From Clostridia bacterium (GTDB lineage: Bacteria > Bacillota > Clostridia > RGIG6154): 62,914 nt of DNA. Shown here in pieces: positions 1 through 62,914 of this stretch. The notes under the pieces are model-generated. The model did not search any database and had not been told where the DNA came from. It was given only the letters and a program-made list of their open reading frames with translations. The stretch is from positions 1-62,914 of the forward strand of contig JAZNOU010000010.1 in the NCBI GenBank assembly GCA_045589295.1. The letters are read 5' to 3'. Within the stretch, counting starts at the first letter, position 1, and each line of letters opens with the position of its first letter. A program made the position numbers and the translations under genes.

Positions 1-399
1 TGCTCTGTCATTATAAAGTCTTAAGGCACCGCCTGAGAAGTTACCGCCAAGATTCATATTTGAAACATCTACAACAGAAATACTATCGTTTGTATTTGTA
101 GTTGAATGTCTTAAATAGGACTGGATATCCCAATTGCCATATGTGTAACATTGAGTCAACTTTTGAACGCCAGTCCATCCCTCGTTTATGTTGCCGGTTG
201 AGTCAGCAACATCAAACCAGTTTTGTCCAAATGTATAACCTGAGTCAAAAGTTTCGTTAAAAAGTGGGATGGCACCATCCGGAATATCAGATGAAGGTGA
301 TGATGCACCGCCTGCTGTGCCTGTAGCTCCCACCGGAACAACTGACATAATCATTATTACTGTGAGTATAACAGATATCAATTTGCTAAATCTTCTCAT
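1..399 (-). CDS. Secreted/surface protein, 5' part only (runs off window start)
   Basis: Read manually: RBS AAGGGGG, ATG at 399, MRRFSKLISVILTVIMIMSVVPVGATG... (signal-peptide-like), frame open to position 1. Confidence 0.75.
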   Translation of the reverse strand, partial: MRRFSKLISVILTVIMIMSVVPVGATGTAGGASSPSSDIPDGAIPLFNETFDSGYTFGQNWFDVADSTGNINEGWTGVQKLTQCYTYGNWDIQSYLRHSTTNTNDSISVVDVSNMNLGGNFSGGALRLYNDRA

Positions 400-669
400 T
401 GATATTTGTCCCCCTTTCAAAATTGTGTTAAAAATTTCGTTTTCTTTTGTTCTATAATAAACAGCGTTAACTGCTGTAGTCTTCTGCTTTATGTGCGTTT
501 AACAAAATAATTATGACACAAAGCTCTTCAAAATTATTCTGCAAACGCTTGTTTTAAGAGTATTTCTCTTTTTAATGTCTACAAAATAAAGTGCTTTTTT
601 AACATGTTCTGTGTACATACATGCCGCTTTTTAAAAATTATATATAAAGGGCACAATAACCCCTTTCAA

Positions 670-694
670 GGAACGGCTGAAAATCAGCCGTTCC
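670..694. terminator. Intrinsic terminator hairpin after SBP gene 1
   Basis: GGAACGGCTGA-aaa-TCAGCCGTTCC perfect stem. Confidence 0.65.
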
Positions 695-731
695 TCAAAA
701 AAGGAGTGCATTTTATTAAATAACTATTAAA

Positions 732-2156
732 TTATCTTAAGCCCTTCTCGTCCATATACTTATAAACAACTTCTTCAGCATATTTCATAAGTTCAGCTTT
801 GCCTGCAGCTTCAACCTTTTTAGCTCTTTCAGCCATTTTAGCATCGTAGTTTTTGGAAGTACCATTTAAAAGTTCGGCATACTCGCCCTGAGCTGTTGCG
901 ATGTTTGAAATGTATGTTGAAACAGGTGATACGTCTGCAACAAATCCAATAAGAAGTTCTTTCTTAGCCTTGTCATTGTTTGCAGCTAAAACTTCCCATA
1001 AGTCGTCCTGGTATCCTTCCATCAAATATCCGATAAACATATTACCAAATTTCCAGTTACCATCAGGAGCATAACCTGAATCAGGAATTAACTTGATGTG
1101 GTTTTCGTCAATCTTTTCGTAGTGTTTACCTTCGATACCATAAGCACAAAGATTGAACACTTCAGGATTTACGTTAACCTGGAGAATCATCTGCATAGCT
1201 TTTTCAGGATTCTTTGATGTAGCACTGATAGCAGTCATTGTTGTTGTAGCAGTGCTTCTTGACATTGCAAAATCTGAAATCGGAACTGCAATAATTTCGT
1301 AACCTGCCTGTCTTGCTCTGTCTTCAGGGTCGCCCGGTCTGTAACCTGTTGTTACTGATACAGCTACCTGTGCGATAGGTGTTGAAGCAGAAATGTCAGG
1401 ATTGAAGAAACCTGCATCGTTCCATTCCTTGATAGTTCTCTGAGCCTTATCAATTTCTGGAATGTCATACATAAATACAAGTTCATTTGTCTTTCTGTCA
1501 AGGTAAACATAGTTGATAGATGTTGCTTCATATCTGAAAGGATCTTCATAGAAGTAACTTATAGTAGGTCTCTGCATTGGGAAGAAGTTACCCTTTTCAT
1601 TATCTCTGATTGTCTCGAGGAAAGGTACGATATCTTCCATCTTTTTAACTTTTGAAGTGTCAAAGCCATATTTTTCAACCAATGCTTTGTTGAAATAAAT
1701 AGCTGCACACTGTGTCATTGCCTGGTAGCAAGGAACGGCATAAATTTCACCGTCTACGTTAACAGCTTCCCAAAGGTAATCAGGAATAGATTTTGAAAGT
1801 TCTTCACCATATTCTTCCAAGAGGTCTGACATTTCATAGAATCCGCCTCTTCTAACACCGTCAAGGTAAGGATTTGCAAAACCTGTGAAGCAAAGGTCAA
1901 ACTCATCCTGTGAAGCCATAACAAGTCTTAATCTTTCAGTAAAGTCTGATGAAGCTATGTACTGAAGGTCAATCTTTGCACCGATTTCAGGTTCGATAAT
2001 TGCGTTGATTGCTTCATTAACCGCAACAACGTCTGCCTGTTTTTCACCCGGCAAATACCAAACCAATGTAGGCACATCGCCGCTTGCATTTTTACCGCAG
2101 CTTACAAAACCGATTGCCATCACTGCGATAAGTAATAATGCTACTACTTTTTTCAT
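732..2156 (-). CDS. Carbohydrate ABC transporter substrate-binding lipoprotein (LplA/DUF3502-like), paralog 1
   Basis: Lipobox FVSC after MKKVVALLL; motifs GEIYAVP, AISATSKNPEKAM, YGIEGKHY; start moved to ATG 2156. Confidence 0.85.
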   Translation of the reverse strand: MKKVVALLLIAVMAIGFVSCGKNASGDVPTLVWYLPGEKQADVVAVNEAINAIIEPEIGAKIDLQYIASSDFTERLRLVMASQDEFDLCFTGFANPYLDGVRRGGFYEMSDLLEEYGEELSKSIPDYLWEAVNVDGEIYAVPCYQAMTQCAAIYFNKALVEKYGFDTSKVKKMEDIVPFLETIRDNEKGNFFPMQRPTISYFYEDPFRYEATSINYVYLDRKTNELVFMYDIPEIDKAQRTIKEWNDAGFFNPDISASTPIAQVAVSVTTGYRPGDPEDRARQAGYEIIAVPISDFAMSRSTATTTMTAISATSKNPEKAMQMILQVNVNPEVFNLCAYGIEGKHYEKIDENHIKLIPDSGYAPDGNWKFGNMFIGYLMEGYQDDLWEVLAANNDKAKKELLIGFVADVSPVSTYISNIATAQGEYAELLNGTSKNYDAKMAERAKKVEAAGKAELMKYAEEVVYKYMDEKGLR

Positions 2157-2254
2157 TTTTTGTCTTCCTTTCTGGATTAAAAATTTGCCAGCTTTTAAAG
2201 CTTGCACAATAGCTGATTTTCCCAAAAAAACCAACTATACTTTCTATATTATAT

Positions 2255-2326
2255 ATTATGCACTATTTTCCAAAAAAACGCAAGTGCTTTTTTTTTGTCT
2301 TTTTGCTATTATTTTTTGTCTTTTGC
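2255..2326 (-). promoter_or_regulatory. SigA-type promoter of SBP1 with upstream tandem direct repeats
   Basis: Minus strand TTGCGT-17-CATAAT (2283-2255); TTTTTTGTCTTTT repeated at 2291 and 2312. Confidence 0.55.
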
Positions 2327-2410
2327 CTGCATTTTGGGGCAATTTTAAAAAATTTAACCTTTTTCTTGGCGATTTTACATAAATTACCATATGCTTACAA
2401 AAAAACAGTT

Positions 2411-2442
2411 AAAAAAAGCGGACTTAAAAGTCCGCTTTTTTT
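2411..2442. terminator. Bidirectional terminator after SBP gene 2
   Basis: AAAAAAAGCGGACTT-aa-AAGTCCGCTTTTTTT. Confidence 0.8.
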
Positions 2443-2443
2443 A

Positions 2444-3877
2444 TTATCTTTCGTATTTGATACCTTTTTCATCAAAATACTCGTAAATTACTTTTTCAGC
2501 ATACTCAATAAGCTCTTTTTTGCCTGAAGCCTCAACTCTTTGATTAAATTCTTTCATTTTTGCATCAAGGTCTGTTGAGGTTCCGTTGTTAATTTCAGCA
2601 TATTCACCCACAACTGTAGCAATCTGAGAAATTGCGGTTGTTACAGGAGTTGTGTCTGCAACAAATCCCAAAAGAACACTCTTGTTAGAGTCATCATTTG
2701 CTTTTTTAATCTGTTCCCAGAGATCGTCTTCATATCCTTCTAAAAGAGAGCCTGTAAAGATACATCCGTATTTCCAGTTGCCACCCGGCACATACGCTGA
2801 TTCTGTGTCAATTTTTATATGAGTATCACTCACTCTTTCGTAGTGTTTGCCCTCAATTCCATAAGCACAAAGGTCAAAAACTTCTTTATTCGTGTTAACT
2901 TCAACTATAAATTGCATTGCCTTTTCAGGATGCTTTGAAGTAGCACTGATAGCTGTCATTGTTGTGTTTGCGCCACTTCTGTCCATGGCATAGTCAGAAA
3001 GAGGAACTGCAATGATTTCAATTCCGTAGTTTCTCTCTTCGTCCGCAACAACCCCCGGTCTGTGACCGTCTGTTACACGGCATGCCACCTGGCTTGCAGG
3101 TGTTGATGCGTTGATGTCAGGATTAAAGAAGCCCGCATCGTTCCATTCTTTAAGAGTTTTTCTTGCCTGTTCATATTCAGGTGCATCAAACTGGAACAAA
3201 ACTTTATTTGTTTTACTATCAACTGAAACATAGCTGATTGATGTCTGAAGATATCTGAACGCTTCAGGGAAGAAATAAGAAGCTCCCAATCTCGCCATTG
3301 GGAAGATATTGCCTTTTTCATTGTCTCTTATTGTTTCGAGGAAAGGTCTGATATCTTCAAGCTTTTTAACCTTTGATGTATCAAAATTGTATTTATCAAC
3401 ATATTCTTTGTTAAAATAAATAGCTCTGCACATTGTCATCGCTTGGTAAGTTGGCACGGCATAAATTTCACCATCTATTGTTGCCGCTTCCCAAAGGTAA
3501 TCAGGAATTGTGCCTGAAAGTTCTTTACCATACTCCTCCAAGAGGTCTGTAAGTTCCATAAATCCGCCTCTTCTTACACCATCAAGGTAAGGATTTGCAA
3601 AACCTGTAAAGCAAAGATCAAACTCTTCCTGTGATGCCATAATAAGTCTTAATCTTTCAGTAAAATCCGCTGATGCTATGTACTGAATGTCGATTTTAGC
3701 ACCGATTTTAGGTTCTATAATCTTGTTAATTTCTTCACAAACCAATGCGGTGTCTGCCTGTTTTTCACATGGCAAGTACCATACCAATGTAGGTACGTCG
3801 CCTCCCGCAGTTTTGCCGCAGCTTACGAAACCAAGTGCCATAACTGCCACAAGTAATAATGCTAATACTCTTTTCAT
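2444..3877 (-). CDS. Carbohydrate ABC transporter substrate-binding lipoprotein, paralog 2
   Basis: Lipobox FVSC; co-linear and highly similar to paralog 1 (shared EFDLCFTGFANPYLDGVRRGGF); start ATG 3877. Confidence 0.85.
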   Translation of the reverse strand: MKRVLALLLVAVMALGFVSCGKTAGGDVPTLVWYLPCEKQADTALVCEEINKIIEPKIGAKIDIQYIASADFTERLRLIMASQEEFDLCFTGFANPYLDGVRRGGFMELTDLLEEYGKELSGTIPDYLWEAATIDGEIYAVPTYQAMTMCRAIYFNKEYVDKYNFDTSKVKKLEDIRPFLETIRDNEKGNIFPMARLGASYFFPEAFRYLQTSISYVSVDSKTNKVLFQFDAPEYEQARKTLKEWNDAGFFNPDINASTPASQVACRVTDGHRPGVVADEERNYGIEIIAVPLSDYAMDRSGANTTMTAISATSKHPEKAMQFIVEVNTNKEVFDLCAYGIEGKHYERVSDTHIKIDTESAYVPGGNWKYGCIFTGSLLEGYEDDLWEQIKKANDDSNKSVLLGFVADTTPVTTAISQIATVVGEYAEINNGTSTDLDAKMKEFNQRVEASGKKELIEYAEKVIYEYFDEKGIKYER

Positions 3878-3913
3878 ATTTATATCCCTTTCTTTATAAA
3901 AGCTTATGTATAT

Positions 3914-3942
3914 ATTATGCACTAAATTTTTAAAAAAGTCAA
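3914..3942 (-). promoter_or_regulatory. SigA-type promoter of SBP2
   Basis: Minus strand TTGACT-17-CATAAT; shares TAGTGCATAATAT with the SBP1 promoter. Confidence 0.55.
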
Positions 3943-3977
3943 GTAGGGAGGAGGACCATCCCCCCGTTTTTTGCATA

Positions 3978-4009
3978 AAAAAAAGAGAGAGATAAAATCT
4001 CTCTCTTTG
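3978..4009. terminator. Terminator of the rplJL operon
   Basis: AAAGAGAGAGAT-aaa-ATCTCTCTCTTT with A-tract on the plus strand. Confidence 0.75.
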
Positions 4010-4023
4010 AATAGTTGAAATAA

Positions 4024-4386
4024 TTATTTAAGTTCAACTTTAGCGCCAACTTCTTCAAGTTTAGCTTTGATATCTTCAGCGTCTTCTTTTGAAGCTGCTT
4101 CTTTGATTGTCTTAGGAGCGCCATCAACCATTTCTTTAGCTTCTTTGAGGCCAAGACCTGTGATGTCTTTAACAACTTTAACAACCTTAATTTTTTCAGC
4201 ACCTGCGTCAGCAAGTACAACGTCGAATTCTGTTTTTTCTTCAGCAGCAGCACCACCAGCCATTACTGCTACAGGAGCAGCAGCTGATACACCAAATTCT
4301 TCTTCAATAGCTTTTACTAATTCTGATAATTCTAAAACTGTGAGAGCTTTAATTTCTTCAATCATAGCTGTGATTTTTTCACTCAT
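4024..4386 (-). CDS. rplL: 50S ribosomal protein L7/L12
   Basis: [26 protein letters not shown] motifs. Confidence 0.98.
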
Positions 4387-4440
4387 TTTATTTTCCTCCT
4401 AAAATTTAATTAATTTTTCTTTTAATAGTTTAATTTAAAA

Positions 4441-4962
4441 TTACGCTGTCTGTTCGCCTTCGCCATTCTTTTCAGCTACAGCATTAAGCGCTCTTGCAAG
4501 ACCTGCAATAGTAGCATTCAAGCCACCTGCGAGCATTGCGTACAAAGTATCCTTTGAAGGAACCTTTGCCATTGCTTTGATTTCGTCCAATGAAACAACT
4601 TTACCGTCAACAAAACCTGCTTTAATAGCAATACCAGCATTTTCGCCGTTGTCTTCAATAAATTTTGATAAAACCTTTGAAGGAGCAACAACGTCATCAA
4701 CGTGAGTTGCCAAAGCTGTTGTGCCGTTCAAAACGTCAGAAATTTCATCAAATCCAACTTCTTTGACAGCAAATCTTGTAAGAGTGTTTTTAATAACTGT
4801 GTATTCAACACCCGCTTCACGGAGTTTTGAACGAAGTTCTGTATCTTTTTCAACAGTAAGACCGCTATAAGTAACAAAAACACCTGTTGCTGAATTTTTA
4901 AATCTTTCAACCAAGTCTGTTACTATCTGTTTCTTTTGTTCCAAAACTTTATTGTTAGGCAT
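4441..4962 (-). CDS. rplJ: 50S ribosomal protein L10
   Basis: GLTV..LR, VIKNTL motifs; position before rplL. Confidence 0.97.
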   Translation of the reverse strand: MPNNKVLEQKKQIVTDLVERFKNSATGVFVTYSGLTVEKDTELRSKLREAGVEYTVIKNTLTRFAVKEVGFDEISDVLNGTTALATHVDDVVAPSKVLSKFIEDNGENAGIAIKAGFVDGKVVSLDEIKAMAKVPSKDTLYAMLAGGLNATIAGLARALNAVAEKNGEGEQTA

Positions 4963-4989
4963 ATTTTAAAATTCACCTCGCTTTATAAT

Positions 4990-5100
4990 AAATAAGGGGT
5001 TTTCCACAGTCGGAAAACCCCAATAATTCATATAAAATGAAAGGCTATCCTCGGCAGGCACATTAAAAATGTTTACGTTTCCACCTGCTGTCTGCGGAAA
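4990..5100 (-). promoter_or_regulatory. L10 leader (autoregulatory RNA)
   Basis: Minus strand CCGCAGACAGCAGGTG...CCTGCCGAGG followed by GGGGTTTTCC/GGAAAACCCC hairpin upstream of rplJ. Confidence 0.8.
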
Positions 5101-5199
5101 AATATTAAGTTTTAACTTAAGACCTAGTTATTTTATCACACAGGTCTTTGTTTGTCAAGAGAAATCTTAAAATTTTCCGACAAAGCCTTAAATTTTTAA

Positions 5200-5895
5200 T
5201 TATTCACCAAGTTTTGTTGAGTTTACCTTTGCTGAAGGACCCATTGTTGATGCAACAGCAAGGCTCTTGATGTATGTGCCCTTTGCAGCTGCAGGTTTAG
5301 CTTTGATAACTGCATTTGCAAGTGCCATAAAGTTTTCGTTGAGCTTTTCAGCACCGAATGAAACTTTACCGATAGGGCAGTGGATAATATTTGTTTTATC
5401 AAGTTTGTACTCAATTTTACCTGATTTGATTTCTTCGATAGCCTTAGCTACGTCCATTGTAACTGTACCAGCTTTTGGTGTAGGCATCAAACCTCTTGGG
5501 CCCAATACTTTACCAAGGCGACCAACAACGCCCATCATGTTAGGTGTTGCAACTACAACGTCAAAATCGAACCAGTTTTCTGACTGGATTTTTGTAACCA
5601 ATTCTTCAGCACCAACATATTCAGCACCTGCTGCTGTTGCAGCATCTGCCTGTTCGCCTTTTGCAAATACAAGTACGCGAACTTTTTTACCTGTTCCGTT
5701 TGGCAAAATAACTGCGCCACGAACCTGCTGGTCTGCGTGTCTTGAGTCAACGCCGAGCTTAATATGACATTCAACTGTTTCATCAAACTTAGCCTTTGAA
5801 GCTTTGCATACTAAGTCTAAAGCTTCGATAGGTGCGTATAATTTAGTTCTGTCGATGAGCTTAGCGCCCTCTAAATAATTCTTACCTCTTTTCAA
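5200..5895 (-). CDS. rplA: 50S ribosomal protein L1 (TTG start)
   Basis: [34 protein letters not shown]. Confidence 0.98.
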
Positions 5896-5908
5896 TTAAA
5901 AAACCTCC

Positions 5909-5941
5909 TTGTGGTTGTGCGGAAAGTACTTCCTCCCACGT
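5909..5941 (-). promoter_or_regulatory. L1-binding leader upstream of rplA
   Basis: Minus strand GTGGGAG...ACCAC just before the RBS. Confidence 0.65.
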
Positions 5942-5953
5942 GTGACTTTAGTC

Positions 5954-6379
5954 TTATTCTTCTACTGTGATACCCATGCTTCTTGCAGTACCTGCAATCA
6001 TGCTCATAGCAGCTTCAACTGATGCTGCATTAAGGTCAGGCATCTTTGTTTCTGCGATTTCTTTTAAAGCTTCTTTAGAAATCTTTGCAACTTTAGTTTT
6101 GTTTGGAACGCCGCTGCCGCTTTCAATCTTACAAGCTTTCTTTAAAAGAACAGCTGCAGGTGGTGTTTTTGTAATAAAACTAAATGTTCTGTCAGCATAA
6201 ACTGTAATAACTACAGGAATGATAAGACCCATGTCTTTAGCGGTTTTTTCGTTGAATTCTTTTGTGAACTGAACGATATTTACGCCGTGCTGACCGAGTG
6301 CAGGACCTACCGGTGGAGCCGGTGTAGCTTTACCTGCGGGAATTTGTAACTTAATGTAACCAATTACTTTCTGTGCCAC
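5954..6379 (-). CDS. rplK: 50S ribosomal protein L11 (GTG start)
   Basis: [25 protein letters not shown]. Confidence 0.98.
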
Positions 6380-6407
6380 GTAAAGTGCACCTCCTTAAAA
6401 ATATAAA

Positions 6408-6455
6408 TGTGGTAGTGGACGATTTGTCGCCCTTAGCGGGGTATACCCTCCCACT
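6408..6455 (-). promoter_or_regulatory. L1-binding leader upstream of rplK
   Basis: Minus strand GTGGGAG...ACCAC with internal hairpin. Confidence 0.6.
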
Positions 6456-6492
6456 AATCTATATATACCATTTAAGGCACATATAAACAAAA

Positions 6493-7014
6493 TTATTCGA
6501 GTGGCTCTACCTGATTGAGCTCAAGCTCAACGGGAGTCTCTCTGCCAAACATTGAAACAGAAACTCTTACCTTTTGCTTTTCAAGGTCAATTTCCTCAAC
6601 AATGCCGACAAAATCACGGAAAGATTCGCTTGTAATGGTAACTGAATCGCCAACCTCATAGTTTAGGCTGAACTCTTTGTGTACCAAACCAAGTCTTTCA
6701 ATTTCCTCATCTGTAAGCGGAACGGGCTTTGATCCCGGACCTACAAATCCTGTAACACCTCTGGTGTTGCGGACAATATACCAGCTGAAATCTGTCATAA
6801 TCATTTTGACGATTATGTACCCTGGTAGAAGCTTTTTAAGGCTTGTCTTTTTCTGGTCGTCTTTAAATTCCACAACCTCTTCCATTGGCACATTTATGTC
6901 AAAAAATATGTGGTGGAGATTATTGTTCTCAATTGTCTTTTCAAGATTTGCTTTTACTTTATTTTCATAACCTGAATAGGTATGAACAACATACCATTTA
7001 GCATTATCAGACAT
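6493..7014 (-). CDS. nusG: Transcription termination/antitermination factor NusG
   Basis: WYVVHTYSGYENKV, RNTRGVTGFVG, MFGRETPVEL. Confidence 0.98.
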   Translation of the reverse strand: MSDNAKWYVVHTYSGYENKVKANLEKTIENNNLHHIFFDINVPMEEVVEFKDDQKKTSLKKLLPGYIIVKMIMTDFSWYIVRNTRGVTGFVGPGSKPVPLTDEEIERLGLVHKEFSLNYEVGDSVTITSESFRDFVGIVEEIDLEKQKVRVSVSMFGRETPVELELNQVEPLE

Positions 7015-7049
7015 ATGTTCTCCTCCTTATTTCAAAAAGCCTAACGGGA

Positions 7050-7265
7050 TTATTTTGTAAGCAAGCTTACTGCCCAGTTAAACAAACCGCTGAAAATAAG
7101 GTCAAGCACAAATACGATTACGCCGATAATAACAACATAAGCAATAACAACGCTTGTGTTTTTGCAAACTGTTTTAAAATTCGGCCAGATAATTTTCTTA
7201 AATTCGCCTTTTGTAGCCTTGAAAAATTCTTTTACGCGGCCGCTATTTTTTACTGCCTCTGCCAT
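7050..7265 (-). CDS. secE: Preprotein translocase subunit SecE
   Basis: EFKKIIWP plus one TM helix; between rpmG and nusG. Confidence 0.92.
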   Translation of the reverse strand: MAEAVKNSGRVKEFFKATKGEFKKIIWPNFKTVCKNTSVVIAYVVIIGVIVFVLDLIFSGLFNWAVSLLTK

Positions 7266-7304
7266 TTGATTTACCTCCTGTGCAAGATTTTAACACAAAC
7301 TCAA

Positions 7305-7454
7305 TTATTTTGTTTCTTTATGAGCTGTGTGCTTCTTGCAGAATCTGCAATACTTATTCATTTCAATTCTGTCAGGTGTGTTTTTCTTGTTCTTCATTGT
7401 GTCATAGTTTCTCTGTTTGCATTCTGTGCAAGCTAATGTAATTTTTGTACGCAT
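7305..7454 (-). CDS. rpmG: 50S ribosomal protein L33 (Zn-ribbon type), not in ORF track
   Basis: Manual translation [57 protein letters not shown]. Confidence 0.97.
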
Positions 7455-7757
7455 TATCTAAACCTCCATTTTATAACCTAAGACCTTGCAATTTTTGCAA
7501 AATCCGTTCTGTCCAACTAATAAAATATGAACAACATTATTAATCCTGTCGCCCATATTTGCAACAAGAGTACATACAAATATACCACAAATCAAGGCCT
7601 TTGTCAAGACATTTTATCCAAAATTTGTGTAAAATCAAGGGTTATACCATATTTGGTAACTTAATTTTTGAAAATCTCAATATATTGGTTAAAATGGTTG
7701 AAAATTTTACTTGTTTATGGTAAAATAATATTAGTTTTAATAAGGAGGTAATTTTTT

Positions 7758-8198
7758 ATGTTAAAAGGAATCAATAAAAGACTTACACCTGATTTGCTCA
7801 AATATTTAGCTGAAATGGGGCATGGCGACGAAGTAGTTATTGCAGACGGAAACTACCCGGGGTCATTTTGTGGCAGAAACGCAGTTCGTGCAGACGGATG
7901 CGGAACTGCAGAAATGTTGGATGCGATTTTGGAAGTTATCCCTGCAGACATCAAATATTCAGGCAAAGACGGTGCCGTTTTCATTATGGAAAAAGTACCG
8001 GGTGATGACACTCCTGTTCCAATCTGGGACGAATTTAAGGCTGTGCTCAAAAAACACGAGCCTGAAGCTGAACTTGGCCAGATTGAAAGATTTGCTTTTT
8101 ATGAAAGAGCAAAAAAGGCTTACCTTACAGTTTACACAGGTGAAGAAGCACCATACGGCAACATCATTATCAAAAAAGGCGTAGTACTTTCTAAATAA
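7758..8198 (+). CDS. fucU: RbsD/FucU family sugar mutarotase
   Basis: MLKGI, EMGHGDEVVIADGNYP, ERFAFYERAK, YGNIIIKKGV. Confidence 0.85.
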   Translation: MLKGINKRLTPDLLKYLAEMGHGDEVVIADGNYPGSFCGRNAVRADGCGTAEMLDAILEVIPADIKYSGKDGAVFIMEKVPGDDTPVPIWDEFKAVLKKHEPEAELGQIERFAFYERAKKAYLTVYTGEEAPYGNIIIKKGVVLSK

Positions 8199-8206
8199 AG
8201 AATGTT

Positions 8207-8237
8207 AAAAGCCACCCCCGAAAAGGGTGGCTTTTTT
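8207..8237. terminator. Bidirectional terminator between convergent genes
   Basis: AAAAGCCACCC-ccgaaaa-GGGTGGCTTTT. Confidence 0.8.
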
Positions 8238-8977
8238 TATTTGATTCCGTTGTAGGTTGCATTAACTTCATTATAGCTGTTAAGGTCGCCGATGTCATAT
8301 CTTTTGCCGGGCATTTCCATTGCATAAACTTTTTGTTTCGATGCAAGGTAAACCACAAAACTACCCGGTGCGTCTGTTTTGCATCCTTCTTTTATGCCCT
8401 GAGCAAACATCTTGATATCTTTTTTCGGGTAAGCATAAAATGGTGGTATGCACCAGTTTGATTCAGGATTTTCAGGTTTTTCAACCATTTTGGTTATTAA
8501 ATCATTATCATCAATTGAAGCAACACCTGTTTTTCTTAACTTTTCAGGTCTGTCTTCGTAATATCTCATAACGCAAGGTTCTTTCTTGCTTTCAAAATAA
8601 TCAACAAACTTGCAAAGAGAAAAATCCAACACGTTATCTCCCGCAATCACGATAATATCATCATCGATATTTAACTCATCTATTGCAAATTTAATATCTG
8701 CAACTGCACCCAGTCTATTATCATTATCTTTTGAACCGTCATTTACAAGAGTAACCGGTGCGTTTAATTTCTTTTCGTTTGCCCATTTTTCAAAATGACA
8801 GAAAAACTTGTCATTTGAAATTACAACATATTCGTTTATTTTTCCTGATGAATCAATATCATCCAAAAGCCAGTCCAAAATTGTTTTTCCTTTAACTTCC
8901 AAAAGCGGTTTCGGGAAATTTTCTGTTAACGGATAGAGTCTTGTAGCGTACCCTGCCGCAAGAATAAGACATTTCAT
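8237..8977 (-). CDS. Sugar-1-phosphate nucleotidyltransferase (NTP_transferase family)
   Basis: ILAAGYATRLYPLTENFPKPLL, AGDN, EKP, RYDIG. Confidence 0.88.
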   Translation of the reverse strand: MKCLILAAGYATRLYPLTENFPKPLLEVKGKTILDWLLDDIDSSGKINEYVVISNDKFFCHFEKWANEKKLNAPVTLVNDGSKDNDNRLGAVADIKFAIDELNIDDDIIVIAGDNVLDFSLCKFVDYFESKKEPCVMRYYEDRPEKLRKTGVASIDDNDLITKMVEKPENPESNWCIPPFYAYPKKDIKMFAQGIKEGCKTDAPGSFVVYLASKQKVYAMEMPGKRYDIGDLNSYNEVNATYNGIK

Positions 8978-8989
8978 ATTTTTTCTCCT

Positions 8990-10171
8990 TTATTCAAAGT
9001 ATGCGCCGCAACCATCTGCAGTTTTGCAAAAATGCACAGAAAAAGTATCTTTATACTGTGGAAAGGCCTTTAAATATTTTTCTGTAATTTCTTTTTCGAT
9101 ACTTTCTTTATATTCAGGATTTACGATTGCCATGCAACAGCCTTTAAAGCCTGCACCCGAAAATCTTCCGCCGTAAATACCCTTGGTTTCTTTCATAATA
9201 TTATAAATTTCTTTAAGCTCGTCTGCGCCTGTTTCATAGTTGAAGATACTGCTGTAACCACTTTCAAAAATCAAATTGCCGAAAGTTTCAATATCGCCGT
9301 TTCTCCAAGCCTCAACACCCGTTTCAACACGAGCTGATTCAGTATAATAGTGTTCTGCTCTTTTTCTCCAGTTTTCAGGAAGTTTATCTTTATATTCTTC
9401 AAAAACTTCTCTTGGAACATCTCTTAAATATGTGTCATTAAACTTACCATAGTCCATACCTGAAAAAGCCATCAAAGCGTATGCCGCAGATTTAACTTCA
9501 TCTATTCTCATATTGTAGCCTGAGCCTATAAGATTTCTTTCCATTCCGCTGAAGAAAATGCCTATTTCATAAGGCTTCATATTCTTGTTTTCAGGGATCA
9601 GTTCGTATGAGTCATCTTTATTATCAAGATACAAAAGTTTTTCACGTCTGCAATAAACTTCGCAAGACTGGTCAAGTTTACCGCAGGAAACGCCAACATA
9701 AACATTTTCTGCTTTTTGAGCAATTTTGATAAGTTTATCCTGGGGTATTACAATATTGTTTACTTTACAAAGGGCAGTTAAAAACGAAATAATAACCGCC
9801 GCAGATGAAGAAAGTCCACCGATAGGAAGGGTTCCTTCAATAACTCCGCAAAGACCAACCTCCAAAGTGTATTCTCTGCCAAGCATTAAAGTTGCACCTC
9901 TTAAATAATCCGCCCAGTCCATTTCTCTTTCTTTCGGAACTGATGCAATATGAAACTGTGCACGTTTGGGAAACTGCAATGACACAAGTTCCACAACACC
10001 GTTTCTTTTGGGGCGATATGCAATAGAAATACCCTTATCAATAGCAAAACCTGTTATTTTGCCCATCTGATGATCGATATGAGCGCCCATAGGACATACT
10101 CTGTAAGGGCAAAAAGAAAGCCCTTCTGCCTCTTTACCATAGATTTCAAAAAACTTTTCTGTACAGTTCAT
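8990..10171 (-). CDS. GHMP sugar kinase, galacturonokinase-like
   Basis: PYRVCPMGAHIDHQ, GGLSSSAA, GKLDQS, KRAEHY, RFSGAGFKGCC. Confidence 0.8.
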   Translation of the reverse strand: MNCTEKFFEIYGKEAEGLSFCPYRVCPMGAHIDHQMGKITGFAIDKGISIAYRPKRNGVVELVSLQFPKRAQFHIASVPKEREMDWADYLRGATLMLGREYTLEVGLCGVIEGTLPIGGLSSSAAVIISFLTALCKVNNIVIPQDKLIKIAQKAENVYVGVSCGKLDQSCEVYCRREKLLYLDNKDDSYELIPENKNMKPYEIGIFFSGMERNLIGSGYNMRIDEVKSAAYALMAFSGMDYGKFNDTYLRDVPREVFEEYKDKLPENWRKRAEHYYTESARVETGVEAWRNGDIETFGNLIFESGYSSIFNYETGADELKEIYNIMKETKGIYGGRFSGAGFKGCCMAIVNPEYKESIEKEITEKYLKAFPQYKDTFSVHFCKTADGCGAYFE

Positions 10172-10180
10172 ACAATCTCC

Positions 10181-11344
10181 TTATAAACCTATATTATTTA
10201 AAAATATTCTTACTTCATTTGCCTCTTTGTCTGATATATTATTGCTGTATTTAAGTTCTTGCGCAGTTCTTTTCAAATGACCGCAGAAAATCAGTTTCCC
10301 CCATCTTCTTACCTGCATTATCGGCATAAGATAAGGTTTTTCTTGTAAAATCGGATAATAGTATTTTAATGTATCATAAGGAATAAAAATCTTTGACAAG
10401 GCATATTCTAACTTGCCTCCGCTTTTTTGTTGTTTAACAGCTATACGATTTTCTTTATTTCCATAAAGTCCACCGCGGAGAATGTACTCTTCCATCTGCT
10501 GTGCAACTGCATCATATTCCTGATTTTCAAACCATATCCCACTCAATTTGCGTGTCTTTTGGGCAAATTTTAAAAGTTTGCCTTTTTCAAGAAGATTATC
10601 GCGTTTTTTATCATCTTTACATTCGACAGTATCAAGTATTAAAAGGTCAATAAATGGTCTTATTCCGCATCCGCCGTTTTCAAAATGCTTTGCCATATGT
10701 GCTATATGGTAAAAATAAAACATTTCATCAGGCATTTCATAGTGATATGAAAATCCTTGTTTTAATTTTACACTTTCCCATACATCTGAAAGAACCTCTG
10801 ATGCTTCATTTGCCAGACCTTTTTCTACAAGCGTAAAATGAAATTCTACGTGCGTGTTGTTAGGGGTAAACAAAGATGCGTTGTGAGTTCCTTTGAACCT
10901 GTATGTGTAACCATATTCGTCAACAAGAACTTTTATTACCTTGTACACATCTTCTTCGTGAACTAACACATCAATATCACAGCTCGTTCTCATCCACTCT
11001 TCGGGATAAAAATCTCTTAAAACCGAGCCTTTCAAAGGAAGAAATGCAATTTTGTTTTTTTCAAGAGCATCACAAAGTGCAACATATTCGCATCTGATTT
11101 TTTCAACACGATAAACTGCTTTGAAAATACATTTTCCGATACCTATTTCGTCATTTTGTGGCAACAGATTATTTTTTTTCATTCCCAGTGCCATCAAATG
11201 CAAAACATCATGCTCCAAAGCAATGACAAGCATATCATCAAGCATTTCAGGTGAGTAATCATTTTTTTCGTCTTCGCTTATAGTTTTACCGTCAACTGCC
11301 GACCTTATCAAAGCAAAAAGCATTTTTTTTGTCTTGTACTCCAC
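10181..11344 (-). CDS. Nucleotidyltransferase family protein (NTP_transf_5-like)
   Basis: LPLKGSVL...YP...RTSCDIDVLV; HMAKH..GGCGIRPFID. Confidence 0.75.
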   Translation of the reverse strand: MEYKTKKMLFALIRSAVDGKTISEDEKNDYSPEMLDDMLVIALEHDVLHLMALGMKKNNLLPQNDEIGIGKCIFKAVYRVEKIRCEYVALCDALEKNKIAFLPLKGSVLRDFYPEEWMRTSCDIDVLVHEEDVYKVIKVLVDEYGYTYRFKGTHNASLFTPNNTHVEFHFTLVEKGLANEASEVLSDVWESVKLKQGFSYHYEMPDEMFYFYHIAHMAKHFENGGCGIRPFIDLLILDTVECKDDKKRDNLLEKGKLLKFAQKTRKLSGIWFENQEYDAVAQQMEEYILRGGLYGNKENRIAVKQQKSGGKLEYALSKIFIPYDTLKYYYPILQEKPYLMPIMQVRRWGKLIFCGHLKRTAQELKYSNNISDKEANEVRIFLNNIGL

Positions 11345-11379
11345 GCATTCCCCTCCTTTAAAATTTTATTTTAAGATTA

Positions 11380-12900
11380 TTATTTGAAAACTTTGCTACT
11401 TTTATTTTTCAGGTATTTATATACAAACATAACACCGTCTTTTTCTACAATAACGACAGGAATTAAAAATACAACAAACAATATTACAAAACATACCGCA
11501 CCATATAAACACATAGCAACGTACGAGTTAACGTTCCATGCAATATTATTTGCAACATACACGGCATATGCAAATATTGAAAGACACAAGCCTAAAAATG
11601 CGTACGCTTTTTTTGGCGAACGATTCAATATCTTTTTATCTGCATAGAAGATAATATCATTCATACGGTACAACAAAGCAACTATTGTACCAAGCAAAAC
11701 GCCGTATAGATCAAGATAATAAGCAAGCACTACTGATACGCTGATATTAAGCAACATTTCTATAACGCTTCTGTTTTTGGTCTTTTCAGCGTGGCCTGAA
11801 ACTGAGATAAGTCGTGCAGGTATCGCTCTTGCGCCTGACATAACATTTATCAACCCAAACAACACCGGAATCCATTTAAGTATGTAATTTGCGTCGCTGA
11901 TTCCTCTTGTATATAACGTTACAAACGGAATACTGAGTACCGTTGCGGTTGTCATTACCACAAAGATAACGAAGGTATACATGGTAGAATACATATCAAA
12001 TATTTTTCTGAATTTTTCCTGCGGCTTATCAAGATTGCGCCCAAGCACAAATCCAAGCCCTACATTTGCCGTATTTACCAAGGAGTTAAGAGACGAAAAA
12101 ATCATATTGTATACTGTGTACACACTTGCCGCTTCAAATCCGCAGAACACTGAAATTACAAATACGTCTGTGTTTGAAAAAATGGTTGAAGATACTTCGT
12201 GTACAACAAAAGCAGATCTTTCTTTAAGTAATTTTTCATCACTTTCTTCGTTAAATGAAAGCCACGGATATTTCTTCTTGCAGTAAATAACAAGTATCGG
12301 AATTTTTGCAAGCATTATAAGGAAAAACGCAAGCTGAACCGCAATAATATCAAATCCGCACATAATAAGAATAATTTTTGATGCAGATGTTAATATGTGA
12401 AATACAAGTTGCATATTCTCAGACACGTATCTTTTTCCGTCTGCAGTAAGAAGCTGATTATAAACTGCACAGAAATAATAACTTATTGCATGTGGAGCAC
12501 CCTGCAAAAGTATAACTTTTATCATTAAGCCCTTGTCCATACCTGACGGCATTAAAAACGGATAAACAAACGCAAATACAAGCACCACAATAATATACAC
12601 GGTGGTTGCTTTACGATAGTATGTTCTTGCCTGGGTTGCAGCCATATTTACCCTTTTGTAATCCTTCTTTTCAAGCGGACCATATAAAGCATTTACCGCA
12701 GAATTCCCGATTCCTGCTTCTAAAAGAGCAAAGTATGTAAATATCTGTGTTATGGTTGACAAAAAACCATTCAGTTCAGAACCAAATGATACAATAAGTA
12801 TTCTTGGAATAATAATTCCCAGAATAAGAATTATGAACTTGCCGCCAAAACCGTAAATAATATTTTTTACCGCAAGGGATGCTTTGCTGTCTTTAGCCAT
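11380..12900 (-). CDS. wzx: Polysaccharide flippase (Wzx-like)
   Basis: Many TM segments; FGSELNG, LLEAGIG, NTDVFVIS; in polysaccharide locus. Confidence 0.8.
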   Translation of the reverse strand: MAKDSKASLAVKNIIYGFGGKFIILILGIIIPRILIVSFGSELNGFLSTITQIFTYFALLEAGIGNSAVNALYGPLEKKDYKRVNMAATQARTYYRKATTVYIIVVLVFAFVYPFLMPSGMDKGLMIKVILLQGAPHAISYYFCAVYNQLLTADGKRYVSENMQLVFHILTSASKIILIMCGFDIIAVQLAFFLIMLAKIPILVIYCKKKYPWLSFNEESDEKLLKERSAFVVHEVSSTIFSNTDVFVISVFCGFEAASVYTVYNMIFSSLNSLVNTANVGLGFVLGRNLDKPQEKFRKIFDMYSTMYTFVIFVVMTTATVLSIPFVTLYTRGISDANYILKWIPVLFGLINVMSGARAIPARLISVSGHAEKTKNRSVIEMLLNISVSVVLAYYLDLYGVLLGTIVALLYRMNDIIFYADKKILNRSPKKAYAFLGLCLSIFAYAVYVANNIAWNVNSYVAMCLYGAVCFVILFVVFLIPVVIVEKDGVMFVYKYLKNKSSKVFK

Positions 12901-13984
12901 TATAAATCGCCTCTATCCTGTTACACCACAAATTTGTTTCTATTTTACTTGTGTCTGTTTCAACTTTACTATCTCTATTTTCGTAAATTTCTATAACTTT
13001 TTTTGTCCAGTCTGCCAAATTGTTATATTCAGCATAAGTTGCAAGACCGATATTTGCATCACAAGCAATGTGATCAGACAACAAACTTGCAACCTTCGCT
13101 GCTTGCGCCTCCAATGCAACCAAAGGCAAACCCTCTGTTTTAGATGGCATCAAAACAACATCTGTTTTCGAAAATTCCTTTGATTTATCCGCATCTTTGG
13201 GCAAAAATACCACATAATCCTTCAAAGAAAATTCATCAATCGTTTTTAACATTTTACTGTAGTATATCTCATCCTGCGGATAACCTATAAATGTTAATTT
13301 TGCATTTACTTTTTCATCTAAAAGTGATTTTAGCAGGTTAATTGAAAATATCTGGTTTTTATTCGCACAGAAATATCCGATCTGCAATAAATTGCATCCG
13401 TCATGGATGGCTTTTTCCTGATTTTTATACAATGATATATCCACAGGGTTTAAAACATTTACAAATTCTTTCTCCCCGAATAAGCTTTTACCTGCCAAAG
13501 AAGCGCACGCCAAAGCGGTTGTTGCATATTTGCTTATAAACTTTTTACAGCAGGAATAATACCAAATCAACAGTTTGTTACTGCCTTTTCGGCTATATGT
13601 ACCATGAGCATGAGCAAGGCGAGTCTTTATTTTAAACTGCTTTGCACACTTTAAAAAAATTCCTGCTTCTACGCCGTTATGACAATGAACTACGTCATAT
13701 TTATTTTTTGACAGAATTTCTCTCATTGCCTTTTTAATTTGAAAATATCTTAAAGGATACAAAATTTTATGCTTTTCATATTTAAGCAATGAAAGATTGA
13801 ATATTTTACCGCCATACGACTTGAATTCATCGTCGTATTGTCCTTTTGTTCCGTGATATGTTACCACGTCAAAAAAGAAACGGTCCGATAAATTCCTGAC
13901 AATTGTCATAACAACATTGGGAACTCCTGCATTAATAAGATCAGAGTTTACTATCAATAACACTCTTTTTTTTGCCTTCACCAC
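12893..13984 (-). CDS. Glycosyltransferase (GT-B, GT4-like)
   Basis: DVVHCH, AHAH, EGLPLVALEAQA; GTG start after AAGGAG. Confidence 0.85.
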   Translation of the reverse strand: MVKAKKRVLLIVNSDLINAGVPNVVMTIVRNLSDRFFFDVVTYHGTKGQYDDEFKSYGGKIFNLSLLKYEKHKILYPLRYFQIKKAMREILSKNKYDVVHCHNGVEAGIFLKCAKQFKIKTRLAHAHGTYSRKGSNKLLIWYYSCCKKFISKYATTALACASLAGKSLFGEKEFVNVLNPVDISLYKNQEKAIHDGCNLLQIGYFCANKNQIFSINLLKSLLDEKVNAKLTFIGYPQDEIYYSKMLKTIDEFSLKDYVVFLPKDADKSKEFSKTDVVLMPSKTEGLPLVALEAQAAKVASLLSDHIACDANIGLATYAEYNNLADWTKKVIEIYENRDSKVETDTSKIETNLWCNRIEAIYNG

Positions 13985-15284
13985 TTTTTTCTCCTTTTCG
14001 CGGAATTCCGGTAAGCACAATTACAACAAGCAATCCGAACAATCTGTCTCTCAATCTGAACAGCTGAGTTGATTGTACCAGCACCGCAAATACAATAAAC
14101 GGAATATAATTAAACATTGTTGATTTCACTTTAAATTTCTGTTGGTAAACAGACCTGAATATGAGCAAAAGCATAAGCAAAGTTCCGAAAACACCCCAAC
14201 AAGCAATAGCTTCAACAAAAGCTGCATGAGGTGACGCCATTCTTCCTATTTTAGTACCGATGTTTTGCATACCAAGTCCAAAAATCATACCTAAAATATT
14301 TTCAGTCAAATATCCAAGATATACAACCGCAATTCTTACACGACCTGTCGTAACGTCATTTTCATCGACACGTGAAAGCAGGTTTTCGATGTAGTCCGGA
14401 TTAACTTTTGAAACAAGAAAAACCCCAATAAACACAATACAAATAAGTCCTATACGTTTCCCCAGCATTTTAGTAGAACTAAATGAGCCTCCAAACAAAA
14501 ATACAAGTAAAACAATCAAGGCAACAGATATTAAAAATGTTTTTGAAATTGTTAAAGTTCCTGCCAAAAGTGCCACAAACATCGCAATATAATATTTGTT
14601 GTTTTTATATCCAAGCATAATCAAAGACAGGCAAAATACTATAACAAAAGAACAACTTTGCCCTATAAGGTTAGGATCAGCTGCCATGGTTAAGTCGTAA
14701 CCAATCTGTTCTGCATAACCAAAACGGAAGGAACCGTCTATAAATCTTGTTAAATTTCCACCAAAAATAGTATACGCTTCTAAAAATATATGCAAAATAC
14801 TTACTACTGTTCCGTATATATAACTGTTAACAATGTTTATTTTTTCATCTGTATTATAATCCAAAAACATTGCCAAGAACAGCATTACATACACACTTGC
14901 ATAGCGTAAAAACTCAACTAACGTATCATCGGTTGCAAACACCATATGCATCATTTCATATATAATAAATCCCAATATCGCCACCAATGATATGGTTTGT
15001 ATTTTCATTTTTGTCTTCACAAGCAATACTATGGCGCAGGATAGTGCAATATATGCAACCTGAATTCCTGTTCCCATCATAGCAAAACCCGCCATATACG
15101 CAGGAATTTCCACAGGCTTTAAAATAAGCGGTAACGCCATAGCGAGTGCAAGTATAAGACTTTGCGGAATCATTCCGGCTCTGAATGCATTAAGCATCAA
15201 AGGAATGAACACCAAAGTCTGTGCAAGCACTACACGGCTTATTTTATTGTCATCACCAAATAATTTTATTGAAGATTTCTTCAT
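13941..15284 (-). CDS. wzy: Polysaccharide polymerase / O-antigen ligase-like membrane protein (Wzy)
   Basis: Multi-TM; DPN, SKT, TTGR, FGLG, PH motifs; start uncertain. Confidence 0.65.
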   Translation of the reverse strand: MKKSSIKLFGDDNKISRVVLAQTLVFIPLMLNAFRAGMIPQSLILALAMALPLILKPVEIPAYMAGFAMMGTGIQVAYIALSCAIVLLVKTKMKIQTISLVAILGFIIYEMMHMVFATDDTLVEFLRYASVYVMLFLAMFLDYNTDEKINIVNSYIYGTVVSILHIFLEAYTIFGGNLTRFIDGSFRFGYAEQIGYDLTMAADPNLIGQSCSFVIVFCLSLIMLGYKNNKYYIAMFVALLAGTLTISKTFLISVALIVLLVFLFGGSFSSTKMLGKRIGLICIVFIGVFLVSKVNPDYIENLLSRVDENDVTTGRVRIAVVYLGYLTENILGMIFGLGMQNIGTKIGRMASPHAAFVEAIACWGVFGTLLMLLLIFRSVYQQKFKVKSTMFNYIPFIVFAVLVQSTQLFRLRDRLFGLLVVIVLTGIPRKGEKSGEGKKKSVIDSKL

Positions 15285-16320
15285 ACTGTTCTGCCATCCT
15301 AACTGAAGAAAAGTCAAGTACCATTCTTTGTGAATGTGCCGCCATTTCTTCATATTCTGTACTCGAAGCGTTTAATAGCCATTTCATTGCCTGATAATAC
15401 GCTTCTTCATTTTTTGAATTAACCAAAAGTCCGTTTTCTTTTACAACATCTTTAAGCCCGCCCACATCAGTTGAAATAATGGGAAGCCCCGCCGCCATTG
15501 CTTCTAACACAGAAAGAGGCATTGCCTCTCGATGCGAAGACAAAACAAACACATCAGATCTTGCAAGGTAGTTTTCGGTATCAGGAACAACTCCCGTAAA
15601 CTCCACAAAGTCTGAAATACCTAAAGTTTTAGCAAGTTCTTTCAACTCGTCGTGGCAAGGCCCGTCTCCTGCAAGGATAAGGCTTGCTTTAAGATTTTCA
15701 TCATGGATTTTCTTAAGGCATCTTATCAAAAGTGCCTGGTTTTTGTTCTTATCCTGTCTTGCAACATTTATAAATACAAACCCCTCATGTTCTTTTTTAT
15801 AAAATCTGTCAATATCAATTCCGTTGTTTATACAAATACATTTGTCGTTACCAATACCGAAATATTTTTTGCTAAGCAAAAGATTTTCCTCAGATACTGC
15901 CACAAGTTTTACATGTTTTGTTTTTAAGGCAACCCTTAATATTTTTTCATTAAGTTTGCTGAACGCCTTTTCAGGTTTTGTGTGAGCAGTAACAACTAAC
16001 GGTTTTCTGTAAATAAGCGAATATGGCAAAGCATAAGTAACTCCGCCTAAATGAGCGTGCATGACATCAGGTTTTAAACTTTTTATTTTCTTTAAAGCTT
16101 TTACCATATGAGAAAGTTTTATATGCCCTGCAATGTTCATATAGAAAACTTTACATATTTTTTCAATCCGTTCTTCTACCACAGAATTTCTCTTCCTGCC
16201 GGAACATAAAACAGTCACAGAGAACTTATCGGGATTGATATTTTTAACTAATTCCAAAACCATGTTCTGGGCTCCGCCCATCTCAAGGTTTTCTATTAAA
16301 ACAACAAGATTTTTTCTCAT
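15253..16320 (-). CDS. Glycosyltransferase (GT4)
   Basis: GGAQ, NGID, EAMPLSVLEAMAAG, STDVGG. Confidence 0.88.
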   Translation of the reverse strand: MRKNLVVLIENLEMGGAQNMVLELVKNINPDKFSVTVLCSGRKRNSVVEERIEKICKVFYMNIAGHIKLSHMVKALKKIKSLKPDVMHAHLGGVTYALPYSLIYRKPLVVTAHTKPEKAFSKLNEKILRVALKTKHVKLVAVSEENLLLSKKYFGIGNDKCICINNGIDIDRFYKKEHEGFVFINVARQDKNKNQALLIRCLKKIHDENLKASLILAGDGPCHDELKELAKTLGISDFVEFTGVVPDTENYLARSDVFVLSSHREAMPLSVLEAMAAGLPIISTDVGGLKDVVKENGLLVNSKNEEAYYQAMKWLLNASSTEYEEMAAHSQRMVLDFSSVRMAEQYEEIFNKIIW

Positions 16321-16340
16321 GATTATTTTACCTTTGGAAG

Positions 16341-16862
16341 TTACTTCAATGTGTTAATCAAATACTGTTTCTTGTTTTCATTATACCTTTGAATATCAAA
16401 ATCTTCAGGCATTTGATCTTTGCACTTTTGTGCATATTCTAAAAGCGTGCAAGCCTTCTTTGCAGGTGCTCCACATACAACAGTTTCGTCGGGAACATCT
16501 TTCGTAACTATGCTTCCTGCACCTATAACACAGTTTTTACCAATTGTAACCCCCGGCATTATAACACTTTTACAACCGATGAAAGTATCTGCTCCAACAT
16601 TAATTTTCCCGAATTTTGCAACATTGTTATATTCTTCATATTTTCCCCTGAACGCCCATGTACCACCATCGTGTGTTACAAAAATAACATCAGATGAAAT
16701 GCGAACCCTGTCGCCCAAAGTGATAAGGTATGGCTCGCTACCAAAATTAACGCCACTCATAACAGTTACGCCTTTTCCTACAATCATACCATCTTCTTTT
16801 GCACACTTTAAAGCGCCTTTAAGTTTTGATTTTACAAGTTTTATAATAGTTTTAATCTTCAT
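16341..16862 (-). CDS. Hexapeptide-repeat O-acyltransferase
   Basis: FGSEPYLITLG, THDGG, IGKNCVIGAGSIVTKDVP. Confidence 0.88.
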   Translation of the reverse strand: MKIKTIIKLVKSKLKGALKCAKEDGMIVGKGVTVMSGVNFGSEPYLITLGDRVRISSDVIFVTHDGGTWAFRGKYEEYNNVAKFGKINVGADTFIGCKSVIMPGVTIGKNCVIGAGSIVTKDVPDETVVCGAPAKKACTLLEYAQKCKDQMPEDFDIQRYNENKKQYLINTLK

Positions 16863-17935
16863 TTCCCACAAGCTCCTTTTAAAAACTTCTCCCACTCGCT
16901 GTAAATTACATCGGGGTGGAAATTCATTGATGATTTTTTCGCGTTTTGTCCAAGTTTTGCTCGTAAATCGTCATTTTTCATAAGCAAATTTATTGCCTCT
17001 GCCATTTTATTCTTATCTTTTATGGGAACCAAAACCCCGTTTTCCATATTATCTATAAGATATTTCGGGCCACCGCAAGGACAGTCTGTTGAAACAACCG
17101 CGGTACCTAAAACCATCGCTTCCATTAAAGCATTTGGCATACCTTCAAAATCAGAAGAAAGTACAAACAATTTTGCACTTTTTACAACTTCAGGAACCTT
17201 GTCGGTTGCCCCCGGCAAGAAAATTCTTTCTTCTAATCCCATATTTTTAATTTTTGCTTCTAATTTTTCTTTATAAGGACCTTGTCCGTAAATATACAAA
17301 TTATCTTTTATGTCATTTGCAACACTTGCAAATGCATCAATCAACATTTCGTGATTTTTCTGTGCCACAAGTCTGCCTGTGGTTACAATGTCTTTTTTAC
17401 AATCTTTCGGCTCTTGTTCATAAAAACGAATGTCTACCTGATTTAAAATAATCTGTGATTTTTTCTGAATCTTTTCATCAAACCACGCTTTTGCATCTTC
17501 CGTCTGGAAAACTACGCCTTTTGCATACTTATACAAAATTTTTGCCGCAAGTTTAAATGCTTTATTAGGATATTCTCTGTCAGGATCATTTCTTACAGAC
17601 ACCACACAAGAAGTTTTTGTACCCATACAAGAAGCAATTGCCCTGAAATTGTTTTCTCCCATAAATGAAACCAGAATATCAGGCTTTATTTCTTTAACCA
17701 GTTTTCTCAATTTTTTAGTAAGCACAATATTTCTTTCAAGTTGTGACTTAAATCTCACGGGGCTTAAAACAACTCTGTTTATTTTATCTGAGTAAGTATA
17801 CTCTTTTTCTACACTGTAAGATGTTACCAAGGTAACTGCGTACCCGTTTTTACAAAACCTGTCCGCAAGGTTGGTGATTACTCTTTCAGCGCCACCATAT
17901 CCTATGGTATTTATGTAAAATATCATTTTTTTCAT
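16859..17935 (-). CDS. Glycosyltransferase (GT4, PglJ-like)
   Basis: GGAERV, GRL..QK, EGMPNALMEAM, STDCPCGGP. Confidence 0.88.
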   Translation of the reverse strand: MKKMIFYINTIGYGGAERVITNLADRFCKNGYAVTLVTSYSVEKEYTYSDKINRVVLSPVRFKSQLERNIVLTKKLRKLVKEIKPDILVSFMGENNFRAIASCMGTKTSCVVSVRNDPDREYPNKAFKLAAKILYKYAKGVVFQTEDAKAWFDEKIQKKSQIILNQVDIRFYEQEPKDCKKDIVTTGRLVAQKNHEMLIDAFASVANDIKDNLYIYGQGPYKEKLEAKIKNMGLEERIFLPGATDKVPEVVKSAKLFVLSSDFEGMPNALMEAMVLGTAVVSTDCPCGGPKYLIDNMENGVLVPIKDKNKMAEAINLLMKNDDLRAKLGQNAKKSSMNFHPDVIYSEWEKFLKGACGK

Positions 17936-17945
17936 AAAAATGCTC

Positions 17946-19046
17946 CTATATTATACCCTTATAAAAAATTTCAAGTTCTTTTGCCGACTCTGATACATCA
18001 AATCCTGCTTTTTTGATGTCTTCAATTACATCAAATCTTTTTCCTTTTAGTTTCAAGGCATTGTAAACCCAAATCTTTGTGCCTTCTTCAATAGAAAGGT
18101 ATATAACCGCATCAGACACCTTAACCTCGTCGGTAACTTTATCGGAAACAAGGCAGGGAAGGCCTGATGCCTGCGCTTCTACAACTGTAACGGGAAGACC
18201 TTCCCACAGCGACGGGAACAAAAACACGTCCATTGCAGAAAGCACCTGTGGAATATCTCCTCTGACGCCTGTCATTATCACGTTATCATTAAGGTCAAGC
18301 TCATTTATATAGCTTTCAATCTGCTTTTTACATTCCCCCTGACCGACAATTAACAACAGGGAGTTTTTATCCTTTTTTAGGATTTCTTTAAAAACCTCAA
18401 GCAAAAACTTATGGTTTTTAGGTGCAGAAAGTCTGCCCACATGACCATAAACTGTTTTATTTTGTGCGCCAAATTCTTTTCTGTATTCTTCTCTTACAAT
18501 CGGTTCTATCACATACTTACTTGTATCAATGGCATTTTTAATCATACGATAGTTTGGTGCATTTACCACATCTTTGCCAAAAAGCCACTGACCTGAAATC
18601 TTGGAGCAGGCAAACAAATAATCGCACTCTTTCTTAAGTGGTCCCTGCATAAAGTTTTTAACTTTTGCTTTTAAGCCACCGCCGTTTGAAGTTGAGTGAC
18701 TGTGCACAATGGTTTTAAGTCCCATTTTTTTAGCAACTCTCAGAAATACAATCGCATAACTTCTCACATGAGAATGCACAATTTTATATTCTGGATGATT
18801 TCTTAAGAAATTTCTCCAATGCTTTTTATATGCAAAATGATTTTTCAAAGTATACTTGGGGAAAACATAGATTTCCCCGCCCATAGCTTTTATTTCATCT
18901 GCATAAGCGTCCTGATCTGCACTGTGAATCACAAAATCAAACTGGACTTTAGTTTTATCCATTGCTTTGTATAAATTAAAAAGCATGGTTTCTGCTCCAC
19001 CGCGATTTAACCCACCAATGACTTGTAATACTCTGATTGGTTCCAT
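17946..19046 (-). CDS. Glycosyltransferase (EpsF-like)
   Basis: NRGGAETML, HSHST, KNHKFL, EGLPVTVVEAQASG. Confidence 0.88.
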   Translation of the reverse strand: MEPIRVLQVIGGLNRGGAETMLFNLYKAMDKTKVQFDFVIHSADQDAYADEIKAMGGEIYVFPKYTLKNHFAYKKHWRNFLRNHPEYKIVHSHVRSYAIVFLRVAKKMGLKTIVHSHSTSNGGGLKAKVKNFMQGPLKKECDYLFACSKISGQWLFGKDVVNAPNYRMIKNAIDTSKYVIEPIVREEYRKEFGAQNKTVYGHVGRLSAPKNHKFLLEVFKEILKKDKNSLLLIVGQGECKKQIESYINELDLNDNVIMTGVRGDIPQVLSAMDVFLFPSLWEGLPVTVVEAQASGLPCLVSDKVTDEVKVSDAVIYLSIEEGTKIWVYNALKLKGKRFDVIEDIKKAGFDVSESAKELEIFYKGII

Positions 19047-19052
19047 TTAAAC

Positions 19053-20165
19053 CTACCCATTCATTTTATCAATCAATTCCTGATTGATTTTATTAACATC
19101 AAATTTATTTTCAGCCAAACGTCTTGACTGAATTGCCATTTTTTCTGTTTCAGCCGGATTTTCAATCAGCCAGATCATTTTTTCGGCTAATATTTCCACA
19201 TTTTTCGATTCTATCACAAAGCCGTTAACACCGTCAACTGCAGTTTCTTTACAGCCTTGTGTGTTGCAGGTAATAATAGGTCTGCCACAGGAAATTGCCT
19301 GCATTGCACATCTTGGAACGCCCTCCGGATAATAGGAAGGATAAACAAAAAATCTGCATTTTTCCATCCACGAAGGAACATCTTTGGTTGCTCCGTGATA
19401 AGCTACAATTCCTTTTTCTGTTGCCTTTTGCAAAAGGTTATCTTCTAAACTTTCCACCTTACCGTCAAGAGGACCTACTATGTCAAATATAGCATCGGGA
19501 TATTTCTTTTTAACAATTTCTGCCGCTTTTATGTATTCTGCAATGCCTTTAGAAGGTGTAATTCTTGATAAAAACAAAAATCTGTTTTCTTTTGGCATTT
19601 CTTTTCGTGAGAAAACATCAAGATTTACTCCCGAACCGCCTGTTACAAATAATTTATCGTTATCTTTTACAAGGCGTTTTTTAATAAAAAGCGCTTTGTC
19701 ATCTTCGTTCTGGAAGCATATTTTGTTTGAACAACTATACGCCATCTTAAGCATAGGGAAGGATATAAATCTTAAAATTCTGCCCTTTAAACCCTTAACA
19801 CGGAACAGATTTCCGCTTCCGTTTACAACGCACAGAATTTTTTTTGCACCGCCAAGTTTAGCACCTATCGCCATTGCTGCGTGATTTTTTACTCCGTAAA
19901 TTATTGCACCGTCAATTTTCTCCGCTTTAAACCCTTTTTTAATGCTTGCCATAGATTTAAGTTCGCCCAAAGGATTGGTATTATCACGACTTGCGATGAT
20001 TGGCAACAAAATTGCTGTTTCTTCTGAAAAATATTCATTTATTTCATCCACAAGCACCTTACCGCAATATGGCTGAATTCCATTTTTGTGGAGTTTTTCA
20101 ACCAATTCTAATCTGTCGGTAGATGTTTTGGATGTTCCATTACAAAGTATTGCAACTTTTTTCAT
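19053..20165 (-). CDS. Glycosyltransferase (GT4, PglA/WbuB-like)
   Basis: FQNEDD, GSGVNL, EGVPR, GCKETAVDGVNG. Confidence 0.85.
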   Translation of the reverse strand: MKKVAILCNGTSKTSTDRLELVEKLHKNGIQPYCGKVLVDEINEYFSEETAILLPIIASRDNTNPLGELKSMASIKKGFKAEKIDGAIIYGVKNHAAMAIGAKLGGAKKILCVVNGSGNLFRVKGLKGRILRFISFPMLKMAYSCSNKICFQNEDDKALFIKKRLVKDNDKLFVTGGSGVNLDVFSRKEMPKENRFLFLSRITPSKGIAEYIKAAEIVKKKYPDAIFDIVGPLDGKVESLEDNLLQKATEKGIVAYHGATKDVPSWMEKCRFFVYPSYYPEGVPRCAMQAISCGRPIITCNTQGCKETAVDGVNGFVIESKNVEILAEKMIWLIENPAETEKMAIQSRRLAENKFDVNKINQELIDKMNG

Positions 20166-20175
20166 AAATTCCCTC

Positions 20176-20457
20176 TTACTTGTTTTTCTTATCGTCTGCA
20201 GTTACACTTTTAACTGACAAGCCTTCCAATTTACCGAGATACATTGCAATAAGCCCTACCACAATTGCCAAAGAGCCTAAAATAATTACCCACGGATAAT
20301 ACTGCTTGTACAAAAATACTGAAACAGTTTCACCAAAAGAACCTCCAACCATAATTGCAATCAAAAATGGAATAAGGGGAAGCCCGCCTGCAAAAAATGA
20401 CACTGTCATCATAATGCCATAAGCTTTTTTTAATGCGTTATATAATTTATTTCTCAT
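20176..20457 (-). CDS. Small two-TM membrane protein (possible partner of the adjacent permease)
   Basis: Two hydrophobic segments, RBS GGAGG, directly downstream of the permease. Confidence 0.65.
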   Translation of the reverse strand: MRNKLYNALKKAYGIMMTVSFFAGGLPLIPFLIAIMVGGSFGETVSVFLYKQYYPWVIILGSLAIVVGLIAMYLGKLEGLSVKSVTADDKKNK

Positions 20458-20467
20458 ATTATCCTCC

Positions 20468-21832
20468 TTATCCTATAAGTCCCCAGATTGGAAGTAATTC
20501 AAGCATAATTACAACAGAAAGTATGTAATGAAGCAAAACCCAAATCATACAATTTTTAATGGTTGGTTTAAGCTCTGACTGTGCAATACCCATACCTGTA
20601 TAAACACAAGCACAGTATGGCGGTGTAACACCGTGCATAGCGCCGCAGATGCACGGAAGCATAGCCGCCGCAAGCATTGGATTAACACCTGCTGCTGCAG
20701 TAATTGAAATAATAATTCCACCAAAAATCTTAACCTGGGTTGATCCCGGGAGAAGCATCCCTAAAACTGCAGTAAAGAGTGGAATAATAATTACAAGTGC
20801 AAGTTTGTTCATATTAAGTGAACTGATAAATTGACCAATTGCAATTTCAACATTCAAGTCCTCAAAAACATTACTTACAAAGTACGCAAAAAGAACAAGT
20901 GCTGCAGTTGGAACAACTTTAAGCATACCATCTGTAATATCTTGTGTCATATGTTTTAATGTCATTTTCTTGGCAGTTTCCTTTCCTGAAAGGAAGATGC
21001 CTGCAATAACAATCAAAGCGGGAATAAACAAAAGTAAACTGCTGTCTAACGCCTTTGTACCTGCCTCGCCGAGTCTTGATACGAAGAATGCATCAAACTT
21101 GCTTGTGATAAGGAATGGAACAAAAACGATAATTGGTAAAAATACTGCTTTCCAACCTGTTTTTAAAGATTTCTTAAAGCTTGGAATGTCCTCTTTTTTC
21201 ATTGGCTCTACTTTGTAGTGTCTGCACATAAAGTACATTGTTACAATTCTTTGCAAAACAAACCAGAGGGCAACACCCCATAAAAGTATCCAATACTGAG
21301 AAAGTGTGTATTTATGCGGATACAAATTGTCAAGAGCTGCAAAAGCAATACCAATCATGCCTGCAGGCGGTATCATATTACCCATTGTACTTGCGTGTGC
21401 TTCAACATTTGCCGCAAGGTGTGGCGGAAATCCTGATTTAATCATTGCAGGGATTGTAAACACACCTGTTGTTGCAACGTTGCCGGGGCCTGAGCCTGAA
21501 AGTGAGCCCATATAAGAGCTTCCGATAATTGCAACAAAACCCGCGCCGCCCGGAAGACGACCGAAAATTGACAAAATAATTGCTATGCAATCGTCAATAA
21601 TGCTGGTGTGTGCAAGCAGGTTTGCCGAAATAATAAATACAAAAATTACATAAAGGGTAGGTTCTTTTAATGCATCCCAGATGTACGCAGGAACGCCTGT
21701 CCAAGTACCCGTTACCGCAACTAACGCAATGAACGCATAAATCATACATTCATAAAGCGGTCTTTTTAAAACCGCAAAACCGATTATGGCCACAATGAAA
21801 ACTACGGCTAAATACCAAAATTCTACTATCAT
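20468..21832 (-). CDS. TRAP DctM-like / ion-transporter superfamily permease
   Basis: GSLSGSG, IPAMIKSGFP, GNMIPP, GVTPP motifs; ~11 TM segments. Confidence 0.75.
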   Translation of the reverse strand: MIVEFWYLAVVFIVAIIGFAVLKRPLYECMIYAFIALVAVTGTWTGVPAYIWDALKEPTLYVIFVFIISANLLAHTSIIDDCIAIILSIFGRLPGGAGFVAIIGSSYMGSLSGSGPGNVATTGVFTIPAMIKSGFPPHLAANVEAHASTMGNMIPPAGMIGIAFAALDNLYPHKYTLSQYWILLWGVALWFVLQRIVTMYFMCRHYKVEPMKKEDIPSFKKSLKTGWKAVFLPIIVFVPFLITSKFDAFFVSRLGEAGTKALDSSLLLFIPALIVIAGIFLSGKETAKKMTLKHMTQDITDGMLKVVPTAALVLFAYFVSNVFEDLNVEIAIGQFISSLNMNKLALVIIIPLFTAVLGMLLPGSTQVKIFGGIIISITAAAGVNPMLAAAMLPCICGAMHGVTPPYCACVYTGMGIAQSELKPTIKNCMIWVLLHYILSVVIMLELLPIWGLIG

Positions 21833-21851
21833 TTTTTTTCTCCTTTAAAAT

Positions 21852-23129
21852 TTACTGTTTTCCAAGTCTTTCAACATCGAAGTCTTCATCGAGCATATAG
21901 TTACCATCTGCATCGTAAACCTTAATTGTTTTCTGAATTGTTTTAATTGTTCTCTTCAAATGATCAAGATCATCTGCAACAAGGAAAATTCTGTAATGTA
22001 CCATTGATACGTTGTCAACTACCTTGATAGTATCTCCAACAGTATAATGATGTTCAAAACTTACAACTTCAGGCATTGCTTTTACAATGTCAATACCTTC
22101 TTCTTTTGCAATTGTTCCGCCTGTGCTGATTAATTGTACTGTTCCGCATTCTTTTTCAAAATATGGATTTTCAAAATATTCTTCATCTGTCATTTTACCT
22201 GTTAAAGCATAGTTCATAATGAGGAACATATTGCTGTTTCCGTAAAGGGCTTTTGTGTAATTCTGCTGGCTTGTACCACCAAGACGATATCCCATTTCTG
22301 TAAATACGATATCTTTTCCATCGCAGAATCCCTGAATACCAACTACACCATTTTCAATTTTCAAAATTTTCAAAAGATTTTCCATTGCAGGATAATATCT
22401 GTCAATGCAATCCTGCAAGTGACGTGATGGATATAAATATACCTGTGCAATTGTAGGCATTTTCGGGCCATCGTCTTTAGAAAGTTTTGAATACTTATCT
22501 GTCATTGACGCAATATGTATTTTCCCGTCGATAACTGTCATATAAAATACTGTGATAAAGCCTGACATAAACTTTTCAACCATCAATGTCTTGCTTCTTG
22601 AAAATTCTAATGCATTTTTCTGACCTTCAAGAAGTTCTTCCTCTGTCTGGCAAAGATAAACACCCTGGCTGCCCATTCCATCAACAGGTTTGATAACTAC
22701 CGGATATTCAATTGCATCAAGTTCCTCTCTTGTAGGAACAGCAGAAAGCTTGAATTCAGGAACTACAGGCAATCCTGCTTTTGCTGCAACTTCTTTAAAT
22801 TCTCTCTTCTGTCCTGTAATTTCCCACTGTTCTCTGCTCGCATAAAACTTAATCCCTGTTTCATCAACAACATCAAACAAAATATTGATAACATCTTCAT
22901 TTCCGCCTGGGAAAACGCCATCAATCTTATAATCTTTAATAATTTTAATTAAATCTTCAGCACTTCTTACATTCGCGTCGTATGTTTCATCTGCGATTTT
23001 AAATGTAGGGTGGTTAGGATTGTTTCCTACTGCAATAAGAACGACCCCGTTTTTTTCTGCATATTCCTTGATATCCTTAGTGTTGTATGCTCCACCAAGA
23101 AGTAATAATCTTTTTCCTTTTAAATCCAT
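21852..23129 (-). CDS. ATP-grasp ligase (carbamoyl-phosphate-synthase-like)
   Basis: YPVVIKPVDGMGSQGV, VEKFM, EMGYRLGG. Confidence 0.82.
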   Translation of the reverse strand: MDLKGKRLLLLGGAYNTKDIKEYAEKNGVVLIAVGNNPNHPTFKIADETYDANVRSAEDLIKIIKDYKIDGVFPGGNEDVINILFDVVDETGIKFYASREQWEITGQKREFKEVAAKAGLPVVPEFKLSAVPTREELDAIEYPVVIKPVDGMGSQGVYLCQTEEELLEGQKNALEFSRSKTLMVEKFMSGFITVFYMTVIDGKIHIASMTDKYSKLSKDDGPKMPTIAQVYLYPSRHLQDCIDRYYPAMENLLKILKIENGVVGIQGFCDGKDIVFTEMGYRLGGTSQQNYTKALYGNSNMFLIMNYALTGKMTDEEYFENPYFEKECGTVQLISTGGTIAKEEGIDIVKAMPEVVSFEHHYTVGDTIKVVDNVSMVHYRIFLVADDLDHLKRTIKTIQKTIKVYDADGNYMLDEDFDVERLGKQ

Positions 23130-23153
23130 ATTTATATCTCCTCTCAAATTAGT

Positions 23154-24250
23154 TTATATTGAAGTTTTCTTAATTTCCGACATTCCTAAGCGTTTAAGTA
23201 TCTGATTAGTTTCATCGAAAAATCCCCTTTGTCTTGGCGTCTGCCACACAAATTGGTCTCTGGAGTTTCCTTCAATCATTACCCAACCTTTATCCGTAAG
23301 AGCCAGATCCCATCCGGCATAACGATTCCCTTTTACAACTGTTGCTAACTCTTTAGCAGTTTCAACTGCTTCTTTCCAGCAAGGAATTTCAAAACCAACC
23401 ATTTTAATGCCCGTATCAGGATGAACTTCGTAATTATTACCATATTCATCGCCCACTGCATCAATCACACCGGTTGCAACATCAATAGTTCCGAAAACAC
23501 CACCTGCACCGGCATTGTCTACGATATTTCCGCCTCTACCTGTTCTGAAAAAAGCTGCAATAACTTCAACCCCCTCATCAAACTTAACAGTTGCCACCCT
23601 TATGGTATTTAAAGACGACGGGTGAAATTGCGCCATCTCCGGTGTCTGAATTATAAGTTCCTCTGCTATAAAGCCATCTTTCTTTTTACCGCAATAATCT
23701 TTTTTAAGTTCTTTGTAGAAAGCATCAAGATCCTTCTTTTCAGCAATATCTACAATCTGTATCCCCTGACCGCAAGTACCAAGAACAGGTTTAATAATCA
23801 CTTTACCTAATTTTTTGAAAAATAAATCAAATTTTTCGAAATCCTTATCTTTGTTCACATAACAAATTTCCCTTTTATAAAATTTACAGAAGATTTTGTA
23901 TGTAAGCATTTTATCATCAAATTTTGCTAAATTTCTTGATTTGTTTAAAGACTCACAAAAATCAACTCTGTTCATGTCAGAAATAAATGTTTTTCTTTCT
24001 TCTTCAGACTTGTCTTTAAAATGGTAACAAAAGTATTCTTCTGCACTGAAACGATATTTTTTGCCATATCAAGAATATCTTTTTTTATCTTTTCCTTTTC
24101 TTCCTGCGAAATTTTACCCATATATTTATCTATTGTTTTACATATTGATGCTTCGTTTACAAGCCTTTTATTCCACATTGATTTTCTTAAAATTGTTCCG
24201 AGTTTTGTGCATTTTAAAATGCTTTTAACTCTTATACTTATTCTGGACAT
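23154..24250 (-). pseudogene. Sugar-transfer-associated ATP-grasp gene split by a 1-nt frameshift at an A6 run (24057-24062)
   Basis: Adding one A joins MSRISIR...DMAK to KYRFSAEEYFCYHFKDKSEEERKTFISD-MNRV...; C-terminal HPSSLNTIRV, GWDLAL, IEGN. Confidence 0.75.
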
Positions 24251-24260
24251 TTTACCTACC

Positions 24261-25340
24261 TCATATTTTTTCAGTTCCAAAAACCTCATCCAAAACTTTC
24301 TTTGTGTCCTCACCAAAAAGTGGTCCATTATTAAACTCATGTATTTCTATTGAACCTTTGCACAAATTTGCTTCTATAAAGATTGGTTCTCCATCTTCTC
24401 CTATTGCAATATCAAATGATACCAGCCTGAAATGAGGTATCATAGGATGGGCTTTCATTACCAATTCTCTTGCCTTATCATAACACGGAATTTCATAACC
24501 TTCAAATATAAAATCATTTGACGGATGCTTTTCAAACCGTTCACCATTGGAATTGTATGCATATTTATTAAGTTTACCTTCCCGATTTATACCTACTGTA
24601 ATACCTCCGCTACTGTAGTTGTCTACTTTGTTTCCCTTCATTCCAACTCTCAAAAGTGAAGAATAAATTTTAGGGCCATCTTTTGTCAGAAGTGAAATTA
24701 TCCTGATAGTATTCACCGAACTGTCATTTATATTTGATAAGGCTTGATGTTGTTTTATGGCACGCTGGGCAATGATATCGCCCTTAATGCTATTTATGCA
24801 TTTTTTAAACTGCTCAACACCAATTTCGTCCATACAATTTACATATTCAACGCCCTTCCCGCCAAAGGACTCGGTTGCCGCCTTAACAAATAATTCTTTC
24901 TCGGCACGAACAATATCCATAACTTCTTTCTCGCCGATTATCTGCATATCACTGTTGTACCAAAAGCCTCCCACACGGCAAACTGCAAATTCAGGCTGCT
25001 TTAATCCGTTGAAAATAGTTTTGTAATAACATTTGTTATCAAGGTACTTTCCTTCTTCTCTTGAATTAAAGTATTCATCAATTTCATTTATATAAATATC
25101 CACAGGTATATACTTTTCAGAAAACAATCCCGTCTTTTCGTAGTAAAGTTGATGATATATAGTAGTTACATTACAGTATGGCTTATAAAAATCTTTTATC
25201 TGTTTTTTCTGTTCTTTGCTTAACTGAACTTTGCCATTTAATCTCGCTTTGCAAGTATTTCTGCTGATTCTTGTGTTTCTGATTTTTCGCATCTTGTTAT
25301 ACACTTCAAAATACGAATTCGTTATCTGCATATAATTCAT
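24261..25340 (-). CDS. Sugar-transfer-associated ATP-grasp protein
   Basis: SSVNTIRIISL, VDNYSSGG, SFDIAI, IEAN, NGPLFGE. Confidence 0.82.
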   Translation of the reverse strand: MNYMQITNSYFEVYNKMRKIRNTRISRNTCKARLNGKVQLSKEQKKQIKDFYKPYCNVTTIYHQLYYEKTGLFSEKYIPVDIYINEIDEYFNSREEGKYLDNKCYYKTIFNGLKQPEFAVCRVGGFWYNSDMQIIGEKEVMDIVRAEKELFVKAATESFGGKGVEYVNCMDEIGVEQFKKCINSIKGDIIAQRAIKQHQALSNINDSSVNTIRIISLLTKDGPKIYSSLLRVGMKGNKVDNYSSGGITVGINREGKLNKYAYNSNGERFEKHPSNDFIFEGYEIPCYDKARELVMKAHPMIPHFRLVSFDIAIGEDGEPIFIEANLCKGSIEIHEFNNGPLFGEDTKKVLDEVFGTEKI

Positions 25341-25369
25341 TTTGTCTCCCTCAATTAACTATTCTACTT

Positions 25370-25888
25370 TTATTTCAAAATTTTCTTATTGAATGTATGT
25401 TTAAAGCCTCGGATGAAGCCATATTCTTTTATAAATCTAAATCCGACTTTGGTTAAGCCTTTTTCTGATGAAATGTTGCCCCGCTCAACGCCGATATAAA
25501 ACTTATCAAATACTTTTTCTTTCTCGATAAGGGCGGTGATAATGCAAGGATAGATACCCTGACCGCGGACAGATTCGTGCACGAAAAAGCGGCATAAATA
25601 TATGCATTTTTCGCCGATTTTATAAAAATAGTCATCGCTTCCGGGGTGTTTTGCCCAGCCATAACCTACAGGCTTATCGTCTAAGTAAGCATAATAACCG
25701 AAGTCACCCATTGAGAGCTGATACAAAAACTGTCCTTCGTACATTTCGCCTCTTAATTCTTTGACCAAAGAAGCATTTTCATTTGTTATGGGAACAAATG
25801 TAAGCTTTTCATTTTTATGAGAAACAATATTATTTCTTTCAACAGAAAAAAGTCTTTCGTGCCAGCATTTAAACAAAAAATATGCCAT
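25370..25888 (-). CDS. GNAT N-acetyltransferase
   Basis: FVHESVRGQGI acetyl-CoA motif, N..S...L.KVGF. Confidence 0.8.
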   Translation of the reverse strand: MAYFLFKCWHERLFSVERNNIVSHKNEKLTFVPITNENASLVKELRGEMYEGQFLYQLSMGDFGYYAYLDDKPVGYGWAKHPGSDDYFYKIGEKCIYLCRFFVHESVRGQGIYPCIITALIEKEKVFDKFYIGVERGNISSEKGLTKVGFRFIKEYGFIRGFKHTFNKKILK

Positions 25889-25889
25889 T

Positions 25890-27128
25890 TTAGTCCTCCA
25901 ATGTAAAAGGTGAAACTATCATATCTTCGCCATCTTCACCTGTGACCGAAATAAAATCTTTCACATCAGCAATTGCTCTTTTCAGATTTTGATAATTATC
26001 CGCTACCATATTAACGCGGATTAACATATGGGAATAATCTCCGCTGGAAGCAACCTCGTCACCGTTTGAGTGGGTAAGATTATATGAAATAACCTCGTCA
26101 ATTTTATATACCCTTTCAAGCCCTTTAATTTCTTTGATTTTCCCGGGTTTTAACACAACCGCAAGGTTTACCGAGGGGTAAATAAAGCTTTCGTCTTTTA
26201 AAAGCGGAGTTTCAAACTCTGTTACATCTTCACCCAATGCAAGCTTTAACATAAATTCTGCCAAAGATACGCCCTTTTGCTTTAACACAAGGCGGTAATG
26301 CTGCTCGCCTGTAAAGCGATATGCCATTTCATATATAAAAAACTCGCCATTTTCATAAAGTGCCTGAATAAGTACCAAACCATTTTTTATTCCCATGCCG
26401 ACAAGCATTTTCCTGATATCCTGGTCAATTGTTTTAACCATTTCATCTCTGTGTTTTGAAGGAAAAACCTCTGCAACAGGGAGCGGAACTGCACCCTTTT
26501 CAGTCCTTACCGTGTGACGGTCTGCGGTAGCTGTTAAATAAATATTCCCGTTTACTATTGTATAAAAAAGCTCTGTACCATAGCTTGTTTCGATAAATCT
26601 TTCAATTACCGCAGTTTTAGACGGCGAAACTTTAATTGCCTTCTCAAAACCTCTTTTTAAATACTCTTCATTTCTTGCAACTGTAATGCCGCGGCTACCG
26701 TAACTATCGGTGGGCTTTACTATGTAAGGGTACTTGCCCAAAGCTATTGCCTCGGTTAAATCATACTGCTCAATTACAGGAACGCCATATTTTTTGCACT
26801 CTGCTTTAAAATTATCTTTATTTGTGATAATTTCAAGTTGCTCTTTAGTTGCGTAAAAGGGAAGTCCAAGCCTTTTGCAAAGCTTTTCTGCAATATGGAT
26901 ATTAAAATCCTCAAAGCCTGTAAAAACTCCGTCAACATTTTTCTCTCTGCAGATTTTTTCCAGCTCGTCTACCTTATCAGTGCTTATATTTATCGTTTCG
27001 TCTGCAAAGCGCTTTGCGGGAGAATTTTCGTCACGGTCTACAACAATTGTATAAATTCCCATATCATGGGCAGTAAAAACTATGTCAATCATTTGCGGGA
27101 ATCCGCCTAAAAACAGTATTTTCTTCAT
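25890..27128 (-). CDS. ATP-grasp ligase
   Basis: YPYIVKPTDSYGSRGI, IERFI, EMAYRFTG. Confidence 0.82.
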   Translation of the reverse strand: MKKILFLGGFPQMIDIVFTAHDMGIYTIVVDRDENSPAKRFADETINISTDKVDELEKICREKNVDGVFTGFEDFNIHIAEKLCKRLGLPFYATKEQLEIITNKDNFKAECKKYGVPVIEQYDLTEAIALGKYPYIVKPTDSYGSRGITVARNEEYLKRGFEKAIKVSPSKTAVIERFIETSYGTELFYTIVNGNIYLTATADRHTVRTEKGAVPLPVAEVFPSKHRDEMVKTIDQDIRKMLVGMGIKNGLVLIQALYENGEFFIYEMAYRFTGEQHYRLVLKQKGVSLAEFMLKLALGEDVTEFETPLLKDESFIYPSVNLAVVLKPGKIKEIKGLERVYKIDEVISYNLTHSNGDEVASSGDYSHMLIRVNMVADNYQNLKRAIADVKDFISVTGEDGEDMIVSPFTLED

Positions 27129-28309
27129 TATTCCACTACTATTTTGATTTTTTCTATTGCTTTTTCGCAGATTTTGACTGCGTTTTGTGCGTTTTCTGCT
27201 TGTGCTATTACAAAGCCCACTCTATCGGTTGAGCTGTTGATTGAGCCAACAGTATCGCCCACATTTTTAGTAAATGTTATTTCTTTTACGCCCTCTAAAT
27301 TTTCGGCATCTTCTACACATGAAATGCTTTTGATTGTGCCACATGGTACATCGAAAAATCTGATTGCGCTGCCTTTGTCGAATTTTGGCGTAACATCAGG
27401 TTTTTGTCCCAATGCACAATTGATTGTACATTCAATCATATCAATTCCCGTTGACAAGGGGACAAGGTGAGTTGTAATACAATCTCCGCCCATTCTTGCG
27501 CCAAGTTCAATCATTTTAGGGCCTTTTGAGGTTACCATAATTTCAACGTGAGCAGGGCCATTTTCAATTCCAACCGATTTTACCGCCCTTGTTGCCACAT
27601 CTTTAATTTGATTTTTTATATCTTCAGAAAGTGATGATTGCTGTGAATGTCCCATCTCAACAAAGTGAGGTGCGCCTGTTGTAAGTTTGTCCGTAATGGC
27701 TAAAATGTTGATTTTGCCATTTACCGCCATAACCTCAACGCTTACCTCAGAGCCTGTCATATACTCTTCAATGATTACCCCTGCACCTCTTGAAGAACTT
27801 ACGCTGTATTCAAAGCTTTCCAAAAGTTTTTCTTCGTTATTAACAAGCACAACTCCTCTTGAGCCTGAATTATCAAGAGGTTTTAAAATGCAGGGATATG
27901 CAATTTCGGTTTTAATTTGTTCCAGAGCATCTTTGTCAGGCACAATAAAAAACCATGGTGACGGAACATTGTGTTCCTTAAAGGCTTTTATCATTTCGCC
28001 TTTATCGGTAGCTTTTACTGCAGTATCAAAACTTACCGCAGTAAGTCCTAACTTTTTGGATGCTTTAGCAACCGAACGCATTGGCATATCTGACGCAAGG
28101 GTCATAATTCCGTCTGCCTTAAAATCTTCTGCCGCTTTTGTTACACCCTCGATGTCAATGGTGCTGACATTATAAAACTTGTCCGCAAACGGTATTCCTA
28201 TTGCGTTTTTATCGTAATCCGCAACTGCAACTTTAAGTCCCATTTCTTTTGCTCTTTTTATGGCAGGAAGCTGCAGGACAGATGCACCGATTATCATCAG
28301 ATTTTTCAT
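27128..28309 (-). CDS. ATP-grasp ligase (carboxylate-amine ligase-like)
   Basis: YPCILKPLDNSGSRGV, EEYMTG.EVSVE, IELGARMGG. Confidence 0.85.
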   Translation of the reverse strand: MKNLMIIGASVLQLPAIKRAKEMGLKVAVADYDKNAIGIPFADKFYNVSTIDIEGVTKAAEDFKADGIMTLASDMPMRSVAKASKKLGLTAVSFDTAVKATDKGEMIKAFKEHNVPSPWFFIVPDKDALEQIKTEIAYPCILKPLDNSGSRGVVLVNNEEKLLESFEYSVSSSRGAGVIIEEYMTGSEVSVEVMAVNGKINILAITDKLTTGAPHFVEMGHSQQSSLSEDIKNQIKDVATRAVKSVGIENGPAHVEIMVTSKGPKMIELGARMGGDCITTHLVPLSTGIDMIECTINCALGQKPDVTPKFDKGSAIRFFDVPCGTIKSISCVEDAENLEGVKEITFTKNVGDTVGSINSSTDRVGFVIAQAENAQNAVKICEKAIEKIKIVVE

Positions 28310-28938
28310 AATGCGGTTTTCTCCTCTGCTTTTTCAGTTTTCATTTCCTGATTTACATAAATATTTTTTCTTCTTAAAACGCTCATCGCGGTCTGAATAA
28401 AAATTTTAATATCCATAATCATTGTAACATTTTCAACGTAGTAAACATCGTTTTTAAGTTTTTCATCAGAAGTTATTGAGTTTCTGAAATACGCCTGTGA
28501 ATAGCCTGTAAGACCCGGACGCATCTCTAGAGCCTTCATTCTTTCAGGGGAAACCTCTGAAAGAGGCCTGTTGGGAAGTGTCGGTCTTGGTCCGATGATG
28601 CTCATATCGCCTTTTAAAATATTTAAAAGCTGCGGTGTTTCATCCAAACTTGTTTTTCTTAAAATTCTGCCGATTTTTGTAACTCTGGGGTCGTCTTCTC
28701 CGTTATATGTAGAACCATCCGCACTCTTTAGGTCAGGCGAATTTACATACATAGAACGGAACTTATACATTTTAAATGTTTTTCCGTCTTTGCCACGTCT
28801 TGGCGCGTTGTAAAATACAGGGCCTTTATCCTCTAAATATATAAGGGGCGCAACCACTAAAAAGATAATTGCTACAAAAGGCAATCCGCACAAAGCTATG
28901 GTAAAATCTATTAATCTTTTAAAAAAGTGTTTATACAT
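28306..28938 (-). CDS. Priming undecaprenyl-phosphate sugar transferase (Bac_transf)
   Basis: KRLID, KFRSM, LRKTSLDETPQL, GPRP, PGLTG. Confidence 0.92.
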   Translation of the reverse strand: MYKHFFKRLIDFTIALCGLPFVAIIFLVVAPLIYLEDKGPVFYNAPRRGKDGKTFKMYKFRSMYVNSPDLKSADGSTYNGEDDPRVTKIGRILRKTSLDETPQLLNILKGDMSIIGPRPTLPNRPLSEVSPERMKALEMRPGLTGYSQAYFRNSITSDEKLKNDVYYVENVTMIMDIKIFIQTAMSVLRRKNIYVNQEMKTEKAEEKTAL

Positions 28939-28941
28939 ACC

Positions 28942-30147
28942 TTATTCCCCCCAGATTGCTTTAAAGCACTCAATTACATACAAAACGTCTTCCTCGGTCA
29001 TTTTTGTGTTGAGAGGAAGTGATACTTCGTTATGATATCTGTCATAAGCGTTAGGGAAGTCCTTGATATCAAAGCCGAGGTTTTTATAAGCAGTCAAAAG
29101 CGGAAGTGGTTTGTAGTGAACGTTTGTTGCAACTCCTTTTTCTGCCATTTTTTCTATAAATTCGTTTCTGTAAGCCTCATCTTTACCTGTTAAATTGCAA
29201 AGATAAAGATGTCCGCTTGATTTGTGATTTTCGTCGTAATGATTTAAAAATCCTACGCCGAGGTCTTTTAAGCCATCATTATACATTTTAATAAACTTTT
29301 CACGTTTTTCAAGTATTTCGCCGTAGCGTTCAAGCTGTGCAAGACCGATTGCTGCGTGAATATCTGTCATATTGCATTTAAAGTTCGGAGCAACAATGTC
29401 ATATTCCCACGCGCCGAGTTTGGTTTTTGCAAGAGCGTCTTTGCTCTGGCCGTGAAGTGACAAAAGCATATACTGTTTGTAAATATACTCATTATCAATG
29501 CCGTCTATATCGCGCCAAACTACTGCACCGCCCTCTGCGGTTGTTAAGTTTTTAACGGCATGGAAAGAAAAACTTGTAAAGTCGGCAATAGCGCCTGCTT
29601 TTTTACCGTCTTTTTCAGCGCCAAAACAATGAGCACCATCTGCACAAACGGCAATTCTGCCCATTGCTTTCTGAATTTCATTTTTAGGTTCAAATATATC
29701 TTTTTTGTTGTTTACAACTTCAAAAATCTTGTCGTAATCACAGATAATACCTGCAATATCAACAGGGATAACAGCCTTTGTCTTTGGAGTAATCAAAGAT
29801 GCCATCTTATCATAATCCATTTCATATCCGTTATCAGAAATATCACAAAGAACAAGTTTTGCTCCAACATGGCAAACAATGCTTGCTGATGCAGTATATG
29901 TATACGAAGGTACAATTACTTCATCTCCTTCGCCAATACCTAAAAGTCTTAAGGTCATTTCGGCACAGGCAGTTTGCGAGTTTAACGCTACTGCCTTTGA
30001 AGTACCACAATACTCTGCAATTTCTTTTTCAAACTGTTTTGTTTTAGGACCAGTGGTTATCCAGCCCGAACGAAGCGCCTCCGCAACTAATTCTATTTCC
30101 TTTTCGGAAATGTCCGGAGGTGAAAAATCAATTCTTCTATTTTGCAT
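28942..30147 (-). CDS. DegT/DnrJ/EryC1/StrS sugar aminotransferase
   Basis: SGWITTGPK, SFHAVKNLTTAEGG, NMTDI, NVHYKPLP. Confidence 0.92.
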   Translation of the reverse strand: MQNRRIDFSPPDISEKEIELVAEALRSGWITTGPKTKQFEKEIAEYCGTSKAVALNSQTACAEMTLRLLGIGEGDEVIVPSYTYTASASIVCHVGAKLVLCDISDNGYEMDYDKMASLITPKTKAVIPVDIAGIICDYDKIFEVVNNKKDIFEPKNEIQKAMGRIAVCADGAHCFGAEKDGKKAGAIADFTSFSFHAVKNLTTAEGGAVVWRDIDGIDNEYIYKQYMLLSLHGQSKDALAKTKLGAWEYDIVAPNFKCNMTDIHAAIGLAQLERYGEILEKREKFIKMYNDGLKDLGVGFLNHYDENHKSSGHLYLCNLTGKDEAYRNEFIEKMAEKGVATNVHYKPLPLLTAYKNLGFDIKDFPNAYDRYHNEVSLPLNTKMTEEDVLYVIECFKAIWGE

Positions 30148-30169
30148 ATAAACACCCTTTCATTAAATT

Positions 30170-30198
30170 ATTTTATCACAAATATAAAAAAAATGCAA
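30170..30198 (-). promoter_or_regulatory. SigA-type promoter of the polysaccharide operon
   Basis: Minus strand TTGCAT-17-TAAAAT with TG extension. Confidence 0.55.
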
Positions 30199-30308
30199 TA
30201 GGTTACTATTTGTCAAATTTCAACAAAATTCTTGGCTAAATTCCCATTAGCTTGAATATTTATTTAACCTGTGATATACTTTTTTAAAAAATGACAAAGG
30301 ATATGTTT

Positions 30309-32867
30309 ATGAAAAAAATTGTTACAGGCATTTTAGCACACGTTGACTCTGGAAAGACAACACTTTCTGAAGAACTGCTTTTCCTCTCGGGGAAAATTCG
30401 TACAAAAGGCAGAGTTGACACTAAAGATGCCTATCTTGACAACAATTCGATTGAGCGTGAAAGGGGAATTACAATCTTTTCAAAGCAGGCAGAGTTTTCA
30501 TATGGTGAAACTTGCTTTACTTTGATTGACACCCCCGGACATATTGATTTTTCAGCCGAAGCGGAATGTACGCTTTCGGTTCTTGACTGTGCAGTTTTGC
30601 TCATAAGCGCATCAGACGGTATTAAAAGCCATACCAAAACGCTGTGGGAACTTTTAAAAAGGCACAATATTCCCACCTTTGTTTTTGTCAACAAAACAGA
30701 CCTTTTAGGATTTGACAAACAAAAAGTTTTTGATGAATTGTCTGCTGAATTTGAGTTTATTTGCGATTTTTCGGAGTTAAATGAAGAATTGTATGAAAAC
30801 ATTGCACTCTCAGGCGATGATTTGATGACAGAATTTTTAGAAAATAACACGTTAAGCGAAAATTCCATAAAAAATGCAATAAAATCAAGAAAGATTTTCC
30901 CTTGCTTTTTTGGGTCAGCTTTAAAGTCAGACGGTACTGAATACTTTTTGAAAAGTCTTGAAAAATTTGCCCCCGAAGTTATATATTCAAAAGACTTTGG
31001 AGCAAAAATTTTTAAAATATCTGAAGATGAAAAGAAAAACCGCTTAACCCATATGAAAATCACGGGCGGAGAGCTTTTGGTTAAGCAGATTGTGCCTGAA
31101 AGCGACAATGAAAAAGTAAATGAAATAAGAGTTTATTCAGGCGAAAAATATACTGCTGTTCAAAATGCAACTGCAGGTGATATTGTTGCCGTTACAGGAC
31201 TTAGTAAGACGCAAATGGGACAGGGACTCGGCTTTGAAGGACAAGAAATGACACTTTCGTCCGAGCCTGTTTTTAACTACTCTGTAATTATTCCTGACGG
31301 ATATGATAAAATTACTGCCTTAAGGAACTTAAAAAAACTCGAAGAGGAAAATATGTTAAAATGTTCCTATAATGCGGGCAACGGTGAAATTACCGCGCAT
31401 TTGATGGGAGACGTTCAGCTTGAAGTTGTAAAACGTATACTTTCTGAAAGATTTTCACTCTCAGCTGAATTTGAAAAAGGTTCAATTATATATAAAGAAA
31501 CAATAAAATCAAAGGTTGAGGGCGTGGGTCACTACGAACCGCTTCGCCATTATGCAGAAGTGCATCTGCTTTTAGAGCCGTTAAAACAGGGAAGCGGAGT
31601 GGTTTTTGCCTCAAATTGCAGTGAGGATTTGCTTGATAAAAACTGGCAAAGACTTATTATGTCTCACCTTTCTGAAAAAACTCACCTGGGTGTTTTAACA
31701 GGCTCGCCAATTACAGATATTAAAATCACATTGAAATCAGGCAAAGCCCACCTAAAACACACCGAGGGCGGAGATTTCAGGCAGGCAACCTACCGCGCGG
31801 TGCGCCATGGGTTAAGATGCACCGAAAGTGTACTTTTAGAGCCGTGGTATGACTTTACTTTAGAAGTTCCGCAGTCTATGGCAGGCAGAGCAATGACTGA
31901 CTTAAACCAGATGGAAGCGGAATTTGGTATGCCCGATATAAAGGGTGATTTTTCGGTTATCTCAGGTATTGCTCCTGTTGAAAAAATGCAGGACTATCAC
32001 AAAACGCTTGTAAATTACACAAAAGGAGAGGGCAGACTGGGTTGTACGCTTAAAGGTTATCTGCCCTGCACAAACCAGCAAGAAGTAATAGAAAAAATCG
32101 GGTACAATCCCGACTCTGACCTTGAAAATCCATGCGGGTCTGTTTTTTGCTCGCACGGAGCAGGGTTTGTAGTTCCATGGAACGAAGTAACAGAAAATAT
32201 GCACTTAGAAAGCGTTCTTTTAAACAAACAGGAAACGGAAATTTCAGCACCTATAAAAAGACAGGCTTTCGTAAGCGCGAGCGACGACGAGCTTATGCGA
32301 ATTTTTGAGCTTACCTACGGAAAGGTTCAGCGAAAAGATTTAAATGTTTTCAATACGCCCAAAACACCTCAACCCCAAAAAGAAAAAAAGATTTCTGTTC
32401 CACTTCCCAAAGACCACTATCTTTTAGTTGACGGCTACAATATTATTTTTGCTGATCAGAACTTAACAGAAATTGCAAAAGACAGTTTAGAGCACGCAAG
32501 AGACGTTTTGATTGACCGACTTAACCGATACAAAATTACAACAGACAAGGACATAATTGTAGTTTTTGATGCTTACAAGGTAAAGGGCGGTCAAGGCGAG
32601 GTCGAAACTATTGGAAATATTTCTGTAGTTTACACAAAAGAAGCAGAAACTGCAGATGCCTATATTGAAAAAACCGCACACAAATTGGAGAAAAAACACA
32701 AGGTTTCTGTTGCGACAAGCGATGCTTTGGAACAGTTAATAATTTTCGGCACGGGTGCTTTAAGAATTCCTGCATCTTCCTTTGTAAAAGAACTTGATGA
32801 AGCAGATAAACTTTTACAAAATATGCTCGAAACTTACAATCGTAACGAAAATTTTAAAAACTCTTAA
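30309..32867 (+). CDS. EF-G/TetM-like translational GTPase fused to C-terminal NYN (YacP/Rae1-like) domain
   Basis: AHVDSGKT, RGITI, DTPGH, NKTD; C-terminal LLVDGYN, VVFDA, ETADAYIE, VATSD. Confidence 0.88.
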   Translation: MKKIVTGILAHVDSGKTTLSEELLFLSGKIRTKGRVDTKDAYLDNNSIERERGITIFSKQAEFSYGETCFTLIDTPGHIDFSAEAECTLSVLDCAVLLISASDGIKSHTKTLWELLKRHNIPTFVFVNKTDLLGFDKQKVFDELSAEFEFICDFSELNEELYENIALSGDDLMTEFLENNTLSENSIKNAIKSRKIFPCFFGSALKSDGTEYFLKSLEKFAPEVIYSKDFGAKIFKISEDEKKNRLTHMKITGGELLVKQIVPESDNEKVNEIRVYSGEKYTAVQNATAGDIVAVTGLSKTQMGQGLGFEGQEMTLSSEPVFNYSVIIPDGYDKITALRNLKKLEEENMLKCSYNAGNGEITAHLMGDVQLEVVKRILSERFSLSAEFEKGSIIYKETIKSKVEGVGHYEPLRHYAEVHLLLEPLKQGSGVVFASNCSEDLLDKNWQRLIMSHLSEKTHLGVLTGSPITDIKITLKSGKAHLKHTEGGDFRQATYRAVRHGLRCTESVLLEPWYDFTLEVPQSMAGRAMTDLNQMEAEFGMPDIKGDFSVISGIAPVEKMQDYHKTLVNYTKGEGRLGCTLKGYLPCTNQQEVIEKIGYNPDSDLENPCGSVFCSHGAGFVVPWNEVTENMHLESVLLNKQETEISAPIKRQAFVSASDDELMRIFELTYGKVQRKDLNVFNTPKTPQPQKEKKISVPLPKDHYLLVDGYNIIFADQNLTEIAKDSLEHARDVLIDRLNRYKITTDKDIIVVFDAYKVKGGQGEVETIGNISVVYTKEAETADAYIEKTAHKLEKKHKVSVATSDALEQLIIFGTGALRIPASSFVKELDEADKLLQNMLETYNRNENFKNS

Positions 32868-33083
32868 CAACTTTGGAAAATTAATGAAAAATACACAAGT
32901 TATCTACACTTTATCTGCCTTCATATTGTAGATAACTCGGTAAAAACCTATATTTTATGGGCTTGTTTTGTACAAAAGGATGTTGATAACCGAAAAAAAG
33001 TGTCTACAACTGATACTTTTCCAAAAATTCGACAATTTTGTAACAAATGGCTTAACAAAGGGCTTTTTCGACAAATTTATGCT

Positions 33084-33113
33084 AAAACCCCCACTCAACC
33101 TGAGTGGGGGTTT
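33084..33113. terminator. Bidirectional terminator
   Basis: AACCCCCACTCA-acc-TGAGTGGGGGTT. Confidence 0.75.
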
Positions 33114-33115
33114 GT

Positions 33116-33355
33116 TTAATCATTTTCAATATCTACTAACTTGGAAACAGGAACATTTAAAACTTCGCCTATTACAAAAAGTGTTTTAAGTGATGGGCAG
33201 AAATAACAATTTGGTCCTTCGAGCTGAGAAATATATCCCGGAGATAAATCACAGGCTTCTGCCAACTCTTCTTGAGTCATTCCGCAAAGTTTTCTGTAAT
33301 AAGAAATTTTTAGCCCTATTTTAATTAAATTCATTTTATACTGTTGTTCCTGCAT
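33116..33355 (-). CDS. XRE-family HTH regulator
   Basis: IGLKISYYRK..MTQEELAE..LS..YISQLE..PSLKTL. Confidence 0.85.
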   Translation of the reverse strand: MQEQQYKMNLIKIGLKISYYRKLCGMTQEELAEACDLSPGYISQLEGPNCYFCPSLKTLFVIGEVLNVPVSKLVDIEND

Positions 33356-33466
33356 ATTTCTCACCTCACAGTATTTATTATAAACTATTTACAAAAATAT
33401 TATGACGTGATAAAATATAGTAAATACTATGTTATGCATAGTAATTAAATGAAAGGAGATAGTAAA

Positions 33467-33700
33467 ATGGATGTTAAGGTTGAACTTTTAAAAGAATATA
33501 TTGCAGACCATATAGTAAACCATATAGATGATTTTGAAATTGATGCTGACCAAATTGCAGACACCACAGCAATAAAAATTGTGCGCGAAATAAGTGCTGT
33601 GCTTAAAAATGAGGCTTATGACGATATTGATATGATAGAAGAAATTGTAATGATATTTGAAAAATACAGTCTTGACACAGGCGGTTGTCACGATTATTAA
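33467..33700 (+). CDS. Hypothetical small acidic protein
   Basis: RBS AAGGAG, 77-aa ORF ending GGCHDY, followed by hairpin. Confidence 0.7.
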   Translation: MDVKVELLKEYIADHIVNHIDDFEIDADQIADTTAIKIVREISAVLKNEAYDDIDMIEEIVMIFEKYSLDTGGCHDY

Positions 33701-33745
33701 AAAAATCCCGCAAGATAAACTTGCGGGATAAATTTTTGGAAATAA

Positions 33746-34138
33746 TTATCTCTTTGAGAACTGTGGTGCACGACGAGCTGCTTTTAAGCCGTATTTCTTT
33801 CTTTCCTTCATTCTTGGGTCTCTTGTTAAGAAACCTTCTTTTTTAAGAATTGCTCTGAAAGATTCATCTGCATCTAAAAGTGCTCTTGAAAGACCGTGAC
33901 GGATAGCACCTGCCTGACCTGTGAAACCGCCGCCCTGTACGTTAACAAACACGTCGAATTTAGCGAGTGTATCTGTTACAACCAATGGCTGACGAACGAT
34001 CATTTTGAGTGTATCCAAACCGAAATATTCATCAATTGATTTTCCGTTGATTACGATATTTCCTTTACCAGGTAACAATCTTACTCTGGCAATTGATTTT
34101 TTTCTTCTACCTGTTCCGGTTAATGCTGCTTTTGCCAT
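33746..34138 (-). CDS. rpsI: 30S ribosomal protein S9
   Basis: [26 protein letters not shown]. Confidence 0.98.
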
Positions 34139-34152
34139 TTTTAGTTACCTCC

Positions 34153-34590
34153 TTATCTGATTTCTCTTGTCCAAAGTTCAGGTTTCTGAGCCTGATTTTC
34201 ATGCTCACTGCCTGCATAAACTCTTAATCTCTTTAATGCTTTAGCACCGAGAGTTGTTTTTGGAATCATACCTTTTACTGCATATTCCATTGCTCTTGTT
34301 GGGAATTTTTCAAGCATTTTGTTGTACTTGATTTCCTTGATGCCGCCAATCCAACCTGTGTGGTGGAAATATGACTTATCTTCTGCTTTTTTACCTGTCA
34401 TAACAGCTTTTTCGCAGTTGATAATGATTACATGATCACCGCAATCAGCATGTGGTGTAAAAGTAGGAAGATGTTTGCCTCTTAAGATTGCTGCTGCCTG
34501 AGCTGCAACACGTCCTAAAGGTTTGCCTTCAGCATCTATGATATACCATTTTCTCTCGATATTTTCTGCATTTGCCATAAATGTACGCAT
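34153..34590 (-). CDS. rplM: 50S ribosomal protein L13
   Basis: [27 protein letters not shown]. Confidence 0.98.
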
Positions 34591-34727
34591 AGAAAAAACC
34601 TCCTCGTTTAAAATACTATGCCATTTTAATACAAGGAGATTTATTTGTCAATAACTTTTTTAAAAGTTTTTTTATTGTGATATGTTTTCTTTGTTTTTCT
34701 TCGTTTTTTGGCTTTTTTTGAAGTTTT

Positions 34728-35222
34728 TTAATCAACAAATTTATTTTTTGTTTTAAGTCCGTCCATAATTTTTTTAATTCTTGGGCGGTTGTAACGCTGT
34801 ATCATTATAAAAGGAACATTGCCTAAGGCATAAAGAATTGCAAAGGTTATGCCCCACATTTTATTCTGATTTACAAAATAAAACACAGGAGAAATTAAAA
34901 TTAAAAGCCTGTGGCAAAACTCTGCCCGCACAGTTTCTAAATAAAATCTTTCAAGATATCCTTTGTTTATGCTTTTTAAATTACCTTTTGAAAAACCTTT
35001 GTGAACTATCTCGGAAAATTGGGGCACTTTGTCCTTCCAACGTTGAATTTTAAATTTATCATAAACTCTTCCGCCTTTTTCAAACTTTAATTCATTATAT
35101 AGCGAATTATTTTGGGGCTGAAAGTATTTTGCAGGAATAAGTGCTATTATGCTCCCTGCAACCAGTCCTGCTATTATTGTAAATATACAATTATATAATA
35201 AAAGCGCAAAAAACATTTTCAT
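34728..35222 (-). CDS. CrtO-like membrane acyltransferase family protein
   Basis: WKDKVP, ETVRAEFCH, GNVPFIMIQRYNRPR. Confidence 0.6.
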   Translation of the reverse strand: MKMFFALLLYNCIFTIIAGLVAGSIIALIPAKYFQPQNNSLYNELKFEKGGRVYDKFKIQRWKDKVPQFSEIVHKGFSKGNLKSINKGYLERFYLETVRAEFCHRLLILISPVFYFVNQNKMWGITFAILYALGNVPFIMIQRYNRPRIKKIMDGLKTKNKFVD

Positions 35223-35332
35223 TTCAAAATTTTCCTTTACACTTTGGTAAAATTGTGGTACAATATCTTTATATTAGTACAAATTTTAAAAACTGTCAAT
35301 ATTTATAAAGTCCGCATACGAGGAGGTTTATT

Positions 35333-35629
35333 ATGGCTAAGAAAAAAATTGAAGAGCTTATCTACAAAGAAAGACCGCTTACAAGACGCGGAAACGAAAT
35401 GTTTTATGGCTTTATTGATGATAAGTTTTTGGCAAAGCTGACTGTTAAAGAAACAGAAACTATCGATAATATCAACGTTTCAACCAAAATTATGGTTCAG
35501 CTTATTACCAATAACACCTATTTAGAGGGAAAAGAAAGGGTTATAAAGCAAAAAGAAGCTACAGGTCTTTACTCTGCACTAGATTTAGGCTACGTTTGGC
35601 TTGAAGATGCACTTTCATATGATAATTAA
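35333..35629 (+). CDS. Conserved hypothetical protein
   Basis: RBS GGAGG; LIYKERPLTR..GLYSALDLG.VWL. Confidence 0.75.
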   Translation: MAKKKIEELIYKERPLTRRGNEMFYGFIDDKFLAKLTVKETETIDNINVSTKIMVQLITNNTYLEGKERVIKQKEATGLYSALDLGYVWLEDALSYDN

Positions 35630-35668
35630 CAATGTTTAAAAAGATGCGGTTTTTAATCGCATCTTTTT

Positions 35669-36139
35669 TTAATAGTTTTGTTTCATACGCTCTTTCCTTA
35701 AATAATATCTTTTTTCTGCCATAAAATATTCATACTCTTCCATATCCGATATAAGCTTTAAGGGCGGAACTTCACAAGGCTTTTCATTTTCATCAAGTGC
35801 CACCATCACAAGATATGCAGTGTTAATTAGTGTCTGTTCTCCCGAAAGTTCCTCAACATACGTTTTAACGCATACTTCCATTGAGGTTTTACCTGCATAA
35901 GTTATATAGCCCTCTAAAACCACAGTATCATTAGGATGTGCCGCACCTTTAAATTTTAATGAATCAACTGCAGCGGTTGTGACATTTTTGCCTGAATGCC
36001 GTCTTGCTACAACGGCGGCAACGATATCAATCCACACCATAAGCTTTCCGCCGAAAAGCCTGTTGTAGCCATTGATGCTTCCCTGAGTTAAGACCTCAAC
36101 GTGTGTTGCTCTTGAATAATCAACTGTTTTTGGTTTCAT
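35669..36139 (-). CDS. Acyl-CoA thioesterase (hotdog fold)
   Basis: NGYNRLFGG, GKTSMEV, VALD. Confidence 0.9.
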   Translation of the reverse strand: MKPKTVDYSRATHVEVLTQGSINGYNRLFGGKLMVWIDIVAAVVARRHSGKNVTTAAVDSLKFKGAAHPNDTVVLEGYITYAGKTSMEVCVKTYVEELSGEQTLINTAYLVMVALDENEKPCEVPPLKLISDMEEYEYFMAEKRYYLRKERMKQNY

Positions 36140-36171
36140 ATAATCTCCATCATAATTTTTTGATATTTGTC

Positions 36172-36200
36172 TTGATTTTTATAAAAATATGTGTTATACT
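36172..36200 (+). promoter_or_regulatory. SigA promoter of tRNA-Arg
   Basis: TTGATT-17-TATACT. Confidence 0.65.
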
Positions 36201-36233
36201 ACCACTATTGATTAGCAAAAATCAAAAAAATAT

Positions 36234-36310
36234 GCACCCTTAGCTCAGCTGGATAGAGTAACTGGCTACGAACCAGTAGGTCGGGGGTTCGAATCCCTCA
36301 GGGTGTGCCA
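36234..36310 (+). tRNA. tRNA-Arg (anticodon ACG), CCA encoded
   Basis: Acceptor stem GCACCCT/AGGGTGT, D-arm, ACTGG-CTACGAA-CCAGT, GGTTCGAATCC; terminator hairpin 36313-36340. Confidence 0.97.
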
Positions 36311-36368
36311 TACAAAGCATCGGCGTTTGTCGGTGCTTTGTTGCTTTTTTAAAATTTAAAAGCTGACC

Positions 36369-37055
36369 TTAATGGTCAGCTTTTTTTATTAAATCTGTTA
36401 TTACTTTTTGTGCTATTAAAAGCCCGCAAACAGACGGAACATACGATATGCTTGCAGGTGTGCCCTCAGTTTTAACGGGGGGTTCTTTTGAATAAACTAC
36501 ATCAAGCCTTTCAATTCCCCTTGCCCTTAATTCTTTTCGCATTACTCTTGCCAAAGGACAGCTTTCGGTTTTGTAAAGGTCTGTAATCTCAAAACGTGTT
36601 GCGTCAAGTTTATTGCCTGCACCCATTGCGCTCACAATCTTTACTCCGCTTTGCTTTGCCCTTAACACTATTTCAATTTTAGCCGACACTGTGTCTACTG
36701 CGTCTACGATATAATCGTAACCTGAAAAATCAATTTCGTGTGCATTTTCAGGCAGGTAAAACATATCAAACACTTTAACCTTAATATCCGGATTTATATC
36801 TTCAAGTCTTTTTTTTATAATTTCAGTTTTTTTCATTCCCACAGTGCTAGAAAGTGCAATTATCTGGCGGTTTATATTACTTTCTGACACAACATCCTTA
36901 TCAACAACATCAACAGTCCCGACGCCTGCGCGCCCAAGAGCTTCTGCCGTAAATCCGCCAACCCCGCCTACGCCGAATATTAAAACCTTTGAGTTTTTTA
37001 AAAGCTCAACAGACTGTTTTCCTATTAATTTTTCGGTGCGTGAAAATCTTTCCAT
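36369..37055 (-). CDS. tcdA: tRNA threonylcarbamoyladenosine dehydratase (ThiF family)
   Basis: GVGGVG, SNINRQ, SAMGAGNK, CPLARVMR, VYSKE. Confidence 0.88.
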   Translation of the reverse strand: MERFSRTEKLIGKQSVELLKNSKVLIFGVGGVGGFTAEALGRAGVGTVDVVDKDVVSESNINRQIIALSSTVGMKKTEIIKKRLEDINPDIKVKVFDMFYLPENAHEIDFSGYDYIVDAVDTVSAKIEIVLRAKQSGVKIVSAMGAGNKLDATRFEITDLYKTESCPLARVMRKELRARGIERLDVVYSKEPPVKTEGTPASISYVPSVCGLLIAQKVITDLIKKADH

Positions 37056-37101
37056 TATTTCTCCTTAAAAATTAAAAGCAGTTTTAAACTGCTTTTAATT
37101 T

Positions 37102-37572
37102 TTATAAAATTTCTAAAATTTTAACCTGATATTCGCTCTCAGAAGTCTTAACAGTAACAACATCTTCAGCCTTTGCGCCAATTAGCGCTTTTCCTAAAGG
37201 ACATTCAGATGAAATTTTGTTGTTAGCCGGGTCAACCTCTTTTGAGCCAACAATTGTGTAAGTTTCTTCTTCCTCAAATTCCATATCAAATATTTTAACG
37301 GTTGAGCCAAAAGAAACCTGTGATTTGTCATTGTTTTCTTCCATTATTTTTGCATTTTTAATTATGTTTTCAAGCTCGGCAATTTTGGATTCAACTCTAG
37401 CCTGCTCGTCTTTTGCTTCGTCGTATTCAGAGTTTTCCGAAAGGTCGCCGTAAGAACGCGCAAGTTTTAATCTTTCTGCAACTTCGCCTCTTGTTACGGT
37501 TTTTAAATGCTCAAGTTCAGCAACCAATTTATCATAGCCTGCTTGAGTTATTTCTACCTGTTTTATACCCAT
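37102..37572 (-). CDS. greA: Transcription elongation factor GreA
   Basis: GDLSENSEYDEAK, IS.ECPLG.AL. Confidence 0.96.
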   Translation of the reverse strand: MGIKQVEITQAGYDKLVAELEHLKTVTRGEVAERLKLARSYGDLSENSEYDEAKDEQARVESKIAELENIIKNAKIMEENNDKSQVSFGSTVKIFDMEFEEEETYTIVGSKEVDPANNKISSECPLGKALIGAKAEDVVTVKTSESEYQVKILEIL

Positions 37573-37641
37573 TTTACTATCTCCGTTTCGTATATTAACA
37601 TTTCAACATTATACACGGCTTTTTACCTTTTGTCAATATCA

Positions 37642-38274
37642 TTATTTTGACATTAACTCTCTTATTTTGACATCTTTCACCATGTTACTGTTTTCCTCTA
37701 AACACTTTACAAAAACCCCGTTTATTTCATAAATTCCCTTTTCATAAAATTCGTCATGGCATTTTAGTTTTATATCATAATATGTTTTTCCGCTTTTTGC
37801 TTCTTTTATTAAAAATTTATTATTCAAAAATACGGCAATTTTTTCCGTAACACAAGTTGAATTTTTGACAAATGGCGTAAGCCCCGCCTCTAATCCAAGA
37901 AAATCAAACTCGCTTTGCGGAATAGGGGAATAAATATTCATAAAACGCACAATAAGTGCTATTTTTGTTAATATTTCAATGTTTTTTTTACTTAAATTTT
38001 CAACGTAAACACCAATGGGCATTTCATATAAATCCACACCGTGCCGTGCGCTTATTTTCTCAAGCGTCTCTTTTGGAAAAAATGACATCAGACTTTGATT
38101 TTGAGAAAACAATTGTTCAAAATCGTAAGATATAGTAAAGTCTTCGGGACTTTTTTTTATTATCTTTCTTGCCCTTTTTAAAGTTTTTGTGTATATGATT
38201 TCAAATTCAAAATCTTGGATGTTTATTTTTTCTTTCTTCTTTTTTCTGCTCTTTCGTATTATTTGTACTTTCAT
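37642..38274 (-). CDS. Hypothetical protein
   Basis: Long ORF with RBS AAGGTG before MKVQIIRK; no recognised motif. Confidence 0.55.
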   Translation of the reverse strand: MKVQIIRKSRKKKKEKINIQDFEFEIIYTKTLKRARKIIKKSPEDFTISYDFEQLFSQNQSLMSFFPKETLEKISARHGVDLYEMPIGVYVENLSKKNIEILTKIALIVRFMNIYSPIPQSEFDFLGLEAGLTPFVKNSTCVTEKIAVFLNNKFLIKEAKSGKTYYDIKLKCHDEFYEKGIYEINGVFVKCLEENSNMVKDVKIRELMSK

Positions 38275-38307
38275 ATTTTCACCTTTAAAAGAAATTATGC
38301 TTTCTTT

Positions 38308-38334
38308 CACAAAAATATAACCTGCTCATATGAT
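38308..38334 (+). promoter_or_regulatory. Candidate mother-cell (SigK/SigE-type) promoter of cotJABC
   Basis: AC (38309-38310), 16 nt spacer, CATATGAT (38327-38334), matching AC-N16-CATANNNT. Confidence 0.5.
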
Positions 38335-38379
38335 GAAATTGAAGATATTTTCTTCAGTTTATGTGAAAGGACTTTTTTT

Positions 38380-38565
38380 ATGACTAATAATTGTATGCCC
38401 GGCGGTAACTGGTCCGACGTTAAGCGTCCGCTTGCGCAGGCCTTTGTTGTAAGACAAGGCGAAGGCGAAGATATGTTTTGCCCGGCGGAAGCTTTGAAAA
38501 AAGGCACTGTTTATCCCGCTCTTTATATGCCATACACTTTCTGGAGGTTTAAAAATGAAGAATAA
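38380..38565 (+). CDS. cotJA: Spore coat protein CotJA
   Basis: PLAQAFV..Q...EALKKGTVYPAL..PY; precedes cotJB. Confidence 0.85.
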   Translation: MTNNCMPGGNWSDVKRPLAQAFVVRQGEGEDMFCPAEALKKGTVYPALYMPYTFWRFKNEE

Positions 38566-38803
38566 TGAAATGCTCTCAAGGCTTATGGCTCTTAATTTTT
38601 CTATGATTGATTTAAACCTTTATCTTGACACACATCCTTGCGATGCGGACACAATAAAAAGATTTAATGAACTGAAAAAGGAATATGAAGATTTAAAATG
38701 TGAATACGAAAAGATTTACGGCACACTTACGCCCGGGACTATCGACAAAGCCGAATGGACATGGCTTTCAGACCCATGGCCGTGGGAAAAAATGTTTTAT
38801 TAA
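38555..38803 (+). CDS. cotJB: Spore coat protein CotJB
   Basis: DLNLYLDTHP, YGTL, WTWLSDPWPWE. Confidence 0.95.
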   Translation: MKNNEMLSRLMALNFSMIDLNLYLDTHPCDADTIKRFNELKKEYEDLKCEYEKIYGTLTPGTIDKAEWTWLSDPWPWEKMFY

Positions 38804-38820
38804 GGAGGATTTTTTAAAAT

Positions 38821-39007
38821 ATGTGGATTTATCAGAAAAATCTTGAATACCCGGTCAACATCAAAAGACCTGACCCGAAGATGGCTCAGCTTATCTTATC
38901 ACAGTACGGCGGTCCCGACGGCGAGCTTGGTGCATCGCTTCGTTACCTTTCTCAGCGATATTCAATGCCTACCAAAGAGGCAAAAGGTCTTTTAACCGAT
39001 ATTGGTA
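38821..39007 (+). CDS. cotJC: CotJC (Mn-catalase family), 5' segment, codons 1-62, interrupted by element 1
   Basis: MWIYQKNLEYPV, QYGGPDGELGASLRYLSQRY, LLTDIG; similarity stops at GGTA. Confidence 0.93.
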
Positions 39008-40576
39008 GTTATTATCAAAAATGTTACTCTTTTCCGTAAAAAAAAACTTTCTGTCCTTAATCCCTTTCAGATATACCTCAATATCATTCTTACTATTGAC
39101 AACAATTTGGCCCAAAACTTCTTTAGCAACAGAATCATCAAACTCTTCAAAATTAACAAGTTTGTTCACTACAGCACATATTTCCTTTATCAGCTCATCT
39201 TTGTTTTCAACGACAGTATTTTTATCTCTCTCCTGTTTAATTTCCTCGGTCAGTCTATCAATCTCTTCCTGATACTGCTCCTTTAATTTTACAAACTCAT
39301 CTTTCGTTATTTCGTTATCATAATAGGAGTCAATAATTTTTAGTTTTTTAGAGTCAAGTCTTGCAATATTTCTTTCAGCTTTTTCAAAATCGTAACTCTC
39401 TTTTTTCTTGTTTTTTAAAGCATCTGTTATTACTTTTGTAAGTTTATCAACTATCCTTTTTTTATTGGTTGAAACCTCATTCAATGCTTGTAATACCGCA
39501 CATTCTAAAATTTCATTACCAATATCTTTGTTAGTACAACCAATCATTTCTCCGTTAACCTCATGTTGTACTCCATTTTTAAACTTATTATAGCAACCCC
39601 AAATCTTTCTCTTTGTCCCATTATTACGTTTTTTGAAACGTGCTACATATCTTCTTCCACATTGTCCACATTTAATTTTACCTGAAAAAGCATATCTGTT
39701 TGAATGTTTTGACTTAGTTTCTTCGTAGTTTTTCGATTTTCTTTCAAATTCCGCCTGAACAAAATCAAAGGTCTCTCTATCGATAATTGGATCATGATGG
39801 TCTCTTATATAAACCATTTCTTCTTCGCCTCTGTTATACTTTTTCTTATGAGTTAAAAAGTCAGGAGTAATTGTCTTTTTCTGTAATAAATCACCCACAT
39901 ATTTTTCATTTTGTAAGATGGTACGAATGGACTTGTTTGTCCATTCGCTATTACCATTCTTTGTTTTATGTCCTTCTTCTTGCAACTCTTTTGCAATGAT
40001 ATGAATCCCTTTACCCTCTAAATATTTGTTATATATATGACGCACCAGTTTTGCTTCTTCTTCGTTAACAGTTAAAACTCCATCTTTCAAATGATACCCT
40101 AAAATATTACGACCAAATACAACCCCTTTTTCCATTTGCCTTTTTTGTCCCCATCTGACACGTTCAGAAGTTTTTCGGCTTTCTTCTTGAGCAATACTTG
40201 CCATTATTGTCAAACGCAATTCACCATCGCTGTCAAGTGTGTCAATATTATCATTGAGAAACAAAACACCAACACCTATTGACTTTAATTCTCGTGTGTA
40301 TTGAAGTGTATCAACTGTATTACGTGCAAATCTTGAAACCTCTTTTGTGATAATTTTATCAACCTTTCCATTTTTGGCATCTTTCAGCATCCTGTTAAAA
40401 TGTACACGTTTGTCAGTATTTGTTCCACTAATTCCTTTATCTGCGTATATATCAACTAATTCCCATTCTTTATTTTCATTAATTTTCTGTTCAAAATATA
40501 ATTTCTGACTTTCAAACGAATTTGCCTGGTCGTCCTTATCGGTTGACACTCTGCAATATGCTGCAACTCTTAACAT
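38969..40576 (-). CDS. Large serine recombinase of element 1; ORF crosses the left att site
   Basis: AAYCRVST catalytic Ser, SRFARN, AQEESRKTSERV, Zn ribbon CGQCG, coiled coil. Confidence 0.95.
   Translation of the reverse strand: MLRVAAYCRVSTDKDDQANSFESQKLYFEQKINENKEWELVDIYADKGISGTNTDKRVHFNRMLKDAKNGKVDKIITKEVSRFARNTVDTLQYTRELKSIGVGVLFLNDNIDTLDSDGELRLTIMASIAQEESRKTSERVRWGQKRQMEKGVVFGRNILGYHLKDGVLTVNEEEAKLVRHIYNKYLEGKGIHIIAKELQEEGHKTKNGNSEWTNKSIRTILQNEKYVGDLLQKKTITPDFLTHKKKYNRGEEEMVYIRDHHDPIIDRETFDFVQAEFERKSKNYEETKSKHSNRYAFSGKIKCGQCGRRYVARFKKRNNGTKRKIWGCYNKFKNGVQHEVNGEMIGCTNKDIGNEILECAVLQALNEVSTNKKRIVDKLTKVITDALKNKKKESYDFEKAERNIARLDSKKLKIIDSYYDNEITKDEFVKLKEQYQEEIDRLTEEIKQERDKNTVVENKDELIKEICAVVNKLVNFEEFDDSVAKEVLGQIVVNSKNDIEVYLKGIKDRKFFFTEKSNIFDNNYQYRLKDLLPLW
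39004..39022. other. Left att junction of element 1
   Basis: Core GGTA 39004-39007; arm TATTATCAAAAAT 39010-39022. Confidence 0.85.
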
Positions 40577-40704
40577 TCGTATACCTCACTTTCCATTTTT
40601 CTAACACATTCAAGTAATTCTTCCTCGGTCAATAATTCTCGTTCTTTAAGTGCTTTTAAAACGCCTATCATTAGTAATGTGTCAAAGTTGTTCTCATTTC
40701 CCAT
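40570..40704 (-). CDS. 44-aa SHOCT-like small protein overlapping the recombinase start (candidate directionality factor); not in ORF track
   Basis: MGNENNFDTLLMIGVLKALKERELLTEEELLECVRKMESEVYEC, RBS AGGTGA; stop overlaps recombinase ATG. Confidence 0.7.
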   Translation of the reverse strand: MGNENNFDTLLMIGVLKALKERELLTEEELLECVRKMESEVYEC

Positions 40705-40962
40705 TACACATCACCTGATAAAATGTGCGAATATAAACATTGAAATTATATACTATTCCGCACATAAAGTACACAGTTTTTCTATAACTGTCCTTGTAAA
40801 TGTTTATGAATTTGAGAACTTGACCTATAACATAAAACGTATCATATACGTAAGAAATTAACAAAACAAACAACTCCAAGCATAAGATATTAAACCTACT
40901 CCTTGCGAAGTTATGCCTCTAAATCTGTATGATTAGTTGTTTGTTAAGTGATTTAGGGATTT

Positions 40963-40993
40963 AATAGGGTGGGCGGCTTAAACCCACCCTATT
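40963..40993. terminator. Terminator downstream of the SSB-like gene
   Basis: AATAGGGTGGG...CCCACCCTATT. Confidence 0.75.
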
Positions 40994-41006
40994 TTATAAG
41001 AATACA

Positions 41007-41540
41007 TTATTCTTTAAAGTCATCTTGAGGTGATGACATATACTTACGAGGGTCAAACCTATCTTTCAGTAATTGAATGTTGTGCAGTCGGCAACTAATC
41101 CCTTTACACCCTTTAACATTAAACGGATGAAAACTAATGCTAACTCGTCCATACTGACCATTATATACATCTGTAAATAAAACATCTTCATTTTTATGAT
41201 TAACTACTCCAGGCTTGTAAACCGATGACGCATTTAAAAAATAGCTATTGGAATACATAATGTCGTCAGATGATTCATCGCCATTTCTTAATGGTAATTT
41301 TAGTGTTGCATAGTCAACATCTTCCCCAAATTTATTTTTTCCGTTTTCTATAGCATTGTTTATGGCAGTTTTTATTTTTTTAATAGTTTCAATATCTTCT
41401 TTGGGAATAATAACAATTGTACTGTATTTAGGTTCTGAATTATCATATAAAACCTTAGGGCAAAACAAATTTGCTCGATTTAATATTATACGTCCAGTTA
41501 CCACTTTTTCTATAACGTTTTCATTCAATAGATTTTCCAT
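41007..41540 (-). CDS. Phage-type ssDNA-binding protein (DUF2815-like)
   Basis: EPKYS..IIPK.D, LPLRNGD, YFLNASS, YNGQYGR, GISCRLHNIQ, acidic DDF tail. Confidence 0.8.
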   Translation of the reverse strand: MENLLNENVIEKVVTGRIILNRANLFCPKVLYDNSEPKYSTIVIIPKEDIETIKKIKTAINNAIENGKNKFGEDVDYATLKLPLRNGDESSDDIMYSNSYFLNASSVYKPGVVNHKNEDVLFTDVYNGQYGRVSISFHPFNVKGCKGISCRLHNIQLLKDRFDPRKYMSSPQDDFKE

Positions 41541-41570
41541 AATATTTTACTCCTTATTTAAATATAAATT

Positions 41571-42998
41571 TTACTGTACAAAATGTACAAAATGAACAGA
41601 ATTCAATTCATATATAGTTGATTTACGACCAACTGTATTTAAACTTATACTGTCTTTGACTCGAATATATCCGTGTTCTGCTAACAAATTAAGGGTTTCA
41701 CTAATATCTTCGGTCTTTTTAAAATACCGACTTCTGCATAAAAGATAAATTTCTCTCTTGCTAATTTCATTTACATTAATACTTTCAAGTTTTCTTAAGA
41801 CATATTTAGCCTTTATCACAGATTCACTTGCTCCCATAATGGAAAATGCCATTTTAGCGTGTTCTATAAAATATATCGCTATTTCGCAAGCATTTTCCAT
41901 TATGGTTTTATTAATAATTGAATTACCTACGCCATTGTTTTCTATACAATGTAAGATGCCAGCAATACGAATGGTAGTTCCATGAAGTTTACTTGCCCAA
42001 TCTCTAATATCATTAAATTCATTGATTAATTGAGGTTCAATCCAATCGAAGAAACTCTTACATATTTTGTTTGCCTCGTCAGAAAGACTCAGATTATTAA
42101 CACCTTCAATATTAAGCAAATTGACAAGTCGAGCATTGAATTCTGTTAATATCATATGGTTTAGTGCCGGGGTATCATAAGCCCTTTTACCCATAAAAGA
42201 AATCGGTTTACAATATAAAAATCGCCCTAAAAACCCTTGTCCTCTTAAATCACCATTACTCATAATCCCCTCTAAAACACTTTCTTGTGCCATTAAAAGA
42301 ATAGTCAGCAAAGCATTTTCTATAAATTCTGGTTCTCTACTCTTTCTGTCAACACGAATTGTATCTCCAGTATAAGATTTTAAAAGAGTTTCAAAAGAGC
42401 TTTTATTACTATATCTACCAGTAATATTATTGAACATACCACCTTCTGATGAAATAACAGACATTTTACCGTTGTTTTGTGCCATAAGAGTAGTCAATGC
42501 TTCGATTGTAAAATCATCTGATGTTAACCTCATTAGTTGAGTTTTATTTTTTGATAACTCATCAATTTTTAATTGAATTTTTATAACTCTCTCATAATCT
42601 TCTTCGTTCTCAAATTCTTCTTGCTTTTTCTGTAATTGTTTAATCTTAATTTCATCTTCCAATATTTTTTTCTTACGTTCAACATTTACAGTCTTTTCAT
42701 ACTCATATAATGGAGCTGATAAAATTTTCAACAATGGACTTTTTCTTTCGCCAGGTTCAGCTATAATTAACACATACAAATTAGTTGATTCTTTATAATC
42801 AGGTTTAACTTGTATAAAAACCTTCCCCTGAAGACATACAGATATTATTGCTAATTCTGCCAAGACAGCCATTTCAATCGGTACTGCTAAATTATCCGAT
42901 ATATTTTCTACATAGTCTCGCAATAATTGAGGTAATGTGTGTAATGGAAATGGCGGTGTATCAAACGATTCAAATGGTTTAATTGGGTTCCAGTCCAA
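41571..42998 (-). CDS. YfjI/DUF3987 family replication-associated P-loop protein
   Basis: NLYVLIIAEPGERKSP, TIEAL, SSEGG, RVDRKSR, GFLGRFLY; TTG start after GGGGGTG. Confidence 0.8.
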   Translation of the reverse strand: MDWNPIKPFESFDTPPFPLHTLPQLLRDYVENISDNLAVPIEMAVLAELAIISVCLQGKVFIQVKPDYKESTNLYVLIIAEPGERKSPLLKILSAPLYEYEKTVNVERKKKILEDEIKIKQLQKKQEEFENEEDYERVIKIQLKIDELSKNKTQLMRLTSDDFTIEALTTLMAQNNGKMSVISSEGGMFNNITGRYSNKSSFETLLKSYTGDTIRVDRKSREPEFIENALLTILLMAQESVLEGIMSNGDLRGQGFLGRFLYCKPISFMGKRAYDTPALNHMILTEFNARLVNLLNIEGVNNLSLSDEANKICKSFFDWIEPQLINEFNDIRDWASKLHGTTIRIAGILHCIENNGVGNSIINKTIMENACEIAIYFIEHAKMAFSIMGASESVIKAKYVLRKLESINVNEISKREIYLLCRSRYFKKTEDISETLNLLAEHGYIRVKDSISLNTVGRKSTIYELNSVHFVHFVQ

Positions 42999-43044
42999 AA
43001 CTAAACACCCCCTTTCATTTTGTTCAAATTGTACATTTTGTACA
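41575..43044. repeat. 28-bp inverted repeats (3 x 9-bp units) flanking the DUF3987 gene
   Basis: 41575-41602 TGTACAAAATGTACAAAATGAACAGAAT vs 43017-43044 ATTTTGTTCAAATTGTACATTTTGTACA (25/28 as reverse complement). Confidence 0.8.
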
Positions 43045-43114
43045 TACATTAACGCGTCCGTTAGAAATATTTGAACTTGTATTTTGTCCGTCTGTACAAA
43101 CTTTGCATTTCTGC

Positions 43115-43143
43115 TTGACAACATCCAAAGTGTAACATATAAT
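43115..43143 (+). promoter_or_regulatory. Consensus SigA promoter for the XRE regulator
   Basis: TTGACA-17-TATAAT. Confidence 0.8.
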
Positions 43144-43206
43144 AAGTTATGTGTAAATAAACTCGTACTTATGATTTTAAAATATTTTTAGATTTGAGGT
43201 TAAGTT

Positions 43207-44022
43207 ATGATTAACAATTATTCAGAAAAACAATTAGCTGATATTATTAAAGATACAAGATTGAATATGAAAAAACATACCCAAGATAACATGGCAGAAC
43301 AGTTAGAACTTTCAAGCAGACAAGCCTATGCTAACATAGAAAACGGAGAGTCTAAAATTCAGTTAAAGCACATTATCAAGTTGTGTGAAATTTTTGAATG
43401 TGATATAGGATATTTATTTGGTGAATATCCTACAAAAAGACGAGTATCTTCAGATGTTCAAGAAGTTACAGGGTTAAGTGAAACATCAATAGAGTATCTC
43501 CTTGAAGCTAAAAAAGAATATGATTCTGCAAAACTCGAATATGATAAAGCAGATAATAATGATGACAAATTATCTGCTGAAAACAAATTCTTAGTATCAG
43601 GGATAAAACTGCAAACATTAAACTTTATTCTTGAAAACGATGAAACGTATGGTCTATTGGATTTAATAGGGAGATATTTATTTGGAATGCCTATTTTTCG
43701 TAATGATATTGACGAAACTGCTGAATTGTATACGGATATATCTGAAGCCGATTTCGAAAAGCTTGAAATTACAGACTATTTACAAAAATGTCCTATAAAT
43801 TATTTGTATCAATTTGACGTGAAAAGCAAAACAACCTTTCCAATTTTAGACTTTATATCAACAGATGAAATATATGCTTCACTCCTTGTTCAGTTAAATA
43901 ATAAACTGTCAGAAATAGGCAATAAATTTCGTGAAGATAATCAAAAAAATTTCAAAGAGGCTCTTAATAAGTATTTGAAAGAAAATTACCCAGATGATGT
44001 GATTAATCAAATTTTGGATTAG
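43207..44022 (+). CDS. XRE-family HTH regulator with uncharacterised C-terminal domain
   Basis: TQDNMAEQL..SRQAYANIENG..LCEIFECDIGYLFG; VTGLSE.SI. Confidence 0.8.
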   Translation: MINNYSEKQLADIIKDTRLNMKKHTQDNMAEQLELSSRQAYANIENGESKIQLKHIIKLCEIFECDIGYLFGEYPTKRRVSSDVQEVTGLSETSIEYLLEAKKEYDSAKLEYDKADNNDDKLSAENKFLVSGIKLQTLNFILENDETYGLLDLIGRYLFGMPIFRNDIDETAELYTDISEADFEKLEITDYLQKCPINYLYQFDVKSKTTFPILDFISTDEIYASLLVQLNNKLSEIGNKFREDNQKNFKEALNKYLKENYPDDVINQILD

Positions 44023-44134
44023 TCTCTTTCTATTCTCAAAACAACATAATCCATTCTCAAATCACTTTAATTTAGACACCAATATAAATTCATTAAAATT
44101 TATGTATTAAGTGTTAAAATGGCGATTTAAACAC

Positions 44135-44168
44135 AAAAAGCTACGGAGTAAAAATTCCGTAGCTTTTT
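44135..44168. terminator. Bidirectional terminator
   Basis: AAAAAGCTACGGA...TCCGTAGCTTTTT. Confidence 0.8.
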
Positions 44169-44171
44169 AAA

Positions 44172-44420
44172 TTATGCTAAACATCTCTGAATTATAAAAC
44201 ATAATACTAAAATTATAACCGTTACCCACCAAGGGATTATTTCTTCTAATCCTCCGCCTGAACTTCCATTTTCAACAATGACTTTTTCTTTGCCATCCCC
44301 AAAAGCATTGTCCCTTGATGAGTTTTTAATTGTATAACTTTTTCCATCATTGGTAGTAAATATTTGTTCTTTACCACCACCGAAAGCATTATCTCTTGAA
44401 CTATTTCTTATTCTTGCCAT
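44172..44420 (-). CDS. Small membrane-anchored protein with two NSSxDNAFGxGK repeats (paralog A)
   Basis: RBS AAGGAG; repeated motif; C-terminal PWW plus TM helix. Confidence 0.75.
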   Translation of the reverse strand: MARIRNSSRDNAFGGGKEQIFTTNDGKSYTIKNSSRDNAFGDGKEKVIVENGSSGGGLEEIIPWWVTVIILVLCFIIQRCLA

Positions 44421-44435
44421 AATAACAACTCCTTA

Positions 44436-44750
44436 TCAACTAAACAGGTTAGGAATAAAGAATAATACTTTTCCTACAAATCCCCAAAACTCACCAGGAA
44501 ACACAAAACACACTACCATAATTATTATAACGAGTAATAGACACCCCCACCAAGGTAGTGCATCTACTATCATTTCGGCTAATCCACCACTTGAGCCTTT
44601 TTCCTCAACAATCTTTTGTTTACCACTACCATAAACATTATCAACAGAAGAATTTTTAATAATGTATTCCTTTCCGCTATCATCGGTAAAGATTTGTTGT
44701 TTCCCACCACCATATGCATTATCGACCGAACTGTTTCTTATTTTTGCCAT
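44436..44750 (-). CDS. Small membrane-anchored protein with two NSSVDNxYGxGK repeats (paralog B)
   Basis: RBS AAGGAG; same architecture as paralog A. Confidence 0.75.
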   Translation of the reverse strand: MAKIRNSSVDNAYGGGKQQIFTDDSGKEYIIKNSSVDNVYGSGKQKIVEEKGSSGGLAEMIVDALPWWGCLLLVIIIMVVCFVFPGEFWGFVGKVLFFIPNLFS

Positions 44751-44779
44751 ACGTAACAACTCCTTCTGTATATTATAAA

Positions 44780-45376
44780 TCAAGTTCTTTTAATTTCTTC
44801 AGAAGAATAGGTTAGCTCATTCTTGCTTTTTTCTATACATTCAAGAATATGTGTAATCTCTTCTTTTGTAATGTGGTCAAGTTCGATTAAAGAGTCATCT
44901 GTTTCTAATTTTTTTGTATAAAGAAACCATTGAATAGCAAACCATATATCGTTCTCATTTAAATTGTCAAATCCCTTTATATATACCGGATGACTCAAAA
45001 TTTGCTCTAAAATAAGATAGCATATTTCATATTCAAATGTACCACTTATAACCTTTTTGAAAGGTGGATTAAATAAATTTATAGTTGACTCTTTATAATG
45101 AGACAAAAAGTCCTTATAAATATATTTTTCCAATTCATCACATTGGATAGCTCCAGGCCAAAAACAACCAACCCAATCGTCAATATCATATGTAATCCAT
45201 TCTTCAAAAGTCATTCCGTTTTTTCTGTAATTAATATCAAATTCTACACAACGAGTTTTGTAGAACTCTTTAAGTAGTTGATATTTTTCTTCTAAAGATA
45301 ATTCTGAATCATCAATGACATAAATGGCGTCTCTTACAGATTTTAGTTTTATTTGTTCTCTGATTTTATTAATCAA
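44780..45376 (-). CDS. Hypothetical protein
   Basis: 198-aa ORF, start overlaps upstream stop. Confidence 0.6.
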   Translation of the reverse strand: MINKIREQIKLKSVRDAIYVIDDSELSLEEKYQLLKEFYKTRCVEFDINYRKNGMTFEEWITYDIDDWVGCFWPGAIQCDELEKYIYKDFLSHYKESTINLFNPPFKKVISGTFEYEICYLILEQILSHPVYIKGFDNLNENDIWFAIQWFLYTKKLETDDSLIELDHITKEEITHILECIEKSKNELTYSSEEIKRT

Positions 45377-46392
45377 TTTTTGTTCCCCTTATTTATAAAT
45401 TCCCTTTTTAGCTTATCAAATTTTAATGATGATTTGCTTTTATAGAATTTATCATTTGCACTTACAAATTCCCATAATTGTTTTCCCTTTTCTTCATCAC
45501 CATTTAAATATTTACTAATAATTTGTAATGGTTTATCCCGCTCTGATAATTCATCTTCTGAAATTTTTGCTTTGTATAAAGATGAAATCTTTGGAATACA
45601 TTCATATTCCCGAAATACACTATTATGTTTTATTGCTCCTATATGTATTTCATCTTGATTATCAATATATAGCCCTTGTAGGCAACAACAATCCCTATTA
45701 TCCCCAATCTCAACAACTAAAACCTTTCTTAATTCAGCAAAAGGTCGGCAATCAATAGTTAATATATCTCCAACCTTAAAAGATGTTGGGAGGTTTAAAT
45801 CTTCATTATGTGAACAAACATCAAGTTTTTTTATCACTTGTGATTTGTTTGGATTTTTTTTGTATTTCTTTTTGTAATCATAATCAAACTTATAAAACCA
45901 AATATCACCTTTTAACGAAATGTAGTAATCAATGATTTTTTCATAAATACCTAATTCAGATAAGGTCCATTTTTCTAAAACAAACCAATCACATAATTCT
46001 TCAAATGTATTATATTCGAATAGCTGACAACAACTTTCCTTAATATATTCAATTACTTTTTCACTATTGTTAAATGGGAAACATTCATATATTTTTGGTG
46101 AAATCTCGCTATCATTTAAATTATCTGCATCGATTCCTTGTCCTTTAAGAATATAAATTTCACTTTCTTTTAATTCTAACTGAGATAAAGCATTGTTTAT
46201 TGCTTTATAACTATTTTTATATATTTCATCTGTTTCTTTCAGTTCCTCTAAAATTAACAACTTATCTTCTAGAGATATTCGTGCACCACAAATTATATTG
46301 TTAATTTGGGATAATGATAAATCATCAAAATTTTCATCAAGATAATTTTTCATTTCATCTGATTGAAATAAATCTAAAATTTTGTCTTTCAT
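45373..46392 (-). CDS. Hypothetical protein
   Basis: 339-aa ORF, RBS AAAGG; GDILTIDCRPF, GDNRDCCC. Confidence 0.65.
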   Translation of the reverse strand: MKDKILDLFQSDEMKNYLDENFDDLSLSQINNIICGARISLEDKLLILEELKETDEIYKNSYKAINNALSQLELKESEIYILKGQGIDADNLNDSEISPKIYECFPFNNSEKVIEYIKESCCQLFEYNTFEELCDWFVLEKWTLSELGIYEKIIDYYISLKGDIWFYKFDYDYKKKYKKNPNKSQVIKKLDVCSHNEDLNLPTSFKVGDILTIDCRPFAELRKVLVVEIGDNRDCCCLQGLYIDNQDEIHIGAIKHNSVFREYECIPKISSLYKAKISEDELSERDKPLQIISKYLNGDEEKGKQLWEFVSANDKFYKSKSSLKFDKLKREFINKGNKN

Positions 46393-46444
46393 AATATCAA
46401 CCTTTCATTCAAAATTAAGTAGCAGATAATGTTAAATAAAACTA

Positions 46445-46648
46445 TTAATCATATTTACTGCTACACAAAAATACTTTCATTTGTGCACTATACTTATCTG
46501 TTGAAAATGCTTTTATTACACCACTTTCATATTTGTTGTTTGTAGGCCATACCTTAACAACTCCATTTTCGTACTTGTTATCAGTAACATATACTTTAAC
46601 TACTCCTGATTCATATTTATTATCTACAAAATATATTGGTGTTGCCAT
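46445..46648 (-). CDS. Small tandem-repeat protein (DUF6150-like, ~14-aa KYE repeats)
   Basis: DNKYESGVVKVYVT / DNKYENGVVKVWPT / NNKYESGVIKAFST; RBS AAGGAG. Confidence 0.65.
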   Translation of the reverse strand: MATPIYFVDNKYESGVVKVYVTDNKYENGVVKVWPTNNKYESGVIKAFSTDKYSAQMKVFLCSSKYD

Positions 46649-46844
46649 TAAAATCACTCCTTATGAATTGCCTATTATCTGCTACTGTAAAATTTTGAAC
46701 TCTTTAACAAAGTATATTGTAACATACCTCTCAACTTTTTGCAACTATATTTTAACTTAATATTTAACTGCAATAATAAGTATATGAATAAATGCTGAAA
46801 TCATTTAAAATAATAATATAAATTGTAATGTAGAGGTGATAACA

Positions 46845-47018
46845 ATGGATTTTATAATAAAAAAACCAACAAGCTCAAATAGAACTATCAGAATGCCTGA
46901 TACACTTATTGAGCAAATCAGTCAAATTGCCACCGAACAAGAAATTTCTTTTAATCAGGTAGTTATTCAATGTTGTGAATTTGCTATTGACAATCTTCCT
47001 AAAAAGGATAAAAAGTAG
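46845..47018 (+). CDS. Ribbon-helix-helix DNA-binding protein
   Basis: NRTIRMP..LIEQI..IA....SFNQVVIQCCEFA; RBS GAGGTG. Confidence 0.75.
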   Translation: MDFIIKKPTSSNRTIRMPDTLIEQISQIATEQEISFNQVVIQCCEFAIDNLPKKDKK

Positions 47019-47519
47019 CCTAACCAACTTCTTCTATGTATAGTTTCTCGATTTAAATATAAACCATAATTTAAAAAATGTACACCGTTTTTCTCAAGCG
47101 TTGTACATTTTTGTTTTATTATCATTAACTAAATACTTGACTTGAAATTAATCTCAAATGTGTTATAATAATTACATATTCAGAAGGGGATTTATATGAT
47201 GGAATAAAAAAACGAATAATACAATAACATAATAAAAAGAAATATTGACATTTTATGATAAATGTGGTAACATTCCTTATACGATTTTCTGTTTTCATTT
47301 TTAACCAAATCAAAATTATTTTATTATGCACTAATGTTTAAATGTTAGACAAGCTTATTATATTGTCTTGATTGTTTAACGAGCAATTATTTTTTGTTGG
47401 GTTTGATGGATTGAAATTGTAGAACAATTAATTATTGAATTATAAAATCATTTGTTGCAACAATTTAATATTTTAAATAGCTATTTAAATTACAGTACGA
47501 ATTAAAAAGGAGAATGGCT

Positions 47520-47672
47520 ATGTTAAGATTAAGCATTGAAGGAATTATCGTAATATCTATTGTAAGAATCCTTAGTTTGGTCTTAAAATACATTTTTAAT
47601 ATTATTATAGTTTTTTTAGCTCACAAATATAGAATAGACATTAAAAGCAAAAATTTTTCTGTAAAACATTAA
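47520..47672 (+). CDS. 50-aa hydrophobic peptide with basic tail (type I toxin-like); not in ORF track
   Basis: RBS AAGGAG; MLRLSIEGIIVISIVRILSLVLKYIFNIIIVFLAHKYRIDIKSKNFSVKH; hairpin AGGGATAG...CTATCCCT-TTTTT at ~47688-47718. Confidence 0.55.
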   Translation: MLRLSIEGIIVISIVRILSLVLKYIFNIIIVFLAHKYRIDIKSKNFSVKH

Positions 47673-47847
47673 TTCTAAAAATTTATCAGGGATAGTTCAT
47701 TAGAGCTATCCCTTTTTTCTAAAAAGGATTTATCATTACTCATGAAATGGCCCATTACGTTATACATATATTGCATTTTATGTATATTTCTAATATAATA
47801 ATGTCAGAGAAATAAAAAATAGTATATTATGGAGAAACATTTATTAT

Positions 47848-49212
47848 ATGAAAGATTCAAAATTCATACGAGAAATAAAATTATTAATTAATTTCGTGCG
47901 CTCATACGGAATTCATCATCTTGATTATTATGTAGATGTTAATTCATTATCACCAATTAAAACTGACAAACAAAATGAAATTATTAAAAAAATACATAAT
48001 GGTTTCTTTTTGGCACAAGAGAATGTTATAAGATTATTAACTAAAGTTTTAATGGAGCAAAAGGAATTAAAGAAGGAGTTAAAAGAAAGTCGACGAAATC
48101 GTGACGAAATAGCAATTAAAGAATATGAAAACAAACTTAACAAAGTTAAATATCAAGAATGCACATTACGAAAAATAATGGATTCCATCGCGTGGCAGAT
48201 TTTTCGTTATGATTTATCAAGTATTCGCAGATTATATAATGGTAATACTTGTATTGATATAACTGATTCAAATATAGTATCTGAAATTGAATATATAAAT
48301 TCCCATAGAGAACATAATCCTGTCGATTTTGTATTAATTAACGATTTAACATCATTCCTTCAAGTTGGAGATATAACAATAGTTAGCAAAGATAAAAAAA
48401 TTCAAATAGTTGAAATGAAAAGAGGAAAAGTTAACAATGAAATATTAAATATTATCAACGATTTTTCAACAAATCCGTGTCCCAGAAAATTATATTATAC
48501 ACTTGAAAATAAAGATAAAAAATTTATGGAACAATTAAAGCGAGATTTAAAACAAATGCAGAATGCCATTAATGTTGATAATATATTTAAAAAAGGGGAA
48601 GGAATTGATAATGTCCTTGGGAAAAATGTGAAAATTATTCAAGAAGAAATAGAGCTTAATACATTTGATAGAGAATTGTTAAATTTAATTGAGAAGTGTA
48701 AAAAGAATAATTATGCTATATCTATTATAGAAGATTGTCTATTTATTGGGGTGTACAATACAAATAAATTTCCGAGTAATATATTTGATGCTTGGGTGAA
48801 CCCTTTAAAAATTAAAACTCCTATTTTTGATTTGAGACAATCATTAACTATACCTTTAGCCTATCCATTATTTTTACATCCTTTTTCAGATAATATATTA
48901 GCTGATATAGTATCCGGGGATATTGTTATTAAAATGACTATGAATATTGAAGCATTACTTAAGAAAATCGAAAGCAAAGGATTGAAAATAAGATGGCTTT
49001 CCAAAAGAGAAACGGCAAGAATAAACACTCAGCTTAAAGGAGCTAACCATTTATTTATGATGGATGGATGTGGAATATCTATTGAAAATGATGATAATAG
49101 TTATTTTTTATTTGATGGTTTATTGTTAAGAATATTCAGTAGTTTCAATATCCCCTCTGCTATCGTTGAATATATTCTTGCTACATTTAATTATATTGAT
49201 AACGACAATTAA
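47848..49212 (+). CDS. Hypothetical 454-aa protein with possible PD-(D/E)XK nuclease motif
   Basis: NDLTSFLQVGDITIV...IQIVEMKRG; very AT-rich; own terminator-like IR downstream. Confidence 0.6.
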   Translation: MKDSKFIREIKLLINFVRSYGIHHLDYYVDVNSLSPIKTDKQNEIIKKIHNGFFLAQENVIRLLTKVLMEQKELKKELKESRRNRDEIAIKEYENKLNKVKYQECTLRKIMDSIAWQIFRYDLSSIRRLYNGNTCIDITDSNIVSEIEYINSHREHNPVDFVLINDLTSFLQVGDITIVSKDKKIQIVEMKRGKVNNEILNIINDFSTNPCPRKLYYTLENKDKKFMEQLKRDLKQMQNAINVDNIFKKGEGIDNVLGKNVKIIQEEIELNTFDRELLNLIEKCKKNNYAISIIEDCLFIGVYNTNKFPSNIFDAWVNPLKIKTPIFDLRQSLTIPLAYPLFLHPFSDNILADIVSGDIVIKMTMNIEALLKKIESKGLKIRWLSKRETARINTQLKGANHLFMMDGCGISIENDDNSYFLFDGLLLRIFSSFNIPSAIVEYILATFNYIDNDN

Positions 49213-49344
49213 TCTAAACAAACAAAAAGAATCGTTCTGTTTTTAATAACAAAATGATTCTTTTTGATTATACACTAACATATCTGCTATGATGCTGACT
49301 ATAAAAGAAATGTAGCCAAAATATCTTCTATACGTTATTTTCTT

Positions 49345-49920
49345 TCATAAATTTACTGCATTGTAACAATCAATAATCACTTTTTGAGTAATACCTATGT
49401 ATCTTAATGTAATTGCACTCGATGAATGATTTAAGAGTTTTTGAAGTGTTTCTAATGGTACCTTATTAATGTATCTGTGATATGCCATAGTCTTTCTCAA
49501 TGTATGTGTACCGAAATTACCTTTAATCCCTAAATCATTTGTAAGTGTTTTAATGATATGATGCAGAGGTCTTACTCCTAAATGACTACCTTTTCGACTT
49601 TTAAATAGGAAATCCTCCATATCATAGTGTGCTAAAGAGTTAAGATATATCCGTATCGCATCTTTAGCATTTTTATTTAATGCGAAATTCCTTGTTTTTC
49701 CCGTTTTCTGTTCTTTGATAGTTACTGTATCAAATATTATATTTCCGTCTGTAACATCTTTAATTTTTAATGATAATAAATCTCCTGCTCTTAATCCAAC
49801 ATTGATTCCCACAACAAATATACAGTAATCTCTCTTGTTTTCTTTTCCGTATAAATATTGCTTGATTTTGTTAATATCTCTTGTGTTTTTAATTGGTTCA
49901 ACCTCTTTGGGTAATGTCAT
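49345..49920 (-). CDS. Short tyrosine recombinase (catalytic domain only)
   Basis: GLRAGDLL, KTGK, HTLRKT, LNHSS..IT.RYIG. Confidence 0.92.
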   Translation of the reverse strand: MTLPKEVEPIKNTRDINKIKQYLYGKENKRDYCIFVVGINVGLRAGDLLSLKIKDVTDGNIIFDTVTIKEQKTGKTRNFALNKNAKDAIRIYLNSLAHYDMEDFLFKSRKGSHLGVRPLHHIIKTLTNDLGIKGNFGTHTLRKTMAYHRYINKVPLETLQKLLNHSSSAITLRYIGITQKVIIDCYNAVNL

Positions 49921-50011
49921 ATGTTTAATCTCCTTTTTCAATTGTAACTTAATTTTTTACAATTATATATCGCGTGTGTGAAAAAGTACACCGTTTTTCA
50001 CATAAACAAAA

Positions 50012-50159
50012 AATATTACCTTTTGCCCATTTAATGAACATAAGGTAATATTCAAAACTTGTTTTTATTAAATTTTAAATCTCATATTTCCCGAAACCAT
50101 TACAAGAGTTAAGTTTGAAAGATTTTTAGCAATATTACCTATTGATAAAAGGTAATATT
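50012..50159. repeat. Two inverted pairs of AATATTACCT (candidate recombinase-binding sites)
   Basis: 50012-50022 / 50042-50052 and 50131-50140 / 50150-50159. Confidence 0.75.
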
Positions 50160-50201
50160 ATAGTATAATATAACTACATTAAACCGAAAAAGGAGAAACA
50201 A

Positions 50202-50750
50202 ATGACTAAAAAGATAATTAAAGAAACCCCGTTTGGCTACAAAACCTCAAAAGAATTTTTTAACAGAATAATTACTCCAAAATTCATTAAACTTACTAAT
50301 CACAATATTGATTCCGACTTATTCGAGCTATACTATGACTTCATTTTTGCTGCAGGTGCATTAAGAGATTGGATTATCAATGAATTTCATTTGACATCTT
50401 CGCAAATAGCCAAATACTTTTTTGAAGATAAATACTTTAATATTTTACAATCAATATATAACAATACAAAACACTATGAATTGGACACTGGCAAAAGGAA
50501 ATATGATGTTCTATTAGATGGTAAGTCTCTATTCAATGCAGACGAAAATGGAGATTGCTATTGGGATGATAATGCGATATGGGATGATGAAGCTCTTTGG
50601 GCGGATAGAATTGAAGGCGAAAGTGGAAATTTCAACTATATCTGCACAGTCGTTGAAAACAAAACAGATAACATAGAAAGTATATATTTATTTGAAATTT
50701 GCAAACAAGTTTATTATAATTATAAATCAATAATAACCAATTTAGAATAA
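50202..50750 (+). CDS. Hypothetical protein, possible HEPN-like
   Basis: RBS AAGGAG; F..A..LRDWI...YNNTKH; promoter TTGATA-16-TATAAT at 50142-50169. Confidence 0.6.
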   Translation: MTKKIIKETPFGYKTSKEFFNRIITPKFIKLTNHNIDSDLFELYYDFIFAAGALRDWIINEFHLTSSQIAKYFFEDKYFNILQSIYNNTKHYELDTGKRKYDVLLDGKSLFNADENGDCYWDDNAIWDDEALWADRIEGESGNFNYICTVVENKTDNIESIYLFEICKQVYYNYKSIITNLE

Positions 50751-51083
50751 TATCTCCAAAGATTCAACCATTGATTTCCCTACTTATTATCCACATATCT
50801 ATTTTAACAAATACGCTACCAGAATTTTAAAAACACATAATTAATTCTAACTGATACTTCACGACATCTTTTGGAGTTTTTTTAAATCGCTTAAAATGTT
50901 TTGGAATTAATTAGAATTACATAGACTTATTTAAAAAAATATTTTTTGCTTGTCCGAGTTTTGTTTTTAAAAATTTTTTATATCCATTTTGCTTGCTTTT
51001 TTATTTCGTTTATTTTGCAAAAATAACTCTTGCATTTTTATTCATTTTGTGATATACTGTATTTTGTAAGGAAGGTGTTATAT

Positions 51084-51458
51084 ATGTCTAACTATACATT
51101 CGATTTTAATTTTGTAAAATCTGGCGCCCCTATTGTAACTATAAGTTCACTTGGTCTTTCGTTCAATAGAATTTCTCGTACACTTTTAAAATTCCCATCC
51201 AAGATTAACGTTGGTTTTGACGAAAATGCTCGAGTTATTGGCATTAAAGCTCATGATGAAAACTCAAGTGTTGCCAACTATGAATTTGAAAGTCGTGTGA
51301 AAAATGAATGGATACGCATTGGATGTAAAGATTTCATCAAATACTTATCGAGTATAACAAAAATAGATTTTACAACTGCAAAACAATTTATTGCTGAATA
51401 TGACGACTTATTAAAAATGCTTATTGTTGTCGTTGATGAAGACCATATTAAAAAATAA
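51084..51458 (+). CDS. Hypothetical protein
   Basis: RBS AAGGAAGG; 124 aa; upstream TTGCAT...TATACT. Confidence 0.65.
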   Translation: MSNYTFDFNFVKSGAPIVTISSLGLSFNRISRTLLKFPSKINVGFDENARVIGIKAHDENSSVANYEFESRVKNEWIRIGCKDFIKYLSSITKIDFTTAKQFIAEYDDLLKMLIVVVDEDHIKK

Positions 51459-51487
51459 TACAATAAAAAGAAAAAAGATAGTGTGTA

Positions 51488-51672
51488 ATATGTATGTGCG
51501 AAATACATATCCTCACTATCTCCCAGCTTGACAAAGCAATCACCAAAGGTGAGTACAATATCAAATTCAACGTATATATTATACCACCTTTGGATCCAAA
51601 TTGCAATACCCTTTTGTCAAGAATATGAAAGGAGTTGCTCTGGGTCTTTTTATTGTTTTATATAAAACAATA
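51488..51672. ncRNA. Structured leader with candidate antisense RNA
   Basis: Long hairpin 51527-51621; minus-strand TTGCAA-17-TATAAT inside it; hairpin 51488-51510; 22-bp palindrome 51651-51672. Confidence 0.5.
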
Positions 51673-51692
51673 GAGTAAGGAGGTTTAAAAAA

Positions 51693-51812
51693 ATGGCTAA
51701 AACCAAAAGCAGTGTACGTGGAGTCCAAAACAAAAAAATTGTTGTGGTTAAAGGTTACACTAAGAAAAATGGTGTTAAAGTTGACGGTTATAGACGTTCT
51801 ACACCAAACTAA
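51693..51812 (+). CDS. 39-aa basic peptide; not in ORF track
   Basis: RBS AAGGAGG; MAKTKSSVRGVQNKKIVVVKGYTKKNGVKVDGYRRSTPN; downstream hairpin AGGGTTG/CAACCCT. Confidence 0.7.
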   Translation: MAKTKSSVRGVQNKKIVVVKGYTKKNGVKVDGYRRSTPN

Positions 51813-51884
51813 CAGTTTAGAATTAACAGAAGGGTTGCTTAAACAACCCTCTAAACTTACAAGAGATAAAAATTTAATTTAAGG

Positions 51885-52850
51885 ATGGTGTTTTTTATTA
51901 AGAGAGGAAAAAACTATTTAAATATCCCTCAAATCACTTTAGAGGAAATTAAAACAACCAAAACAAATTATATACAGCTTGGGTGCGTGTTAAAAGCTTC
52001 TAAAAATGACATTAAAAACGGTTGTTACAAAGATTTATCAATAGAAATAAAAAATGGAAATGTAAAATATATCGATAGTATACTCCCTCCAACATACAAT
52101 GGCAGATATTCTTCATACAACCAAAAAGGAAGAAGTATAATCAGAAGAAACTTGCCTAAAGTAACAAAGTGGTTTTCTCACGATATATACCCTTATGGAG
52201 ATACATCAAGAAATACTGTTTTAGCAACATACTCACGAAAAGTATGGCAAAGAGAAGAATGGCTTCCTGAGTTTTTAACATTTAGTGTCTCTTTAAAACA
52301 AGAAGATTCAGAATTTTGTTACTTTATCATTAAATGTGAAGAAATTATTGACAAAAGGTCTAATGATGCAGAATTCAGAGTTCTTTATAATATTAACTTA
52401 ATATCCGAAAACTGCGGAAATTATCAAATCATAGAAAATGATAAAGATGATGACTACATTTTAAAAACATTATATGTAAACTGGGAACTTCTTCCTCCTG
52501 GGCATATCGAAATCCAAAGTATAACAAGAAATTTCGAAACAAAGTCGCCTCAAGAACAAAAAGAAGTATTAGAAAGATTTGAATATATTAAATCTTTTAA
52601 TCCTAAAAAACTTATAAAAGGTTCAAACAAGTTTTCACAATATTTCGGTGCTATAATGAGCAACGACGTAGTTGTACTTGAAAATACCCATGTCGGAAAT
52701 GCAATTTATGTATTTTACAATGATTGGGAGATTTTATCCAAACTCAGCCGAACAGAGCTTTTAAGAATGAATTCAAAAAACGTTACAAGAATACGTCACT
52801 CTGGTAATTGGAAAGAGTTGCTAAATAAAACAATAAACAACAAAGAATAA
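51885..52850 (+). CDS. Hypothetical protein (mobile-element cargo)
   Basis: 321-aa ORF; VNWELLPPG, YFGA, LEN..GNAIYVF...W..LSKLSRTELL, RIRH. Confidence 0.7.
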   Translation: MVFFIKRGKNYLNIPQITLEEIKTTKTNYIQLGCVLKASKNDIKNGCYKDLSIEIKNGNVKYIDSILPPTYNGRYSSYNQKGRSIIRRNLPKVTKWFSHDIYPYGDTSRNTVLATYSRKVWQREEWLPEFLTFSVSLKQEDSEFCYFIIKCEEIIDKRSNDAEFRVLYNINLISENCGNYQIIENDKDDDYILKTLYVNWELLPPGHIEIQSITRNFETKSPQEQKEVLERFEYIKSFNPKKLIKGSNKFSQYFGAIMSNDVVVLENTHVGNAIYVFYNDWEILSKLSRTELLRMNSKNVTRIRHSGNWKELLNKTINNKE

Positions 52851-52858
52851 GTATTTAG

Positions 52859-52887
52859 AAATCAGGGGTCAAAACGACCTCTGATTT
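52859..52887. terminator. Bidirectional terminator; lies just after the alternative recombinase stop codon
   Basis: AAATCAGGGGTC-aaaac-GACCTCTGATTT. Confidence 0.75.
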
Positions 52888-52897
52888 TGTATAAACA

Positions 52898-53014
52898 TTA
52901 AATTGCAACATATACTGTAACTTTTACATTATTATACAAGTCTCTATGATAACTCCCTAAACGTGAGGAATTTATACTCTCCAAAACGGAATACCTATTT
53001 TGGATAATAGGTAG
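52898..53014 (-). other. Orphan 38-codon segment that becomes the recombinase C-terminus after excision
   Basis: LPIIQNRYSVLESINSSRLGSYHRDLYNNVKVTVYVAI*, in frame with the recombinase when the GGTA cores are joined. Confidence 0.7.
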
Positions 53015-53017
53015 GTA
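52992..53017. other. Right att junction of element 1
   Basis: Arm ATTTTGGATAATA 52997-53009, core GGTA 53014-53017; extra IR TACCTATT/AATAGGTA. Confidence 0.85.
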
Positions 53018-53391
53018 CAGAAGAACTTGCTCACATGGAGATCGTTGCAACAATTGTTCGCCAGCTTTTAAAGGGAAGCGGAAGAGAACAGATTGCAGAC
53101 GAATACAGTCCGATGTATATTGACCACGGCCTTGGAATCTATCCTGCATCTGCTGCCGGCGTTCCTTACACTGCCGCCTCAATGCAGGTTAAGGGCGATC
53201 CTATCACCGATATAGCAGAGGATATGGGTGCAGAACAAAAAGCACGCTCAACTTATGAATATATTTTAGATATGGCTGACGATCCTGATGTCATCGACCC
53301 TATCAAATTCCTAAGAGAACGTGAAATTGTTCACTTCCAGCGCTTTGGTGAACCAATCCATACTAATTTAAGGAGATTTTTCCCATACTAA
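53014..53391 (+). CDS. cotJC: CotJC central segment; family similarity ends at QRFGE (~53352), then a 12-aa atypical tail
   Basis: GTEELAHMEIV, AAGVPYTA, KGDPITDIAEDMGAEQKARSTY, FLREREIVHFQRFGE. Confidence 0.92.
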   Translation, partial: GTEELAHMEIVATIVRQLLKGSGREQIADEYSPMYIDHGLGIYPASAAGVPYTAASMQVKGDPITDIAEDMGAEQKARSTYEYILDMADDPDVIDPIKFLREREIVHFQRFGEPIHTNLRRFFPY

Positions 53392-53424
53392 AAGACACCG
53401 CAACCGATTGAGTTGCAGTGTCTT
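53392..53424. terminator. Hairpin terminator between cotJC segment and recombinase 2
   Basis: AAGACACCGCAAC-cgattga-GTTGCAGTGTCTT. Confidence 0.7.
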
Positions 53425-53473
53425 ATTTTGTTTGTTAAAGTATATCATATTACTAATAAAAAAGCAATACCTT

Positions 53474-55000
53474 TTAGATGTTCCAGACGATTTCAGCATT
53501 ACCATCCTCGTCTATAATGATGCGGTTTATAATGATACCACATACACCACGCTTTTCCTCAAAGGAAGCGGTTTTCCATTTCTTAGATAGGTTTATAGCT
53601 TGTTTAACATCAATTTCTGTATTTTCAAGTTCTTCTATCTTCAAAAGAAGTTCTGTTTTCTCAGTTTTGAGTTTAGATGCCCTTTGGCTCATAATCTCAA
53701 TCAAATCAGAATTTGCTTCAGGACTCATCAGCATATCTGCAATCTTATTCTGTGACAGTTCTACGGATTTAAGCTTATTCCTGAGTTCATTAATCTCAGG
53801 ATGCAGATTCTTCCTCTCGCTTGTCCTGATATTCTTCAAGGTTTCAAGCTTATTGGCGATTTCGGTATAAACCATATCTTCAAGGCTCTCTGCATAAATT
53901 GTGCCTTTAGTTCCTTTACAATCCTTGAAATGAGTTTTGCCTGTGCAAGTAAAATACCTGCGGATTTCTCCGCTTCCTGTCTTGCCCTTGATTGTAGTCA
54001 TAGTCCTGCCACATCTGCCACAGATGATTTTTCCTCCGAGCCAAGAGGTTTTATTAGATACTGCATTTCGTATCTGCTTGTTTTTAGATAGCTTCTGCTG
54101 ACATTTAAGCCAAGTGTCGCTATCTATAACCCCCTCGTGTGTCATTACCACTACTTTGATGTCAGACCAATCGCTATTGTCAGCCTCGTGCTTTGTTTTG
54201 CCATAAATCTGTATGCCGTGTATTCCGTCAAAGGCTTCGGGGGGACTTATGATTTGTGCATTGTGCATTTGAAAATACTCATACACTCTGCTGTCTGCTC
54301 TTACATAAATAGGGTTTTTAATGATTGTAGATAGCTTGGCAGTAGTCCATCCGCCACCCGATAAGGTTTTGATGTCATTCTCAACAAGATTCTTTAAAAG
54401 CCTACCTAAAGACACTTGCTCAACTGCATAGGTATCATATATGTATTTGACTTGCTCGATTTCATCAGGAATGGGTTTCAGTCGCTTTGTTTTTATATTA
54501 TGTATAACGGTAGGCTCTAAATCAAAACCATAGGGTTTCCGACCGCCCATATAGAAGCCCATTTCGCTTCTGTGTTCATAAGCTTGGGTTACACGGGCTA
54601 TTATTGCATCACGCTCATAGGCAGCAAAGCAAGCTAAAATCGTTAAGATAAGCTTACTTGAAGGATTTGAAGTGTCAAATAGCTCCTGTGTGGAAACAAA
54701 CTCCACACCACATTTTTTAAATGTGTCAAGAATATTTATAAAATCAACAAGACTTCTTGAAATACGGTCAAGACGATATACAATAACTTTAGTGATTTTA
54801 CCTTGCTCGATTTTTCGCATCATACTTTGAAATCCATCACGGTCTGTATTACCACCGGAAAAGCCATTGTCAACAAATGTAAGTATCTTTTCGCCTCGTT
54901 CATCAGGCTTTATCATTGCTTTACAGTATTCAAGCTGGGTTTCGCAGGAGATTGAATTTTCCCGCTCGATTGACTTTCGTGCATAAAGGGCAATAGCCAT
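53474..55000 (-). CDS. Large serine recombinase of element 2
   Basis: ALYARKS, VYRLDRISR, GGRKPYGF, CGRCG, coiled coil, terminal EIVWNI. Confidence 0.95.
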   Translation of the reverse strand: MAIALYARKSIERENSISCETQLEYCKAMIKPDERGEKILTFVDNGFSGGNTDRDGFQSMMRKIEQGKITKVIVYRLDRISRSLVDFINILDTFKKCGVEFVSTQELFDTSNPSSKLILTILACFAAYERDAIIARVTQAYEHRSEMGFYMGGRKPYGFDLEPTVIHNIKTKRLKPIPDEIEQVKYIYDTYAVEQVSLGRLLKNLVENDIKTLSGGGWTTAKLSTIIKNPIYVRADSRVYEYFQMHNAQIISPPEAFDGIHGIQIYGKTKHEADNSDWSDIKVVVMTHEGVIDSDTWLKCQQKLSKNKQIRNAVSNKTSWLGGKIICGRCGRTMTTIKGKTGSGEIRRYFTCTGKTHFKDCKGTKGTIYAESLEDMVYTEIANKLETLKNIRTSERKNLHPEINELRNKLKSVELSQNKIADMLMSPEANSDLIEIMSQRASKLKTEKTELLLKIEELENTEIDVKQAINLSKKWKTASFEEKRGVCGIIINRIIIDEDGNAEIVWNI

Positions 55001-55052
55001 AACTACACCCCTTTCTGTAAGCGGAGCGGATGTTTCCGCTCCACTCCCTTAA

Positions 55053-55229
55053 TCAGCCTGCTTTATGCGTGAAAATCCTGTAGAGTTCCTCTACGATTTG
55101 TTCTTCAAGTTCCTTTCGCTGTTCAGCGTTAAAAACAACGCTGTGCTTAACTTCTTTGATTTTATTTGATATATCAGTATAATTTGTATGGTATCCTGTG
55201 TTAATTGTTGTTGCAACTGCTTGTAGCAT
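55053..55229 (-). CDS. 58-aa protein upstream of recombinase 2 (candidate directionality factor)
   Basis: RBS GGAGG; EEQIVEELYRIF; hairpin GGAGCGGA/TCCGCTCC between it and the recombinase. Confidence 0.65.
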   Translation of the reverse strand: MLQAVATTINTGYHTNYTDISNKIKEVKHSVVFNAEQRKELEEQIVEELYRIFTHKAG

Positions 55230-55299
55230 AGTATCGACCTCCGATTTTTCTTGTTCGATAATAAGCATATTATCTTAACACGGACACACGAAGTTCCGC

Positions 55300-55983
55300 C
55301 TATATATTGCCGCATAAAGCGACTTCGTTATCAATATCAAGACTGCCATCCGTAACAAAAATAATGTGATTAAACGCTGTATTCAGCTCATTATTAACTA
55401 TATGAAGGATAGCCTGTCTGTTATACTCAAAAAATACGCTTGAGAGCATTTCAGGCACAACCTTACTCCGCTCCTTGTATTTCCTATCGTAGTAATGGCA
55501 ATCGGTTATAACACCCTTGCCGTTTCTGTATTGCATTTCTAAGTAAATGCCTCTGTGTATTCGGTTCTTGAACCGAGTTTTAATAACTGAGGGGATGCCA
55601 TCTATAAGCTCTCCCTCTCCTACACATATAAGAAAATTAAGTTTTCTCTGCATAGCTTTAAGCTGTAATTCGATAAATTCATCCTTAGTCAAGTCTGCAA
55701 ATTTATCTGTAATCTCTACACCGAAATACTTTCGGTCAAGTTCAGAAGCAATAACATCAAGCATTTCATTATAACTGAACTCTCTTGTTACAAGCTTCTG
55801 CGGAGAGCTATAATACTCTCCGCTCCCACTTCTTATACGGTCAAGATAAAAACAATTTATAACCGATAGGCTGTTTTTACCCTCTCTTATTTCTAAGTAA
55901 ATAAGTCTGCCGTGTTTGGTCTTAATGACAGAGCGGTAATTCCCGCTCTCTGTCTTGTGCAGTATTAACTGCTGTTTCTTCAT
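55300..55983 (-). CDS. Hypothetical protein made of two homologous domains
   Basis: SVIKT...IYLE...CFYLDR...SEL repeated as SVIKT...IYLE...CHYYDR...NEL; RBS AAGGAGG. Confidence 0.7.
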   Translation of the reverse strand: MKKQQLILHKTESGNYRSVIKTKHGRLIYLEIREGKNSLSVINCFYLDRIRSGSGEYYSSPQKLVTREFSYNEMLDVIASELDRKYFGVEITDKFADLTKDEFIELQLKAMQRKLNFLICVGEGELIDGIPSVIKTRFKNRIHRGIYLEMQYRNGKGVITDCHYYDRKYKERSKVVPEMLSSVFFEYNRQAILHIVNNELNTAFNHIIFVTDGSLDIDNEVALCGNI

Positions 55984-56018
55984 ATCACATCCCTCCTTGT
56001 TTGGTATGGCGGTAGCGG

Positions 56019-57671
56019 TCATTCGCTATCGCTCTTACTTACTCGATATTTAGCACGAAGTCTTATCCCTTCATAAACATAGATGGGATTTCCTTTGCTT
56101 GATATGTAACCACCATCATTGATACGCTTCCGTGATTTAGGAATATTTTTCTTTTCGAGGTAACTTATAATGTTGAAATTACCTTCGATATTATTTTTAT
56201 TACAAAAATATTTAAATGCGTCTGTTATCGCAGAAGATGATTCATACCTATCTTCAGCAGATTTCAAGCAATTCTCGAAGAAGGCTTCTTCGGGATTACA
56301 TTGTGCAACAGCTTTCATTTTTAATTTTTCTGAAGCATAACACTTTGTAAATTTGAAATCTTGCTCAATTAGCCGCTTTAAGCCTTTCATAGCCCAAGTG
56401 AATATGTAATCATATTCAGGAGCTAATACTTGCCAAAATGCGTCAATCGTCTTTTCGATTTGTCGATTAAAAGGGATATAGAGTATTCGATTGAAGAATG
56501 CCTCTAAATCTTTATCAGCAACTCCCGAAAATCTAAAAAACTCATTTTGACCGAAAAGCATCTTTGTTTTACATCTTTCGGCAAAAGGCTTTTCACAAGG
56601 ATTTCTTCCTGAAATAACATCTGTATCAGATACAAATGATTTAAATTTAGAAACATCCTTGATAATCTTATTGTTATGGTCAGGGACTATATTAAGCTTG
56701 GCTGATAAAACAGTTGCAGCATAATACTCCTGCTCCATAAGGTTTACCGGAACTTCGCAAGTATTATCTTGTCCAACTATTTGACGAATTACATCAAGAA
56801 TAGTTGATTTACCCGTTCCTGTATCACCTTTGAAAACAAAGGCAGTTCTTTTGTTGCTATAATTAGAGATAGCATAACCCATAATCTCCTGTATGAGATG
56901 TTTAAGGTCTTTATCTCCGTTAGTAGCAAAATCTATAAACTCTTTAAAGCGTTCGCCTTCACTGTTTTCGTCATAAGCTGTTTTTACACCAAATGTAAAC
57001 TCGAACTCAGGAGAAAACGGAAGCAGCTTCATAGTCGGCAGTTCAAGAACTCCATTCCGACACAGCACATAAGGCTTGTTATAGGCATAGTCTAATGCTT
57101 CTCTTTGAATTGAAGCATTTGTAATCAAAAACCTATAAGCCTCATCCGTATCTCTTGATGTGAATTTATAAGAATCCTCACGCTCTTTGTCGAGCCAAGA
57201 GTTAATCTTTGTTGTTACTTCCTGCTTGTTTGACAAAACAAACATTCCTGTTTTGTTGTCATACAGATACACAGAGTTTTTTACAACTCTCACATCAATA
57301 GAATTTGCTAAAATCTTTGATAGAAGCATACCGTTATTTACTTTGCGATTGCTTGTATCAAGCTGTTCAGAATAAGAATTTATTTTTCTTTTCTGAGCCT
57401 TTTTCAGCTTTTTGGCTTTCTTATGTTTTTTATCCTTCTTATGCTTTTTTTTGCCTTTCTTGCTTTTCTTTTTCTTAGGTTTATCTTCTATATCAGATAA
57501 AGCCTCTGATTTTATTTTGACAAGAAATTTATCAGAAGGTTCTTCATAAGTTCCGGCTTCAAGTTTTTTAGAGATTTCGCTTTGAGAAATACGAATCCTA
57601 CCCTCAAACCTTTTCTTCCTTGATGCGATATGATGTAAACCATCATTCGATATTGAATTTTCAATGTTCAT
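56019..57671 (-). CDS. D5/P4-type SF3 helicase with lysine-rich N-terminus
   Basis: CRNGVL, FSPEF, GDTGTGKST, RILYIPF, WAMKGLKRL. Confidence 0.82.
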   Translation of the reverse strand: MNIENSISNDGLHHIASRKKRFEGRIRISQSEISKKLEAGTYEEPSDKFLVKIKSEALSDIEDKPKKKKSKKGKKKHKKDKKHKKAKKLKKAQKRKINSYSEQLDTSNRKVNNGMLLSKILANSIDVRVVKNSVYLYDNKTGMFVLSNKQEVTTKINSWLDKEREDSYKFTSRDTDEAYRFLITNASIQREALDYAYNKPYVLCRNGVLELPTMKLLPFSPEFEFTFGVKTAYDENSEGERFKEFIDFATNGDKDLKHLIQEIMGYAISNYSNKRTAFVFKGDTGTGKSTILDVIRQIVGQDNTCEVPVNLMEQEYYAATVLSAKLNIVPDHNNKIIKDVSKFKSFVSDTDVISGRNPCEKPFAERCKTKMLFGQNEFFRFSGVADKDLEAFFNRILYIPFNRQIEKTIDAFWQVLAPEYDYIFTWAMKGLKRLIEQDFKFTKCYASEKLKMKAVAQCNPEEAFFENCLKSAEDRYESSSAITDAFKYFCNKNNIEGNFNIISYLEKKNIPKSRKRINDGGYISSKGNPIYVYEGIRLRAKYRVSKSDSE

Positions 57672-57945
57672 ATCGAACACCTCCAATAAAATAATTTTAT
57701 GAGGTATTCAGTTAAGGCTAACCGCTAAGGGATATAGTTTAGCAGTTATGCGTTTAACCGCCTGCCTCTATATCCAATAATACAACAGCATAAAAGATTT
57801 GGAAATATGTTTACTGTCTATCGCCAACACGCTAAATCACACACGAAAAAATCCCGTGTCCAATTATTTTTTTACAAAACAAAAAAAGCCACACAATCGT
57901 GCGACTTTTAGCTAATTGAGGTATCTTATGTTTTTATGGTGCAGT

Positions 57946-59277
57946 TTATTCACCACGAAAATATTTTTTTATTTCATCATCAGATGTAGCTTCGTAAAAA
58001 TCAACATCCTTGCTTTCTCTCAGATATGATAAATCTTTATATGACACATCTGCAATCAAGGTTAGTTGACCGTTCTCGTCTGTTATTGTTCGTTCATCAC
58101 TATAGTCCATATATGAATTTATAAGGTATTCTCTGATAGCTTCTTTATCATCTTGCTCTGGTAAATGGTGTAGCACCTTAAATAGCTCTAACATCAATTC
58201 AGATTTGGTGTCAACCATATTCCTAATCTTTTCATCTGAAACTCTGTATGTAATATGGTTTTGGCAAACTTTAAGAAATGTATCAAGATACTCACTGCGT
58301 TTTTCAGTTTCGAGCCTGCCGATATATGTTATCAGCTCACTAAGGATGATTGTTATACACTTAGAACAGAGCGGATAAATGTATTCCTCAATAAAATCCC
58401 TGAATGCTTCAATATTGTTTTTCCTCACTTTACCGACTATAAGCTTGGTCATATTACAATATCCTAACGAGTGCAGTTTTGACAATCCATCTGCAACTAA
58501 ACGAATCTCTGCTTTAGTAAAATCTTGTTCAATAATACTGCTCAAAGTTATTAAGCCAAATAGCTTTTCAACAAGGTTTAATTCAGCGTATTTGTAGTTG
58601 CTTGTTCCTGTCATAACTTCTTGATATGTGTTAGATACTTCCATAAGTGTATCTGTAGTAAATTCCCATAGGCGATAGGATTTTATAAGTTCAATATCCG
58701 TTGTTCGTCTATCGTCTTTTACCTGTTCATCAGTATCATAAAACAACGCCTTAAAAACATCAAAAAACACTTCTGATATGTCAAAAATATCTTTTCTTTT
58801 AACAAACAGGGTTTCTCTGAAAACCTCTGCAAGAGTTGGTATGTAATAAGCATAGTTATCTTGGTTGGGTAAAACAATCTTACGCTTTCTTTCGGTCAAG
58901 CGTTCAGGGTTCAGTCTTTTTCTAAACCTCTCGACTGTTTTTTTGTTCTCAGAACCAAAAACACCTAACTCACTCAAAAAATATTCGTGCCGCTTTCCTT
59001 TAGAAGCTATAATCTGTGATATGAGTGATACATCACAATACAGATTGGAACATATAATTTCGATCAACAATCCATCCAACTCAGTATGACTTATTCCTAA
59101 AAAGCTGATTGCATCCTTTATAAGTTCTCCATAATGCTCTTTGTGTATATGTTGATACACAGCTCTGATATAGTCGCTGACAGTATATAATTTGTTTATC
59201 TTTATATTATCAGGCAAGGGTTCTGTATCTAATACCTCTGAAAAGATATTTTTCACATACTGATATTTTTCGCTCAC
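57946..59277 (-). CDS. Hypothetical protein
   Basis: 443-aa ORF, GTG start; no recognised motif. Confidence 0.6.
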   Translation of the reverse strand: MSEKYQYVKNIFSEVLDTEPLPDNIKINKLYTVSDYIRAVYQHIHKEHYGELIKDAISFLGISHTELDGLLIEIICSNLYCDVSLISQIIASKGKRHEYFLSELGVFGSENKKTVERFRKRLNPERLTERKRKIVLPNQDNYAYYIPTLAEVFRETLFVKRKDIFDISEVFFDVFKALFYDTDEQVKDDRRTTDIELIKSYRLWEFTTDTLMEVSNTYQEVMTGTSNYKYAELNLVEKLFGLITLSSIIEQDFTKAEIRLVADGLSKLHSLGYCNMTKLIVGKVRKNNIEAFRDFIEEYIYPLCSKCITIILSELITYIGRLETEKRSEYLDTFLKVCQNHITYRVSDEKIRNMVDTKSELMLELFKVLHHLPEQDDKEAIREYLINSYMDYSDERTITDENGQLTLIADVSYKDLSYLRESKDVDFYEATSDDEIKKYFRGE

Positions 59278-59402
59278 AGTTTCACCAACTTTCTGTTATG
59301 CTATTTAAAATTATATCACAATTCCTGTATAAATTCAATTAGCATAGTGCCGAAAACGATGGTTTTTGAAACTTTATGAGATTTTCCCAAAATTAAAAGC
59401 AA

Positions 59403-59442
59403 AAACGGGTATTGGGATAAAGTTGTTTCCCAATACCCGTTT
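59403..59442. repeat. 15-bp inverted repeat downstream of the resolvase
   Basis: AAACGGGTATTGGGA...TCCCAATACCCGTTT. Confidence 0.7.
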
Positions 59443-59462
59443 CAAAAACAAAGTTCCGATAC

Positions 59463-60008
59463 TCAACCCTTTACGGAACGATAGAGAGTTGACTTTGAAA
59501 CTCCGGTAAGTTCTGTGATTTCTGTTATGGAATATTCCTTTGTCTTGTATAGTGCTATTGCTTTATTTAATTTGTCTGTTGCAGTCTTAGGTCTTCCTCC
59601 AACTCTTCCGCGAGAGCGGGAAGCTCGTAGCCCTTCAATCGTTCTTTCAGCGAGTACATCTCGTTCAAATTGTGATAGACTTGAAATTATCGTAAATAAC
59701 AATCTTCCTGTAGAAGAAGTTGTATCTATGGTTTCTTTTAACGAAACAAGCCTTATATTATTATCGTTAAAAAATTCCATTAGCTCTGCAAGGTTTTTTA
59801 CAGACCTTCCTAATCGTGAAAGTGATTCAATCACTATTGTATCTCCCGAACTGATTTCTGAAAGAAGTTTATCAAGTTCAGGTCTGTTTTTCTTTGTGCC
59901 TGAAATCTTTTCACAGAAGATTTTATCTACCTTGTAATTTTTAAGAGCATCTGTTTGACGGTCAAGATTTTGGTCTGCTGTAGATACCCTCGCATATCCG
60001 TAAATCAT
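59463..60008 (-). CDS. Small serine resolvase/invertase with C-terminal HTH
   Basis: GYARVST, SRLGRS, GRVGGRP, TGVSKSTLYR. Confidence 0.95.
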   Translation of the reverse strand: MIYGYARVSTADQNLDRQTDALKNYKVDKIFCEKISGTKKNRPELDKLLSEISSGDTIVIESLSRLGRSVKNLAELMEFFNDNNIRLVSLKETIDTTSSTGRLLFTIISSLSQFERDVLAERTIEGLRASRSRGRVGGRPKTATDKLNKAIALYKTKEYSITEITELTGVSKSTLYRSVKG

Positions 60009-60023
60009 ATCATTTCTCCTTTC

Positions 60024-60171
60024 TGTGTCAGTGTGTCAATGATTTTGTAGGTTTCTAAAATAATGAATATATGATAGTTTTTTCGACCTACCCAATAACT
60101 CTGACACATTGACACAAACCGCATTATTAAAGGGTTTGAAGTGGTTTGAGTTCGTTTTTTTGTTGACACAA
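60024..60171. promoter_or_regulatory. Candidate res site upstream of the resolvase
   Basis: TGTGTCAGTGTGTCAA inverted against CTGACACATTGACACA, further TTGACACA at ~60164. Confidence 0.5.
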
Positions 60172-60282
60172 AAAAATTCGCAGTCCTTCGACTGCGAACT
60201 CATTAGATTGTAATATCAGCTCAAATCCATTCACTCGATTTTTAGCTAAATCATTATTGATTGTCATATAAAACATTATTTT

Positions 60283-60753
60283 TTATTCGATTGGTCGTTC
60301 TGCTATATTGAAAATCTGCAACTTTTTCCTTTTAGCATATTTGTATGTGGTGATAGCTCCACCCCAAGACCTTTGTATGTAGCATATCAGAAAGTCGGAG
60401 TTATTAACCATATATTCATTTGCCTTTGTGATATGAAACCTTTTAGGTGTGTTTTCGGGAATGTCTGCAATCAGAATGTTATCACACTTTTTGTAATAAA
60501 GCTCCTTGTATTCATTTATGCTTTTTGTCAGATATGGAATAACCAAATCCAATTTTACATTAGAATAAGTTCTTTGCAGCTCCCTTATAACAGAAGCGGC
60601 AAAGCCATCAAATTTGCCATAGTTTCCAACCCAAAATTCTCTTACATAGTGATTGACTATTAAATCTTCTGCAATGCTTTTTATTTTTTCTGCCAAACTG
60701 CTATCCCATATATCACTATGCCCTGCAAAGCAGCATCTTTTTATATCTTCCAT
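60283..60753 (-). CDS. SLOG/YspA (DUF1273)-like protein
   Basis: CCFAGHS, FWVGNYGKFD, NEYMVNNSD, GGA..T..YA. Confidence 0.75.
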   Translation of the reverse strand: MEDIKRCCFAGHSDIWDSSLAEKIKSIAEDLIVNHYVREFWVGNYGKFDGFAASVIRELQRTYSNVKLDLVIPYLTKSINEYKELYYKKCDNILIADIPENTPKRFHITKANEYMVNNSDFLICYIQRSWGGAITTYKYAKRKKLQIFNIAERPIE

Positions 60754-60761
60754 AGCACACT

Positions 60762-62486
60762 TTAATTATATATCGCTTCTATTGTGTATGTGTAGCCTGC
60801 TGTTCTTCCGGTGCAACCACTAAAACGACATTTAACCTTTCTGTTTTTTACTGCTGATAAGGCGGGTGTTTCTTCGTGGCAATAAGGACATATATGGTAG
60901 AATGTATATGAACCATCTGCTTTTGGTATCGCTTTTGCATTGATGGTATAATAGTAAGCTACTTCGGGTTTTTTATACTCGTTTGTGCTTGGAGAAGTAT
61001 TCCCATTTGACGATTCAGGAACTAAACTGTGGTCGAAGGTATATTCAATTATGGCTGCTAACACTTCTCCCGTTTCAGCATTTACCTTTCCATTGGCTAC
61101 AAGTTCACCGTTTTCATAAAATGTAATTTCTACACAGTTTGTTCCTACATACGAAAATGGTTCGCTTGTCTCATAAGTTATCGACTTGTTATTAGGAACT
61201 CCCAAGCCTTTCTTTGCAGTTTCTATCATATTATTGACAGGCTTATTGTTTACTGTTTTATCGTCATCCAAAACATCTAAATCATATTTTTCAACCAAAG
61301 CATCAATAGTTCCATCAGTTTTTGCTTCCTCTATAGCGGAATTAAATTCAGCTATTAAAGAACTTCCCTTTGGAAATGCTATTGCAAATGATGCTTCTGA
61401 TTTTTCCTCTCCGTCATAAGATACATAACAAGAAATATATTTATCTGTGAAATCAACGATTCTTGCTCTTTCCTCAGTAACCGATATTCCTGCAATTCCG
61501 CAGTCGGCTTTTTCAGTTCCAACTCCGTTAATTATTTCTCCGTATTCAACATCTTCAAATACGGGAGAATATTCTAAGTTTTCACATAATGCTCTCATTA
61601 AATCTATGTCAAATCCAACTAAGTCGGTATTGTCATAATATTCAAATGGTTCAAAATCAGCAGTTGTTAATATACGAAGCTCTTTACTTGTTTTTGATGT
61701 TCCTTTCTTTTCTGTTGCTTTTTCTACCGTCTTATCTGCTGTCTTGCTTTTATATTCCTTTATCGTTATATATGTATATATGGTTTCCAAGTCGTTCTGA
61801 ACCTTTTGATTATTACAAAAAACTTCCATAACACCTTTGGATTTGTTTCCGTTGTTATCGTATTGATAATTATATTTATAAACTATATCACCATCAGTTA
61901 ATGGTTGTATTGCCTCTATAACATCCCCGTGAGAGTTATATTTTTCTGTCATTATACCTGTTCCGTTGCCATCATCAAACGACCACTCTATCACATCATC
62001 CGTTTGGCTCTTTAATATATAGGTAGTGCAGTCGCCATCTTCAAATCCTATGACTTCTTTATATTTACCTTCATTACTGTAATATGATGTGCCAAAAAGC
62101 TCACCATCAGTATATGTGTATCTTTTTGTAACTCGGTTTAGAAAGTCAAATTCATATTCATAAGTGCTTAATGAACCATCACAATTTTCCTCAACTAAAA
62201 CATACTTATCAGCATTATTAGCACGAATACCGAATACTGTTGCCAAAAGTGCAACCAAAACAACTATAACAGATATGCTCACAATCATTAACCCTTTTTT
62301 ATGAAAGGGAGCGGGGTTTATAGCTACTGTATTTTCAACAACTGGAGCGGTTGCAGTATTCTTGTTTGTAAGAAGTTCCTTTGCCTTTTCGACAACATCC
62401 GGAGCATAAAGCTCTGAATTTTTTATGATTTCATTTAACCTTTCTTCATCCATTTGTAGAAGTTTATCTTTTAATGAGTTATCCAT
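60762..62486 (-). CDS. Mosaic membrane-anchored protein with partial family-3 solute-binding domain
   Basis: One TM; Tyr-rich YD-like region; ADFEPFEY, GFDIDL, ISVTEER..VDFT; C-terminal CPYC...C. Confidence 0.75.
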   Translation of the reverse strand: MDNSLKDKLLQMDEERLNEIIKNSELYAPDVVEKAKELLTNKNTATAPVVENTVAINPAPFHKKGLMIVSISVIVVLVALLATVFGIRANNADKYVLVEENCDGSLSTYEYEFDFLNRVTKRYTYTDGELFGTSYYSNEGKYKEVIGFEDGDCTTYILKSQTDDVIEWSFDDGNGTGIMTEKYNSHGDVIEAIQPLTDGDIVYKYNYQYDNNGNKSKGVMEVFCNNQKVQNDLETIYTYITIKEYKSKTADKTVEKATEKKGTSKTSKELRILTTADFEPFEYYDNTDLVGFDIDLMRALCENLEYSPVFEDVEYGEIINGVGTEKADCGIAGISVTEERARIVDFTDKYISCYVSYDGEEKSEASFAIAFPKGSSLIAEFNSAIEEAKTDGTIDALVEKYDLDVLDDDKTVNNKPVNNMIETAKKGLGVPNNKSITYETSEPFSYVGTNCVEITFYENGELVANGKVNAETGEVLAAIIEYTFDHSLVPESSNGNTSPSTNEYKKPEVAYYYTINAKAIPKADGSYTFYHICPYCHEETPALSAVKNRKVKCRFSGCTGRTAGYTYTIEAIYN

Positions 62487-62498
62487 AATATTCAGCTC

Positions 62499-62914
62499 CT
62501 AATTCTTAAAAATTGTTTTCAATAAATTTTCTGTGTTTTTTTGATTGAGTTCGGTGTCCCTCATTTGCACTTGGTCTGTTATAATACACTTTATTGGCTG
62601 AAACGCTGTGTTGTCTGTGTATTCAGTTATTTTAAAATAAAATGTCAATGTTTCACAAACTGCATAGCTGTTAGCTCGTGTAAGCACATACTTTACACCA
62701 TTTTCCGTAGTGAACTTATACTGTGGTATTCCATAGTTTTTTCTGAATAGTTCATCTACAGTCAAAGTTGAGCCTGATGGTTTTAAATCTTTTAAAAGGC
62801 TTATATATTCATCATCACTTAAATTCTTGTCAACTATTTCTGCTTGTGATGTAGTATTTTCTTCCGCTTCATTCCCTTGATTTGAATTAAAATGCTTATG
62901 AATAGCGAACAGCA
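62499..62914 (-). CDS. Hypothetical protein, 3' part (start outside window)
   Basis: Frame open from the window end through the 88-aa track ORF. Confidence 0.6.
   Translation of the reverse strand, partial: LFAIHKHFNSNQGNEAEENTTSQAEIVDKNLSDDEYISLLKDLKPSGSTLTVDELFRKNYGIPQYKFTTENGVKYVLTRANSYAVCETLTFYFKITEYTDNTAFQPIKCIITDQVQMRDTELNQKNTENLLKTIFKN

Follow-up and report, generated by a model that had tools for sequence, protein, structure and literature searches.

An uncultured gut Clostridium with a cotJC gene split in three by two unrelated integrative elements

The cotJ operon and the three pieces of cotJC

The window that we analysed is the whole stretch of 62,914 nucleotides that forms one contig of a 22-contig bin genome. 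It contains a cotJ operon on the forward strand, with cotJA (longest ORF 38215..38565, likely ATG at 38382; Pfam CotJA, E=2e-11), cotJB (38555..38803; Pfam CotJB, E=2.2e-27) and a cotJC gene that two unrelated integrative elements divide into three separate parts. From the ATG at 38821 the cotJC frame corresponds to positions 1-63 of the Pfam Mn_catalase profile (PF05067), and the homology is lost at the GGTA core of attL1 (39004-39007), which forms the 3' end of piece 1 (codons 1-62, 38821..39007, +). A frame starting at 53014 covers profile positions 63-192; here piece 2 (codons 62-174, 53014..53352, +) runs from the GGTA of attR1 (53014-53017) to the GGTGAA of attL2 (53347-53352). The profile match, the ExxH ligand helices and the location 3' of cotJA and cotJB identify the pieces as CotJC/Mn catalase. 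The GGTA cores lie 14,010 bp from each other, and a script that joins them yields a 186-codon frame, in agreement with the earlier note, which had placed the stop and restart of the gene at these cores, had read ...LLTDIG-TEELAHME... across the join and had predicted this ORF for the removal of element 1 alone; three relatives of the same genus have ...LLTDIG-TEELAH... uninterrupted.

The same note had suspected a second break after FGE, and the contigs of all four runs indeed diverge exactly there, at 53352, into native-type tails. Past FGE, relatives carry IMNQLNELKNKKKFY-type tails rather than the substitute tail PIHTNLRRFFPY plus stop (53353..53391, +) that is encoded by element 2 and forms the P' arm of attP2. 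A search beyond position 62914, named beforehand as the point at which the reading could fail, recovered the last 15 cotJC codons and the matching attR arm behind a GGTGAA core on contig C12 of the same genome (C12:1891). Rejoined in silico with this tail, cotJC has 189 codons and is collinear with uninterrupted relatives, a length that is reached only after both elements are removed, so that the native protein would need the two excisions that had been proposed. The empty forms of both sites are present in two other genomes (G001 and G002), and no second cotJC was found in the host's 22 contigs. The native ...KKKFY (K-K-x-aromatic) end of CotJC is kept in 11 of the 13 family members. The PIHTNLRRFFPY-type tail is common to G003, G279, G268, G086 and G234; all five genomes with this xHTNLRR tail carry an LSR2 homologue, and none of them is an element-free relative. 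The stop codon of the tail is retained in only two of six genomes, including G279 (PNHTNLRRFYPY), and the frame extends past the tail by at least 14 codons (about 14 to 45) in G003, G268, G086 and G234.

Gene content of the two elements

Element 1 (39004..53013; 14,010 bp with one core copy counted) is inserted at codon 62, between DIG and TEELAH in a metal-ligand helix, and its reconstructed attP has 7-bp inverted arms (GATAATA/TATTATC) around the GGTA core. Logan contigs of two metagenome studies (X1, depth 20.6; X2, depth 5.4) join 39003 to 53014 exactly, with 4 ambiguous letters. The attB junction that the earlier note had asked for thus exists, but it stems from strains without element 1 and not from excision: element 1 is essentially uncovered in these samples, which therefore show strain polymorphism. 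A homologous element of 14.7 kb occupies the same cotJC codon in G268.

The large serine recombinase of element 1, LSR1 (38969..40576, -; Pfam Resolvase, Recombinase and Zn_ribbon_recom), is encoded by an ORF that spans attL1, its final 11 codons being antisense cotJC DNA; the protein has 535 aa in the integrated state and 562 aa across the circle junction. Its start is overlapped by a 44-codon ORF (40570..40704, -) without a Pfam match. Small proteins of its family precede LSR1-type genes; the ORF itself is conserved in G268 and G112, the family more loosely across 10 aligned loci, and the position of the ORF makes it a candidate directionality factor of LSR1. The leader/promoter region of this unit (40705..41006, -) follows a hairpin that lies behind the SSB gene and is ~79-90% conserved in G268 and G129. 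It contains the motif AAAWGTACA, of which six of the seven occurrences in the whole window fall within element 1, and these repeats look like phage-type repressor control. Inspection by eye of the DNA ahead of LSR1 and of the 44-codon ORF gave no convincing sigma-E or sigma-K promoter; in several relatives it gave sigma-A-like promoters ahead of the recombinase.

The rest of element 1 comprises: a replication module with a Gp2.5/Enc34-type ssDNA-binding protein (41007-41540, -) and a DUF3987 helicase/primase (41571-43124, -), both recognised by Pfam and PHROGs; an HTH_3 repressor-like protein (43207..44022, +) with a predicted perfect sigma-70-type promoter (43115-43143); and leftward ORFs of 82, 115, 198, 339, 70 and 68 aa (44172..47331, -), which match nothing in Pfam, PHROGs, PADLOC and NCBIfam at default thresholds, the 70-aa ORF (46445-46657) alone matching a family, Pfam DUF6150, at a looser threshold (E=1.6e-07, 31.6 bits, cutoff 27). 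A variable cargo module (46017..50972) is replaced by 20 other letters in the X3 and X4 contigs. It holds an RHH-like 60-aa ORF (46836-47018), a 454-aa protein (47848-49212) and a 198-aa tyrosine recombinase (49345-49941; integrase matches in NCBIfam and PHROGs); the first and the last are 90% and 93% identical to their G268 counterparts, above the 78% of LSR1. Three further cargo ORFs of 182, 142 and 321 aa (50202..52850, +) have no reportable family match in Pfam, PHROGs, PADLOC and NCBIfam. The cargo of such cotJC elements includes cellulases in another genome, G291.

Element 2 is inserted after codon 174 (behind HFQRFGE); in its attP, 11-bp inverted arms (TCCTTAAATTA/TAATTTAAGGA) flank the core GGTGAA. 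The window holds its left 9.56 kb (53353..62914) up to the contig end; together with an unassembled gap of ~2.3 kb and C12:1-1890 it amounts to about 13.8 kb. A contiguous 13.8-kb copy lies in the same cotJC codon of G279, a genome of another family, and matches 53140-62914 at 93.2% and C12:1-1896 at 95.2%; the gap region contains two ORFs of 322 and 380 aa in G279 and has a 74% paralogue on contig C18. The encoded functions are: a large serine recombinase, LSR2 (53474..55000, -; Pfam), 92% identical in G279; a group (55053..59277, -) of a 71-aa ORF, a 240-aa ORF, a D5_N/P-loop primase-helicase (56019-57686) and a 443-aa ORF; a small serine recombinase of the resolvase/invertase type with HTH_7 (59463..60008, -; Pfam Resolvase, E=1.6e-43); and a YpsA/SLOG-like protein, a 574-aa protein with SBP_bac_3 and an ORF truncated at the end of the contig (60283..62912, -; Pfam).

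LSR1 and LSR2 are of distinct lineages (27% identical), and the separate recombinases and att sites agree with the earlier view of a second, divergent recombinase and of two independent elements in one gene. In both proteins the Resolvase, Recombinase and zinc-ribbon domains score above the Pfam cutoffs, and R9, S11 and the other residues of the N-terminal catalytic serine motif are invariant in the recombinase alignment. Their short shared cores, inverted attP arms and precise empty sites mark both as large-serine-recombinase integrative elements. Both elements carry a repressor, operator-like repeats and replication modules. A PHROGs scan of the 31 ORFs of both elements, with the ~2.3-kb gap of element 2 outside it, returned integration, replication, regulator or no known function, and no capsid, tail, terminase or lysis genes; on these 31 ORFs a prophage identity was rejected.

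Recurrence of insertions in cotJC

Across the class, each recombinase lineage inserts in cotJC at its own site. A cotJC piece lies within about 400 bp at 24 of the 29 best LSR1 homologues in other genomes (three of the five misses are contig ends) and likewise at 21 of the 28 IMG/VR loci with at least 170 nt downstream, and the FGE junction adjoins 6 of the 12 closest LSR2 loci. The codon-62 junction was found in at least 38 of the 399 class genomes sampled (26, and 12 more near LSR1 homologues), and a third hot spot lies before GGPDGE, so the double split described here is no oddity. Double interruptions recur in at least seven further genomes and 15 viral contigs, and all pairwise combinations of the three sites occur. 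G268 carries the same element pair; G003, G086 and G234 carry the element-2-type insertion alone. These junctions are not due to chance, because they recur in dozens of genomes, closed ones included (G265, G291 and G138).

Nucleotide conservation peaks locally at each of the three sites, and site 2 ranks 4th of 499 windows. G268 and G112 encode LSR1 homologues of 79% identity, and in G279 LSR2 (92%) and element 2 (93-95%) are highly similar, yet the cotJC piece is only 58-61% identical. The cotJC pieces are intact in all interrupted genomes examined, including the ~100-bp middle pieces between two elements; the listed 3' pieces have no internal stops, and the 5' pieces were recovered in five of the five genomes searched. 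G089 and G056 share 88.6% identity in the element flank and 90.8% in the cotJC piece, with 26 synonymous against 6 non-synonymous differences in the latter (dN/dS 0.046, a value from one pair that assumes an insertion older than the split, other pairs being near saturation).

Possible rebuilding of cotJC and comparison with known systems

Likely a spore-former, the host encodes Spo0A (333 bits), SpoIVA (751 bits) and intact SigK (318 bits), and the insertions lie within the coding frame of a sporulation gene. In B. subtilis, cotJ is expressed in the mother cell, and cotJ mutants have mild phenotypes. We lean towards the reading that the split gene is rebuilt by two precise excisions, most likely in the sporulating mother cell. 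No CotJC would be made while the elements are integrated, because the four-helix metal site is split, and the native 189-residue protein would require one precise attL x attR recombination per element, presumably carried out by the element's own recombinase together with a small directionality factor, for which the 44-codon ORF is the candidate in element 1. The analogy with skin and the expression of cotJ suggest the sporulating mother cell as the most likely time and place; since its chromosome is discarded, the spore would keep both elements, and as these carry replication genes, they may also leave by way of the dying mother cell. More tentatively, and on balance doubtfully, cotJC may be a multi-lock developmental gene with three pads, each with its own recombinase lineage. 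As all pairwise site combinations occur, a working coat protein would then need up to two or three mother-cell excisions; the elements would excise, replicate and be released at mother-cell lysis, a cost-free launch, while the spore keeps the integrated copy. Such a gene would parallel, in a Firmicute, the heterocyst nif genes with their multiple interruptions.

A substantial but less probable alternative is that cotJC is a safe harbour, null in its interrupted form, in which ordinary satellite- or IME-like islands occupy the conserved pads of a growth-idle gene and excise only on their own induction. The conserved stretches would be broad-host-range pads, induction would follow repressor loss or a helper phage, and sporulation would be independent of cotJC. 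This would suit the repressors, operator-like repeats and replication modules of both elements, the recent cross-family transfer evident from G279, the similarity of LSR1 in G268 and G112 and the position of the sites on conservation peaks; moreover, the accessible text of PMC11222575 describes no marked coat defect for C. difficile CotJC-family mutants, and a permanently broken cotJC might therefore cost little. It fits less well with the convergence of three unrelated recombinase lineages on one mother-cell coat gene, with the intact pieces throughout, with the dN/dS of 0.046 in a pair that probably shares its insertion, and with the bench-tested sporulation-gene elements, all of which, as far as the accessible sources go, excise in sporulating cultures.

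It is unlikely, in our judgement, that element 1 alone gates cotJC and element 2 is tolerated; the 186-residue protein ending in PIHTNLRRFFPY would then be functional and element 2 therefore need not excise. All recognisable Mn-catalase ligand motifs do lie before codon 174 (the Pfam match extending to position 192), the substitute tail has a basic-aromatic end (RRFFPY) that resembles the native KKKFY, its stop is retained in G279, and three genomes have the element-2-type insertion alone. The frame, however, runs on in G003, G268, G086 and G234, so selection does not maintain a particular end; the conservation of the tail is accounted for by the P' arm being bound by the recombinase, and the native end is kept in 11 of 13 family genomes. 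That the split is a mis-assembly or chimera of the metagenome bin, as its 22 contigs and the departure of element 2 from the contig might suggest, is highly improbable given the base-exact junctions with recombinase-type inverted arms, their recurrence in dozens of independent genomes, closed ones among them, and the same element pair in G268.

Sporulation-gene elements are known from a few cultured Bacilli and Clostridia, usually one per gene. The accessible text of bioRxiv 10.1101/2021.11.22.469490 cites Abe et al. 2013 for cotJC as a gene into which skin-like elements related to phages or transposons integrate, and that of bioRxiv 10.1101/2022.02.25.481979 has the cotJC of Laceyella sacchari interrupted; there, these are single insertions mentioned in passing, in contrast to the double interruption described here. 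The searchable literature text does not mention three sites, dedicated recombinase lineages or repeated double splitting, which, as far as that text goes, appear new, although the tables of Abe 2013 and the 2022 preprint may hold more. If excision is developmental, the elements would form a common level of control that has gone unrecognised in gut spore-formers, and also a path by which genes spread among them; if excision is not developmental, cotJC would be a natural safe harbour. Either way, the survey offers many natural pairs of recombinase and att site with known, conserved targets, and interrupted cotJC genes should no longer be labelled pseudogenes.

According to the accessible parts of the literature, skin, SPbeta, vfbin, vrin, gin and yin are excised in sporulation or at least growth-phase-dependently. 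The cotJC elements resemble skin in sigK (B. subtilis, with SpoIVCA; C. difficile) in that a large-serine-recombinase element lies within the frame of a mother-cell sporulation gene, with the recombinase gene beside the junction and a frame that precise excision restores, in silico for cotJC, and element 1 is close in size to skinCd of C. difficile, given in the accessible text as about 14 kb with CD1231 and the directionality factor CD1234 (PMC4430133, PMC4191935). Unlike skin, they interrupt a coat gene rather than a sigma factor (sigK being intact), occur as two in one gene, possess replication modules and have recently passed from family to family. The gin element in gerE of Bacillus cereus ATCC 10987 is likewise a non-prophage element with a large serine recombinase (GirC), and its bench-shown directionality factor GirX (42 aa; accessible text of PMC5595907) is, like the 44-codon ORF fused to the LSR1 start, very small and of no known family, the latter being a positional candidate.

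As for SPbeta in spsM (SprA/SprB) and yin in yabG (C. botulinum), the rebuilding of a sporulation gene by a recombinase is proposed here; SPbeta is a full phage, whereas the cotJC elements are without capsid, tail or terminase matches. Several elements in one gene are known among the heterocyst elements (nifD, fdxN, hupL; XisF), where a terminally differentiated cell removes recombinase-borne elements from needed genes, as we propose for cotJC, in another phylum, cell type and set of genes. LSR2 matches the NCBIfam XisF model (E=1.7e-44) with 152.6 bits against a cutoff of 375, and this score, far below the cutoff, rules it out as an XisF equivalog. Among solved structures, the best full-length match of LSR1 is SprA (PDB 9dxh, E=5e-19), and a higher-scoring match is 3g13 (E=8e-47), a 169-aa domain of a conjugative-transposon recombinase.

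Two interruptions of cotJC

The window is the entire contig C10 of a bin of 1.54 Mb (22 contigs, 97% complete) and carries cotJA, cotJB and the start of cotJC at 38215-39007 (Pfam: cotJA E=2e-11, cotJB E=2.2e-27). The frame from the ATG at 38821 corresponds to positions 1-63 of the Pfam family Mn_catalase and loses its homology at GGTA (39004-39007), and positions 63-192 are matched by the frame from 53014 (GGTA CAGAAGAA...). The two GGTA cores are spaced by 14,010 bp and their joining by coordinate yields a frame of 186 codons. LLTDIG-TEELAH is uninterrupted in three species of the same genus, and Logan contigs (assembled from the metagenomes of other samples) from two studies join 39003 to 53014 exactly, with four ambiguous letters; the empty-site contig of run X1 has a depth of 20.6 and shows 19 differences over 2004 nt on its left side, and that of run X2 has a depth of 5.4. 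Since the Pfam match is split, the relatives read straight through and the empty-site contigs are exact, the first interruption and its borders, as they had been drawn in the earlier note, are certain. The four aligned runs (X1-X4) consist of assembled contigs, not reads, with 0.41 as the highest share of words in any run; the element interiors are nearly uncovered in them, which has no bearing on excision. A second Mn_catalase match, on contig C18 of the bin (C18:2-466, cut by the contig end), was considered as a rejoined cotJC and turned out to be a different, true-catalase-like paralogue. The same contig holds another recombinase-bearing region (C18:1-12000, L001), in which the C-terminal portion of a large serine recombinase and a partial tRNA-like 3' end are found.

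The second piece of cotJC ends at 53352, after HFQRFGE (codon 174). The native tail that follows this motif has 15 residues of the IMNQLNELKNKKKFY type in 13 genomes of the family, and the window reads PIHTNLRRFFPY; in the contigs of all four runs, matching to the window ends at 53352 and native-type tails lie beyond. In a six-frame scan of the bin the absent tail turned up at two places, both close to the beginning of contig C12; codon 174 and the 15 tail codons make 189. Directly before the GGTGAA core at C12:1891 stands TCCTTAAATTACTAAT, the inverted partner of TAATTTAAGGA, which is found 3' of the core in the window, and the two read together as a predicted recombinase-type attP with 11-bp inverted arms. 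C10 at its end and C12 at its start share no overlap, and the ORF truncated at the window end does not continue in the truncated ORF at C12:3-509. The linkage rests on synteny with G279, a genome of another family that carries a single contiguous element at the same codon (93.2% identical to window 53140-62914 and 95.2% to C12:1-1896, with 2.3 kb between the matching parts), which puts element 2, starting at 53353, at ~13.8 kb. The break in the assembly was probably caused by a 74% paralogue of the 2.3-kb gap that lies on C18 (10338-11985). The apparent 93% identity extending into cotJC beside the G279 element was an artefact of long local alignment, the gene part being far less alike. The remaining cotJC codons that had been expected past 62914 after a GGTGAA-like core are thus found at C12:1891, and the proposal of two independent elements splitting one cotJC stands, with both borders confirmed, the tail on C12, and large serine recombinases (LSR1 and LSR2) of 27% identity. 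An intact CotJC is impossible while the elements are integrated, and the native gene requires two separate site-specific recombinations.

The cotJC tail is doubled on C12:1872-2962 (L024). The first copy (core 1891) has the genus-type terminator, the second consists of another element-2-type P arm, core and tail (C12:2887-2962), and the ~1 kb between them contains two minus-strand ORFs, one barstar-like (1993-2277) and the other barnase-like (2287-2574). Because the same arrangement occurs in G002, a genome without element 2, it is an older relic at this site. A similar layout is seen in genome G039 (C24, L020): ~0.9 kb downstream of a whole cotJC, the 3' two-thirds of the gene recur with identical protein sequence and with an element-type arm in front.

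Gene content and control of the elements

Element 1 (39004-53013) encodes LSR1 (38969-40576, minus strand; Resolvase, Recombinase and Zn_ribbon domains), a 44-codon ORF that overlaps the LSR1 start, a Gp2.5/Enc34-type ssDNA-binding protein, a DUF3987 helicase/primase, an HTH_3 repressor with a perfect sigma-70-type promoter before its gene, a 198-aa tyrosine recombinase, and a run of unknown ORFs with unknown cargo. Element 2 encodes LSR2 (53474-55000, minus strand), a D5_N primase-helicase, a small resolvase/invertase, a SLOG-like protein and an SBP_bac_3 protein and, on its C12 part, an excisionase-like HTH protein and a PDC-S45/LmuA-like protease. No capsid, tail, terminase or lysis family of PHROGs was matched among the 31 ORFs scanned from the two elements, and searches of the cargo and small ORFs with Pfam, NCBIfam, PHROGs and PADLOC gave mostly no match. 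The LSR1 ORF spans attL1 (38969-39007), its final 11 codons being antisense cotJC DNA, and its computed length is 535 aa when integrated versus 562 aa across the circle junction; the homologue in genome G268 has 548 aa when integrated, and the recombinase ORF of G265 likewise extends to the junction. The segment 46017-50972 looks like a nested or exchangeable module within element 1: it is exchanged for 20 other letters in contigs of runs X3 and X4, it includes imperfect inverted repeats of 53 nt (at 46773 and 50738), and identity to G268 is 93% for the tyrosine recombinase and 90% for a 60-aa RHH-like ORF, versus 78% for LSR1.

The motif AAAWGTACA is found in the window seven times (3.0 expected), six of them in element 1 (40398, 41581, 43030, 47076, 47102 and 49982), and a variant is located at the LSR1 promoter. 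This distribution suggests one repressor regulon, and as the sites include promoter regions, the motif is likely the operator of a repressor encoded by the element. Reading by eye, no sigma-E or sigma-K promoter was recognised upstream of LSR1 or the 44-codon ORF, and the recombinase genes of several relatives have, on the same kind of reading, sigma-A-like promoters. Upstream of cotJA (38290-38381) a weak AC-N16-CATATGAT was seen by eye ~50 nt before the likely ATG (38382), which we take to resemble weakly the mother-cell sigma consensus and from which no claim is made. A related small protein is encoded upstream of many LSR1-type genes (10 aligned, alignment A3), and the 44-codon ORF is by its position a candidate directionality factor of element 1; the gin element also has a very small protein, its directionality factor GirX, described in PMC5595907 as 42 residues without known motif.

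cotJC as a target in other genomes

The second cotJC piece was searched against 399 genomes sampled from the class and matched in 217 of them (222 matches, 150 listed). We inspected 54 loci, namely the 35 among the listed matches whose open frames were short or whose ends were odd, plus 19 other loci; as these were picked for their broken look, the counts are floors and not rates. Three sites were found to be used: i) site 0, around codon 29-30, with a piece beginning before (Y)GGPDGEL and own recombinases in at least nine genomes (L013, L028, L029, L047, L052, L053, L057, L058, L060; also G291 and G138); ii) site 1, codon 62, with a 3' piece beginning G|TEELAH and at least five different element arms in at least 27 genomes besides the source genome (one of them, G039, also with a whole upstream cotJC copy); and iii) site 2, codon 174, with the element-2 tail xHTNLRR in at least five genomes. 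The 5' pieces were present in all five genomes that were searched for them, and each element examined carries its own large serine recombinase, at sizes of 8.1 kb (G265, a closed genome), 14.7 kb (G268) and 157 kb (G056). Double interruptions occur at sites 1 and 2 in G268, with the same two element families as in the window, at sites 0 and 2 in G279, and at sites 0 and 1 in G291, G138, G015, G006 and G382, and G239 is probably doubly interrupted as well; two of these genomes are closed (G291, 4.7 and 10.6 kb; G138, 5.6 and 22.7 kb), and G382 is a candidate for a triple interruption. At many loci two elements enclose no more of cotJC than a ~100-bp middle piece. The structural interpretation of a doubly split cotJC is supported and extended. 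Nucleotide conservation along the gene, taken from 17 aligned uninterrupted rows (three of them duplicates of genes already included), peaks locally at each of the three sites: among 499 windows, site 2 holds rank 4, site 1 rank 42 and site 0 rank 88.

The recombinases themselves were also followed. LSR1 relatives (E<=1e-90) were recovered in 55 of the 399 genomes, and within ~400 bp of the recombinase 3' end the best 29 loci contain the first cotJC piece in 19 cases and the second in five; of the five loci that lack a piece, three stand at a contig end. This search added 12 genomes and brings the site-1 junction to at least 38 of the 399. IMG/VR contains 190 stretches encoding LSR1 relatives, with a cotJC piece downstream in 21 of 28 loci (>=42% identity, >=170 nt downstream); in 15 of the 17 loci read, the piece is only the ~33-codon stretch between sites 0 and 1, with foreign DNA on either side and, in two, a second recombinase beyond. 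The sole IMG/VR locus in which a close LSR1 homologue has no tblastn match to cotJC downstream (L141), a candidate for the excised (attP) form, is integrated beside an internally deleted cotJC piece, and no excised form was found among the loci fetched. For LSR2, relatives at E<=1e-80 were recovered from 28 of the 399 genomes, and the FGE junction adjoins six of the 12 closest loci, with an attR-like tail at one more. Comparison of the sequences indicates that elements are exchanged across families and that different elements compete for the same site: the source genome and G279 share an element 2 of 93-95% identity and cotJC pieces of merely 58-61%, LSR1 is ~79% identical in G268 and in G112 (yet another family), and run X3 contains a cotJC 98.5% identical to that of the window with a different element arm at site 1.

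Three further loci may be mentioned. In G268 (C20:1-19999, L048) the element-2 P' arm occurs three times downstream of the second cotJC piece, at intervals of ~10.7 and 7.2 kb, which suggests a tandem array of site-2 elements and would explain the distance of LSR2 from the junction there. In the element-free cotJC of G358 (C16:63270-64081, L032) a single additional base, placed precisely at the site-1 crossover, shifts the frame; it may be a scar of excision or an error of sequencing. Both elements of G291 (L068, C1:480000-497500) contain cellulases (GH5 with CBM17/28 and SLH; GH44 with dockerin), and the smaller one (4.7 kb) has little beyond the recombinase and one enzyme gene.

That cotJC is an integration target is already in print: Abe et al. 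2013 is cited for cotJC, gerE, yaaH and yhbH as targets in a preprint (bioRxiv 10.1101/2021.11.22.469490), and another describes a skin-like element in cotJC of Laceyella sacchari (bioRxiv 10.1101/2022.02.25.481979). In the texts searched, we found no description of a sporulation gene cut twice, of three cotJC hot spots or of recombinase lineages dedicated to cotJC; Durrant 2022 mentions neither catalase nor spore.

Proposed excision and its timing

To judge from their anatomy, both elements belong to the recombinase-borne intervening elements of sporulation genes (skin, SPbeta, vfbin, vrin, gin, yin), although the defining feature of these is sporulation-specific excision and the likeness here is one of anatomy. 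Each excision would be an attL x attR reaction carried out by the element's own recombinase with a directionality factor, for which the 44-codon ORF is the positional candidate in element 1. We favour, at somewhat better than an even chance, an excision that is timed to the sporulating mother cell, because the host has the core sporulation genes and a single cotJC, a single mother-cell coat gene is the shared target of three unrelated recombinase lineages, the cotJC pieces are intact wherever inspected, and the bench-tested elements of sporulation genes were, in the published accounts at hand, all excised in sporulating cultures. The pair G089 and G056 points in the same direction, as element flank and gene piece show similar divergence (88.6% and 90.8% identity) and the changes in the gene piece are mostly synonymous (26 versus 6 non-synonymous); across the interrupted pairs dN/dS is low (0.013-0.053), with dS near saturation and the insertions undated, so that only this pair is informative. 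The safe-harbour reading keeps about a third of the weight, because no trace of excision was seen here, the control of LSR1 looks repressor-type and shows no recognisable sigma-E or sigma-K promoter, several relatives have sigma-A-like promoters and mutants of the CotJC family are described as mild (PMC11222575).

Element 2 may either gate the gene or be tolerated in it. Of 13 family members, 11 retain the native K-K-x-aromatic terminus, and the stop codon of the element-encoded tail is kept in only two of six genomes.

What the first reader, a model, noticed from the sequence alone, without database searches (positions are those of the whole stretch)
38969..53017. Recombinase gene spans its own att site: excision swaps its C-terminus in frame
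Seen: the recombinase ORF has no stop inside the element. It reads through the left core and ends in antisense cotJC (...FDNNY-QYRLKDLLPLW*, 535 aa). In the circle the same frame continues into 53014-52898, giving ...FDNNY-LPIIQNRYSVLESINSSRLGSYHRDLYNNVKVTVYVAI* (562 aa), with a terminator hairpin (52859-52887) about 10 bp after that stop. The conserved recombinase body ends before the junction, so both forms keep the catalytic, Zn-ribbon and coiled-coil regions. Known: in some mycobacteriophages attP inside the repressor gene adds or removes a C-terminal degradation tag. Inference: this recombinase rewrites its own tail, which could set its stability (non-polar VYVAI end is degron-like) or its directionality according to integration state.
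Basis: partly seen in the sequence, partly recalled or inferred. Interest (0 to 1): 0.9.

Follow-up and report, generated by a model that had tools for sequence, protein, structure and literature searches.

The report
Recombinase gene split by its own att site
A mobile element sitting inside a spore-coat gene carries a recombinase gene that is complete only when the element is a free circle, because insertion cuts off a conserved 38-residue tail; the same layout has already been described for one Bacillus phage.

Summary
A 14-kb element (window 39008-53017) splits cotJC at codon 62/63. Its large serine recombinase gene runs out through attL and ends after 11 unconserved codons in antisense cotJC. 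In the circle the same frame continues into 38 codons at the other end of the element.

That tail is real coding sequence:
- It is in frame, with the stop at the same codon in 5 of 6 close relatives (6 nt later in one).
- dN/dS is 0.11-0.45 in that frame only, and similarity ends at the stop.
- One relative (L028) carries it fused naturally, and more distant recombinases end in the same motif.
- Of 80 related loci, 72 sit beside cotJC and 68 of those 72 read across the junction.

The body keeps all canonical recombinase domains. A conserved 44-residue ORF that overlaps the recombinase start is predicted to bind the base of the coiled coil, where directionality factors bind.

My reading: the full-length protein is made only from the circle and integrates; the truncated protein, with the small factor, excises and restores cotJC. 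What the tail does is untested. A simple ssrA-like degron looks unlikely. A role in directionality is plausible.

This is not new in kind. Bacillus phage Goe14 (a serine integrase) and Mx8 and SSV (tyrosine integrases) have attP inside the integrase gene.

The parts
38215..38565 (+). cotJA
   Evidence: Pfam CotJA, E 2e-11
38555..38803 (+). cotJB
   Evidence: Pfam CotJB, E 2.2e-27
38821..39007 (+). cotJC 5' part (codons 1-62 plus the first base of codon 63), ending in the core
   Evidence: translation; 73-88% identical cotJC is uninterrupted in same-genus genomes
39004..39007 (.). attL core GGTA
   Evidence: the same 4 bases stand at both junctions
38969..39004 (-). prophage-only end of the recombinase ORF: 11 codons plus stop, read from antisense cotJC
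   Evidence: not conserved and of variable length in relatives (0-197 codons, median 10)
39005..40576 (-). recombinase body, 524 codons, encoded by the element (large serine recombinase)
   Evidence: Pfam Resolvase, Recombinase and Zn_ribbon_recom; relatives 70-79% identical; AF2 of the L028 homologue is confident up to about residue 513
39008..39028 (.). attP arm at the left end of the element; it lies inside the coding sequence
   Evidence: imperfect inverted repeat with the right-end arm, 15 of 24 positions
40570..40704 (-). 44-aa ORF overlapping the recombinase start; candidate recombination directionality factor
   Evidence: conserved in 6 close relatives; complex prediction ipSAE 0.77 against a best control of 0.01
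41007..43124 (-). replication module: Gp2.5/Enc34-like ssDNA-binding protein and DUF3987 helicase-primase
43207..44022 (+). HTH repressor-like protein
49345..49941 (-). short tyrosine recombinase (198 aa)
   Evidence: Pfam Phage_integrase, E 1.4e-25; phrog_216
52859..52887 (.). two-way terminator hairpin after the tail stop
52898..53014 (-). split-off 3' end of the recombinase gene: 38 codons plus TAA, joined to the body only in the circle
   Evidence: 6 of 6 relatives in frame, dN/dS 0.11-0.45; naturally fused in L028
52991..53013 (.). attP arm at the right end of the element; it lies inside the tail coding sequence
53014..53017 (.). attR core GGTA
53014..53391 (+). cotJC 3' part (codon 62 onward)

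Best explanation
The window holds a 14-kb replicative island inserted precisely in the sporulation gene cotJC. The attP site of its large serine recombinase lies inside the 3' part of the recombinase gene itself, in a linker between the canonical body and a conserved C-terminal tail. The gene therefore exists in two states. In the circle (or in a tandem copy) it encodes the full 562-aa protein. In the prophage it encodes the 524-aa body followed by a few meaningless residues from antisense cotJC.

Shown: the split, the in-frame rejoining, purifying selection on the tail, a natural fused copy, and a canonical complete body.

Inferred: the full-length form is the one that integrates an incoming circle. 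The truncated form is the one that excises the element and restores cotJC, helped by the 44-aa protein whose gene overlaps the recombinase start and which is predicted to bind where directionality factors bind. The tail most likely tunes directionality or integration efficiency rather than stability.
For: Split and rejoining. Precise target: intact cotJC in 3 same-genus genomes.

The tail is coding:
- 6 of 6 close relatives (70-79% identical bodies) have it in frame; 5 of 6 stop at the same codon and L027 runs 2 codons further.
- In 15 pairs, dN/dS is 0.11-0.45 in this frame, against 0.75-2.14 and 1.72-5.16 in the other two frames.
- Variable codon positions 1/2/3 number 17/8/29 of 38.
- Identity falls to 25-37% in the 114 nt after the stop.
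- It cannot be translated on its own: in L107 there is no in-frame start between the upstream stop and the tail, and no start in the others has a visible ribosome-binding site.

Natural fusions: L028 carries body and tail contiguous, exactly as predicted. The tail is followed there by a diverged second copy of the last ~125 nt of the body and then attL, which is a remnant of a tandem copy. More distant recombinases P0144 (38% identical), P0052 and P0099 end in the same kind of terminal motif.

Family-wide: of 80 loci, 72 have cotJC-N beside the 3' end and 68 of those 72 run past the junction. In the ~51% clade, 8 of 17 reconstructed circles give long tails (54-77 aa) with a shared end motif, and dN/dS is 0.13-0.52 where it can be computed.

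The body is complete: Pfam domains, four conserved Cys, coiled coil and following strands confident in AF2; many homologues end near the junction position.

Directionality factor: complex prediction supports binding but does not show it. Score 0.77, best of 3 controls 0.01; that mark was reached by 58 of 80 solved complexes and 2 of 110 mismatched pairs (counts hold only roughly, since my own alignments were used). Runs agree in at least 88% of contacts and the partner pLDDT is at least 76. Contacts fall on recombinase residues 368-389, 462-487 and 503-506, the base of the coiled coil. Integrase-RDF complexes have been solved, so the pass may partly reflect likeness to them.

Logic: selection on the tail requires that circles form and are translated, so the truncated form must be able to excise.

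Against: No experiment or read data show excision, either isoform, or any difference between them.

AF2 gives the tail low confidence (pLDDT 30-60 over residues 515-562), so no docking site or fold is supported. The longer tail of the ~51% clade folds only weakly (mean pLDDT 68, pTM 0.42).

The tail is not needed for targeting cotJC. In 14 of 47 metagenome loci and 3 of 3 viral loci the recombinase stops about 20 nt before the junction.

In the ~51% clade the tail is short or decayed in 7 of 17 loci, and in 2 of 17 the gene stops before the junction.

The small ORF is also present in a clade without a tail swap (L133), so its presence does not tie it to the swap.
Confidence: 0.65

Rival explanations
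1. By-product. attP merely happens to lie in the 3' part of the gene. The tail is an accessory piece that helps a little in all reactions or in none, and its loss in the prophage is tolerated and has no regulatory meaning.
For: Sister clades target the same cotJC site with a gene that stops before the junction. The tail is decayed or absent in 9 of 17 loci of the ~51% clade. AF2 is not confident about the tail.
Against: dN/dS of 0.11-0.45 with the stop at the same codon in 5 of 6 lineages (6 nt later in the sixth) shows that the tail has a selected function. That function can only be exerted from the circle, or from a tandem copy, because the tail has no translation start of its own.
Confidence: 0.22
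2. Lock-in. Integration disables the recombinase, as with SSV-type integrases, so the prophage cannot excise by itself and needs a full-length copy supplied from another element.
For: The gene is physically broken on integration. Precedent: SSV-type integrase genes cross attP (PMC4383910, passage).
Against: The truncated form keeps every canonical domain, and many homologues end near this point. Bodies are intact ORFs in the integrated relatives examined. Selection on the tail implies regular excision. A co-translated RDF-like protein is retained.
Confidence: 0.06
3. Stability switch. The tail is a degradation signal, so the circle form is short-lived and the prophage form stable, as with the tagged repressors of integration-dependent immunity phages.
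For: The C-terminus is hydrophobic. Precedent for attP removing an ssrA-like tag (PMC6109161 and PMC9934374, passages).
Against: The last two or three residues are not conserved (AI, PV, PV, PV, PVWN, SI), and none ends in the Ala-Ala of ssrA-like tags. Conservation covers all 38 residues, not only the end.
Confidence: 0.08

Closest known systems
SpoIVCA-like serine integrase of Bacillus phage vB_BsuS-Goe14 (bioRxiv 10.1101/2021.11.22.469490; passages read; its supplements not seen)
   Same: A large serine recombinase whose attP lies in its own C-terminal coding region. Integration into a sporulation gene (spoVK) truncates it. The authors speculate that the long form integrates and the truncated form excises.
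   Different: A different clade and a different target (cotJC). The tail here is 38 aa, against 131 aa lost in Goe14. No RDF was found in Goe14, whereas an RDF-like ORF is predicted here. This report adds comparative evidence of purifying selection and a family-wide count. Whether the two tails are related in sequence was not tested.
Myxococcus phage Mx8 IntP/IntX (PMC6070905, passage; original papers seen only as references)
   Same: attP lies within the integrase coding sequence. Integration creates a new 3' end, and the altered protein is reported to remain active with changed properties.
   Different: A tyrosine recombinase, with a different mechanism and host. About 112 residues replaced is my recollection, not from a call.
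SSV-type (fusellovirus) integrases (PMC4383910, passage)
   Same: The integrase gene extends across attP and is partitioned on integration.
   Different: Archaeal tyrosine recombinases. The split is usually read as inactivation (recalled).
Integration-dependent immunity of mycobacteriophages (PMC6109161 and PMC9934374, passages)
   Same: attP near the 3' end of a gene, so that integration swaps the C-terminus and changes the behaviour of the protein.
   Different: The gene is the repressor, not the recombinase. The removed piece is an ssrA-like ..AA tag, which this tail does not resemble.
skin, SPbeta and other elements interrupting sporulation genes
   Same: An element inside a sporulation gene, with a large serine recombinase at one end and a small RDF; skr overlaps the spoIVCA start (PMC6957869, passage). 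cotJC is already listed as a target (passages in 10.1101/2021.11.22.469490, and 10.1101/2022.02.25.481979).
   Different: In the passages I read, no overlap of the recombinase gene with the att site is described for skin or SPbeta. Sporulation-timed excision is not shown here.
[quoted passage not shown] 2021, Mol Microbiol; seen only as a reference, plus one sentence in PMC11722253)
   Same: The far C-terminus of a large serine integrase affects directionality.
   Different: In SprA that element is present in both states; here the DNA rearrangement removes it.

Membership tests
Large serine recombinase (serine integrase) | N-terminal resolvase catalytic domain with the conserved Arg/Ser motif | tested here: met
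   Pfam Resolvase, E 1.8e-35, residues 4-152. R9 and S11 are invariant in alignment A3. PDB match 3g13, E 2.8e-45.
Large serine recombinase (serine integrase) | Recombinase domain plus zinc ribbon with four Cys | tested here: met
   Pfam Recombinase, E 9.9e-25, and Zn_ribbon_recom, E 5.8e-10. C303, C306, C328 and C347 are conserved.
Large serine recombinase (serine integrase) | Coiled-coil motif inserted in the second DNA-binding domain | tested here: met
   The AF2 model of the L028 homologue has long helices 372-475 with pLDDT above 84. It aligns with SPbeta integrase up to residue 474.
Large serine recombinase (serine integrase) | Short att sites made of imperfect inverted repeats around a small core | tested here: met
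   4-bp shared core GGTA; attP halves symmetric at 15 of 24 positions; clearer palindromes in the ~51% clade.
Element interrupting a sporulation gene (skin-like) | Inserted inside the coding sequence of a sporulation gene, with precise excision restoring the frame | tested here: met
   The cotJA-cotJB-cotJC operon is present. The joined halves match the intact cotJC of 3 same-genus genomes. This is an in-silico test only.
Element interrupting a sporulation gene (skin-like) | Excision in the mother cell during sporulation | not testable with these tools
   No culture and no RNA holder listed. Logan contigs showed no attB or attP joint, which is uninformative.
Element interrupting a sporulation gene (skin-like) | Small directionality factor that acts with the recombinase | tested here: inconclusive
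   A conserved 44-aa ORF overlaps the recombinase start. Predicted binding 0.77 against a best control of 0.01. This is a prediction, not a measurement.
Self-truncating integrase (attP inside the integrase gene: Goe14, Mx8, SSV) | The crossover core lies inside the integrase ORF, so that prophage and circle encode different C-termini | tested here: met
Self-truncating integrase (attP inside the integrase gene: Goe14, Mx8, SSV) | The two isoforms differ in activity | not testable with these tools
   Needs recombination assays.
ssrA-like tag switch (integration-dependent immunity type) | The circle form ends in a conserved ssrA-like ..AA degradation tag | tested here: not met
   The ends are AI, PV, PV, PV, PVWN and SI in six relatives.

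The most novel reading that the evidence does not exclude
The tail is a topology-encoded directionality switch. The RDF-like gene is translationally coupled to the recombinase gene, so the factor is always made together with the enzyme. The tail, which leaves the body about 20 residues after a strand predicted to touch the factor, makes the full-length enzyme deaf to the factor, so a circle integrates. Cutting the tail off by integration makes the enzyme responsive, so the prophage excises. Direction would then be set by the state of the DNA itself and not by regulated RDF expression, in a whole family of gut Clostridia elements.
Probability: 0.2. Interest if true: 0.8.

Novelty: new member of a known kind. 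Interest (0 to 1): 0.55.

Why it matters
Large serine integrases are prized genome-engineering tools, and control of their direction is an active question. For Goe14 (in the passages I read) and in this report, the layout with attP inside the integrase gene rests on sequence alone. This family offers dozens of natural variants for a direct test: tail present, decayed, naturally fused (L028), or absent in sister clades. If the tail biases direction, it would be a compact, self-contained switch. The work also shows that gene callers systematically mis-annotate these recombinases in integrated copies, giving unconserved C-termini of 0-197 codons, and that cotJC is a widespread integration target in gut Clostridia.

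Tried and rejected
1. Conservation caused by attP DNA binding rather than by coding. Rejected: conservation runs 114 nt, is codon-periodic and stops at the stop codon.

2. The tail as a separate small gene in the prophage. Rejected: no in-frame start in L107 and no ribosome-binding sites elsewhere.

3. The tail belonging to a gene on the other strand. No + strand ORF covers 52901-53014.

4. Structure of the tail. AF2 of the natural full-length L028 protein gave pLDDT 30-60 for the tail. AF2 of the 74-aa tail of the ~51% clade gave a weak two-strand ribbon (pLDDT 68, pTM 0.42). I did not search folds with such weak models.

5. Looking for natural full-length relatives.
- The word-based search of the C-terminal region found only the query and one integrated-form cluster (2 hits among 12 candidates).
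- HMMER against 1.84 billion representatives listed 150 hits, of which only P0144 aligned to the end of the query.
- tblastn against the phage collection reached at most query residue 475 in the 25 rows listed (763 records matched).
- The 74-aa tail found nothing in phages or plasmids.

6. Reads. No RNA holder was listed. Four runs of Logan contigs (word shares 0.19-0.27) were laid. They gave fragmentary pieces from relatives, and none of the 10 joints listed links 39007 to 53014. This is uninformative and is no evidence for or against excision.

7. Literature. Searches were run. Only search 90 led to the Goe14 precedent. Mageeney et al. 2020 (NAR), which may list cotJC islands and integrase genes that cross attP, is not held.

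8. For L059 and L029 the cotJC-C copy that I paired with them has no att-like arm. Their 2- and 6-residue 'tails' may reflect a wrong partner end.

9. The 10 loci of the ~51% clade for which I fetched the other end were picked by hand from about 60 and are not a random sample.

Full report
WHAT IS THERE. The window carries cotJA (38215-38565), cotJB (38555-38803) and a cotJC that is split into 38821-39007 and 53014-53391. Between the halves lies a 14,010-bp insert, counting one copy of the 4-bp core GGTA, which stands at both junctions (39004-39007 and 53014-53017). Three genomes of the same genus have an uninterrupted cotJC that reads straight across this point. The insertion is therefore precise, and excision would restore the gene.

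The insert encodes:
- a large serine recombinase at its left end (38969-40576, minus strand; Resolvase, Recombinase and Zn_ribbon_recom domains);
- a 44-aa ORF overlapping the recombinase start (40570-40704);
- a Gp2.5/Enc34-like ssDNA-binding protein and a DUF3987 helicase-primase;
- an HTH repressor-like protein;
- a short tyrosine recombinase, and several ORFs without a family.

No virion genes were recognised among the ten largest ORFs scanned. It looks like a replicative island or satellite rather than a whole phage.

THE OBSERVATION. The recombinase ORF has no stop inside the element. It crosses the core and ends after 11 codons read from antisense cotJC, giving 535 aa. Read on the minus strand from 53014, the same frame is open for 38 codons up to TAA at 52898-52900. 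The circle would therefore encode 524 + 38 = 562 aa. A hairpin about 10 nt after that stop folds well (z = -3.5) and is the one terminator-like site the scan finds on the minus strand. It also serves the converging ORF 51885-52850.

IS THE TAIL REAL? One open 38-codon frame could be luck, so I collected relatives.

A scan of one genome per species gave 80 loci. In 72 of them the antisense 5' part of cotJC lies directly beside the 3' end of the recombinase, and in 68 of those 72 the ORF runs past cotJC codon 62. The unconserved run-on is 0-197 codons long, median 10. Five of these loci are close relatives with 70-79% identical proteins. For four of them I fetched or found the other end of the element.

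In all four, and in the window, the frame continues in the circle into a tail with the same start. The stop falls at the same codon, except in L027, where it lies two codons later. The fifth relative, L028, has the tail already fused to the body in the chromosome.

Across the 15 pairs:
- dN/dS is 0.11-0.45 in the claimed frame, against 0.75-2.14 and 1.72-5.16 in the other two frames;
- codon positions 1/2/3 vary in 17/8/29 of 38 codons;
- the 114 nt after the stop are only 25-37% identical.

The tail cannot be a separate gene. In one relative there is no in-frame start between the upstream stop and the tail, and no candidate start elsewhere has a ribosome-binding site.

In L028 the fused gene is followed by a diverged second copy of the last ~125 nt of the body and then attL. 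This is best read as the remnant of a tandem insertion. It shows that the predicted attP joint has existed as DNA. It cannot be an assembly artefact, because the two copies differ.

More distant recombinases with contiguous genes (P0144, 38% identical; P0052; P0099) end in the same kind of motif, a short alternating hydrophobic stretch with a central Tyr or Phe. The tail is thus an old, integral C-terminus of this branch of the family, and attP sits in the linker before it.

THE WIDER FAMILY. In the ~51% identical clade I reconstructed 17 circles: 7 with both ends in the locus and 10 hand-picked loci for which I fetched the other end.
- 8 give long tails of 54-77 aa with shared motifs; dN/dS is 0.13-0.52 where dS is not saturated.
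- 7 give short or decayed tails. Two of these may be mis-paired ends.
- 2 have a stop before the junction.

An alignment suggests that the 38-aa tail is a shortened version of the longer one. This is suggestive only.

Other clades that target the same cotJC site stop about 20 nt before the junction: 14 of 47 metagenome loci and 3 of 3 viral loci. Still others lie in the opposite orientation, with the ORF ending at the junction (9 of 47). The swap is therefore common but is not required for targeting cotJC.

HOW IT PROBABLY WORKS. The truncated protein keeps everything that defines a large serine recombinase: the catalytic domain, the recombinase domain, the four-Cys zinc ribbon, the coiled coil and the strands after it. 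All are confident in the AF2 model of the L028 homologue (mean pLDDT 87; confident to about residue 513). Many homologues end near this position.

Selection on the tail means that circles form and that the full-length protein matters there. Circles can only form if the prophage form excises. I therefore infer a division of labour: the long form integrates and the short form excises.

The 44-aa ORF upstream is conserved in the close relatives. It is predicted to bind the base of the coiled coil: ipSAE 0.77, best of 3 controls 0.01. That mark was reached by 58 of 80 solved complexes and 2 of 110 mismatched pairs, counts that hold only roughly because my own alignments were used. The runs agree in at least 88% of contacts and the partner pLDDT is at least 76. 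The model supports binding; it does not show it. Solved integrase-RDF complexes exist, so part of the score may come from likeness to them. [quoted passage not shown]

What the tail itself does is open. AF2 gives it no confident fold or docking. An ssrA-like tag is unlikely, because the last residues vary while the inner part is conserved. [quoted passage not shown]

WHAT IS KNOWN. cotJC is already listed as a target of interrupting elements (passages). attP inside the integrase gene is described for Mx8 and SSV, both tyrosine integrases (passages). For a serine integrase it is described in Bacillus phage Goe14.

This finding is therefore a new member of a known kind. It adds a different clade and target, strong comparative proof that the split-off tail is functional, a natural fused variant, a family-wide count, and a predicted directionality factor.

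LIMITS. Nothing here shows excision, expression or any functional difference between the isoforms. The read data were uninformative. One possibly relevant paper and all supplements could not be read.

Noticed in passing
window 53474-60008: A second large serine recombinase (53474-55000, minus strand, 508 aa; 30% identical to the first over residues 2-227) ends about 80 nt after the cotJC stop. It is followed by a D5_N primase-like ORF, unknown ORFs and a small resolvase (59463-60008). This is probably a second island abutting cotJC.
   Followed up: partly
L028 548-2345: A natural 'locked' variant: the full-length recombinase gene with its tail, then a diverged partial duplicate of the body's last ~125 nt (with a 17-nt deletion), then attL. 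This looks like a tandem-copy remnant. The other end of that element was not found in its genome.
   Followed up: partly
L118, L119, L121-L124, L127, L128, L147: A 49% identical clade sits at the same cotJC codon in the opposite orientation. The recombinase is co-directional with the cotJC 3' part, and its stop codon ends exactly at the junction.
   Followed up: no
L060 with L175, and L089: These recombinases read the palindromic att linker in a different frame from their relatives. L060 nevertheless reaches a long tail that aligns with those of its relatives, which implies a compensating frame change across the att region. L089 has only a short, decayed tail.
   Followed up: no
L034 2304-6139 and L069 7805-11580: Mini-elements of 3.8 kb in cotJC. 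In L034, where ORFs were listed, the element holds little more than the recombinase, a small upstream ORF and a ParA-like gene. In L069 the tail is decayed. Both suggest reduction of the element.
   Followed up: partly
window 49345-49941: A short (198 aa) tyrosine recombinase inside the island, phrog_216 E 4e-52. Its role (inversion, dimer resolution?) is unknown.
   Followed up: no
G000 contigs C18, C12, C2, C8: This 1.54-Mb genome holds at least four further large serine recombinase genes (open frames of 514-569 aa) besides the two in the window.
   Followed up: no
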